A DNA stretch of 64,000 nt from Geosiphon pyriformis uo1 (taxonomy: Eukaryota; Fungi; Glomeromycota), in the NCBI GenBank assembly GCA_016748015.1, contig JAAOMT010000439.1, positions 455,527 to 519,526 on the forward strand, given 5' to 3'. The first letter of the stretch is position 1; each line of letters opens with the position of its first letter. The position numbers were made by a program, and so were the translations under genes. Positions 1-64,000 of this stretch are shown one piece after another. The notes below the pieces were generated by a model. The model worked only from the letters and a program-made list of their open reading frames with translations, ran no database searches and was not told where the DNA came from.

Positions 1-3000
1 ATTCAATATATTCTGCTTCCTTCATTTGGCGAACATCTTCTTTGGTAGCTCCATTAATTAATGCCATTGCTAAGTCGAAAATTATTTTGGCATCATGGGA
101 GTAGTGATAAAGTTTGTTGAGAGCACTGTTGTATGCTGCATTAAAGAGTGTTCCTCTTTTTACTTTTTCTGAAATTGATAAAGCATATTGGCAGGTCTGA
201 TTGCAGACTTCTTCTCTCATGGCTACATCAATCCAATTGCATTCTTCTGGTAGCATATCTCCACAAGTCAAACAAGGGGTGTTGTTCTATTTTCCGCTCT
301 TTTTTATTAGATGACCCCATCATTCTCTGTGGCAAGCCTTGCAGTAATAACAAGTATGATTTTCATATTTTTCTTCAGGTGAAATGCAGGCTCCCATTGA
401 CAATAGTTTCTTGTGGCAGTCCTTACATTTAAGGGGAATATAGGGGCGTTGTTTCCTTGGTTCAGGTTTTGAGTAAGGGATATTCCATTCAGTGGTTTCA
501 GGTTCAGAGTGTGGGGTAAAATGTTCTTGTTCTGTTTCATCAGCCCAGTTGGACGTTGATCCAAGAGCCATGAATGTTTCAATGAGGGGTTTTTTCTCTT
601 CCAGTTCAAATTCAAAAGCTGGGGCTTTTTCAGAGCATTTGTTGAATGTACCACAAGTGGCAGGTACCCGAGCTTGTTGTCCTTGGTAGGAGATTGTTAA
701 TTCTTGTGTTTCCCAATTCAGATTAGTATTGGCTTTTTGAAGCCAATCATTTCTGACAAGAGCTTGGTACTGGGGTGTGTCCATTACAAGAACTTTGACT
801 GAAATGGTGATTCCATCAAGAGTGAACAGAAAATTGTCAATTTCTCCTACTGGGGTCTTTTTCATGCCATCAGCAGTGACGATTACTGTTTGAGCTGGTC
901 AGTCGACATTTCTTTTCAACTGTTGTATTAACTGGTAGGTGATAATGCTTCTGGTGGATCCACTGTCTAGGATCAAGCAAATTGTCTTTCCTTCGACTTT
1001 AGTTTTAGTGTACATGGCTGTAATTGCTTTTTGTTCATTGGCAGCTGCATTACTAAGCAGAAATGGTGACTTATTTGCTTTGAACTCAAAAGAGAATATA
1101 TCTGAAAGGTTAGCGTTTTCAGCAATTCTGGCTGGTGGGATTGTGGTGGGAGTATAGGAAGAGTTTTGTTGTTGTTGTGCTACAGCTCTACCTTCCGAAG
1201 GTGCAGTATGGTGAAAATTCTGTTCTTCTGGCATTGTTAAATAACTGGATTGAGTATGGTAGTGGTTGGGTCTTGGGTGAGTGAAATTTCGGGGAGCTAA
1301 TTGGTTGTTCGAACCGATTCTATTATTGTTTACTTGGTATTGGTTTTGTGGAGTGAGTTGATTTTGTGTAATCAGTCTTCGAGCAGGTACTGGATAATGT
1401 TGTGTAGGTGGTTGCTGGTATTGTTGTTGGATTGGCTGTGAAGTGGGCTGATAATAGTTATTTTGGTATTGGAGTCTTGGTGGATAGTAAGCTGGTGGTG
1501 GCAGTTGATAATAAGATTGCTGTAGTGGAGGGTAACGTTGATTACTTCTATTTTGTTGGTCTCATTGTAGCTTTCTGCAATCTCTTTTCCAGTGGCCAGA
1601 GATTCCACAGTAATGGCAATTCTGAGACTGGTTATTAAAAAGTGGTGCAAAATTATTTTGATTTCGTCTTTGGAGTGGTTGATATCTTTGAAGTTGCTGT
1701 TGTTGTTGATTGGTAAAATAGTTTTCAACCTTCTTTGTGAGTTGGTCAATTTTTTCCTTAGCTGCTGAGCTGGTTTCTCCAATTGCCAAATTTATAAGTT
1801 TTGTGCGATTGGCCTCTTCCATGGCCATTTTGTATTTTTTTGCATGCTGTATGGCAGAGTTTAAATCTTCTGGTGCATGTGGGCGAATCTTTTTAATTAG
1901 TTTATCTTTTAGACCAACAATAAATTGATCCAAGATTTGAGCATCAGAATAATAATCATTTGTTTCGAGTTGGCGAATTTGTCTGAGAAGTTTGTTGAAT
2001 TTCCCAATATAAGTCATAACAGATTCGGAGGGTTTTTGTTTAATATTTCGAAAACAATTACGAAGGGTAATAGAAGTATTATTGTCGGTGAACTGTTCAA
2101 AGAAGGCTGCTTTGAAAGCATTCCAATCATTGAATAGGGCAGCCAAGTTTTCAAACCATTCTCCTGCTGTTCTTTTGAGAAAGTAGAGAATTGTTTTTAA
2201 TATTCTGGCAGCATTCCATCCATTTGCATCTTCAGCTTTAGTAACTTGGTCAAGCCATTCTTGGGGACTGGTTTCAATATCTTCTCTATTGAATTCAGGG
2301 ATTTTTGCGATGTATGTTGTCATTTCGTCTTCTTCTTTTTCACTGTTTATTAATTCTTCTTCAGTTATTTCAGAGTTGTTTTCTTCGTTTGCTGCTGTCT
2401 CAGAGTGTTCACTTTGATTTTCAGCTAGAAAATCAAGGATATTGGAACTAGTTTGAAGGGGTTCTTGTTGTCTAATGGGACTTCTGAGTGCTGTAAAATT
2501 TTTTGGTCTTGCAAATCGATTCAAGAGTGAATTAGGCATTTGTGCTTGTGCAAGTGAAGCTGGAAAAGGTGTGATAGTAAGTGGAAGTTTTGAACTGGTT
2601 CCTTGTTCAGGTGTTTGTAAATGATTGGCAGTTGTTTTTGGTAGTGTTGGAGTATTTGGGGTGGTTCTTGAGTATTGCTTCAATTTGTTTTTGCCTTTGT
2701 TGTTTGTTTCTGTTTCTGATTCAAAATCAATAGTGTATTGAGACTGCACTGGATATGTTTCTTCACAGTATTTGATAATGTTAAAATTAAGTTTGTGAAA
2801 GTAAGTGGCAAGTGTTTCACTGTTAAGGTCTTCAGTTCCCAACTGTGAATAGTGTGCTAAATTATTGTAAAGGTTGCTTCTAACTTCTGAGATATTGTAA
2901 TTTCCAAAAAGATAATTGTTGATGTGGTTTTCAATGTATTGGTATACTGATTTCTTGACAACTTCAATTCCGTCTGGAATGTTGAATCTTTGCTTGTAGT

Positions 3001-3055
3001 GGATGTAAATTGACTGGTAATACTCTAGAGTTGTTGTATCTGGTGTGGTCACTAC
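1..3055 (-). pseudogene. gag: Copy A ORF1 (Gag-CCHC-aspartic protease-Cys-rich domain), interrupted by stops
   Basis: ORFs 1562-3052, 899-1234 and 320-865 are in one frame, separated by CGA>TGA-type stops; motifs IAKIPEF, CHYCGISGHWKRDC, LILDSGS, CKDC/CKAC. Confidence 0.9.
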
Positions 3056-3100
3056 TTTGAAGTTGTTTTTGCTGTGGTGTTTCCGTGGGAGAGCACCAAA

Positions 3101-4031
3101 TATTACCGAAGGTTTTTGGTCTCTTTTTTTGAATGTTGTAAATGTTGATTTGCTGTGAATTCACGTTTTCTAAAATAGTTGAACCTCCAATAACTGAATT
3201 TATCTTCAAATTATCTTCTATAATTTGAACTGCTGGGCTTATAAGTAGAATGGCCAATTTTTTGCCAGTTACTTTATGTAGTTACGTTGTAGTAAACATC
3301 AACTCTTTCCCAGGAATTGCTCGTCTGAAAGCTCACTAAAATGTATAGTTACTTTGCTGTGAAAGTCAACTCTTCTACAGGAATCTTGTCTGTAGGCTAC
3401 CCTAATGCTTATAATAAGAAAAGAAAAGAAAAATAAAAGAAATGTAAAAGAAATAGAATTTTGTTAAGAGAAACATTTTCTATCCAGGTCTGGAGTCACT
3501 AACAGATTATTGAAATTGGTAGCTAATCAATTTTAAAACTTTTAGTTGGGTTTTGAGGATTTTCCAAGTGCAATAATTAAAGAATTTGGTTTTTTGAATT
3601 ATTTGATATTTATTTCTTTTTGTGTGTGTAGAAATGGTTCTAAGTGATAAATCTAAAGCAAGATACATTTTCTCGAAGAGAGAAGCTCTTCTTTTATACA
3701 ACTTGTCGTAACACTATTTTATGAACTTAAACTTTGCTATTTTCTACAATTTCACTGAACTAAAGATACATTTTGGTGAACTACAAGTTATTTCTGCAAA
3801 CTATTAGATATTTCGGTGAACTATCAATTATTTTGGTGAATTTCTATAAATTTCGGCAAACTTTTGAATGTTACATAGTTCGGGGTATTGCATGATTGAT
3901 CATCACAATTAGGTTACATTTGTGTTGTATACAATTTGGGTTATTAATTAAATGATAATATATGCTAATTAATGATAGGAATTATAAGATAGTTTCATGC
4001 TAAATGATATCTCTAATTTCATTTGGTAACA
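3101..4031 (-). repeat. 5' LTR of copy A
   Basis: Termini tattac (decayed tgttac) and ggtaaca; aligns with the LTRs of B, C, E, F; adjacent to the PBS. Confidence 0.92.
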
Positions 4032-5564
4032 ACATTTTAGATGAATAGCATTGCCAATTTTAATTCTTGGAATATGTCTTTGACAATGCTTTTTTGAATG
4101 TTATGCACCTGATTGTGATAGAAGATTTTCTTGGTGTGGTTTCAGATTTGTCTGATAATAAAGCTGCTGGCCTTTCTGGTATTACAAATGAACTATAGAA
4201 ACATTGTAACAAGTTTGTTCTGGATTCACTTTTGGTGCTTTTGAATTTTTGTTTAATTTGTGGATCTGTTCTGGGTTCTTGAAAAGAGGCCTGGGTATCT
4301 ATAATTCCTAAACCCTATAACTGGAAGGGGGTTCTTACAAACACCCAACTCATAGCACTAATTGAAACTGCCTGTAAGATTCTTTCTAAGATCCTCTCTG
4401 ATAGGATCTCCATGGCATGTAGTAAGTATGACATTCTTCATGGTAACAACTTTTCAGTTTTTAAAGGTACAACAATGCAGTCTCTTATTTTTGTTATTGG
4501 TTTGGTGGTTGAAGATGTTTTGGAAAAGAATTGTGAACTTTGGTTAGTTTTGCAAGACATGAAGAAAGCATATAACTCAATTGGTTGGGAACATTTGAGA
4601 AGAAGTTTGGTCAAAATCAAAATGTGCAATAGATTTATAAGATTTTTTGGGAGTATTCACGATGGTTGCATGAACAGAATGATGACTGATTTTGGGCTAA
4701 CTGATGAGTATAGTGTTCATAATGGCTTAGATCAGGGAGAAGTGTTCTCATCTCTCCTTTGGTGTATTTTTTATGACACTTTGCTGTGCAAGGTAAAAAG
4801 ACAAGAGACAGTATATGGTTATAGACTAAATTTGTATTATGTTGTCAAGTCTGGTCGCATTGATTCTCAAGATAGTTTGACCTCTTTTCTTGCTGTGGGT
4901 GCATTTGTTGATAAGTTGGTTCTAGTCAGGCGGCTACACAATACATTCTCAATGTTGCCAGTGAATTTTTCAGGATGAATGATATCTCGATTAACAACAA
5001 CAAAACTGTAGTAATCCCAATTAATTGCAGAGTGATGGCTCCTTTTTTATCTGTCTGTGGTGCTCCTATTTCCATCACCAAAAAAAGAACATCTCACTGA
5101 TATCTGGGAATTTTTTTTTCCTCTGATGGATTATCTAAGTCTAGCCTGGCTAAAGCACATTTGAATATATAGTTTTTTGCCAATTTTGTTCTAAGAAAAG
5201 CTATTTCGAATAAACAGTTCTCTTATTTGGTTTTGGCTGTTCTTCATTCTATCATTGGTTATAGGATTCAGTTTAGCTTCATTTCTGTTAGTGTGTGCTG
5301 AAAGTGGAATGTTTTAATTCGGAAGGGCCTGAAATTGAAATTGGGTCTGCCTCTGGACTTTCCTAATAATGTTTTGCACTATTCTTTATTTTATAGCTTA
5401 AAGACTTTTGAGCAGATCCAAGCCAAAGACAAGATTGCTGCTGTGGTGTGTTTCACCAACTCTGTTGGGGTTTTGGGCCAATTGTTCAAGCATAGGTTGC
5501 ATAACTTACAAGTCATAAGTTGGTGTTCAGTGTATTCCTTGTGCTCCCCTGTTTGCATTAGTGT
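4032..5564 (+). pseudogene. LINE (non-LTR retrotransposon) ORF2 fragment 1: reverse transcriptase
   Basis: LINE RT motifs LQDMKKAYNSI, NGLDQGEVFSSLLW and AFVD(D); the second Asp is lost to a small deletion near 4912. Reading continues across insertion B at TSD gtgt. Confidence 0.88.
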
Positions 5565-6543
5565 TGTTACTGGAGGTTTTTGGTCTCTTCTTAGCTCTTG
5601 TATATTTGTTGTAATGCTGTTAATTCATGACTATGGGAAGTGTCTGAACCTCCGATAACTGAATTTTATCTTCAAATTATCTCTTATAATTTGAACTGCT
5701 GGGCTTATAAGTGGAATGGCCAATTCCATGCCAGTTGCTTTATGTAGTTACATTGTGGTAAATGTCAACTTTTTTCCAGGTAATGCTCATCTGGAAGCTT
5801 ACTAAAATGTGTAGTTACTTTACTGTGAAAGTCAACTCTTCTACAAGAATTCTTGTCTGTAGACTACTCAAATAATTTATAATAAGAAAAGAAAGAGAAT
5901 AAAAGAAATGTAAAGGAAAAATAAAACTGATGATTTATGGAAGTCGTTTTGAATCCAGGTCTGGAAGTGTTTTAACAGTTTACTGAAATTAGTAACTAGT
6001 CAAACTGTTTAGTAGGAATTGGTTAATTTCAAGGGAAATAATTAAGAATTTGATTTTTCGAATTATTTGATATTTATTTCATTTCTGTGTGTAAAGAATA
6101 ATTCTAATTGATAAATCTGAGGTAAGATATATTTTCTCAAAAAGAGAAGCTCTTCTTTTATACAATTTGTTGTAACACTATTCTATGAACTCGAACTTTG
6201 CTATTTTCTACAATTTTGTTGAACTAAAGATACATTTTGGTAAACTACAAATTATTTCTGTGAACTATTAGATATTTCAGTGAACTATCAATTATTTTGG
6301 CAAATTTCTACAAATTTTGGTGAACTTTTTGAATGTTACATAGTTTGGAGTATTGCATGATTGATCATCGCAATTAGGTTAGATTTGTGTTATATACAAA
6401 TTGGGTTATTAATTAAATGATAATTTTGAACATTTTGCTAATATAATAAGTAATAATTTGAAATGATAATATATGCTAATTGATGATAGGAATTATAAAG
6501 ATAATTTTATGCTAAATAATATCTCTAATTTCGTCTAGTAACA
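5565..6543 (-). repeat. 3' LTR of copy B
   Basis: tgttac...agtaaca; PPT at about 6544-6560; homologous to 13857-14387. Confidence 0.92.
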
Positions 6544-7232
6544 TAATCTCCTCCTCAAAACTGAACTCTGTCGAAGTCCAAGTACTGTCTGTAATTTTCA
6601 GATAGTAATCCAAAATTATTGAAAAAATTTGGTCTGAAAATTGTTGAAATTTCAGTTCTGTGAGCTTTTCAATGTATTGAATCTTCAAAGGTTGTAAAAT
6701 TGGGTTTTGTAGGATACTTTTACAGGTGTGAAATAGGTCATAAAGTCTAAGAGCAGCTCTTAGTTTATAGTGACTGTTTGTAGATCCAGCTGTTGTTTTG
6801 AATTTATTGTGAAGTTGTTTCTGAATAGCTTCTTTTGTAAGATTTGCTGCTATAAGCTCCCGTTTTCATTCGTGAAGTGTTTTTCCAATGTAGAAATATC
6901 TATATATTGGAGTATAGTTGTGGTTTTCTTTATTAAGACACAGTTGAAGTTTTTGTTAAATAGTAGCATTTGGTGGAATACTAATAAGAATGAACATTAA
7001 ATTTTCTTTTAAAGCAAGCTTCAAAAGTTCTGGTAAATGAATTCCAGAATAACTTCTTGTATTCTTTCTATAAGAGTAATACTTTCGTGAATTTGGGATT
7101 AGATTTGTAACTACTTCTGTTTGAGTATAATTAATATGTTTTCCAGTGATAGTAATGGATAATTCAAGTATTGTTTTTAAAGCTAACATTAATTTTTGAG
7201 ATAACTGTTGAATATTTTGAGAGATAGTTATT
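6505..7232 (-). pseudogene. Copy B ORF3 (accessory protein of unknown function)
   Basis: MLALKTILELSITITG... and ...LRAALRLYDLFHTCK...YIEKLTELKFQQF, homologous to ORF3 of C, E, F; frameshifted. Confidence 0.8.
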
Positions 7233-7388
7233 ATAATAAAATTGGAAAAATAAAATTGAAATTATTTTTGGTATGTGGGTTTTTATGTTATTTTTTTTTT
7301 TGTTTTTCAGCATACTTTGTTTTGTTTTTTGTTTTTTTTTGTAATATTTTTTTTCTAAATTATAAGAGAATAACTATAGTAATTGAAA

Positions 7389-8775
7389 TTAAGTGTTCAA
7401 GTTGGGGGGTTGTTCAATAACAACTATTGGTTCTAAGTTTCGGAGAATATCTTTGGAATTGATTAAAAAAGAATGTGTACCAATTTGTGGAATTAATGGT
7501 TTAGAATTGTTTCTAGAATTATAGTGTTTCAAATGATCTCCATGTGCAACTTTTGCTAGGATTTTGTTATCAAGTCTTAGCTTGTATAATCCATTGCCTA
7601 GAACTTCATGGATAAAGAATGGCCCATCCCATTTATTTTCGAATTTTTCACTCCATTGTTTTTCAGCTTTAGTTCTGTGTAAGAAAACTTTGTTTCCAAC
7701 TTTAAATTCATTGGTGACTGGAGGCAATTTGTTGTTATGTCATTTTTTTTGTTGAGCTTGGAAGTGTTCAATATGAGTGACTGCTATTTGTCGTTTTCTT
7801 TCCAACATGCTAAGCAGAGTATAGGCTCTTTGTTGAAGTGTTTCCTGGAAATTGTTTTTATCAATTGGTTGTGCTGGGTATGTTTCTACTGTGAAACTAA
7901 TTGGTAATGTTGCTGTCCTTCTATAAGTTAAATCAAATGGTGTGTGTTTTGTGGTATTTTGTTTTAGTGTTCTGGATGCTAGTAACATTGATAGAATAAA
8001 GATATTCCATTCTTGCTCAAAATTGGTTAAGACTTTGGCTAATAACTCACACAATGTTCTGTTAAAACGTTCTACAAGTTTGTTTGTCTGTGAATGGTAG
8101 GACAAAGACAAAGGTCTTTTGACATTAAATTGTTCACAGATTTCTTGAATTAGATTGTTCATGAAATGTGTTCTTTGATCAGATAAAAGTTCGATTGGGC
8201 ATCCATGTCTACAGATAATGTCTTTATAAATGAAATTTGCTACTAATTTTGCATCTGTTTATTGAATGGCTCTGGCTTCGGGCCATTTAGTAAGATAGTC
8301 TACAGCTACTGCAATATAATGGTTTTCTTGGTTTGTGATAGATAGTGGTCTGACTAAATTAATACCAACTTAGTCAAAAGACTGTCCAACTTTGATTGAG
8401 TTTAAAAGGTTCTATAGAGCGAGTTTCTTCTTTTTTTTGACAACTATTACAAAATTTAACATATTCATAAATGTCTTTTTTTATTCAAGGCCAAAAGTAA
8501 TATTTTAGTGTTCTCTGGGTGGTGCTGTCTTTTCCTAGATGTGCTGATAAAGAATCCGAGTGCATGTTGTATAAAATAGTTTCTTTTTTATGTTCTTGTA
8601 TTAATTTGAGCAAACTGTTTGGGTTTTTAAAGTTTTGATAATAAATAATATTGTTGTGTAAGAAGTATTATTTGGCTTGTTGTTGTAACTAACGTTTTTC
8701 ATCTGGGGACCAATCTGTTGGGATTGTTAATGTCTCCAGATATTGTTTAAGATTGTTGTAGTTTTTGGGTTTCAT
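7389..8775 (-). pseudogene. Copy B integrase ORF (HHCC, DDE, GPF)
   Basis: ATG at 8775; LVERFNRTL, KWDGPFFIHEV, C-terminal LEPIVVIEQ; several stops. Confidence 0.9.
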
Positions 8776-8824
8776 TGTTTGTTGTTTTGTTGCTGTTAAT
8801 TTAAATGGGTGTTGGTTTTGTTTT

Positions 8825-11800
8825 CTAATCTTGTCTCATTCTTGAGAGACAATCAACATTGGTGTGGAGTTTTCCTGGTTTGTGGTGTACAATATATTGG
8901 TAGTTGGCTAAAAATTCTGTCCATCAGGTTTGTTTTGTGTTCAGTTGGGTGTTTTTGTTCTGAAGCCATTTGAGTCCAATATTATCAGTGATAATATCGA
9001 ATTCTTTAGGCCTGAGATAAAGGTTGAAGTGGTGTAAGGCCCAAATTATGGCTGCTGTTTCTAGTTCTGTGGCAGGATAGTTTTTCTCGGCTGGTTTTAA
9101 TGTTCTGCTAGCATAAGCGATTACTCGCTCATTTCCATTGTCATTTAATTGTGATAAAATGGCACCAAAGACAGTGTAAGAAGTGTCTGTAGCTAGTCGA
9201 AATCGGTTATTGAAGTCTGAGTAGGCTAGAATTGGAGCTGTTGTCAGCTTTTTCTTGAGAATTTCAAAAGCTTTTTGGTGTTCTTCCGCCCATTTGTATT
9301 CGACATTTTTAGTAGTCAGCTGGTTGAGGGATTTTGCAATTTCTAAGAATTTTTTGATGAATTTTTGGTAATAGGAAGCTAATCCAATAAATTCTCTCAA
9401 TTCTGTGGTATTTTGTGGAGTCTTGAAGTTCTTGACAGTGCTGATTTTTCTGGGGTCTGGTTTAATTCCATCTTTGCTTACAATGTGGCCAAGAAAGGCC
9501 AAACTTGTTTTTCCAAAGTAGCATTTTTCGATGTTTAGTTTCAATTCTGCTTTTCATAATCGTTGAAAAACTTCTTGCAGGTGTTTTAAGTGTAATTCAA
9601 AAGATGATAAATAAACATCAGTATTATCGAGATAGACAACTACTGATTTCCAAAGGAGACCTTTGTAAACAACATCTATGAGTCTTTAGAATGTTGTTGG
9701 TGCATTGCATAATCCGAAAGACATTATGTTGAACTCATAATTTCCTCCTTGAGTGGTAAATGCTATTTTGGGACAATTTTTGGGATCCATGGCAACTTGC
9801 CAGTATTCACTCTCTAAATCTAATGTCGAGAAGTATTTGGATTTCCTAAGGGCATCTAACATGTCATCGATTTGGAAAAGAGGGTAGGCATCTCCAATGG
9901 TGATGCTGTTAAGTTGTCGATAATCAACACAAAATCATATCTTTCCATTTTTTTTTTAACTAGGACCACAGGTGAAGCCCATGAACTCATCAATGGTTAA
10001 ATAAGCCTATTGTTAAGCATTCATTGCACTTCTTCTTGGATAAATTGGTGACTTTCTGGAGCAACTCGGTAGGCTTGTTGTTGCCTTGGTTTGGCATCTC
10101 CTATATAGATTTGGTGTTGAACTAAATCGGTTCTTCCTAAGTCATTGTTGTTTTTGGCAAAGATATCGGCAAATTCTGCAATTAGCTCTTTGAGCTGGTT
10201 TTGTTGTTGTGGTTTAAGTTGTCCCATGTTGATTTGAGATAGTTTTTCTATGACAACATGATAGTTTTCAAAACTGGGATTTGGGTTGATTTTTAGTAGT
10301 AAATGTTCAATGATTTCTGAAAAATTGGGAACTGTCTGGAGTAATTCTTGTTAAAAGATATTACTGTGAATAACTCCAATTTCTATGTTATTTAATAAAA
10401 CTATGAGGTAACTGTTGGGATTGTAAAAAGTAACTCAGACTTTTTTTGTTCTTTCTGGAATGTAAATATTTGGGATCAAGATATTATGTTCTGAGCAGAT
10501 TTGTTTGTTGAACTCAAAAATTTGTTGTGTGGTTATTAACTTTGGGCAGGTGTAGATTTCTGGATGTTCTCCAAAGGGTGAAATAGTAATTGGTTGTAGA
10601 AGTCATAGAATCTGGTAAGCTTCATTTTGTTCGTTAAGAGTTATGTTTATTGAAACTGTGAATTGTCCAGTTGAACCAAAACCTTTGGTTCCTCTTTTAC
10701 TCTTTTCCAATTGTTCTCTTTGACTGACTAATTGTAAACCCGAAATGTTGATTAAGGGTAAATAAATAGCTTGAGCAATTTTTTCGGCATGTTCAATCTG
10801 AAAAGGTTTATTGGTTTCATTTTGTAACATGATTATAATGTCTCCTGTATATTCTGCATCTATGATTCCTCCTCTAACATTAATTCCTTTGCTCGCCAAT
10901 GATGATTGTGAAGCAATTTGGATCATTGTTCTTGGTGGGATTTCAAGAGCAATTTTGAGGTTAATTTTTGTGAGTGATTTAGGTTTGAGAGTAAGGATAT
11001 CTTTTCCTGGATATCTTAGATTGTATCCAGCATTAATTTCATGGGTTTTTTCAGGCTTTATTCCTTGTTCATTGTTGTTGAAGTATTTGAGTTGTGAAGC
11101 AGGCTGATTTTTGATGAAATAGATGGGTGTGGCTTCTATTTCTTCTGTTGCTTTAAATTCTTCAAATTCAATTTCATATTCATCACTTTCACTGGGCAAG
11201 AGAATGCTAAGAGCATAGCATTCAAGACACCATTATTTATCACAAGAAATTATGTATTCTTCACATAATTTAATGTTCATTTGCTCTAGCCATTGAGCTT
11301 GAGCTTCTTTGGTCAGGTAGGTGTGACTGGCAATTTGGTGATATACTTTTACTTCATCTTTGTAGTTGTATCCAATGATTTCAAAGGTGTATGTAATGTA
11401 TTCTGATTCTTTTATTTGATGAACATTTTCTTGAGTGGCTCTGTTAATTAATGCCATTGCTAAGTCAAAAATTATCTCAGTATTATGGGGGTAGTAATAA
11501 AGTTTGTTAAGAGCACTGTTGTATGCCGCATCAAAGAGTGTTCCTCTTTTAACTTTTTCTGAAATTAATAAAGCATATTGGTAGGTCTGATTGCAGACTT
11601 CTCCTTTCATTGCTACATCAATCTAATTGCATTCTTCTGGTAGCATATCTCCACAAGTCAAACAAGGGATGTTGTTCTATTTTCTGCTTCTTTTTATTAG
11701 ATGGCCCCATTGTTCTCTGTGGCAAGCCTTGCAGTAATAACAAGTATGATTTTCATATTCTTCTTTAGGTGAAATGCAGGCTCTTATTAATAAAAGTTTC

Positions 11801-13856
11801 TTGTGGCAATCTTTGTATTTAAAGGAAATGTAAGGGTGTTGTTTCCTTGGTTCAGACTTTGAATAAGAGATATTCCATTCAGGAGTTTCAGGTTTAGAGT
11901 GTGGAGTAAAATGTTCTTGTTCAGTTTCATTGGCCCAATTGGACATTGATCCAAGAGCCATAAATGTTTCAATTATTGGTTTTTCTTCTTCTGGTTCGAA
12001 TTCAAAAGCCGGGGCTTTTTCAGAGTGTTTGTTGAATGTACCACAAATGGCAGGTACTCAGGCATGTTGTCCTTGATAAGAGATTTGTAGTTCTTGGGTT
12101 TTCCAGTCTAATTTTGCATTGGCTTTTTGAAACCAGTCATTTCTGACAAGGGCTTGATACTGAGGAGCATCCATTACAAGAACTTTGACTGAAATGGTGA
12201 TTCCATTAAAAGTGAATGGAAAATTGTCAATTTCTCCTACTGGAGTCTTTTTCATGTCATTGGCAGTAACAATAATTGTCTGAGCTGGTTGGTTAACATT
12301 TTTTTTTAACTGTTGTATCAACTGATAAGTAATAATACTTCCAGCGGATCTACTGTTTAGGATTAAGCAAATTGTTTTTCCTTTAACTTTAGCTTCAGTA
12401 TACATAGCTGTGATTGCTTTCTGTTCATTTGCACCAGTATTGCTGAGTAGAAATGGTGATTTATTGGCTTTGAACTCGAAAGGAAAGATATTAGAGAGAT
12501 TGGCGTTTTCAGCAATTCTGGCTGGTAGAATAGTGGTGTGGTTATAAGAAGGATTTTGTTGTTGTGCTGCAGCTCTACCTTCCAAGAGTGCAATATGGTG
12601 AAAATCCTGTTCTTCTGGCATTGTTAAATAACTGGGTTGAGTGTAATAGTGGTTGAGTCTTGGTTGAGCAGAATTTTGGAGAACCAATTGGTTGTTTGAA
12701 CTGATTCTATTGTTGTTTACTTGGTATCAGTTTTGTGGTGTGAATTGATTTTGTGTAATCAATTTTCGAGCAGGTACTTGATAATGTTTTGTGGGTGGTT
12801 GTTGGTATTGCTGTTGGATTGGCTGTGGGGCAGACTAATAATAGTTATTTTGGTATTGGGGTCTTGTTGGATAGTAAGCTGATGATGGTGGTTGATAATA
12901 AGATTGCTGTGATGGAAGATAACATTAATTATTCCTCTGTTGTTGGTTTCATTGCAATTTTCTACAATTGCATTTCCAGTGTCCTGAAATTCCACAATAA
13001 TGACAATTTTGGATTTGGTTGTTGGGTGGTTGTCCAAAGTTGTTTTGAATGCGTCATTGTGGAGGTTGATATCTTTGTGGTTGTTGTAATTGCTGTGGCT
13101 ACTGTTGTTGCTGCTGGTTGGTGAAGTAGTTTTCAACTTTTTTGGTTAATTGGTCAATCTTTTCTTCAGCTGCTGAGCTGGTTTCTCCAATAGCCAGGTT
13201 AACAAGTTTGGTATGGTTGGCTTCTTCCATGGTCATTTCATAGTTTTTTGCCTGTTGAATAGCAGTGGCTAAATCTTTTGGTGCATGTGGGTGAACTTTC
13301 TTGATGAGTTTGTCTTTTAGTCCAGCAATGAATTGATCCAAAATTTGTGCATTGGAGTAGTATTCATTGGTTTCCAATTGGCAAATTCTTTTAAGCAGTT
13401 TGTTGAATTTCCCAAGATAGGTTATAACTGATTTACTTGGTTCTTGCTTGATATTTCGGAACCAATTTCGAAGGGTAATGGAAGTGTTATTGTCAGTGAA
13501 CTGTTCTAGAAAAGCAGTTTTGAATGTTTCCCAGTGTTCTGATAAGACTTCCATGTTTTCAAACCATTTATCAGCCATTCCTTATAAGAAGTATGGAATT
13601 GCTTTTAACATTCTGGCAGTGTTTCAACCATTTGCATCTCCTGCTTTTGAGACTTTGTCAAGCCATTCTTGAGGACTGGTTTCACTGTCTTCTCCTGTGA
13701 ACTCAGGGATTTTTGCAATATATATGGAGGCCATTTCTTCTTTGTTTTTTGAGTCTTCTGTTTCTTGTTCTGATTTAGTTTCTTCACTTTCTAAGCTTTC
13801 TGAATGATTAGTTTTATTTTTCTGTAGGTAATCAAAAAGGTTGGTGCTAGTTGATA
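8825..13856 (-). pseudogene. pol: Copy B ORF1 (Gag C-half, PR, Cys-rich domain, dUTPase, RT, RNase H)
   Basis: ORFs 13099-13578 (capsid), 12058-12687 (PR), 10603-11199 (dUTPase, RGTKGFGSTG), 8924-9544 (RT/RH, IAYASR, ELE); ends SRMRQD-TAG at 8825-8827. Confidence 0.9.
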
Positions 13857-14387
13857 TAGGAATTGGTTAATTTCAAGGAAAATAATTAAGAATTTGATTT
13901 TTTGAATTATTTGATATTTATTTTGTTTCTGCGTGTAAAGAATGATTCTAATTGATAAATCTAAGGTAAGATATATTTTCTCGAAAAGAGAAGCTTTTCT
14001 TTTATACAATTTGTTATAACACTATTCTATGAACTCGAACTTTGCTATTTTCTACAATTTCATTAAACTAAAGATATATTTTGGCAAACTACAAGTTATT
14101 TCTGCAAACTATTAGATATTTCAGTGAACTATCAATTATTTTGGCAAATTTCTACAAATTTCAATGAACTTTTTAAATTTTACATAGTTCAGGGTATTAC
14201 ATAATTGATCATTGCAATTAGATTACATTTGTGTTATGTACAAATTGGGTTATTAATTAAATAATAATTTTGGACATTTTGCTAATGTAATAAATGATAA
14301 TTTGAAATGATAATATATGCTAATTGATGATAAAAATTATAAAGATAATTTCATGCTAAATAATATCTCTAATTTTGTCTGGTAACA
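13857..14387 (-). repeat. Truncated 5' LTR of copy B (U3 half only)
   Basis: Matches 6013-6543; fused directly to mid-gag sequence (ttgata|taggaattgg). Confidence 0.88.
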
Positions 14388-15244
14388 GTGTTAATCTTTT
14401 GAACAACTTCCTGGTGGGTGTGGTTTGGGTCTTTTTCAGTTCTGGTTTATTTTTAGGCAATTTTAAGTGTAATGCTTTTTACTTTTAGTGTGGAACTCCT
14501 TTATCTGGTGTTCTTGGTGAGTCTATGTATTTCAGGTGCCTTCCCTCTCTTCGTCATTATGAAATTGCTTTTGTTGAGCAGCTTCAGTACTGTGATGGAG
14601 CTGTTTTCGACTAGAAGACTTTCAAGCAGTGGAAGAGACTTGACTCATGTGGTTCTGTTCCTGTCTGGTTTGGTGCTGCCATTTGGCATCTTCATAATTT
14701 TGGTTCTCTTAATGTTTGCTCTTTTTTTCTAGACAGTGCTGTTGCAAAAAACATTCTTAAATCTCATAAGTTTAGGACAATACATAATCAATTGTTTAGC
14801 ATTAGTGCCTCTGGCTTTTCTGTGTACACAAATGGTTCTTTTTGTGGTCTAGGGAGTGTTAATATAAAAGCTGGTGCTGTTGTGTTTTTCGAGAACATTG
14901 ACTTAGGTCTTGGGATAGAAGTAATTGGTATAGTGTCTTTTACATTGGCAGAGCTTCAAGCCATAGCTTTGGCCCTTGAGTGTGTGCCTAATTTGAGTTT
15001 GGTCTGTTTATTCTCTAACAGCCAAGCTGTCTTGGATGTGTGTAGAACTGAATTATTATTGTTGATTCTGGATTTCCAGAACAAATATTGAGTTAAACAT
15101 TAACACATCACTGGCATCATATGTAAAAGAAATTTGAATGTTGGCTGGTATAAGATTAAAGAACACTCAGGTGTTATGGGTAATGTGCAGGCTGATTTGC
15201 TTGCTGGTGTCTTTTTTCATTCAGTCTGGCTCTTTTTCCCCTGG
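14388..15244 (+). pseudogene. LINE ORF2 fragment 2: RNase H
   Basis: VYTNGS (decayed VYTDGS), AELQAIALALE, FSNSQAVLD, KIKEHSG..GNVQADLLA are RNase HI motifs. Confidence 0.87.
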
Positions 15245-16237
15245 TATTACTGGAGATTTTTGGTCTCTTTTTTTGAATGTTGTAAATGTTGATTTGCTGT
15301 GAATTTACGTTTTCTAAAAGTAGTTGAACCTCCAATAACTGAATTTATCTTCAAATTATCTTCTATAATTTGAACTGCTGGGCTTATAAGTGGAATGACC
15401 AATTTCTTGCCAGTTACTTTATGTAGTTACGTTGTAGTAAATGTCAACTCTTTCCCAAAAATTGCTTGTCTGGAAGCTCACTAAAAATGTGTAGTTACTT
15501 TGCTGTAAAAATCAACTCTTCTACAAGAATTTTGTCTGTAGACTACCCTAATGATTGTAATAAGAAAAGAAAAGAAAAATAAAAGAAATGTAAAAGAAAT
15601 AAGATTTTATCAAGGGAAATGTTTTCTATCCAGGCCTGGAGTTACTAACAGTTTATTGAAATTGGTAGCTAATCAATTTCAAAACATTAGTTGGATTTTG
15701 GGGATTTTCCAAGTGCAATAATTAAAGAATTTGGTTTTTTGAATTATTTGATATTTATTTCTTTTTGTGTGTGTAGGAATAGTTTTAAGTGATAAATCTA
15801 AAGTAAAATATTTTTTTTTGAAGAGAAAAGCTCTTTTTTTATACAACTTGTTGTAGTACTAGTCTATGAACTTGCACTTTTTCTCTTTGCTCAAATTTTG
15901 GCAAACTAAAGATATATTTTGATGAACTACAAGTTATTTTTGCTGAACTATTGATTAATTTGGGTGAACTATTCATAATTTTGGCGAATTTCTTATAAAT
16001 TTCGGCAAATTTCTGTAAATTTCGGCGAATTTTAGAATGTTACAAAGTTCAGAGTATTGTGTAATTTGATCATCCTACTTTCTGTTATACTAATTAGATT
16101 ATTTTAATTGAATCGTAATATGTGATAATTGATTAAATAATAAATGATAATTTGAAATAATATTAATATACTAATTAATTATAGGAATTATAAGGGTAAT
16201 TTCATGTTAATTAATAGCTAAAATTTTACTGGTAACA
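15245..16237 (-). repeat. 3' LTR of copy C
   Basis: tattac...ggtaaca, direct repeat of 24171-25178. Confidence 0.93.
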
Positions 16238-16926
16238 TAATCTCCTTCTCAAAACTGAGCTCTGTCGAAGTCCAAGTACTATCTGTAATATTGAGATAGT
16301 AATCCAAAATAATTGAAGTAATCTGGTCTGAAAATTGTTGAAATTTCAGTTCTGTGAGTTTGCCAATGTATTGGACTTTCATTGGTTGCAGTATTGGATT
16401 TTGTAGAACATTTTCACAAGTATTAAACAAATTATAGAGTCTAAAAGCTGCTCTAAGTTTGTAGCAAGTATTTGTTGGTCCAGCTGCTGTTTTGAATTCA
16501 TTGTGAATTTGTTTTTGTATAGCTTTAAGAGTGAAATTTGTTGCTTCAAGTTCCAGTTTTTGTTCATAAAGTATCTTTCCAATATGAAAGTATTTATAGA
16601 TAGAGATGTGTTCATTGTTTTGTTCATTGAGAAGTAGTAGAAGTTTTTGTTGCATTGTAGCATTTGGTGAAATGTCAATAGGAGCAATTAAAAAATTTTC
16701 TTCCAGTGCTTGTTTCAAAAGTCTTGGTAATCTATTTTCCGAGTGACTTCTTGTTTTTCTTCTATAAGGATAATAGTTCTGTGAATGATTTGCTACTGGG
16801 GCTGTGGTTTCTTTCTGAATGTAATTAATTTGACTTCCATTAATCATTATGGATAAGTCAAAAAATGTTTTCAAGGCTAATATTAACTTTTGGGATATTT
16901 GTTGAATATTTTGGGGAATAATTATG
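16218..16926 (-). CDS. Copy C ORF3, accessory protein of about 230 aa (most intact copy)
   Basis: 218-aa open ORF 16218-16874; upstream codons align with the F ORF3 start; runs through the PPT into the LTR. Confidence 0.8.
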
Positions 16927-17047
16927 GTAAAATTGACTAATTATGAAAATAGAGAATAAAGAAAATTATTTTTGGGTATGAGGTTTTTATTTTGTAATTA
17001 TTTACTATTTTTGTCTTTGTGTTTTTATTAAAGAATTATTGTAAAAT

Positions 17048-18433
17048 TTAAGTGTTCAAGTTTGGTTGTTGTTCTATTATAATTATTGGTTCTAAATTTT
17101 GGAGGATATCTTCAGGATTAATTAAAGGAGAATGTGTACCAATTTGTGGAATTAATGGTTCAGGATTGTTTCTGAAATAATAGTGTTTCAATCTATCTCC
17201 ATGTGCAATTTTTAATAGTATCTTGTCATCAAGTCTTAATTTGTATGATCTATTGCCTAGAATTTCGTGAATATAAAATGGTTCATCCCATTTATGTTCA
17301 AATTTTCCACTTTATTGTTTTTCAGCCTTAGTTCTGTGTAAAAAAACTTTATTTTCAACTTTAAATTCGTTGGTTATGGGTGATAATTTGTTGTCATGTC
17401 TTTCTTTTTGTTAAGCTTGGGAATGTTCAATATAAGTTGCTGCTATTCTTCTTTTTCCTTCCAGTGTACTAAGAAGAGTGTAGGCCCTTCTTTGGAGTGT
17501 TTCTTGAAAGTTCTCTTCATTAATTGGTTGCACAGAGTATGTTTCTATTGTGAAATTAATTAATAATGTTGCTGTCTTTCTATAAGTTAAATCAAATAGT
17601 GTGTGTTTCATAGTATCTTGTTTTAGTGTTCTGTATGCTAGTAACACTGATGGAATAAAGATATCTCATTCCTGCTCAAAGTTTGTTAAGACTTTGGCTA
17701 AAGATTCACACAATGTTCTGTTGAAATGTTCTACAAGTCTATTTGTTTAAGGGTAATAAGGTGATAATAGAAGTCTTTTGACATTGAACCATTTACAAAT
17801 TTTTTGTATCAAGTTGTTCACAAAATGTGTTCCTTGATCAGATAAAAGTTCAATTGGGCATCCATGTCTACAGATAATGTCTTCATAGATGAAATTTGCT
17901 ATTTATTTTACATCTGCTCTTTGGATGGCTCTAGCTTCAGGCCATTTGGTGAGATAATTCACTGTAACTGCAATATAACAATTTCCTTGAGTTGTGATAA
18001 GTAATGGTCCGACTAAATCAATTCCAACTCTGTCAAAAGGTTGTCCAACTTTAATTGGATTTAAAGGTTTTGTGAGGTGAGTTCCTTCTTTTCTTTGACA
18101 ACTATCACAAGATTCTACATATTGTCAAATGTTTTTTTGCATGTGAGACCAAAAATAATGTTCAAAAGTTCTTAGAATTGTTCCATTTTTTCCCAAGTGT
18201 ACTGAAGAAGGATCTGTGTACATGTTGTATAGAATTGGTTTTTTTTCATTTTCCTGTACTAATCTGAGTGATTGGTTTGAGTTTTTATGATTTTTGTAAT
18301 AGATTTTGTTGTGGTGTATAAAATATTGTTTGGATTGATGTTGTAATCAATGTTTTTCACTTGGAGACCAATTTTCTGGCATAGTGAGAGTTTCCAAGTA
18401 GTTTTTGATGTTGTTGTAGTTTTCTGAATCTAT
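17048..18433 (-). pseudogene. Copy C integrase ORF
   Basis: Start codon decayed to ATA (18431-18433); HHCC, GIDLVGP, SDQG remnants; LEPIIIIEQ tail. Confidence 0.88.
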
Positions 18434-18500
18434 TGTTGTTGATCTTGTTGTTTGTTCTGCTGTTAAGTTTGTTGGTGTTTTGTTGGTATTGATGTTGTTA

Positions 18501-21500
18501 TTAATATTGTCTTATTCTTGAGAGGCTATTAACATTGGTGTGTAGTTTTCTTAGTTTGTGATGTACAATGTATCTGTAGTCTGCTAGGAAGTTATTCTAT
18601 TGAGACTGTTTGGCACTTTGTTCAGTTTTCTTTTTATTAAGCCATTTGAGGCCAATATTGTTAATTATTATGTCAAATTCTTTTTCATTCTTCAGATATT
18701 GTTGAAAGTGTTTAAGAGCCCAAATGACTGCAGTGGTTTTCAATTCAGTTGAGCTATATTTGAGTTCTGTTGGCTTGAATATTCTGCTGGCATAGGCGAT
18801 AACTTGTTCCTGGCCATTTTTATCCAATTGTGATAAGATAGCACCAAATGGTATGTGTAAAGCATTAGTGGCTAATTGGAATTGTTTGTTAAAGTCTGAG
18901 TAAGCAAGAACTGGGGCTGTTGTCAATTTTGTTTTGAGAGTTTTGAAAGCTTTTTGTTGTTTTTTAGTCCATTTGTATGGTATGTTTTTGTTGGTAAGAT
19001 AATTGAGTGGTTTGGCAATTTCTGAGAATCTTTTTATAAATTTTTGATAGTAAAAGGCTAATTCTACAAATTTTTGTAGTTCTGTGGTATTTCTGGAAGT
19101 TTGAAAGTTTTTGACAGCACTGATTGTTCCAGAATTTGGTTTGATTTCATCTTTGCTAACAATGTGTTCAAGGAAGATTAAGCTTGTTTTTTCAAAGTGA
19201 CATTTTTCAATGTTTAACTTCAATTCTGCTTTCTGTAATCGTTGAAAAACTTCTTGCAGGTGGATAAGATAAGTCTCAAAGCTTGATAAGTATACATCAG
19301 TGTTATCAAGATAGACAACTACTAATTGCCACAAGAGTCCTTCATATACAATATCCATAAGTCATTGAAATGTTGCTGGTGCATTACAGAATCCAAAAAG
19401 CATAACATTGAACTCATAGTTTCCTCCCTGAGTGATAAATGCTGTTTTGAGTCGGTCTTTTGGGTCTATTTTGACTTGCTAGTATCCACTTTTCAAGTCT
19501 AAAGTTGAGAAGAACTTGGCTTTTTCTAGAGCATCTAGCATGTCATCAATTTTTAGAAGAGAGTAAGCATCTCCAATTATCACACTGTTCAATTGGCAAT
19601 AGTCAACACAAAATCTGATTTTTCTATTTTTCTTTTTGACAAGAACTATTGGTGAGACCCAAGAACTTCTTAATGGTTGAATCAATCCGTTATTGAGCAT
19701 TCTCTGGACTTCTTCTCTGATGAATTGGTGGCTGGCAGGTAACACTCTGTAAGCTTGCTAACATTTTGGTGGAGCATCTCCTGTATGGATCTGATGTTGA
19801 ACCATATTTGTTTTTCCCAGATCATTGTTGTCTTTTGCAAATATATCTGCAAATTCAGCTATCAATTGTTTCAATTGTCTTTGTTGTTGAGGTTCTAAGG
19901 GACCCATGTTGATTCAAGAGAGTTTTTCTTCCAAAAAGTGGTAGTTTTCAGTAGTGAGAATGATATTTGGATTTGGGAGTAAAGCATGCCTTACAATTTT
20001 GATGAAATTAAAGACAATTTGAGGATTTTTACCTTGAAAAATATTGCTGTATATGATTCCAATCTCTAGTTTGTTTAATAAGACAATAGAGTAATTATTG
20101 AGGTTGTAGAATGTAACTCGAAATTTTTTCATTCCTTTGGGAATATAAACGTTTGGAATTAAGATTTCATGCTTCAAACAGATTTGTTTATTAGATTCAA
20201 AGATTTGTTGTATAGTGGTTGGTTTTGAGCAAGTGTAAATTTCGTGATGTTCTCCAAAAAGTGAAATGGTAATTGGCTGGGGAAGTTGAAGAATCTGGTA
20301 AGATTCATTTTGTGTATTAAGAGCTATGTTTACTGGAACTGTAAATTGTCCAGTTGAACCAAAACCTTGAGTTCCTCTTTCACTTTTTCCCAATTGTTTT
20401 CTGTTGTTTACTGATTGTAAACCCGAAATATTAATTAAGGGTAAGTAAATTGCTTGAGCAATTTTTTTAGCATGTTTAATTTTGAATGATTTGTCTGTCT
20501 CATTTTGTAACATGATGATAATGTCTCCAGTATATCCTGCATCTATAACTCCTCCTCTAATATTAATTCCTTTGCTTGCCAATGATGATCTGGAGGCAAT
20601 TTGAACCATTGCTCCTGGTGGAATTTCAAGAGCAATTTTGAGATTGATTTTTGTCAAGAATTTTGGTTGGAGAACCAAAGTATCTTTTCCTGGATACCTT
20701 AAGTCATATCCAGCATCAATTTCGTGTGCTTTTTCTGGTCTGATTCCTTGGCCATGGTTGTCAAAATATTTAAGTTGTAGAGGTGGTTGCTTTTCAAGAA
20801 GATAGATGGGGGTTGTTGGTAATTTTTCTACTAGTTCAGATACTCCAAATTTGATTTCATTTTCATCATTATCATCTGGCAAAAGAATGTTAAGAGCATA
20901 ACATTCTAAACACCATTGGTCATCACAAAACATAACACATTCTTCACACAATTGAATGTTCATTTGCTCTAATCATTGAATTTGAGCTTCTTTAGTCGGA
21001 TATGTGTGGCTTGCAATTTGGTGGTAGGTTTCTACTTCATCTTCATAATCAAATTCAGCTAATTTCATAGTATACTTAATGTATTCAGCTTCTTTTATTT
21101 GGCAGACATCTTTTTGGATGGCTCTATTGATCAATGCTATTGCTAAGTCAAAAATCATTTTAGCATCATGAGAGTAGTGGTAAAGTTTATTGAAAGCACT
21201 GTTGTATGCTGCATCAAATGGTGTTCCTCTTCTGACTTTTTCCGAAATTGATAGAGCATATTAACAGGTCTGATCACATACTCCTCCTCTCATTGCTACA
21301 TCAATCCAATTGTATTCTTCTAGTAGCATTTTTCTACAAGTAAGGCAAGGAGTTTTGTCTCATTTTCTACTTCTCTTTGGGAATCCAAATCATTCTCTAT
21401 GGCATGTCTTGTAGAAGTAACAAGTGTGAGTTTCATATTCTTCTTCTAAGGAAATACAGGCTCTCATAGATGAAAGCTTTTTTTTGCAATCTTTGCATTT

Positions 21501-24125
21501 TAGTAGAATGTATGGTGGTTCTTTTCGTGGTTCTGGTATGGAATATCTAATTTTCTTCCATCCTCTTGATTCTTTGAAAATCTCTTGTTCTGTTTCCTTA
21601 GCCCAATTGGATAGTAATCCAAGAGCCATGTAAGTTTTAATAAGTGGCATTTCTTTCTCTTCTTCAAATTCAAATACTGGAGCTTTTTCTGATTGTTTGT
21701 TAAAGATACCACAGATTGCAAGTACTATGGTATATTGTCCTTGGTATGAGATTTTAAGTTCTTGAGTTTCCCAGTTCAGGTTTGCATTGGCCTTGAGAAG
21801 CCAATCATTTCCGACTAGAGCTTGGTATTAGAGTGCATCCATAACAAGAACTTTAACTAGAATGGTGATTCCATCAATTGTAAAGGAGAAATTATTAATT
21901 TCTCCTATTGGAGTCTTCTTTATACCATCAACTATGACAATAACTGTTTAAGCTGGTCTGTCTATGTTTTGTTTGAGTTGTTACATTAGCTGGTAAGTGA
22001 TGATACTTTCAGCCAATCCACTATCTAAAATTAAGTGAATAAGTTTTTCTTCCACTGTAGCTTCTGTGTACATAGCAGTAATTGCTTTCTGTTCATTGAC
22101 TGCTGTATTACTAAGCAGAAATGATGATTCATTTGCTTCAAATTCAAATGAAAATATATCTAACAAATTAGCATTTTGGGCAATTTGAGCTGGTGGAATG
22201 GTGTGATTGGAAGGGTTTGATCTTGGTGCTGCAACTTCACCTTCAGAAAGTGCAGTTTGTTGAAAATCCGATTTTTCTGGTATTGTAAGATAACTGGGTT
22301 GAGTGTGATAGTGATTGAGTCTTTGCTGACCAGAATTTCGGGGAACCAACTAGTTATTTAGATTGATTCTGTTGTTGTTACTTTGCGATTGATTTTGGGG
22401 TGTGAATTGGTTATGTTAAACCAATCTCCTTGCTGGTACTTAATATTGTTGAGTGGGTGATGTCTGATATGGCTGAATTGGTAAAGATTGCTGATATTGT
22501 TGCTATATTGGTTGTGAAGCTGGTGGATAGTAACTGTTTTGATTTTGTGGTCTTAGTAAATAATAGGTTGGTGGTGGAGATTGGTAATAAGATTATTGTG
22601 GTGAAGAGTAATATTGATTATTCCTGTTTTGTTGGTCTCTTTGTAATTTCTTACAATTTCATTTCCAGTGTTCTGGAATTCCACAATAATGACAATTTTG
22701 AAGTTGGTTGTTGGATGGTGATCCAAAATTGTTTTGGTTGTGTCATTGTGGGGAGTTGATATCTTTGTAGTTGTTGTTGCTGTTATTGTTGGTTTGTAAA
22801 GTAACTTTCAACCTTTTTTGTGAGTTGGTCTATCTTCTCTTCAGCTGCTAAGCTGGTTTCTCTAATTGCAAGGTTTACAAGCTTGGTGTGATTTGCTTCT
22901 TCCATTGCCATTTCATAGCTTTTTGCATGTTTAATAGCAGTTGCTAAGTCTGCTAAAACATGTGGACAGACTTTCTTAATTAGTTTGTCTTTTAACTCTG
23001 CTATAAACTGTCCAAAATCTGAGCATCAGAATAGTAGTCATTGGTTTCCAATTGTCAGATTTGTCTAAAAAGTTTGTTAAATCTTTCAAGATAGGTTATA
23101 ACAGTTTCAAATGTTTCTTGTTTGATATTGCAAAAGTGGTTTCTGAGAGTAATAGAGGTATTGTTGTCAGTGAATTGTTGTAAAAAAGCATCTTTGAATG
23201 CTTGCTAGTTTTCAAATAGTTCTTCTAAATTTTCAAACCATTCTCTTGCTGTTCCTTGAAGAAAGTAGGGAATTGCTTTAAGCATTCTTGCTGCAATCCA
23301 ATCATTTGCATCTCCTGCTTTTTGAACTTTGTCAAGCCATTCTTGAAGACTGGTATTATTGTCTTCACTAGTGAATTCTGGAATTTTTGCAATGTAAGCA
23401 GTTGCCATTTCTTCTTCGTTTTCTGTGATTTTTTCTGGTTCTGATTCAGTTTCTTCACTTTCCAAGCTTTCTGAATGATTACTTTCGTTTTCCTGTAAGT
23501 AATCAATGATATTGGCACTTGTTGATATTGGTTCTTGTTGTTGAGTAAGATTTCTAGGTGACTGAAAATCTTCTGGTCTGGAGAAATAGTTAAGTGGTGA
23601 ACTTGGTGTTTGTGGTTAAACAAGTGAAATTGGAAATGGTGTAATAAAAAGTGGTAATTTAACACTGGTTTCTTGTTTAGGTGTTTGCAAGTGTTTGGCA
23701 GTTGTCTTTGATAGTATTGGAGTGTTTAGAGTGGTTTTTGAGTATTGTTTCACTTTTTGTTTGTCTTTGTTGCTTGTCTCTGTTTCTGATTCAAAGTTAA
23801 AAGAGTATTTGGGCTGTACTGGGTATTTTTCTTTACAGTATTCAATAATATTAAAATTAAGTTCTTGGAAGTAGGTAGCAAGTGTTTCACTGTTCAGGTC
23901 TTCTGTTTCCAATTGTGAATAGTGTACTAAATTATTGTAGAGGTTGCTTCTAACTTCTGAAATGTTGTAGTTTCTAAAAAGATAATTGTTGATGTGATTT
24001 TCAATATATTGGTATACTGATTTCTTAACAACTTCAATTCCATCTGGGATGTTGAATCTTTGCTTGCAGTGGGTGTAAATTAACTGATAATACTCTAGAG
24101 TTGTTGTGTCTGGTGTGGTCGCCAC
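18501..24125 (-). pseudogene. pol: Copy C ORF1 (Gag-PR-Cys-rich domain-dUTPase-RT-RNase H)
   Basis: aaaGTGgcg at 24125; ORFs 23616-24125, 23205-23465, 21981-22349, 19914-20963, 19479-19745, 18597-19358; ends SRIRQY-TAA at 18501-18503. Confidence 0.9.
20345..20775 (-). CDS. dut: Trimeric dUTPase domain within ORF1 of C (all five motifs intact)
   Basis: DAGYDL, ASRSSLA, GVIDAGYTG, KIAQAI, RGTQGFGSTG. Confidence 0.93.
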
Positions 24126-24170
24126 TTTAAATTTGTTGTTGCTGTGTTATTTCCGTGGAAGAGCACCAAA

Positions 24171-25178
24171 TGTTACTGGAGGTTTTTGGTCTCTTTTTTT
24201 GAATGTTGTAAATATTAATTTGCTGTGAATTCACATTTTCTAGAAGTAACCTCTAATAACTAAATTTATTTTCAAATTATCTCCTATAATTTGAACTGCT
24301 GGGCTTATAAGTGGAATGGCCAATTTCTTGCCAGTTACTTTATGTAGTTACATTGTAGTAAACGTCAACTCTTTCCCAGGAATTGCTCGTCTAGAAGCTC
24401 ACTAAAAATATGTAGTTACTTTGCTGTGAAAGTCAACTCTTCTACAGGAATCTCGTCTGTAGACTATCTTAATGATTGTAATAAGAAAAGAAAAGAAAAA
24501 TAAAAGAAATGTAAAAGAAATAGGATTTTATCAAGAGAAATGTTTTCTATCCAGGCCTGGAGTCACTAATAGTTTATTGAAATTGGTAGCTAATCAATTT
24601 CAAAACGTTAGTTGGGTTTTGAGGATTTTCCAAGTGCAATAATTAAAGAATTTGGTTTTTTGAATTATTTGATATTTATTTCTTTTTGTGTGTATAGAAA
24701 TGGTTCTAAGTAATAAATCTAAAGTAAAATATATTTTCTTGAAGAGAAAAGCTCTTTTTTTATACAACTTGTTGTAGTACTAGTCTATGAACTTGCACTT
24801 TTTTTTTTTGCTCAAATTTCGGCAAACTAAAGATATATTTTGATGAACTATAAGTTATTTTCGCTAAACTATTGATTAATTTGGGTGAACTATTCATAAT
24901 TTTGGTAAATTTCTGTAAATTTTGGTGAATTTCTTATAAATTTTGGCAAATTTCTGTAAATTTCAGCGAATTTTAGAATGTTACAAAGTTCAGAGTATTG
25001 TGTAATTTGATTATCCTACTTTCTGTTATATTAATTAGATTATTTTAATTGAATTGTGATATGTGATAATTGATTAAATAATAAATGATAATTTGAAATG
25101 ATATTAATATACTAATTAATTATAAGAATTATAAGGGTAATTTCATGCTAATTAATAGCTAAAATTCTACTGGTAACA
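24171..25178 (-). repeat. 5' LTR of copy C
   Basis: tgttac...tggtaaca; adjacent to the PBS. Confidence 0.93.
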
Positions 25179-26005
25179 TCAGCTCAAGGAGTGTTTTATT
25201 TTGGCAAATAGCAGTATTGTTTCTAATAACTCTTGACACTTTGTTCGTAATGTTTTTCAGTCTATCTATTGCATATGCTGAGAATTAGGTTTTGGCATTA
25301 AAATTGTGAACAGTCATCTACTTCCAAATGTTGATTGGTCTAGATTGTTCCTTGTTTGGCATCCTGACTCTCATATGATTACTGGCTTTATGAGTTACTA
25401 TTCTACTGGCTTCCATTCCTATTTTATGAAAGCTTTACATTATAAACTGCCTATTGCTATTTGCAAATACCTCTACAATAAACATTACCTTAGTGTGGTG
25501 TGTTTGTATTGCAGCAATGTTGAAGTGTTGGATCATGTGTTCTCTTGTGTGTTTGATGCAGCTGTTTAGCTCTAATTGTTTGTTGATTTTGCTTCTGCTT
25601 GGAGAGTTGTTTCTGGTCTATCCCATGCCTTATCTCTTGTGTCACAAATGTTATCTGATTGTTTGACTGATTTAGGTCTGGTTGCTTCTCTATGCAAAGG
25701 TTTTGTGCTTGTGGATTGGTATTAGAAGGCCACTTCCTGCTTTGACGACTCTAAAACTGCATCTAATAAGATGGTTGAGTTTGTTTGCAGTTTGTGCTTG
25801 TCTTTTAAAAATGATATTTGGCTGGTCTGCTCTAAACATCAAGCTTTTATGGAGAAACACAGTTTGATCCCTCATGATAGTTCGATTCTTGTCTCAGTGT
25901 TTGGTGATATGTTGATGCTTTCAGCTCATGTGATTAGACTGCTTGGTATTAACAATGCGTTTAGTGTTAGTTTTGGGTTGTGTAGTTCCTGTTGGTTTTT
26001 TTTGG
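25179..26005 (+). pseudogene. LINE ORF2 fragment 3: C-terminal Cys/His region
   Basis: FMKALHYKLP, VVCLYCSNVEVLDHVFSC (CxxC..H..C), FKNDIWLVC; continues fragment 2 across insertion C. Confidence 0.82.
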
Positions 26006-27026
26006 TGTTATCTGAGTAGAAAAACTGATCCAAAGTTATGAAAAAATGTAACCAAAATGTGACATAATACAGAATAATGCGCAATAACATTGGATAATGT
26101 GTTATAACATAGGATAACATATTATAATGCAGAATAACACAGAATAACATGTAATAACGTCAGATAATGTATTATAACATAGAATAACTAGCAATAACAT
26201 AGAAAAACAAAGCAATAACAGAAATAACAAAACAATAGCTAGCAATAGTGAAACAATTAAAAGCAATCCTATAAAACCAAAAGAACATATAAAAACAAGT
26301 AGTTGTAGAAGTTAGAAAAGAGGACAGATAGATACAAACCTTTAGACAAGAATCAAATATCCATACCCCTTTATCATTTATTATCTCCCCTATTTCATCT
26401 TCTGAAATAAACCAATTATTAAAGAAATCAGAATCACGAATTCATGTTCTTAAACTTCATGGAATTTATGTGAATTAACCCTTGTCTCGTACTTTTATTC
26501 TAAGACAGATGCTCTTAGCATAACCATCTCAAATGATTAACGATTTGGACCAATTGCTCTTGATCACAGCAATTAACAATATTAATTTATCTTTCTTTTC
26601 TTTTCTTTTCTTTTTCTTTTTTTTTTCTTTCTTATTTTTTTGTGGAGCAGTAACATAGTAAAATCAACTGTCTAAGAATAGACTTCATGATAGTCTGGTA
26701 AAAGAGGAAAGCTCTCCCTAAGTTTTGGATATTAACATTATCTTGTTAGCTTATCAGAAGGGTGAAAAGACAATGCCAGACCCTAACAACTGCACTCATT
26801 AGCTCAGAAAAGAAAGCTCACATCTATGGAAAATATTGTAATCGACAAAAAACAAACTCTGTGCCTTATAACAAAAGAACTCAATAGGTAAATTCACATT
26901 TAAAAATAAATCTTCAAAGACAAATAATCAAGACTAAGCCAACAGAATTACACAGAAGATGCATCCTCAATAATTGAGAGCACCAAATATTACCAGTTCT
27001 ATTACCCACCAAGTTTACCCTTAACA
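26006..27026 (+). repeat. 5' LTR of element H
   Basis: tgtta...ttaaca followed by tttggtactctctg (PBS); the partner LTR is outside the window. Confidence 0.8.
26061..26260 (+). repeat. 10-bp period tandem array (consensus nnnATAACGY) in U3 of H
   Basis: 14 consecutive 10-mers (26061-26200) carry ataa in the same register, mostly followed by ca/tg/cg; TATAAAA follows at 26270. Confidence 0.9.
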
Positions 27027-27044
27027 TTTGGTACTCTCTGTAAG
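27027..27044 (+). promoter_or_regulatory. Primer-binding site of H
   Basis: tttggtactctctgtaag; with G gives consensus TGGTGCTCTCTGTGAGG, the complement of a tRNA-like 3' end CCTCAC-AGAGAGC-A-CCA. The tRNA isotype was not determined. Confidence 0.8.
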
Positions 27045-27087
27045 ATTATAAATTCACAGAGACAGAGCATCTCAGAGATACACAAAA

Positions 27088-28040
27088 GTGGTGACTATTA
27101 GAACAATAAGAAAAGACCACTCTTCATATGGAAGAGCACTATTTCAATATTTTTGAAAAGATTTAAGAATACCAGCAGAAACTACCATCACAGAAAGTAA
27201 CTTTTACAACTATATCAACACAAAAATCAACTGCTTGTTAGGCCGCACAATGGACACAGGAAGACTTGGAAAACAAATTCATCAAAGCTTATTAAAATAC
27301 TTAACAACTACCACTACTTGAGCGATTGCTGAAACCCTATACATAGTTGATACAGACATTAAACACTATGTAACAAAACAATTCCCTTAAGTACAACAAC
27401 CAGTAGAATCTGATTTGGAGGAATATAAATATGGATCTAATAATCTCACAACTGCCCAAGACAAATCCACAGTCAACAAGAAATCAAGGATCCTCTTCCC
27501 AACAACTCCATCATACTATCAGACATTCCAAAGTAGAATTGTATTCAACCCATCCCCAAAAACCCAGTCAGAAACACCACAAACTCTTGGAAATCCACAC
27601 CCTTGAAATCAACACAATTGGACCAAATCACTAGGAGAATATGAATTGCTGTTTGGAAATCTTACTCCAGCAGCCAGTCAAACAGAAGGAAACATGTCAA
27701 CTTGAAAACAGCCACCAGCACAAAACCTAGCAGAATCAGCATCTCCCCTGACAGAAAAAACAGCTATTTTACAACTTATTGGTTCAAGTGACAAAGGAAA
27801 ACAACCAACATTAGCACCCAGAGAACACTCGAATATGTGGACACCAATCCTTTTAAACATAACCAGTAACACCCTACCCATTAACTGGATCATGGCTTAC
27901 TGGGATATTGCTAAATTGGAGAAATTTTCTGGTGAAGAAGATAATGCATATTTGTAGATTGTGGAAGCCGAGAAAGCAATCACCGCCAATAACTGAGATG
28001 ATGACAGAGTTATTCAAGTGCTGTAATTTTTTCTAACTGG
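27088..28040 (+). pseudogene. gag: H gag, N-terminal part
   Basis: aaaaGTG start aligns with the G gag N-terminus; capsid start MAYWDIAKLEKFSGEED at 27892. Confidence 0.8.
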
Positions 28041-28944
28041 TGTTACCAGACGAAATTAGAGATATCATTGAGCATGAAACTATCTTATAATTCCTATCAT
28101 TAATTAGCATATATTATCAATTCAAATTATCACTTATTACATTAGCAAAAAATGTCCGAAATTATCATTTAATTAATAACCCAAATTGTACACAACACAA
28201 ATGTAACCTAATTGCAATAATCAATCATGCAATACCCTGAACTATGTAATATTCAAAAGTTTGCCGAAATGTATTTTTAGTTCAGTGAAATTGTAGAAAA
28301 TAGCAAAGTTCAAATTCATAGAATAGTGTTACAACAAGTTGTATAAAAAGAAGAGCTTCTCTCTTCGAGAAAATATATCTTATTTTAGTTTTATCACTTA
28401 GAACCATTCCTACACACACAAAAAGAAATAAATATCAAATAATTCAAAAAACCAAATTTTTTTTATTATTTGCACTTGGAAAATCCCCAAGAACCCAACT
28501 AACATTTTAAAATTGATTAGCTACCAATTTCAGTAAACTGTTAGTGACTCCAGGCCTGGATTGAAAACGTTTCTCTTGACAGAATTTCATTTCTTTTACA
28601 TCTTTTTATTTTTTTCTTTTATTTTCTTACTATAATCATTAGGGTAGCCTACAGACAAGATTTCTGTAGAAGAGTTGACTTTCACAGCAAAGTAACTATA
28701 CATTTTAGTGAGCTTCCAGACAAGCAATTCCTGGGAAAGAGTTGACATTTACTACAACGTAACTACATAAAGTAACTGACACAAAATTGGCCATTCCACT
28801 TATAAGCCCAGCAATTCAAATTATAGGAGATAATTTGAAGATAAATTCAGTTACTGGAGGTTCAACCACATCCAGAAAACGTGAATTCACAGCAAACAAG
28901 CATCGACAACATTTAAGAAAAGAGACCAAAAACCTCCGATAACA
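28041..28944 (+). repeat. 5' LTR of copy E
   Basis: tgttacc...gataaca; lacks about 80 bp of the U3 repeat array relative to the 3' LTR. Confidence 0.94.
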
Positions 28945-28989
28945 TTTGGTGCTCTTCCATGGAAATAACACAGCAACAACAAATTCAAA

Positions 28990-31900
28990 GTGGCGACCAC
29001 CTCAGACATCACAACCTTAGAGTACTATTATCAATCAATTTATACATACTGCAAACAACAATTTGAAATACATGATGGAATCATAGCTTTCAAGAAAACA
29101 CTTTTTCAATACATCGAAAATCGAATCAATGACTACCTCTTTGGAAACTATAACATTACAACAGTTAAAAGAGATCTTCTTGAGAACATACTACACTATT
29201 CCAACACTGAATCAGAAAACATTAGTGCTGAAGCTTGCGCTACTTATTTTGAAGAACTTGATTATAATATCATTCGATTCTGTGAAGAAAAATATCTTGC
29301 AAACGCACAATTTGTTTTTGAACTCAAATCTGAACCTGAAACCAGTAGCAACAAAAGACAAAGAGATAACCGACCTGTTCACACAACACCCATTACTCCC
29401 AAAATATCATTCAAACATTTACAAACACCTGAACAAGGAACCAGTTCAAAACTTCCACTTACTATCACACTTTTTCCAGCTTCACTTGCACAAGCACAAA
29501 CACCTAATTCACTCTTAAATCGATTTACAAGACCAAAAGATTTTACATCACTCAGAAGTCCCACCAGACAACAAAAACCCCTTCAAACTAGTTCCAATCT
29601 CCTTGATTTTCTAGCTAAAAATCAAAGTGAACACTCTGAGACAGCAGCAAACGAAGAAAACAACTCTGAAATAACTGAAGAAGAATCAATAAACAGTGAA
29701 AAGGAAGAAGACAAAATGACAACATACATTGCAAAAATCCCTGAATTCAATGGAGAAGATATTGAGACCAGTCCCCAAAAATGGCTTGACCAAGTTACTA
29801 AAGCTGGAGATGCAAATGGATGGAATGCTGCCAGAATATTAAGAACAATTCCCTACTTTCTTAAAGAAACAGCAGGAGAATGGTTTGAAAACTTGGCCAC
29901 CCCATTCAATGATTGGAACACTTTCAAAGCAGCCTTCCTTGAACAGTTCACCAACAATAACACCTCCATCACTCTTTGCAATCGTTTTCAAAATATCAAA
30001 CAAGAACCCTCCGAATCCATTATGACTTATATTGGGAAATTTAACAAACTTCTCAGACAAATTCACCAACTCGAGACAAACAATTATTATTCTGATGCTC
30101 AAATCTTGGATCAATTTATTGCTGGTCTAAAAGATAAACTAATTAAAAAGGTTTGCATACATGCGCCAGAAGATTTAAACTCTGCCATACAGCATGCAAA
30201 AAGATATGAAATGGCCATGGAAGAGGCCAATTGCACAAAAATTGTAAATTTGGCAATTGGAGAAACCAGCTCAGCAGCCAAGGAAAAAATTGACCAACTC
30301 ACAAAGAAGGTTGAAAACTATTTCACCAATCAACAACAACAGCAACCCCAAAGATATTAATCATCCCAAAAACGAAATCAAAATAACTTTGCACCACTTT
30401 CTAATAACCAGCCTCAGAATTGCCATTACTGTGGAATCCCTGGCCACTGGAAAAGAGATTGCAGAAAGCTACAATGAGACCAACAAAATAGGAGTAATCA
30501 ACGTTACTCTTCACCACAGCAATCTTATTATTAACCACCACCACCAGCTTACTATCCACCAAGACTCCAATACCAAAATAACTATCATCAGCCTGCCCCA
30601 CAGTCATACCAACAACTACTTACACAACATTATCAAGTACCTGCTCGAAGACTGCTTACACAAAATCAATTCACACCACAAAACTAATACCAAGCAAACA
30701 ACAATAGAATCAGTTCGAACAACCAATTGGTTTCCTGAAATACCATTCAACCAAAACCCAACCACTACCACACTCAACCCAGTTATTTAACAATGCTGGA
30801 AGAACAGGATTTTCACCATACTGCACTCTTGGAAGGTAGAGCTGCAGCACAACAACAACAAAACTCTTCCTATACTCCCACCACAATCCCACCAGCCAGA
30901 ATCGCTGAAAACGCTAACCTTTCAGATATATTTTCTTTTAAGTTCGAAGCAAATGAGTTACCATTTCTGCTTAGCAATACAGCTGCCAATAAACAAAAAG
31001 CAATCATGGCCATGTACACTGAAGCCGAAGTCGAAAGAAAGACAATTTGCTTGATCCTAGACAGTGGATCTGCTGGAAGCATTATCACCTACCAGTTAAT
31101 ACAACAGTTGAAAAGAAATGTTAACCGACCAGCTCAAACAGTAATTGTCACTGCTGATGGCATGAAAAAGACCCCAGTAGGAGAAATTGACAATTTTCCG
31201 TTCACTCTTGATGGAATCACCATTCCAGTCAAAGTTCTTGTAATGGATGCACTCCAATACCAAGCTCTCATCAGAAATGATTGGCTTCAAAAAGCCAATG
31301 CTAATCTGAATTGGGAAACACAAGAGTTAACAATCTCCTACCAAGGACAACATGCCTGGGTACCTGTCATTTGTGGCACATTCAACAAATGCTCTAAAAA
31401 AGCCCCGGCTTTTGAATTTGAACTGGAAGAGGAAAAACCCTTTATTGAAACATTCATGGCTCTTAGATCAATGTCCAACTGGGCTGATGAAACAGAACAA
31501 GAACATTTTACCCTGTACTCTGAACCCGAAACCTCTGAATGGAATATACCTTACTCAAAACCCGAACCAAGAAAACAACGCCCCTATATTCCCCTTAAAT
31601 GTAAAGACTGCCACAAGAAACTATTGTCAATGGGGGCCTGCATTTCACCCAAAAAAGAATATGAAAATCATACTTGTTATTACTGCAAGGCTTGCCACAA
31701 AAAATGATGGGGCCATCTAATAAAAAAGAGTGGAAAATGGAACAACACCCCTTGTTTGACTTGTGGAGATATGCTACCGGAAGAATGCAATTAGATTAAT
31801 GTAGCCATGAGAGGAGAAGTCTGCGATCAGACCTGCCAATATGCTTTATCAATTTCAGAAAAAGTAAAAAGAGGAACACCCTTTAATGCAGCATACAACA

Positions 31901-34592
31901 GTGCTCTCAACAAACTTTATTACTACTCCCATAATGCTGAAATGATTTTTGACCTAGAAATGGCATTAATTAATGGAGCTACCAAAGAAGATGTTCGCCA
32001 AATGAAGGAAGCAGAATACATTGAATACACCATGGAATTAGCTGGATTCAATTACGAAGACGAAGTAGAAGTCTACCACCAAATCACAAGTCACTCCTAC
32101 CCAACCCAAGAAGCTCAAATTCAATGATTAGAGCAAATGAACATTAGGCTATGTAAAGAATATATTATGCCTTGTGATGAACAGTGGTGTCCTGAATGCT
32201 ACGCTCTTAGCATTCCCTTGCTCAGCGAAAATGATGAATATGAAATTGAATTCGGAGAACTTGAAGCGACAGAAGAAATTGAGACAACACCCATTTATCT
32301 CATCGAAAATCAGCCTGCTTTACAACTCAAATATTTCAACAACAATGGACAAAGAATAAAACCAGAAAAAGCCCACGAGATCGATGCTGGATATGATTTA
32401 AGATATCCAGAAAAAGATACTCTTACTCTCAAATCCAAATTTCTTACAAAAATCAACCTCAAAATTGCCCTCAAAATCCCATCAGGAGCAATGGTTCAAA
32501 TTGCTTCTCAATCATCCTTGGCAAGCAAAGGAATCAATGTTAAAGGAGAAATCATCAATGCTGGATATACAGGAGACATCACAGTCATGTTACAAAATGA
32601 AACTGATAAACCTTTTAAAATTGGATATGCTGAAAAAATTGCTCAAGCTATCTATCTACTCTTAATCAACATTTTGGGTTTACAATTAATTAATCAAAGA
32701 GAACAGTTGGGAAAAAGCGAAAGAGGAACACAAGGTTTTGGTTCAACTGGACATTTCACAGTTCCAGTAAACATAGCTCTCAATGAACAGAAAGAATCTC
32801 ACCAGATTTTACAACTTCCACAATCAATTACCATTTTACCCTTTGGAGAACACCCTGAAATTTACATTTGTGAAAAGCCAACAATCACACAACAAATTTT
32901 TGAATCAAACAAACAAATCCGCTTGAAACATAATATCTTAATCCCAAATATTATATTCCAGAAGGAACAAAGAAAGTCTGAGTTACTTTTTACAATTCCA
33001 ACAATTATCCCATAGTTTTATTAAATAACTTAGAAATTGGAATCATTCACAGCAACATATTTCAACAAGAATTACCCCAAACAGTCCCTGATTTTTCTGA
33101 AATTATTGAACATTCACTACCAAAAATCAATCCAAATCCCAGCTCTGAAAACTACCATGTTGTCATAGAAAAACTATCTCGAATTAACATGGGACAACTT
33201 GAACCACAACAACAGACCCAGCTCAAAGAACTAATTGCAAAATTTGCTAATATCTTCATTGAAAACAACAATGACTTAGGAAGAACCAATTTGGTCCAAT
33301 ACCAAATTTATACAGGAGATGCCAAACCAAGAAGACAACAAGCATATCGAGTTGCTCCAGAAAGCCACCAATTTATCCGAGAAGAAATACAATGGATGCT
33401 TAACAATGGGCTTATCCAATTATCAATGAGTCCATGGGCCTCACCAGTGGTCCTAGTTAAAAAGAAGAATGGAAAGATACGATTTTGTGTTGATTATTGA
33501 CAACTCAACAGTGTTATCATTGAGGATGCTTACCCTCTTTCGCAAATCGATGACATGTTAGATGCCCTTGGAAAATCTAAATACTTTTCAACATTAGACC
33601 TAGAAAGCGAATACTGGCAAGTTGCTATGGATCCCAAGGATCGCCCCAAAACAGCATTCACAACACAAAGAGAAAACTACGAATTCAATGTAATGCCCTT
33701 TGGATTATGCAATGCGCCAGCAACATTCCAAAGACTCATGAATGTTGTATATGCTGGACTCCTTTGGAAATCAGTAGTTGTCTATCTTGATGACACTGAT
33801 GTTTATTCTCCATCTTTTGGACTTTATTTAATTCACCTGCAAAAAGTTTTTCAATGATTATGTAGAGCAGGATTAAAACTAAACATTGAAAAATGCTATT
33901 TTGGAAAAACAAGTTTGGCTTTTCTTGGTTACATAGTTAGTGAAGAAGGAGTCAAACCAGATCCAGGAAAAATCAGTGCTGTTAAGAACTTCAAAGTTCC
34001 ACGAAATACTACAGAACTAAAAGGATTCATAGGATTAGCATCCTACTATCAAAAGTTTATTAAAGGATTCTTGGAAATTGCAAAACCCCTCAACCAGCTC
34101 ACCACCAAAAACGTGGAATACAAATGGACTACCGAACACCAAAAAGCTTTTGAAATTCTCAAGGAAAAACTGACAACAGCCCCAATCCTCGCCTACCCAA
34201 ATTTCAGCAACTGATTTCGACTAGCTACAGATGCTTCATATACTGTCTTTGGTGCCATCTTATCACAACTAGATGACAATAGAAATGAGCAAGTAATTGC
34301 TTATGCTAGCAGAACATTAAAACCAGCTGAGAAAAACTACCCTGCCACAGAACTAGAAACAGCAGCCGTAATTTGGGCTCTACACCACTTCAATCTTTAT
34401 CTCAGGCCTAAAAAATTTGATATTATCACTGATAATATTGGACTCAAATAGCTTCAGAACAAAAATACTTAGCTGAATGCAAAACAAATCCGATGGACAG
34501 GATTTCTAGCAAATTATCAATACATAGTACATCACAAACCAGGAAAACTCCACACCAATGTTGATTGTCTCTCCAGAATGAGACAAGATTAG
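28990..34592 (+). pseudogene. pol: Copy E ORF1 (Gag-CCHC-PR-Cys-rich domain-dUTPase-RT-RNase H)
   Basis: ORFs at 28990, 30793, 31807 and 32137 share one frame; LILDSGS, DAGYDL, RGTQGFGSTG, VVVYLDD, IAYASR; ends SRMRQD-TAG at 34590-34592. Confidence 0.92.
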
Positions 34593-34641
34593 AAAACAAA
34601 AACCAACACTCAACTTAATCAACCAAAAGAGCCAACAAACA

Positions 34642-36025
34642 ATGAATTCAGAAAACTACAACAATCTCAAACAATATTTGGAAACATTAACAATCCCAAC
34701 AGATTGGTCTCCAGATAAAAAACATCAACTACAACAACAAGCCAAACAATATTTTCTACACAACAACATTATTTATCATCAAAATTTCAAAAACCCAGAC
34801 AAACCACTCAGACTAATACAAGAACAGAAAAAAGAGACCATATTATACAACATGCACTCAAATCCTTCATCAGCACACTTCGGAAAAAATAGCACCACTC
34901 AAAGAACACTAGAATACTACTTTTGGCCTCGAATAAAAAAAGACATTCACGAATATGTCAAATCTTGTGATAGTTGTCAAAGAAGAGAAGGAACATGTCC
35001 TACTGAACCATTAAATCCAATCAAAGTTGGACAACCCTTTGACCGAGTTGGTATCAATTTAGTCAGACCATTATCTATCACCACTCAAGGAAACCATTAT
35101 ATTGTAGTAGCTGTAGACTATCTTACTAAATGGCCCGAAGCCAGAGCCATTCAACGAGCAGATACAAAATCAGCAAATTTCATCTACAAAGACATCATTT
35201 GTAGACATGGATGTCCAATTAAACTTTTATCTGATCAGGGAACACATTTTGTGAACAACCTAATACAAGAAATTTGCGAATGATTCAATGTCAAAAGACC
35301 TCTGTCTTTACCCTACCATCCACAAACAAACGGACTTATGGAACATTTTAACAGAACATTGTGTAAGTCATTAGCCAAAGTCTCAACCAATTTTGAGCAA
35401 GAATGAGATATCTTTATTCCATCAGTGTTACTAGCATATAGAACACTAAAACAAGATACCACAAAACACACACCATTTGATTTAACTTACGGAAGGACAA
35501 CAATGCTACCAATTAAGTTCACAGTGGAAACATACCCAGCACAATCAATCAATAAAAACAATTTTCAGGAAACACTTCAACGAAGAGCTTACACTCTGCT
35601 TAGCACGTTGGAAAGAAAATGACAAATAGCAGTCACCCATATTGAAAACTCCCAAGCTCAACAAAAAGAACGGTATGATGACAAATTGCCTTCAGTCACC
35701 AATAAATTTAAAATCAGAAACAAAGTTCTCTTACACAGAACTAAAGCTAAAAAACAATGGAGTGGGAAATTTGAAAATAAATGGAATGAACTATTCTTTA
35801 TCCATGAAGTTTTAGGCAACAGATTATACAAGCTAAGACTTGATAACAAAATTCTAGCAAAAGTTGCACATGGAGATCGTTTGAAACACTATAATTCCAG
35901 AAACAATCCTGAACCATTAAATTCCACAAATTGGTACACATTTTCTTTTAATCAATCCTGAAGATATTTCCTGAAATTTAGAACTAATAGTTGTCATTGA
36001 ACAGCCTCCCAACTTGAACACTTAA
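34642..36025 (+). pseudogene. Copy E integrase ORF
   Basis: ATG 34642; HSNPSSAHFG...CDSC (HHCC), SDQG; C-terminal LELIVVIEQ. Confidence 0.92.
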
Positions 36026-36146
36026 TTTAAATTAATTATTATAGTTATCTTCTTATAATTTAGAAACAATCTCACAAAAACAAAACAAAAATAACATAAA
36101 AACCCATGCACCAAAAATAATTTTCTTTTATTTCAAATTGCTTATA

Positions 36147-36857
36147 ATAACTATTCCTTAAAACATTCAACAATTATTCCAAAAACTAATGTTAGCTTTA
36201 AAAACAATATCCGAATTATTTATTACTTAAACAGAAATAGTTACAAATTTAGCCCCAAATTTATGAAAATATCACCCGTATAAAAAGAACACAAAAAGTT
36301 ATACTGGAATTTACCTGCCAGAACTTTTAAAGCTTGCTTTAAAAGAAAATCTAATGCTCACTCCAATTAGTATTCTACCAAATGCTACAATTCAACAAAG
36401 ACTTCAACTGTGTTTCAATGAGGAAAACACTAAATATCCTCCAATCTATAAATATTTTTACATTAGAAAAACACTCTACGAATGGAAACTGGAACTTACA
36501 ACAGCAAACCTTACAAAAGAAGCTATTCAGAAACAACTCCACAACAAATTCAAAATAACAGCTGGATCAACAAACAGTCACTACAGGCTCAGAGCTGCTC
36601 TTAGACTTTATGACCTATTCCACACCTGTGAAAACATACTACAAAACCCAATTTTTCAACCTTTGAAAATTCAATATATTGGAAAGCTCACAGAACTGAA
36701 ATTTCAACAATTTTCAGACCAAATTTCTTCAATAATTTTGGATTATTATCTGGAAATAACAAACAGTACTTGGACTTTGACGGAGCTCAGTCTTGAGGAG
36801 GAGGTTATGTTACCAGACGAAATTAGAGATATCATTGAGCATGAAACTATCTTATAA
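36147..36857 (+). pseudogene. Copy E ORF3
   Basis: 167-aa open part 36354-36857; upstream part has stops and a deletion; ends inside the 3' LTR. Confidence 0.82.
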
Positions 36858-37787
36858 TTCCTATCATTAATTAGCATATATTATCAATTCAAATTATCAC
36901 TTATTACATTAGCAAAAAATGTCCGAAATTATCATTTAATTAATAACCCAAATTGTACACAACACAAATGTAACCTAATTGCAATAATCAATCATGCAAT
37001 ACCCCGAACTATGTAATATTCAAAAGTTTGCCGAAATTTATAGAAATTTGCCGAAATAATTGATAGTTCACCGAAATATCTAATAGTTTGCAGAAATAAC
37101 TTATAGTTCACCGAAATGTATCTTTAGTTCAACAAAATTGTAGAAAAGAGCAAAGTTCAAGTTCATAGAATAGTGTTACAACAAGTTGTATAAAAGAAAA
37201 GCTTCTCTTTTTGAGAAAATATATCTTACCTCAGATTTATCAATTAGAATCATTCTTTACACACAGAAATGAAATAAATATCAAATAATTCAAAAAACTA
37301 AATTCTTTAATTATTGCACTTGGAAAATTCTCAAAACCCAACTAACATTTTGAAATTGATTAGCTACCAATTTCAGTAAACTGTTAGTGACTCCAGGCCT
37401 GGATTGAAAACGTTTCTCTTGACAGAATTTCATTTCTTTTACATCTTTTTATTTTTTTCTTTTATTTTCTTACTATAATCATTAAGGTAGTCTACAGACA
37501 AGATTTCTGTAGAAGAGTTGACTTTCACAGCAAAGTAACTATACATTTTAGTGAGCTTCCAGATGAGCAATTCCTGGAAAAGAGTTGACATTTACTACAA
37601 TGTAATTACATAAAATAACTGGCACAGAATTGGCCATTCCACTTATAAGTCCAGCAATTCAAATTATAGAAGATAATTTGAAGATAAATTCAGTTACTGG
37701 AGGTTCAACCACATCCAGAAAACGTGAATTCACAGCAAACAAGCATCAACAACATTTAAGAAAAGAGACCAAAAACTTCTAGTAATA
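36808..37787 (+). repeat. 3' LTR of copy E
   Basis: tgttacc...agtaata; direct repeat of 28041-28944. Confidence 0.94.
37026..37140 (+). repeat. 20-bp period array of TTCGCCGAA-like cores in U3 (A/B/C/E/F family)
   Basis: gtttgccgaaat, atttgccgaaat, gttcaccgaaat, gtttgcagaaat, gttcaccgaaat, gttcaacaaaat at 20-21 bp spacing; TATAAAA at 37189. Confidence 0.85.
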
Positions 37788-38083
37788 CCAGAACTGCAGA
37801 CTCATGATATCAAAGCCTTGCAGAAAAACCAACTGACTTTAATACCTTTAAGCTTGCCTTTCAATGATACTTTTGCAACCCCAATACGTTAATCTAATTG
37901 CAGAATCAATTCAGCATAATTAAACAAAAAGATTATGAAGCAGTAACTACTTATCTCAGATGATTCAATCAAATTTTTTGTCAAATATTAGCTATTGAAA
38001 GGGACTACTACACCATAGTGCAAGTTCTTAATCAATTCATTAAAGGATTACAGAATAGTATTCTAAGATCCATAAGACCTTGT
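37788..38083 (+). pseudogene. gag: H gag capsid fragment between E and F
   Basis: TADS(W)YQSLAEKP...QVLNQFIKGL...IRP, homologous to G gag (57790-58593). Confidence 0.85.
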
Positions 38084-39057
38084 TGTTACCAATAGAATTT
38101 TAACTATTAATTAGCATAAGATTACTCTTATAATTCCTATAATTAATTAGTATATTAATATCATTTCAAATTATCAGTTATTATTTAATCAATTATCACA
38201 TATCACGATTCAATTAAAATAATTTAATTAGTATAACAAAAAGTAAGATGATCAAATTACACAATACCCTGAACTTTGTAACATCCTAAAAATTCGCCAA
38301 AATTTACAGAAATTTGCCGAAATTATAAATAGTTCACCCAAATCAATTAATAGTTCAGCGAAATAATTTGTAGTTCATCAAAATGTATCTTTAATTCACC
38401 AAAATTTGAGCAAAGAGAAAAAGTGCAAGTTCATAGACTAATACTACAACAAGTTGTATAAAAGAAGAGCTTTTTTCTTCAAGAAAATGTATCTTACTTT
38501 AGATTTATCACTTAGAACCATTCCTACACACACAAAAAAAAATAAATATCAAATAATTCAAAAAAAACCAAATTTTTTAATTATTGCACTTGGAAAATCT
38601 TCAAAACCCAATTAACATTTTGAAATTAATTAGCTACCAATTTCAGTAAACTGTTAATGACTCCAGGCCTGGATAGAAAAACATTTCCCTTGATAAAATT
38701 CTATTTCTTTTACATTTCTTTTATTTTTCTTTTCTTTTCTTATTATGATCATTAGGGTAGTCTACAGATGAGATTCCTGTAGAAGAGTTAACTTTCACAG
38801 CAAAGTAACTACACATTTTAGTGAGCTTTCAGACAAGCAATTCTTGGGAAAGAGTTGACGTTTACTACAATGTAACTACATAAAATAACTGGCAAGGAAT
38901 TGGTCATTCCACTTATAAGCCCAGCAGTTTAAATTATAGGAGATAATTTGAAGATAAATTCAGTTATTGGAGATTTAACCACATCCAAAAAACGTAAATT
39001 CACAACAAACAGACATCAACAACATTTAAGAAAAGAGACCAAAAACCTCTGATAACA
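38084..39057 (+). repeat. 5' LTR of copy F
   Basis: tgttacc...gataaca, then the PBS. Confidence 0.94.
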
Positions 39058-39102
39058 TTTGGTGCTCTCTCACAGAAATAACACAGCAACAACAAATTCA
39101 AA

Positions 39103-42100
39103 GTGGCAACCACACCAGACACAGCAACTCTAGAGTATTACCAGTCAATTTACACCCACTGCAAACAAAGATTCAACATTCCAGACGGAATTGAAGTTGT
39201 TAAGAAATCAGTATACCAATACATTAAAAACCACATCAACAATTATTTTTTTGGAAACTACAACATTTCAGAAGTTAGAAGCAACCTCTACAATAATTTA
39301 GTGCACTATTCACAATTGAGAACAGAAGACCTGAACAGTGAAATACTTACTACCTACTTCCAAGAACTTATTTTTAACATTATCAAATATTGTGAAAAAA
39401 AATACTTAGTATAGTCTAAATACTCTTTTGACTTTGAATCAGAAACAAAAACAAGCAACAAAAGTAAACAAAAAGCAAAACAACACTCAAAAACCACTCC
39501 AAACACTTCAATACTGACAAAGACAACTGCTAAACACTTGTAAACACCTGAACAAGGAACCAGTATCAAATTACCACTTTCTATTACACCATTTCTAATT
39601 TCACTTGCTCAACCACAAACACCAAATTTACCTTTTATTCAATTTTCAAGACCAGAAGATTTCACCTCACAAAAAAGGCCTACTCAACAGCAAGAACCAG
39701 TATCAACTAGCACCAACTTTCTTGATTACCTACAAAAAAATGAAAATGGCTTCCACATATATTGCAAAAATTCCTGAATTCACAGAAGAAGACAGCAAAA
39801 CCAGTCCTCAAGAATGGCTTGACAAAGTCTCAAAAGCAGGAGATACAAATAGTTGGAATGCTGCCAGAATGTTAAAAGCAATTCCATATTTCTTACAAGA
39901 AATGGCTGGCAAATGGTTTGAAAACTTGGAAGTCCCACCAGAAAACTGGGAAGCATTCAAAACTGCTTTCTTAAAACAGTTCACTAATAATAACACTTCT
40001 ATTACCCTTCGAAATTGGTTCCGAAATATCAAGCAAGAACCAAGTGAATCAGTTATGATCTATCTTGGGAAATTCAACAAACTGCTTAGAAGAATTCGCC
40101 AATTGGAAACCAATGAATACTACTCCAATGCACAAATTTTGGATCAATTCATTGCTGGACTAAAAGACAAACTTATCAAGAAAGTTCACCCACATGCACC
40201 AGAGGATTTAGCCACTGTTATTCAACAGGCAAAAAACTATAAAATGGCCATGGAAAAAGCCAACTATACCAAACTTGTTAACCTGGCTATTGAAGAAACC
40301 AGCTCAGCAGCTGAAGAGAAGATAGACTAACTCACAAAAAAAGTTGAAAGTTACTTCACAAACCAACAACAACAGCAACAATAACCATAAAGATATCAAC
40401 CCCTACAATGATACAACCAAAACAATTTTGGATCACCATCCAACAACCAACCTCAAAATTGTCATTATTGTGGAATTCCAGGACACTGAAAATGAGATTG
40501 TAAGAAATTACAAAGAGACCAACAAAACAGGAATAATCAATGTTACTCTTCACCACAACAATTTTATTACCAATCTCCACCACCAACCTATTATTTACCA
40601 AGACCACAAAATCAAAACAGTTACTACCCACCAGCTCCACAACCAATGCAGCAACAATATCAGCAACCTTTACCAATTCAGCCATATCAGACACCACCCA
40701 CTCAACAATATTAAGTACCAGTAAGAAGATTGGTTCAACATAACTAATTCACACCTCAAAATCAATCGTAGAATAACCACAACAGAATCAATTCAAATAA
40801 CCAGTTGGTTCCCTGAAATTCTGGTCAGCAAAAACCCAATCACTATCACACTCAACTCAGTTATCTTACAATACCAGAGGAATCGGATTTTCAACAAACT
40901 GTACTTTCTGAAGATGAAGTTACAGCACCAAAATCAAATCCTTCCAACCATACCATTCCACCAGCTTAAATTGCCCAAAATGCCAATCTGTCAGATATAT
41001 TTCCATTTGAATTTGAAGCAAATAAATCACCATTTCTGCTTAGTAATGCAGCAGTCAATGAACAGAAAGCAATTACTGCTATGTATACAGAAGCTACAAT
41101 GGAAGAAAAACCCATTTGCTTAATTTTAGATAGTGGATTGGCTGGAAGTATTATCACTTACCAGCTGATGCAACAGCTCAAACAAAACATAGACAAACCA
41201 GCTCAAACAGTTATTGTCACAGCTAATGGTATAAAGAAGACTTCAGTAGGAAAAATTAATGATTTCCCCTTTTCAATTGATGGAATTACCATTTCAGTTA
41301 AAGTTCTTGTTATGGATGCACCCCAATACCAAGCTCTAGTCGGAAATGATTGGTTTCTCAAGGCCAATGCAAACCTAAACTGGAAAACTCAAGAACTTAA
41401 AATCTCATACCAAGGACAATATACCATAGTACCTGCAACCTGTGGTACCTTTAACAAACAATCAGAAAAAGCCCCAGTATTTGAATTTGAAGAGAAGAAA
41501 AAAATGCCATTTACTGAAACCTACATGGCTTTTGGATTAACATTCAATTGGGCTGAAGAAACAGAACAGGAGATTTTCAAAGAATCAAGAAGATGGAAGA
41601 AAGTTAGATATTCTACACCAGAACCACAGAAACAACCACCCTATATTCCACTCAAATGCAAAGATTGCAACAAAAAACTTTCATCAATGAGAGCATGTAT
41701 TTTTCCTGAAGAAGAATATGAAACTTGTACCTGTTACTTTTGCAAAGCATGCCATAGAGAATGATTTGGATCTCCAAAAAGAAGTGGAAAATGGGACAAC
41801 ACACCTTGCCTTACATGTAGAGATATGTTACCAGAAGAATGCAACTGGATTGATGTTGCAATGAGAGGAGGAGTATGTGATCAAACCTGTTAAATTCAAC
41901 AATTAGAGTAAATGAACATTCAATTGTGTGAAGAATGTATTATGTCTTGTGACGACCAATGATGTTTAGAATATTATGCTCTTAGCATTCCTCTGCCAGA
42001 TGAGAATGATGAAAATGAAATCAAATTTGGAGTATCTGAACTAATAGAAGAACTACCAACCACTCCCATCTATCTTCTTAAAAAGCAACCACCTCTACAA

Positions 42101-44372
42101 CTTAAATATTTTGACAACCATGGCCAAAGAATCAGACCAGAAAAAGCACACGAAATTGATGCTGGATATAACTTAAGGTACCCAGGAAAAGATACTTTGG
42201 TTCTCCAACCAAAATTCTTGACAAAAATCAATCTCAAAATTGCTCTTGAAATTCCACCAGGAGCAATGGTTCAAATTGCCTCCAGATCATCATTGGCAAG
42301 CAAAGAAATCAATATTAGAGGAGGAGTTATAGATGCAGGATACATTGGAGACATTATCATCATGTTACAGAATGAGACAGACAAACCATTCAAAATTGAA
42401 CATGCTGAAAAAATTGCTCAAGCAATTTACTTACCCTTAATCAACATTTCGGGTTTACAATTAGTAAACAACAGAAAACAATTGAGAAAAAGTGAAAGAG
42501 GAACTCAAGGTTTTGGTTCAACTGGACAATTTACAGTTCCAGTAAACATAGCTCTTAATACACAAAATAAATCTCACCAGATTCTTCAACTTCCCCAGCC
42601 AATTATCATTTCATCTTTAGGAGAACATCACGAAATTTACACTTGCTCAAAACTCACCACTACACAACAAATCTTTGAATCCAATGAACAAATCTGTTTG
42701 AAGCATAAAATCTCAATTCCAAACGTTTATATTCCCAAAGGAATGAAAAAAATTCAAGTTACATTCTACAACCCCAATAATTATCTTATTGTCTTATTAA
42801 ACAAACTAGAGATTGGAATCATACACAGCAATATTTTTCAAGATGAAAACTCTCAAATTGTCTCTAATTTCATCGAAATTGTAAGGCACACTCTACGCCC
42901 AAATCCAAATATTATTCCCACTACTAAAAACTACCACTTTTTGAAAGAAAAACTCTCTCAAATCAACATGGGTCCCTTAGAACCTCAACAACAAAAACAA
43001 TTGAAACAATTGATAGCTGAATTTGCAGATATATTTGCAAAAGACAACAATAATCTGGGAAAAATGGATATTGTTCAACATCAGATCCATACAGAAGATG
43101 CTCCACCAAAATGTCAACAAGTTTATCAAGTGCCACCTGCCAGCCACCAATTCATCAGAGAAGAGGTCCAAAGAATGCTCAATAACGAATTGATTCAACC
43201 ATTAAGAAGTCTTTGGGCCTTACCAGTAGTTTTAGTTAAAAAAAAACGGAAAAATCAGATTCTGTGTTGATTATAGACAACTGAATAGTGTTATAATTGG
43301 AGATGCCTACTCTTTTCCAAGAATTGATGACATGCTAGATGCTCTAGAAAAAGCCAAGTTCTTTTCAACTTTAGACTTGGAAAGTGGATACTGGCAAGTC
43401 AAAATGAACCCAAAAGACCGACCCAAAACAGCATTTACCACCCAGAGAGGAAACTATGAGTTTAATGTTATGCCTTTTGGATTTTGCAATGCACCAGCAA
43501 CATTCCAGCGACTCATGGATGTTGTATATGAAAGACTCTTGTGGCAATCAGTAGTTGTCTATCTTGATGACACTGATGTATACTCACCAAGCTTTGAGAC
43601 TTATCTCATTCATCTGCAAGAAGTTTTTCAACGATTATGGAAAGCAGAATTAAAGTTAAACATTGAGAAATGTCACTTTGAAAAAACAAGCTTGATCTTT
43701 CTTGAACACATAATTAGTAAAGATAGAGTCAAACCAAATCCAGGAACAATCAGTGCTGTCAAAAATTTTCAAACTTCCAAAAATACTACAGAACTAAGAG
43801 GATTTGTAGAATTAGTCTCTTACTATCAAAAATTCATAAAAGGATTCTCAAAAATTGTTAAACTACTCAATTATCTTACCAACAAAAATGTACCATACAA
43901 ATGGACTGAAGAACAACAAAAAGCTTTTGAAACTTTCAAAACAAAATTGACAACAGCCTCAGTTCTTGCTTACCCAGACTTCAACAAATGATTTCAATTA
44001 GCTACTGATGCTTTACACATACCATTTGGTGCCATCTTATCACAATTGGATAAAAATGGCCAGGAACAAGTTATTGCCTATGCCAGCAGAATACTCAAGC
44101 CAACAGAACTCAAATATGGCTCAACTGAATTGGAAGCCACTGCAGTCATTTGGGCTCTCAAACACTTTCAACAATATTTGAAGAATGAAAAAGAATTTGA
44201 CATAATAATTGACAATATTGGCCTCAAATGGCTTAATAAAAAGAAAACTGAACAAAGTGTCAAACAGTCTCAATAGAATGACTTCCTAGCAGACTACAGA
44301 TACATTGTACATCACAAACCAAGAAAACTACACACCAATGTTAATAGTCTCTCAAGAATAAGACAATATTAA
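39103..44372 (+). pseudogene. pol: Copy F ORF1 (Gag-PR-Cys-rich domain-dUTPase-RT-RNase H)
   Basis: aaaGTGgca at 39103; ORF 42197-43270 joins dUTPase to RT in frame; YLDD in 43332-43991; ends SRIRQY-TAA at 44370-44372. Confidence 0.92.
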
Positions 44373-44439
44373 TAACAACATTAATACCAACAAAACACCA
44401 ACAAACTTAACAGCAGAACAAACAACAAGATCAACAACA

Positions 44440-45825
44440 ATGGATCCAAAAAACTACAACAACATTAAAAACTACTTGGAGACTCTCACTATGCCAGAAA
44501 ATTGGTCTCCAAGTGAAAAACATCGATTACAACACCAATCCAAACAATATTTTATACACTATAACAAAATATATTACAAAAATCATAAAAACCCAGACCA
44601 ACCACTCAAATTAGTACAGAAAAATAAAAAAGAAACAATTCTATACAACATGTACACAGATTTTTCTTCAGCACACTTGGGAAAAAATGGAACAATTCAA
44701 AGAACTCTTGAACATTATTTTTGGCCTCACATGCAAAAAGACATTTGACAATATGTAGAAACTTGTGATAGTTGTCAAAGAAGAGGAGGAACTTGCTCTA
44801 CAGAACCTTTAAATCCAATCAAAGTTGGACAACTTTTTGACAGAGTTGGAATTAATTTAGTCGGACCATTACCTATCACAACCCAAGGAAATTGTTATAT
44901 TGCAGTTGCAGTGGATTATCTTACCAAATGGCCTGAAGCTAGAGTCATCCAAAGAGTAGATACAAAATCAGTAGCAAATTTTATCTATAAAGACATTATC
45001 TGTAGACATAGATGCCCAATTGAACTCTTATCTGATCAAGGAACACATTTTGTGAACAACTTGATACAAGAAATTTGTAAATGATTCAATGTCAAAAGAC
45101 CTCTATCATCACCTTATCATCCTCAAACAAATGAACTTGTAAAACGTTTTAACAGAACATTGTGTGAATCTCTAGCCAAAGTCTCAACAGACTTTGAACA
45201 GGAATGAGATATCTTTATTCCATCAGTGTTATTAGCATACAGAATACTAAAACAAGATACTACGAAACACACACTATTTGATTTAACTTATAGAAAGACA
45301 GCAACATTACTAATTAATTTCACAGTAGAAACATACCTAGTGCAACCAATCAATGAAGAAAACTTCCAAAAAACACTTTAAAGAAGAGCCTACACTCTTC
45401 TTAGTACACTGGAAGGAAAAAGAAGAATAGCAGCAACTTATATTGAACATTCCCAAGCTTAACAAAAAGAAAGACATAACAACAAATTACCACTTATTAC
45501 CAACGAATTTAAAGTTGGAAATAAAGTTCTCTTACACAGAACTAAGGCTGAAAAACAATAGAGTAGGAAATTTGAAAATAAATGGGATGGACCATTTTAT
45601 ATTCACGAAATTCTAGGCAATGAATCATACAAGTTAAGACTTGATGACAAAATATTAGCAAAAGTTACACATGGAGACAGATTGAAACACTATCATTTCA
45701 GAAACAATCCTGAACTATTAATTCCACAAATTGGTACACATTCCCCTTTAATTAATCCTGAAGATATTCCCCAAAATTTAGAACCAATAATTATAATAGA
45801 ACAATAACCAAACTTGAACACTTAA
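44440..45825 (+). pseudogene. Copy F integrase ORF
   Basis: ATG 44440; HHCC remnant, SDQG, KWDGPFY, LEPIIIIEQ. Confidence 0.9.
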
Positions 45826-45979
45826 ATTTTACAATAATTCTCTAATAAAAACACAAAAACAAAAATAGTAAATAAATTACAAAAACACCCAAACCCAAAA
45901 ACAAATAAAAACCCCATATCAAAAAAAAAAAAATAATAATTTTCTTTATTCTCTTTTTTCATAATTAGTCAATTTTATC

Positions 45980-46687
45980 ATGATTATTCCCCGAAATATT
46001 TAACAAATATCCCAAAAGTTAATGTTAGCCTTAAAAACACTTCTTGACTTATCCATAACGATTAATGGAAGTCAAATTAATTACATTCAGAAAGAAACCA
46101 CAGCCCCAGTAGCAAATCATTCACAGAACTATCACCCCTATAGAAAAAAAACAAGAAGTCACTCTGAAAATAGGTTACCAAGACTTTTGAAGCAAGCACT
46201 AGAAGAAAATCTTTTAATTGCTCCTATTAACATTCCACCAAATGCTACAATGCAACAAAAACTTCTACTACTTCTTAATAAACAGAACAATGAACACATC
46301 CCTATCTATAAATACTTTCACATTGGAAAGACACTTTATGAACGAAAAATGAAACTTGAAACAACAAATCTCACTCTTAAAGCTATATAAAAACAAATCT
46401 ACAATGAATTCAAAACAGCAGCTGGACCAACAAACACTCACTACAAACTTAGAGCAGCTTTTAGACTCTATGATTTGTTTAATACTTGTGAAAATGTTCT
46501 ACAAAATCCAATACTGCAACCAATGAAAGTCCAATACATTGGCAAACTCACAGAACTGAAATTTCAACAATTTTCAGACCAGATTACTTCAATTATTTTG
46601 GATCACTATCTCAATATTACAGATAGTGCTTGGACTTTGATGAAGCTCAGTCTTGAGGAGGATATTATGTTACCAGTAGAATTTTAG
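45980..46687 (+). pseudogene. Copy F ORF3
   Basis: ATG 45980 (MIIPRNI.QISQKLMLALK); ORFs 46022-46390 and 46475-46687 are in frame across a CAA>TAA stop. Confidence 0.85.
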
Positions 46688-47659
46688 CTATTAATTAGCA
46701 TAAAATTACTCTTATAATTCCTATAATTAATTAGTATATTAATATCATTTCAAATTATCAGTTATTATTTAATAAATTATCACATATCACAATTCAATTA
46801 AAATAATCTAATTAGTATAACAGAAAGTAGAATGATCAAATTACACAATACCCTGAACTTTGTAACATCCTAAAAATTTGCTGAAATTTACAGAAATTTG
46901 TTGAAATTTATAAGAAATTTGCCAAAATTATAAATAGTTTACCCAAATCAATCAATAGTTCAGCAAAATAACTTGTAGTTTATCAAAATGTATCTTTAAT
47001 TCGCCAAAATTTGAGCAAAGAGAAAAAGTGCAAGTTCATAGACTAATACTACAACAAGTTGTATAAAAGAAGAGCTTTTCTCTTCAAGAAAATGTATCTT
47101 ACTTTAGATTTATCACTTAGAACCATTCCTACACACACAAAAAAAAAATATCAAATAATTCAAAAAAAACCAAATTTTTTAATTATTGCACTTAGAAAAT
47201 CCTCAAAACCCAACTAACATTTTGAAATTGATTAGTTACCAATTTCAGTAAACTGTTAGTGACTCCAGGCCTGAATAGAAAAACATTTCCCTTGATAAAA
47301 TTCTATTTCTTTTACATTTTTTTTATTTTTCTTTTATTTTTTTATTATAATCATTAAGGTAGCTTACAGACAAGATTCCTGTAAAAGAGTTGACTTTTAC
47401 AGCAAAGTAACTACACATTTTAGTAAGCTTCCAGATGAGCAATTTCTGAGAAAGAGTTGATGTTTACTACAATGTAACTACATAAAGTAACTGGCAAGGA
47501 ATTGACCATTTCACTTATAAGCCCAGCAGTTCAAATTATAGGAGATAATTTGAAGATAAATTCAGTTATTGAAGGTTCAACCACATCCAGAAAATGTGAA
47601 TTCACAACAAACAGGCATTAACAACATTTAAGAAAAGAGACCAAAAACCTCCAGTAACA
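46668..47659 (+). repeat. 3' LTR of copy F
   Basis: tgttacc...cagtaaca. Confidence 0.94.
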
Positions 47660-50328
47660 CCATCATCTGACCAATTTACAAGACACTATTACTCTCGCTC
47701 GCGATTTTGAGTCTACAGAATAAGAAGCGAACCATACCCAAGCCGTTAATTTAGCCATTAATGGAATCTTAGACATTAATGCAAAGATAACCCAATTAAG
47801 TAAAAAACTAACTCAGAAAATTGAGGGATTCCTAACTGGAACTATAGGAACCTATTAACCATCACAATGAAGAGAAATAACAACAACAGATACCCACAGC
47901 TACAGAATCATTAGCAACAGCAACAACCCTAGAGAACCGATCCCCACAACTGTTACTACTGCCAGAAACCTGAACACATTGTGCAGGACTGCAGAAAGAA
48001 GATTATGGACCAAAATCAAGGAAACCAATATCAGCAACCAAAATATCAGCAAAGCATGGTATCCCAATATTACATACCTCAAAATCAACTGCCTCAATAT
48101 GCACAACAAGTCCTGTATACTCAACCACTGCTTCAGAATTATTATCAACTACCACCAATGACACAAACAATTCTTCACTATCAAACTCCCCCTTATAGTC
48201 AGCCCAGATCTCGAGCTATAAACTATAATTAGGGATGGAGGAATCCCAACAACAATCAGGCACAAACCAACAGTAGACCATCTCGACCAATCCCTCGTGG
48301 TCCTGCCCAATTTCAACCAGCACCAACTGGACACCCAAATCAAGCTTTTTATCTCGATCTCACAGAAGACCAGAGTTTTGATAAATCTACATCTGTGGAA
48401 AGAAGAGATGTAGAACAAATCTCCCAACCTTTCAAGCAAACAAAAAGCAATATCCCACCAGCCAATATTACCGAGAACACTACCCTAGCTGCCATATTTT
48501 CTTTTGACATCAATAATTTGAACACCTATAGCCTTTTTAGTGGAGCAGCCATCAATCAAAATAAACCAATAATGGCCCTATACACCAATGCCAGAGTCAG
48601 AGAAATAAACATTAAGTTAATCCTAAATAGCAAATTAGCCAATAGCATAATCATGAAGCAGCTCATGAACCAATTAGGTCACTAAGTAGACCATGCTGCT
48701 ACCACTCAGATCATTACAGTGGATGGAAACACAAAAACCCTGATAGGAGTAATTGACAACTTCCCCTTTGAGATTAATGGAATCCAAATCTCTATCAAAA
48801 TACTCATTATGAAAGCTACTTAATATCAAGCTCTAGTAGGAAATGATTGGTTGTCAAAAGCCAACACTACTCTTGACTAGAACACCCAAGAACTTTAATT
48901 CACGTTTAATAAACAGCATGCCCGAGTTCTAGCTATGTGCGGACACTTTAAAACCCAACGTACCAAAGAACCCCTTATTGAATTCAAAGACACATCACTG
49001 CCACCAACCATCAAGACCTATCAGGTTTTATGGGCAGATGATTATCAAACTGAACTACCCCCACCACCAACTTGGGAAGAAAAAGAAAAAAGCAGAGCAG
49101 AAGAGGAATTCCAATTATTATCACTAGGATATGTAACCTTGGACCAAAGAAACTTATTTTACCAACCTCCAAAACTTATATGTGTCAATTATGAAAAGAA
49201 GCTATCCACTATGGGTGTATATATTGGAGACAACAAAGAATGGCCCACTGTCACCAAATACTACTGCAGATCTTGTGTACTAGAAAGATTTAAATGACCA
49301 AAACAACAAGGCAAGTAGGACAACATGCCATGCTTCACATATGGCAAGATCTTGCCTGATGAAGAACTCTGGAATGATGTGCTTGGCAGAGAAGAAACAT
49401 ATGATGAGGCTTGTCAATACACCATACTAATTAACGATTGGGTACAAAAAGGAACTCCCATTGAAGATGCTTGGAAACAAGCACTTAACAGGCTGGATAG
49501 TTATCTACACAATAACCACAAAATCTGGAGAATGACAAGCACCAAAGCTAAAAGCACCATGTCCGAAGAAATATGAAAAATCAAGAACAACCTTTGGACA
49601 CCCAAATATAATGAATCTAACTACCTCATGAATGATTTCTTCATAGATAACCCAGATGCATTTTAGAACCAATATTAGGAATTGGCCCTGACTTGTAAAG
49701 AACAAGAGCAAAAGTTGGCCGATTTGAATACCAAGCTATGCGATCACTGTTTGATCCCCTGTCACTTCCAGTACTGCAACGAATGTAATTTTATGTTCAA
49801 TCTGCCTCCAAAAATACTGTTTCCAATTACCAAACTACCTAAGCCTGAAGAAGAAAAAGTATTAATTACCAAGAACATGTTGTTTCAAGATTCAACTGAG
49901 GATACTGAAACAGAACAATATCTCACATATTCTGACCTATCCAAAGAACTAGAGCTAAAATGATACAGTAACAACAAGGAAGGAATCTGCCCTAAAAGAG
50001 TATATAATACTGATGCCAGTTTTAACCTACAATACTCCAGACAATCACCTATCATTATAGCCCCACATTCTCTTGTAAAAATAGATCTTAAGATAGTGTT
50101 AGAAATTCCTGTTAGTACAATAGTACAAGTTGTCTCTCAATCTAGTCTAGCCAAAAAAAAATTGACATAAAAGGAAGAATCATCAATTCCAGTTACACAG
50201 GAAACATCATCATAATGCTATAGAACAATTCGAATAGACCCTATAAAATAGAATCACAAGAAAAGATTGTCCAAGCTATCTTTCTACTCCTAGTCAAAAT
50301 ACCCCAATTGATTCCAGTAACAACCCGA
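47660..50328 (+). pseudogene. H ORF1 fragment: Gag knuckle, Q/P/N-rich linker, PR, Cys-rich domain, most of dUTPase
   Basis: CYYCQKPEHIVQDC, ILNSKLANS (decayed DSG), CDHCLIPCHFQYCNEC, KIVQAI; cut just before dUTPase motif 5. Confidence 0.87.
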
Positions 50329-51215
50329 TGTTACAGGTGATTATTTCTGCAGTTGAATTAAATAACAAACCCGTAACTTGGTGCTCAAAAGCTATTTCCA
50401 TTGATGATGTTCTGTAAGTGTTGTATTTGAAGGTTTTGATGGGTCTGAAGGTTTTGGTTGAGTCCTTTGTATAATAGACAGAGATTCAATAGTGTCAATA
50501 ATAGATGTATCTTTCCAAGAGTTTTCCTAATTTCTTTCTCAGCGTGGTGGCTGGATTTAGTCTGGCAGTCATGCTCTTCTGGTAAACTATCCGATAATAT
50601 ATAAAATTCTACTCTTATTTCTGGGTCTTTTATCAGGCTATCTTTGACGTCAATGACTCAGCGCTTAATCTTTTTAATCAGTTAGTATACAACAACAAAT
50701 CAAAATAAAATAAAGAAAAAGAAATAAAAGAAAAATAAAGAAAGAAAGAAATAAGCCAAGGTGATTTTGCAGATTAGTATCCTGTCAATAGCCATGATCA
50801 AGAGCTATTGTTCCAGCATGGTTAAGTATCAATTACTATCAACATGAAGTGTTAATAATGGAGAGTGGGTTGAAATATGGAATAATTATTTATTTGATGA
50901 TTGTGTTTTCTAGACTAAAGATTCTGTGGTATTGATTCTGTCTTTTCTGTTTCTAATACTACTGCTATATATACATAATTGAGATTCCTCAATTTCTCGA
51001 TTCTTCACAACAGGAATCCTGGAATTCTTGGAATCCTGCGATTCCTTTGAGAGGAATCCTGAAATTCTGGAATCTTGCAATTCCTTGTTGGGAATCCTGA
51101 AATTTCTGGAATCCTGCAATTCCTAAGAGGAATCCTAGAATTCCACATTTATTATGCTTACTTCTGATTGGCTAATAATTATGCTAATATATTTGCTATA
51201 TTTCTATGAGTAACA
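50329..51215 (-). repeat. 3' LTR of G (887 bp)
   Basis: tgttac...gtaaca; direct repeat of 59640-60448 plus 78 bp of extra tandem array. Confidence 0.94.
50981..51145 (-). repeat. GGAAT(T/C)CC array (about 9-bp unit, about 39-bp higher-order unit) in U3 of G
   Basis: ggaatcctggaattcttggaatcctgcgattcc repeated; TATATATA lies just downstream on the minus strand (50966-50973). Confidence 0.88.
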
Positions 51216-51229
51216 TTATTCCCTCCTTT

Positions 51230-51889
51230 TTAATATTGAGCTCCATTGAAATCTAACTCATGTAATTCCCCTTCTTGAAGTATTTCCTGGATTTTGTTTT
51301 CGAGAATTACTTGTGTTATTTGGGTCTGTAATTTTTCAAATTGAGCATTGGTGATTTTCCCCAGTTGATTACTGGTAACCATATCTATTGCTCTGTTGTG
51401 TAATATTTCTGGTTTATTTTAAAATGCTGTGTGTATTCGGTATATGGCTTAGGCTTGTGTAGATAAGTTGTTCTTTCCCACAAAATGTTCTAATTGTTGT
51501 AGTATTCTTTTGTCAAATAATTGCTTTGTTTTATCTGTATATAGATTCTGAATATTTACGTGTTGTCCCAAATAGAAATAACAATAGTTTTGTGGGAATT
51601 GTTGTATCCACCAATTCCAAGTTTCTTTAGTCAACTCTTGATATAGTAACTCTTTTGTCGATTTTTTTATTGCTAATTTTACTTTCGCCATGATTTTGTC
51701 CACAGTATTTTCAGTTTTCTTCTGTGTTCTGAATTGAAATGTTTTTCTAGTATCTTAATATCGAATAGTTTGTTGATTGATTGTAATTTCCATTTCCTGG
51801 TGTTGGATTAATTGAAAGAGTTGTTGTGCTAGTGAGTGAATGTTGTCTGTAATTTTCATTTTTCTGATATTTCCTGTCGCGTCTACCAT
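51230..51889 (-). pseudogene. G ORF3
   Basis: MKITDNIHSLAQQLFQLI...CYFYLGQ...AIYRIHTAF...QLGKITNAQFEKLQTQI; divergent homolog of the C/E/F ORF3; contains TAA stops. Confidence 0.78.
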
Positions 51890-51913
51890 GTCTTTATATA
51901 TTCTTTTGATGGA

Positions 51914-53296
51914 TCAATTTAATGTGTTGTTGTCGATAATAATGATTGGTTCCAGATCTTGTGGAATCTCATTTGGTTGGACTAGTATTCTCTGTACTCC
52001 TAATTGTGGAATATTACTGGTAGATGATAGTGTGATGTTGTGATATGGTTTCAGTCGATCTTCATGTGCTGCTTTAATTAAAATTTTGTTATCCAATTTT
52101 AATTTGTAAGCTTCATTTCCTAGAATTTCTTCTATGTGAAATGGTCCATCCCATTTGGGGTCAAATTTTCTACTCCATTGTTTTTCCGCTTTGGTACGAT
52201 GTAGTAATACTTTGTCTCTGATCTTGAATTCAACTGGTTTGTCTGGTAGTTGACTATCGTGTCTTTCTTTCTGTGTTTCTTGTGACTTTTGGATATTATC
52301 AGCTGCTCTTCTTCATTTGTTTTCCAATGTTTCCATTAAGTCATATGTTCTTCTCAGCAATGTTTCTTGAAAATTTTCTTCTGTTATTGGTTCAGCTGGA
52401 TATGTGTTAATTTTTCTCTCTACTGGTAACATTGCTATTCTCCCGTATACTAATTCAAATGGTGTTGCTTGTGTAGTATCTTGTTTCATTGTTTGATAAG
52501 CAAATAGTATTGATGGTATGAACAAATCCCAATTGTTCTGGTTTTCTTGGTTGAGCTTGGCTATTGCTTCACACAATGTTCTGTTGAATCTTTCTACTAA
52601 TCCGTTGGTTTGTGGATGGTATGGTGATAATAATAGTCTCTTAATTCTGAATCTTTGGCTCAATTCTGTTAATGTTCTGTTCACAAAATGAGTTCCTTGA
52701 TCTGATAATAATTCTTTTGGACATCCATGTCGACAAATCAAATCCTGATGAATGAATTCGGCAACAGATTCTGCATCTGCTTTTTGAATTGCTTTTGCCT
52801 CTGGCCATTTAGTGAAATAGTTTATAGCTACTGCTATGTATCTGTTTCCTCTGCTGGTAATTGTTAATGGTCTGACTAAATCAATTCCCATATGGTCAAA
52901 TAGTTGTCCCACTTTGATTGGTCTTAATGGTTCACTGGGTCTTGTTCCTCCTCTTCACTGACAAGCATCACAATTTTGAATATATTGAATGATGTCTGGG
53001 TATATTAATGGCCAATAGTATTTTTTTCTAGTTCTTTCCATGGTTGTTTCTTTGTGAAAATGTTCTGCTGTTGGATTTGAATGCATGTTGAATAATATTG
53101 TCTCTTTTTCTGGCTCTGTGATTACTCTGGTTGGTTGATTTGGATCTCTTCTATTTTTCCGATAAAGTATATTTTGGTAAGTAATAAAATATTTTGATTG
53201 TTGTTTGATACTCTTTTGTTCCATATGAGATAAATTCTTCTTGAACTGTTGAGTATTTAGATAATGTTGTAATTGTTGATATTTTTGTATGTTCAT
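51914..53296 (-). pseudogene. G integrase ORF
   Basis: ATG 53296; MHSNPTAEHF..CDAC, GIDLV, SDQG, LVERFN, KWDGPF, DLEPIIIID. Confidence 0.92.
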
Positions 53297-53359
53297 CTTT
53301 TGTTGTATTTTTCTGTTGGTATTGTTCTGGTTTTATTATATTTTTGGATTGAAATGTTC

Positions 53360-56300
53360 TTAGATTTGTCTTATTCATGATAAACCATCAGCATTTCCAT
53401 TGTCTTTTCCCTTTTTGTAATGTATAGTATAATTGTATGGTGTGAGTGTCATTTTCCATCTTGACTGTCTTCCATTTCCAAATTCTTGTTTTTGAAGTGA
53501 TGTCAATCCCTTGTGATCTGTGTATACTTCAAACTTCTGGCTCAAGTATTTTTTCCATTTCATGACAGCCCAGTATATTGCTAAGTGTTCTTGTTCCAGT
53601 GTTCCATAGTTCTTTTTGGCTGGTATTAAACCTCTGCTGGCATATACTACTGGATGTTTTCTGCCGTCTGGTCCTCTCTGAGATAATACTGCTCCCAATG
53701 CTTGGCCGGATGCATCAGTGGTGATGATGAATAGTTTGCTGTAATCTGGATAGATCAGCACTGGAGCTTGGATAAGCTTTTTCCTCAGAATATCAAAAGC
53801 TTTTTGTTGACTTTCTGTTCATTCATATTTTGCATTTTTGTTTTGTAGTTAATTGAGTGGCTGCATTATCTTGGAAAAGTTCTTGATAAAATGATGATAG
53901 TAGCTGGCAAATCCCAAGAATGATTTCAGTTCTATTATATTGGTCGGTATTGGAAAGTTCTTTACTATCTCTATTTTCTCTGAATCTGTTTTGATGCCAT
54001 CTTTGCTGACTATGTGTCCCAAGAATTTGAGTTCTGTCTTGTCAAAGAAGCACTTTGTCGCATTTAGCTTTAGTCCTGCTCTTCTTAGTCTTTCGAACAC
54101 TTATTGAAGATAATAAAGATGATTATCAAATGTCTTTGAAAATACATTGGTGTTGTCCAAGTATACAACTACTGATTTCCACAATAAGCCTGTATAAACA
54201 ATTTCCATTAGCCATTGGAAAGTCACTGGGGCATTGGTTAAGCCGAATGGCATTACTTCAAATTCGAAATTCCTTTCTCTAGTAGTAAATGCCGTCTTCT
54301 TTTTGTCAGCTGGATTCATGGCTATTTGCCAGTAGCCACTGTCTAAATCTAATGTAGAGAACCATTTATTCCCACCAAAAGCATCGAATAATTCTTGTAT
54401 TCGTGGAGTTAGATAACTGTTTCCACGAGTTACACCATTGAGTTTTCTGTAGTCCACACAAAACTGGATTTTTCTATTTTTCTTATGGACAAGTACCACT
54501 GGTAACAATCATGGACTCATTGATGGTTGAATTAACCTGTTATCAAGCATTCTGTTATCTCTTGACAAATAATCTCATGGCTGGCTGGCAGCACTCTGTA
54601 TGCTCTTTGTTTGATTGGCATTGTATCTCTAGTCTTGATCTGATGCTGGATGATGTTAGTTTGGCCAAACTCATTTTTGCTGACAAAGATGTTGTTGAAA
54701 TTGTTGAGTAACATCTTGAGCTGCATACATTGGAGTGGATCTAAGTTTCCCATGTTCATTTGTTCTAATTGTTTTGGTTGAAACAAATAACATTCGTCTT
54801 GTCCATAGATTGTTTGTGATGTGATGTCAACATATCCACAAAGTTGTGGAAAGTCTGGAATGGGGTTTGGTAGTTGGTTCTCTATTTCTGTGGTCAAATA
54901 TCTGATGGTGGTTCCTTTTGGTATGCTGATGACATTGCCAGTATTGTTGTAGATGAGAATTTTTATGCTGCTATAGCTTTTGGCTGGTATGTAGAGATTG
55001 ATCAATCCAATCTCTCCCGATTCACAAAGGGTTGCTTCTGCTTCAAACATCTGTTCTTGCTCTTTTTCTTTCCTTTCTATTGCTAACATGTACTGGCTAT
55101 ATGGTGGAATAGAAATAGCTTGACCAGTTAAGATAATTTTTCCTTGGCCAACAATTTTTTCCTCTGCCATGTTAACTGGTACATCTATTCTACTTGTGAA
55201 TCCAAATCCTTGTATTCCTCTCGCCATTATTCCTAATTCCTCCCTCTTTCCCACTGATACTAACTGAGCTATTCTAACCAGAGGCAGGAATATTGCCTGT
55301 GCTATCTTTTCATTGGGCTCTATTACATAGGCCTTTTCTGAGTTATTTTATAGCATAGAGATGATATTTCCTACATATTCCGCATCAATTATTCCTCCTC
55401 TTATATTAATTCCTCTTTTCACTAAACTACTCCTAGATGCTAGTTGAACCATGGTTGTTGCTGGAATTTCTAGTGCTATTTTCAGATCAATGCAGGTGCG
55501 TGAATGTGGTTCCAGTTTGATGGCATCTTTTCTTGGATATCTCAGATTAAACCCTGCATCAGTATCATGCACCCGTTCTGGCATAATATCTTTCCCATTG
55601 TCACTATACCATTTCAACTCTTGTTCCTTGGAAAGATCTGGTAGTGCAATGTATTGTTCATAGTTTACATTGGAGTTTGTATCTGAGTTGGAATCATTGT
55701 CATTGTCATTGCCCTTTTGAACAGAGCTTGAATCATTGTTGTCATCATCATTGTCAGAGTTTGAATCATGATTGATCGGTGATTCTGATTCTGATGCGCA
55801 GCTGCTGATTGGTTCTTTCTCTTCCAGGATCGTGTAGATCATGCATGGTGGTGGATTGTAAATGAGGTCACACTCATCGCAATACTGGAAGTCACAGAGA
55901 ATTAGGCAGTATTGACATAGTCAAGCATTCAACTGCTCTAACCATTGTTCTTGTTCTTCCCTTGTAGGTGCTAATTCTTGATAGTGTTCATGGAATTGTT
56001 CCAGGTCCAGGAAGTTTATGATAGGTTCCGCATCCCAGTCAAGCTCTAAAGGTTCTGGGGGGTTGTCTTTGATCGTTTTTATCTCTTCTGGTGTCACCCC
56101 TTCAATTTTTGCAAGTGCCATTTGCCAAATTTTGTCGTCGTCATGTGGGTAACTGTCTAATCACTGTACTGCTTTTCTCCAGGCTGTTTCTATTGGGGTT
56201 CCTTTCTTTACCCAATCACTTATTAGAATCGTGTATTGACACAATATGTCACATATTTCTCTACGTCCAGAAATGTCATGCCACATTCCTTCATCCAAGA

Positions 56301-59300
56301 GAGTCTCTCTACAAGTTAAGCATGGCTGATTGTCCTATTCCCCTACTCGTTTTGGTCTTCCAAAGCGTTCAAGGATGCATGGGCGGCAATAGAACCTAGT
56401 TGCTATTGAATATTCCTCATCGTCCCTACAGCATGCGCCCATTGACAACAATTTCTTACCACAATTGACGCAGATAAGCTTGGATTAACGATAGATAGAT
56501 TGTTGTGGTGTAGTGTAGGTGTTATAAGCAGTAGTGGTTTGAGTGGTCTCTTTGTCTTTTCCCTTCCCTTTATTTTTATTGTCTTCTTTCCATTCCCAAC
56601 TTGAAGTTGGTTCGCTCTTGTCGTGGTCAGTCCACGTCAGATCATCGGTTTTCTAGGTAAGTTCTTCCTTTTGTTTCCCTTTTTCTTAATAGTTGTTGTC
56701 CCAGGAGAGTATTGGCAGCAGCTCATTGTGCTCTTTGTTAGCCCACAATACTTGGTAGGCTTCCCAGATAGGCTTTTCTTTCTCCTCTTCCAGCTCGATC
56801 AATAGTTTCTCTCTTGGAGGAGTTTTGAAGTGGCCACATATGGCTGGAACACGTATGTGTTGGCCCTGATACATTAGCTGGAGTTCCTGGGTGTTCCAGT
56901 TTAATGTTGCGTTGGCTTTGGATAGCCAGTCATTACCAATGAGAGCTTGGTATTGAGTAGCTTCCATTACTAGAACTTTAATGAAAGTCATGATGCCATT
57001 GACTTCAAAAGGGAAATCATCGATTTTGCCAATTGGAGTTTTGGTCGCTCTATTGGCTGTGATGATTTTGGCGCTGGCAGTTCGATCAACTTGGTGACCT
57101 AATTAATCCATGAGTTGTCTAGTGATTATGCTGCCAGCTGATCCACTATCTAGGATGAGTTTGATGGAGTGACCATCAACTCTGGCATCTATGTACATGG
57201 CTGTTATGAGTTTCTCTTCGAGGGTGGCTCCACTGAATAACAGTATTGTTGTGTTTTCTTCGAGTTCAAAAGGAAAGATGGCTGCTAGGGATTTATTGCT
57301 AGAGATGGTTGTCAGTGGAATAGTGTTGGTAGGTATGTGCTGATTGAATTCTGTGTTGTTGGAGGTGGTGTTTTCTGGGGTAACTAGGAAACTTAAATAA
57401 TGTTGAGAATTTGGGTTTTGGACGTGACTGGTATCCAAATTCCAGGTGCGTGATCCTGATGGTGAGTTTAGTGAACTGAGAATCGGTTGGTGAACAACTA
57501 TTGCCGATCTCTAGTTTTGAGTGACTCTGGATCGAGGGTTGTCTGATGTCATTTGAGCTGGGTTCTAGGTTGGTGTTTGAATTGGTTGGGATTGATAGAT
57601 AATTTGTGGCTGTGATTAATATATTACTTGTGGCTGTGGCTGATAAATCAGAGGTTAATACACTGGTGGGTGATAGATTGGTTGCTGCGTCATGGGCAGG
57701 TAATTATTTTGATATTGGTCTTGATTCTGATTTGGATAATAATTCAGAGTTTGGAACTGACAATCGGGGTTTTGATATTGATTTTCTGATCATTGATTAT
57801 TTAGATGCTGATGACAATCAATTTGGATATGTTCTTGTTTGCCACAATAGTGGCAAATATGCATTTCCTGTTGCCACTGTTGATTGGTTGATGAAGATAG
57901 GCATGGTTGATTTTGGCCACAATTAGAGTTTCCTTGATTATTGCATTGTTGTGGAGGCTGATAAATGGTGTGATTGTTAGCTAAGTATCCTTTCAATCTC
58001 TTATTAATTGATTCACTGAACTTCTCCAATTTGGAATCCAATTCAGATGATTCGTTTATGACTAGATTAATGACTTGGGCATGGTTAGCCTCTGACTCGG
58101 CAGATTCAAAATCTCTGGCATGTGTGACTGCATCTTGAAGCATGCCAGGATGCAATGGACATACATGTTGCAAGATGCTGTTGCACAGGCCACAGATAAA
58201 CTGATTGAGTATTTGTGGTACTGTGAAATAATTGGCATCAATTGCTTGAATTTGGCGTAGGTTTCGATGGAAGCGTTCCAGATAAATAGTGACTGCTTTA
58301 GTTTCTCCTTGTTTTATGGTGGTGAATGCATTAATTAGGTAATTGATGCTATTATTGTTGCTGAAGTATCTCAGAAATTCCACTTTGAAGGCATTGAAAT
58401 CTTGTGGTTTATTAATCAAGCTCTGGTACCATGAATCGACGGTATCCTTGAGAAAGTAGGGAATGGCTTGTATTGCTTGTGCATCATTCCATCCATTGGC
58501 TGCAATGGCTTTTTCTACATTATTCAGCCATATTTGAATGTCATTCTCTTCACCAGTAAAGTTGTCAAGTTTTGTGATTGGTGCATAGGCCATTGGATTT
58601 AAGTTAAGTAGTTGTGGTGGCTGTTGAAGCAGTTGTTGTTGTCCTGGCTGTTGGGGTGGTAGCTGAAGTGGCTGTTATATGGGTTCGGTTATGGGATTAA
58701 TTGGCGGTTGATTGATGATGATTACTGGAGGTAAGTTTTGCTGATTAATTAATTCAGGTCCTTAATTTCTTTGATTTGACAGCGTTCGAATATTCGGAGT
58801 TTTAATTTCCGGATTTTCTAACTGTTGCTGAGTTTGAAGGTTCGGGGTTTCAACTTCCGGGTTTTCAGTAATTAGGTGCTGGTAAGTGAATTCTTGATCC
58901 TTTGATTCTTCTTCCTCCTTTTCTGATTTCACTGCTTCCCACAGATCAGAGATTCCGAAATCTGGTGGAGGCGGTGGTGATCAAAGTCCTGATGGGGTTG
59001 ATGATTGCGAATTAAATCTCTTAAAGTACTTGCTGTATGGTCCTAACAATTTTGTTTTCCTTTGTCTACTTTGGAATGGGAATTGTCCAAATGCTAATGT
59101 CGTAGTTGATGTGAACACGTCTGTTGATGATATGTTGATGGCACTTCCAAGTATATAGTGGTAGGATAGGTTGCTTGGAGATTCAACTCTGTTTTTCTTT
59201 CAAGCAGGTGGCTGTATCTTTCTGGGTGTTACTGCTGGTGTTTGTAATTTTCTCTTGCCTTTACTAGCATATGTAATTGGATATTTTTGTTAAGTGTGAT

Positions 59301-59577
59301 GTTCAATTTCTTTGTTGATCTCAGTGATGATGAATGTGAAATTATGATTTATTGGCAGGTTGGTATTTTGAATTAATTCCCTATAGAAAGTTTCTCTTGC
59401 TGATTCAGTATTCACTAGTGTTCCTAATAAAAAAGAAATCTTTTCGTTGACGTAAAAATTGAAAGCTGATTCGGCAGATATATGATTGTGGTTTAATCCC
59501 AAGTATTGACAATAGTGTTGAAATAAGGATTTTGCAAATCCTAAATGGTTTGCTTCTATAGTTTCTGATTCTGCCAC
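53360..59577 (-). pseudogene. pol: G ORF1 (Gag-CCHC-PR-Cys-rich domain-dUTPase-RT-RNase H)
   Basis: aaaaGTGgca at 59577; MAYAPITKL at 58593; LILDSGSAG, DAGFNL/SRSS/IDAEY, YLDN, TDASG; ends S(R)IRQI-TAA at 53360-53362. Confidence 0.92.
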
Positions 59578-59639
59578 TTTTGGTTTGGTGTTGTCAGTAC
59601 TGGTTCTCTGTAGGATTATACCTCACAGAGAGCACTAAA

Positions 59640-60448
59640 TGTTACAGATGATTATTTCTGCAGTTGAATTAAATAACAAACCTGTAACTTGGTGCTCAAA
59701 AGCTATTTCCATTGATGATGTTCTGTAAGTGTTGTATCTGAAGGTTTTGATGGGTCTAAAGGTTTTGGTTGAGTCTTTTGTATAATGGACAAAGATTCAA
59801 TAGTGTCGATAATAGATATATCTTTCCAAGAGTTTTCCCAATTTCTTTTTCAGTGTGGTGGTCAGATTTAGTCTGGCAGTCGTGCCTTTCTGGTAAGCTA
59901 TCCGATAATATATAAAATTCTACCCTTATTTCTGGGTCTTTTACCAGGCTATCTTTGACGTCAATAACTCAGCACTTAATCTTTTTAATCAGTTAGTATA
60001 CAACAACAAATCAAAATAAAATAAAGAAAAAGAAATAAAAGAAAAATAAAGAAAGAAAGAAATAAGCCAAGGCGATTTTGCAGATTAGTATCCCATCAAT
60101 AGCCGTGATCAAGAGCTATTGTTCCAGTGTGGTTAAGTATCAATTACTATCAATATGAAGTGTTGATAGTGAAGAGTGGGTTGAGATATAGAATAATTAT
60201 TTATTTGATGATTGTGTTTTTTAGGCTAAGGATTCTGTGGTATTGATTCTGTCTTTTCTGTTTCTAACACTACTGCTATATATACATAATTGAGATTTCT
60301 CAATTCCTCGATTCTTCACAACAGGAATCCTGGAATTCCTGAAATCCTGCAATTTCTGAAAGAAATCCTGGAATTCCACATTTACTATGCTTACTTCTGA
60401 TTGGCTAATAATTATGCTAATATATTTTCTATATTTCTATGAGTAACA
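59640..60448 (-). repeat. 5' LTR of G (809 bp)
   Basis: tgttac...gtaaca; adjacent to the PBS. Confidence 0.94.
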
Positions 60449-62329
60449 CCGAGAAGAATTAGGTCTCACTGCTCAAGGAATCAACGGGTTTGGATCAAAT
60501 GGAAGAGAAAACGTACCAGTTAATTTCATGGAGGAAGACAGTAACCAGGTAGAATTTATCTACACTGATACTGTCATCTCTATTCCCTCATACTGACAAT
60601 ACATCCTTAAGGTAAATTGAAAGATCCAAGATCAAGCCCTGTTATTTGAAGCCAGTTCTGAAATCTGTTCCTTAGCTGATGTTGCTAATCTATATCTACC
60701 AGCCAAAGCCCATAAACACTTCAAAATCCCCATCCACAACCCAACAGAAGATGTTATTGAAATCTCCGAAGGGATCCTTATTAATTCTATATCCGCAGAT
60801 ATTCAGAATTCTGAAAAACCACAATCTATTCCAGATTTCGCACAATTATTCTTATTCTGTGACATTACCTCACAAGTATAGAATTTGCCAAAAAAAATTT
60901 ACTTGTTCACACCAGAAGAGATTAATAAATTGAATTTAAGAAACTTAAGTACTCTGCAACAAATGTAACTCAAAATCCTTCTGAATCAGTATGCCAATGT
61001 CTTTGCTAGCAAAAATGAGTTCGGACGCACCGACATCATAAAGCATTAGATTGATATGGGAAATGCTTGACTGATTAAGCAATGAACTTATTGCATACTC
61101 CTATCTAGCAATAACCTCATTAAGTAAGAAGTGCAATAGATGCTTGATAATAACCTAATTAAAGAATTGTTAAGTCTTTGGTCCTCTTCAGTAGTCTTGG
61201 TTATCAAGAAAAATGGAAAAGTGCAATTCTACATAAACTACAAGAAACTAAACAGTGTTATGCGAGGAGATAATTATCCCACTTCCTTCATCCAGGAAAT
61301 TTTGGACAATCTAGGGAAAAAGAAATGGTTCTCGTTATTAGATTTAGCAAGTGGTTACTGGCAAGTTGAAATGGACCCCAAAGACAAAAAAAAAACAGCA
61401 TTTATTATTCGAGATAAAAACTTCAAGTTTAACATAATGCTTTTTGAACTTTGTAATACTCCTGCCACATTTTAATATCTGATGGATGTAGTATACAAAA
61501 GAATCCTTTGGAAATCAGTAGTAGTCTATCTAGACAACACAAATGTGTTCTCCGAAACATTTGATGACTATTTGCTCTACCTGCAACAAGTTTTTGAATG
61601 TCTTTGTAGTGCCGAATTGAAACTTAATCTTAAGAAGTGCTTCTTTAGAAAAACTGAGTTAAAGTTTCTAGGACATGTAATCGGCAAGGACAGAGTTAAA
61701 CCTAATTCAGATAAAGTACAAAAAGTCAAGGATTTTCTAGCTCCAATCAACTTCAAAGAATTACGAGAATTTCTAGAATTGGCAGAATATTATCATCAAT
61801 TTGTTAAAGGTTTTTTGAATATCACTAAACCATTCCATCAATTGTTGTCCAAATATGTACTATACTTGTAAAAGGAAGACCAACAGAAAGCATTCGACTA
61901 TCTCAAGCAGCGATTGATTACATCCCCAATTCTGATTTATCCAGATTTTACTAACGGTTCATTGTCACTACAAATGCCTTGAAAAATGCTCTAAGAGCAG
62001 TCTTATCACAGATAGGACTGGACAATAGAGAACATCCAATTGTCTACACTAGTTGCAGCACTAGCCCAACAGAAAAGAATTACAGCACAACAGATCTGGA
62101 ATGTCTTGCCATTTATTGGGCCATACAGACTTGGAAACATTATCTCAGTTAACTATTTGACCTATATATTGACCACAAAGAACTTATTTGGTTACTCAAT
62201 AATCCACAACTAGAAGGAAAGTATACAAGATGGAGTACTTATCTGCAACAATTCTTACTTAAAGTCTATTACAAGGAAGAATCCAAGAACACCAATGCTG
62301 ACAGTTTGTCGAGGATGCTACAAACCTAA
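60449..62329 (+). pseudogene. pol: H ORF1 fragment: dUTPase motif 5, spacer domain, RT, RNase H
   Basis: GINGFGS, LDLASGYWQ, VVVYLDN; ends SRMLQT-TAA at 62327-62329. Confidence 0.88.
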
Positions 62330-62339
62330 TCCCAGATTC

Positions 62340-63707
62340 ATAAACACACTCACTTATCAACAACTATATCAGTACCTATTGACACTATATTTTAAGGAGA
62401 TATTATCTCAACAGAAACAAAGTATTATACAAAAACAAGCCCAAAATTATTTTATTCAAAACAACCAACTATATTGACAAGAATGCCAAAACCATTCCAC
62501 TCCACAATGACTAATTAAGGACAGTGAAAGAGAAACTATATTATATAGCATGCATTCAGATCTGACATCAGGACACTTTAACAAAGATGCTACCCTCAAA
62601 AGAATACTAAATTTATACTATTGGTCAATAATATACAAAGACATTTTCGAATATGTGCTTAATTGTGATGCATGTTAGCAAAGAGAAGGAGCAAGATCAA
62701 CAAAACCACTTTGACCCATTTCAGTTGGAAATCCATTTGATAGAATTGGAATTGATTTGATTGGTTCTCTCTTAATTACATCCAAAGGAAATCAGTATAT
62801 CACTATAGCCATTGATTATCTTACAAAATGGCCAGAAGCCAGAGCAATTCAAGTGGCCAATGCCAAAACAGTAGCCAAGTTCATACATCAAGACCTAATT
62901 TGCTGACATAGATGTCCAAAAAAATTGTTATTCAATTAAAGAACGCATTTCATCAATAATATGTTAACAGAATTAAGCCAATGGTTTGGTATAAAACGTC
63001 TTTTATTGTTACCATATCACTCACAAACTAATGGACTAATAGAACAGTTTAACCGAACACTGTGTGAAGCACTAGCAAAAATAAGTCAAGAAAATGAACA
63101 AGAATGAGACCTATTCATACCTTTAGTACTCTTTGCATACTGAACACTAAAGCAAAATATGACACACTTCACACCATTCAAACTAGTCTATGGAAGAAAA
63201 GCTACATTACCTATCGAATGAAAAATATTGTCTTACCCAACAAAAACAATTACTGAAGAGAATTTTAAAGCTACCTTGTACCACAGAACATACCAGCTAA
63301 TGAAAACATTAGAAAACAATCGAAAAACAACAGCTGATAACATTAGTAATGCTCAAAAATGACAAAAGGAAAGACATGACAATCACCTACCTGAACAACC
63401 AATGGAATTCAAAATTGGAGACCAGATACTGGTACATCATACAAAAGCTGAGAAACAGTGGAGTGAAAAGTTTGACCCAAAGTGAAATAGTTCATTCCAT
63501 ATACATAAAGCTTTAGGAAATGGAGCTTACAAACTACAATTGGAAGACAAAATTTTAAAGAAAATAGCACATGAAAATTGGTTAAAAATTTATTATGCAA
63601 AACAGGAATCATTGTCATCAGTATCTCAACTAGGAACACAAATTTCATTAATCAGACCAGAAGATATACCACAAGATCTGGAACCAATCATTATTATTGA
63701 AATGTAG
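62340..63707 (+). pseudogene. H integrase ORF
   Basis: Start decayed to ATA; MHSDLTSGHF..CDAC, GIDLIG, DLEPIIIIEM-TAG. Confidence 0.87.
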
Positions 63708-63787
63708 ACAACAGACAGCAAATTAAATTGGGGAATTCAAATATATATAGCATCCAAAAAGCAGTAAGAAACAATAGAAATTTCAAT

Positions 63788-64000
63788 ATGAACCTTTCAG
63801 ATCAAATTTTAAAATTATCTAAACAATTATTTGAAACAATTCAAAAATCTTCTGCTCAAATAGAAATAACAATTGATAAAAAAGAGATATGGTACAAAAA
63901 TAAGAGCAGAAAAAAGGAGAATGAGAGTTCAATTAGAACTAAACATTCCCTTCCCTACCCACCACCCGAAAGGCAATGTTAGAGAAAAAATTGCCTTCAG
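63788..64000 (+). pseudogene. H ORF3, N-terminus (cut by window end)
   Basis: MNLSDQILKLSKQLFETIQ..IEITIDKKEIWY aligns with G MKITDNIHSLAQQLFQLIQ..MEITINQQTIRY. Confidence 0.7.

Follow-up and report, generated by a model that had tools for sequence, protein, structure and literature searches.

A lineage of Ty3/Gypsy retrotransposons likely inserts at 4-bp targets centred on CG. Four of the five paired target-site duplications (TSDs) in the window, the whole 64,000-nucleotide stretch of DNA that we analysed, have centres diagnostic of CG, three as TG/CA and one as CG/CG. We favour, with somewhat better than even confidence, an integrase with an intrinsic preference for such targets followed by CpG deamination of the duplicated copies. 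Like Ginger1 transposases, the integrase of this one lineage would recognise its target directly in the DNA, and deamination would afterwards have turned most duplicated CGs to TG or CA, independently in each copy. Methylation would be required for this decay and not for targeting.

Nested Ty3/Gypsy copies fill the window, some inside a LINE and others inside one another, and Geosiphon pyriformis is the label on every best protein match among the matches listed. The degenerate LINE (4036–26001, forward strand) persists in three pieces (4036–5560, 14392–15240 and 25183–26001) separated by insertions, and hosts elements A, B, C and H. Element A (1–4031, reverse strand), with a 5′ LTR at 3101–4031, gag and protease, runs beyond the window edge. 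Elements B (5565–14387; 5′ LTR, 13857–14387, partly deleted) and C (15245–25178), both on the reverse strand, have LTRs that diverge by 7.9% and 5.8%, respectively. Element H (26006–64000, forward strand) opens with a 5′ LTR (26006–27026) followed by a primer-binding site (PBS), extends beyond the window and carries three further elements: E (28041–37787, forward strand, LTRs 4.8% divergent), F (38084–47659, forward strand, 6.5%) and G, of a second family (50329–60448, reverse strand, 6.1%).

Assignment to Ty3/Gypsy follows from paired direct LTRs (TG...CA), a PBS and a polypurine tract (PPT), a gag-PR-RT-RH-IN order with a GPY/F motif, and Ty3-G as the best solved relative. The LTR termini read TGTTA/TATTA...TAACA/TAATA, with the PBS and PPT lying inward of them. 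A dUTPase is encoded between PR and RT (gag-PR-dUTPase-RT-RH), and the integrase occupies an ORF of its own, an arrangement common to at least six soil-metagenome relatives. Another relative occurs in Paraglomus occultum, also of the Glomeromycota. The G integrase (51995–53296, reverse strand) has its own Met, an H2C2 zinc finger, a DDE core, a GPF motif and an SH3 domain, is interrupted by two internal stops and has no chromodomain. Neither chromo-, MBD- nor PHD-type domains were found in the integrase, which sets it apart from chromoviruses. The window integrases form a single clade (support 99/98), so what the sequence-only reading had counted as three separate families showing the same targeting is one origin and one inherited trait.

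The flanks that the sequence-only reading quoted were all recovered exactly. Three TSD pairs combine TG with CA: C (CTGG at 15241–15244, TCAG at 25179–25182), E (CTGG at 28037–28040, CCAG at 37788–37791) and F (TTGT at 38080–38083, CCAT at 47660–47663). G retains CG on both sides (CCGA at 50325–50328 and 60449–60452), and the B pair (GTGT at 5561–5564 and 14388–14391) is TG/TG and non-diagnostic. The single flanks of A (ACAT, 4032–4035, central CA) and H (TTGG, 26002–26005, with the LTR starting at 26006) are compatible with CG. The generalisation that every TSD derives from N-CG-N thus holds diagnostically for C, E, F and G, is compatible with B, A and H, and is unproven outside the window, where the three pooled flank majorities that were informative include no CG. 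A 5-bp TSD was ruled out by the flanks together with the host reading frames, which at E, F and C are consistent with a 4-bp duplication.

It is very improbable that unrelated mutations account for the TG/CA pairs by chance, or that mis-set boundaries produced tetramers that are not TSDs at all. The pattern was noticed post hoc, and three of the five pairs are non-identical, two with a second mismatch; against this, the boundaries are fixed by LTR ends, PBS and PPT, host peptides run on across the 4-bp duplication, and pooled flanks from outside the window reject random targets. LTR anatomy, host frames and the two sets of flank data together largely refute this explanation.

Sister LTRs of the same elements show how fast CpG decays here. 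C/T mismatch rates were 0.63 at CpG, 0.23 at CpC, 0.14 at CpT and 0.13 at CpA, and polarised changes comprised 144 C>T/G>A against 41 in reverse. Fast CpG decay with this bias means that TG/CA pairs require a CG ancestor. CpA-type RIP concentrates C>T at CpA; it was excluded as the source of the mismatches, as CpA had the lowest rate (0.13, versus 0.63 at CpG). Among 4181 dinucleotide columns of the five sister-LTR pairs, 58 were CG/CG, CG/TG, CA/CG or CA/TG, and 14 were CA/TG. The probability that at least four of five TSD pairs fall in CG-diagnostic classes is 1.8e-7, or 6.8e-5 when restricted to the 943 YR columns, both values being post hoc and carrying no correction for the choice of the central position. 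Likewise, the pair evidence consists of five TSD pairs from a single window, selected after the pattern was noticed.

Uninterrupted copies of the host sequences provide a second line of evidence. The proposal that restoring CG yields plausible host codons was confirmed at E and F, where such copies carry CpG codons. At the E site, 19 well-placed rows of the host family read T-G (9), T/I-R (8), K (1) or E (1), giving G or R in 17 of 19. At the F site, C (11), R (9), H (5) and Y (3) account for 28 of 30 rows and match the decay set of a CGY codon. Variation on this scale is uncommon nearby, occurring in 8 of 96 neighbouring gag columns. LINE homologues at the H site have S in 38 and L in 7 of 56 placed rows, equivalent to a TCG codon at the family level. 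At the C site, W and R are the residues of the two LINE homologues that lie closest, and the commonest residue of the wider family is L (16/51). LINE residues at the A and B sites favour no reading (at A, D-I 30 and D-V 17 among 60 placed rows from 120 LINE-homologue proteins), and at G just 3 of 40 homologue rows could be placed, too few to inform. The host-family residues and the likelihood ratio given below support CG as the original centre of the C, E, F and G targets, and we infer with strong confidence that CG was present at these sites at the moment of insertion.

A broader alternative is that the integrase accepts any flexible central YR step, in line with the central-YR rule of PFV integrase, so that CG enrichment is partial at most and the five pairs overstate it. 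On individual flanks, a pure any-YR model is less likely than an all-CG model by a factor of 455–7,447, the range spanning four combinations of background and reverse rate, whether or not the outside flanks are included. Central TA occurs at 0 of 10 independent sites despite making up 32% of YR steps. The window contains 4955 TG, 4683 TA, 4438 CA and 445 CG steps; TA is therefore not the commonest YR step, contrary to the sequence-only reading, and its absence is weaker evidence than that reading held. The estimated CG share of targets has an interval of 0.44–1, the lower end of which leaves room for the broader alternative.

Copies outside the window speak less clearly. Three outside single flanks (GCAT, ACAG and GCAC) have central CA in each case and TA in none. 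The outside contigs were otherwise read only as pooled flank majorities. Two groups were set aside, the one at 38084 (23 contigs) because PPT sequence dominated it and the one at 50328 (12 contigs) because it was PBS; the three informative groups gave TG, CA and TA, all of them YR. Across 29 pooled contigs, G at flank position 3 exceeds the T of the PBS, an outcome with a simulated chance of 0.000 under random targets, 0.08–0.09 under any-YR and 0.35–0.73 under CG. A 21-contig group gave CA where CG would be expected nine times in ten at LTR-measured decay. A 23-contig group gave TA, as any-YR predicts (0.87); CG gives 0.001–0.36 unless decay was near complete. Multiplied over the three groups, the likelihood of any-YR falls below that of heavily decayed CG by a factor of only about four, and exceeds that of CG decayed to the extent measured in the LTRs. 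The pooled flanks are thus weaker evidence: they reject random targets and hardly distinguish decayed CG from general YR. We regard the broader alternative, with at most a partial CG enrichment, as unlikely and have moderate confidence that a CG preference is valid for most copies.

The scan of related loci took those up to L113 with a length of at least 2.5 kb, out of 171, and yielded no close relative with both element ends. Complete distant elements, both outside the group, have TSDs CATA (L033) and CTAT (L094); the others have 5-bp duplications. The LTR-end pattern had 0 matches across metagenome and viral contigs.

All seven insertions in the window hit other transposable elements, which bears on whether methylation guides them. 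An integrase, or a partner of it, that prefers methylated CpG would steer copies into silenced repeats and so produce the nesting. Flank CpGs seem more decayed than LTR CpGs, as expected of already methylated targets: CG survives in just 2 of the 15 tetramers at the flanks (P=0.048 given the decay rate of the LTRs), or 2 of 12 for window flanks alone (P=0.13). The low retention among the 15 also counts against our preferred reading. A report on the related fungus Rhizophagus irregularis describes its transposable elements as high in mCG (10.1101/2021.03.30.436303), which also fits. Against this, no chromodomain or other reader was found on the integrase, and for the extra 3′ ORF neither did any Pfam match exceed the cut-off nor any Atlas match reach 0.9. 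The window is almost entirely repeat, so nesting is expected without targeting. We consider guidance by methylation improbable. The sequence-only reading had proposed that CG-directed integration steers copies into CpG-bearing elements and explains the nesting. Its CG-centred preference stands, on the likelihood ratio and the host residues; its steering is unsupported, as the hosts are CpG-poor (0.4% in the LINE, 0.7% in element H) and would gain nothing as targets from a preference for sequence alone. The likely causes of the nesting are the abundance of repeats and selection. On our preferred reading, by analogy with Ginger1, readout of CG may be intrinsic to the integrase and methylation-independent. 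If methylation did matter, this would be a new gene-avoidance route for a transposon, an idea so far unsupported. A practical consequence is that TSDs decaying at CpG rates escape LTR finders that require identical TSDs.

Comparison with known systems places these elements among several partial parallels. Drosophila Gypsy groups are likewise LTR elements with 4-bp TSDs and a palindromic, clade-inherited target preference, but their targets (gypsy TATA, Idefix ATAT, ZAM CGCG; PMC5408687, PMC3276498) centre on AT, TA or GC rather than CG. Errantivirus integrases lack GPY/F (PMC5408687), whereas the window integrases carry GPF. No env was recognised in the window elements.

Some loci we take, from their motifs, to be Athila/Tat-like. 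In the three Tat-like loci that are complete, the TSDs are 5 bp long and not centred on CG (ATAAG, CATCG and GGTCT at L046, L047 and L065). Athila/Tat-like plant Gypsy elements share a broad integrase group with the window elements in quick trees, as in Bao et al., but split from them at 100/97 in a careful tree. Among fungal chromodomain-bearing Gypsy elements, some have a dUTPase, and that of Postia PosPlaTy3-5 lies between PR and RT (PMC2864245), as in the window elements; the window elements have no chromodomain and hence no known route to heterochromatin targeting.

The closest parallel in target choice is Ginger1, a precedent absent from the sequence-only reading; a preference for CG centres has thus been described before. 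These DNA transposons, reported in four animals, have TSDs of CCGG (75%) or CCGT/ACGG (24%), TGTNR ends and a Gypsy-like integrase as transposase, and no Gypsy lineage clusters with them with support (Bao, Kapitonov and Jurka 2010; PMC2836005). In our trees, in which three unnamed Ginger1-type rows represent this group, the window integrases fall in a polytomy with those rows and do not group as their sister; an integrase-Ulp1 protein (P0358), within the best 150 of 75,169 matches, belongs to the same polytomous group. The window elements differ in being fungal, in having gag, PR, dUTPase, RT, RH and direct LTRs rather than TIRs, in lacking a C-terminal Ulp1/OTU domain, and in looser outer bases (CCGG/CCGT/ACGG at 4 of 10 sites with CG restored, versus 99%). 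A CG-centred LTR-retrotransposon target would link target specificity to the question of Ginger1 origin, and a free-standing integrase ORF is a plausible intermediate toward Ginger1. More speculatively, and rather doubtfully, a widespread and undescribed separate-integrase-ORF Gypsy lineage could be the LTR-bearing kin of Ginger1 with a CG target, its integrase in Geosiphon favouring methylated CpG and aiming at silenced repeats without a chromodomain. The features shared with Ginger1 are a CG-centred 4-bp TSD, as reconstructed for the window elements, TGTNR termini, H2C2, DDE and GPY/F motifs and a free-standing integrase ORF. A Y..P..Y..Y stretch seen by eye upstream of the zinc finger in E and F, and without the P in G, may correspond to the Ginger1 YPYY motif.

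Self-comparison of the window and Pfam annotation identified Ty3/Gypsy elements with gag, protease, dUTPase, RT, RNase H and integrase, whose boundaries were set by LTR ends, PBS and PPT. Copies A, B, C and H break up a degenerate LINE; E, F and G in turn lie within H. The window has a GC content of 34%, with CpG at 0.24 of expectation. Matches listed in three protein searches were all labelled Geosiphon pyriformis (120/120, 40/40 and 120/120), and the available part of PMC11952901 describes LTR expansion in Geosiphonaceae. An extra ORF lies between integrase and the 3′ LTR, into which it extends (16218-16940, minus strand; 36267-36857 and 46004-46390, plus strand). It had no Pfam match above the cut-off. 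Its top Atlas matches score 0.75 and serve as leads only; one is a viral coat cluster, the other a hypothetical cluster of Mucoromycota. In element B, a deletion at 13852-13860 fuses gag to the middle of the 5′ LTR, with loss of the PBS.

Sister LTRs are 4.8-7.9% divergent, with transitions accounting for 243 of their 254 mismatches. The C/T mismatch rate is 0.63 at CpG versus 0.13-0.23 in other contexts, and polarised C>T/G>A changes outnumber the reverse by 144 to 41. Because of this peak and this direction of change, a TSD pair with TG in one copy and CA in the other points to an ancestral CG. Across the window C>T is raised in every context (CpC 0.23, CpT 0.14, CpA 0.13; 96% transitions), an excess that is more than CpG decay and unlike CpA-type RIP. 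The E LTRs, 4.8% divergent in full, are 99% identical over their first 234 bp (28041-28273 and 36808-37041); gene conversion or a recombinant LTR is possible, and either would bias LTR dating.

A sequence-only reading had proposed that every 4-bp TSD here fits N-CG-N. The flanks it gave are all as written, while TA, which it called the commonest pyrimidine-purine (YR) step, does not hold that rank in the window's dinucleotide counts. With sister LTRs of the same elements as an age-matched null, CG-diagnostic centres occur in 4 of 5 TSD pairs versus 58 of 4181 LTR columns (P = 1.8e-7, or 6.8e-5 when restricted to YR columns, both post hoc), and we regard chance as a very improbable source of the pattern. 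Under a decay model fitted on the sister LTRs, all-CG targets are favoured over any-YR targets by a factor of 455 to 7,447, and the CG share is estimated at 0.44-1.

Uninterrupted host copies provide a second view of the target sites. The F site is covered by 30 of 37 H-family proteins. Their residues there are C (11), R (9), H (5) and Y (3), which together are what a decaying CGY codon yields, and others (2). Of the 22 rows placed at the E site, 3 were excluded as misaligned, and the remaining 19 have G (9), R (8), K (1) or E (1) after the Thr codon. These residues confirm CpG at both sites in the host family, and only 8 of the 96 columns between E and F are equally variable; only the discordant TSD pairs time the CG to insertion. 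Among 120 LINE proteins of mixed subfamilies, the H site has S in 38 and L in 7 of 56, and the two rows nearest the C site have W and R, yet L is most frequent there (16/51).

Copies elsewhere in the genome are less favourable. Single flanks outside the window (GCAT, from one low-depth contig of sequencing run X2, ACAG and GCAC) all have central CA. Loose ends pooled at LTR ends gave five majorities. We excluded two that read PPT or PBS; the three kept were TG (29 contigs, with G ahead of the letter in the PBS), CA when read outward (21 contigs) and TA (23 contigs, matched at 80% likeness). The N-CG-N proposal is supported by four window pairs and not by these majorities. In simulation the 21-contig group was expected to have a CG majority at the LTR decay level, and only 2 of 15 individual flanks retain CG (P = 0.048 at that rate). 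Either flank decay outpaces that of LTR CpGs, or these contigs are older, or some targets were never CG. This scarcity is the chief result opposing a strong CG reading. Simulations of the pooled flanks reject random targets but barely separate any-YR from heavily decayed CG. We consider a partial CG preference within YR steps unlikely.

We think it rather probable, by analogy with Ginger1 transposons, that the integrase itself would recognise a CG-centred target directly and that CpG deamination would hide the duplicated CG after insertion. The G integrase (51995-53296, minus strand) starts at its own Met after the stop ending RNase H, an arrangement shared by E (near 34650) and F (near 44430). 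The same arrangement occurs in 6/6 examined soil-metagenome relatives (loci L002, L003, L005, L009, L010 and L021). The window integrases have H2C2, DDE, GPF and SH3 features, and a search of them for a chromodomain found none. Steering by a preference for methyl-CpG, which had been proposed to explain the nesting, seems quite unlikely: the host elements are CpG-poor, no reader domain was found on the integrase or extra 3′ ORF, and nesting is expected anyway in a repeat-filled region, so we observe no tie of targeting to methylation. TEs of Rhizophagus are CG-methylated, according to the accessible portion of 10.1101/2021.03.30.436303.

Many of the best 150 of 75,169 integrase matches are free-standing integrases of 410-440 aa, among them one of Paraglomus occultum; another match has the integrase-Ulp1 architecture of Ginger1. 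Loci L094, L095 and L101-L103 and the P0326 protein cluster, Gypsy elements or integrases that come from records of bacterial or archaeal genomes, probably represent eukaryotic contamination of bins. Trees of the zinc-finger and core region (LG+G4, midpoint-drawn) left out 36 short matches of the 150, as well as the split integrase of element B. The five from the window fall in a single clade (99/98). In quick trees they group, along with free-standing and Ginger1-type integrases, with Athila/Tat-like rows (SH-aLRT 98), under labels that we assigned from domain content and characteristic motifs. In a careful tree of 49 rows, the window, free-standing and Ginger1-type rows form a polytomy between two supported splits, and the window integrases are not sister to Ginger1-type rows.

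Fungal Gypsy elements with dUTPase were already known, as consulted sections of PMC2864245 indicate. We found no N-CG-N TSD report for LTR elements, including in the available text of PMC6839031, PMC12440569, PMC10045372, 10.1101/2025.05.19.654958 and PMC8699820; most subscription journals and Repbase lay outside this search, so we suggest novelty only tentatively. Excerpts of PMC3276498 and PMC5408687 describe inherited palindromic 4-bp targets (TATA, ATAT, CGCG) in Drosophila Gypsy clades. Ginger1 transposons, in the part of PMC2836005 available, have ends TGTNR and 4-bp TSDs of CCGG (75%) or CCGT/ACGG (24%), and none of the Gypsy lineages there clusters with Ginger1 with support. The window elements belong to Ty3/Gypsy, not Ginger1, but their targeting is likely Ginger1-like, the inferred sites of C, E and F being CCGG, CCGG and CCGT.
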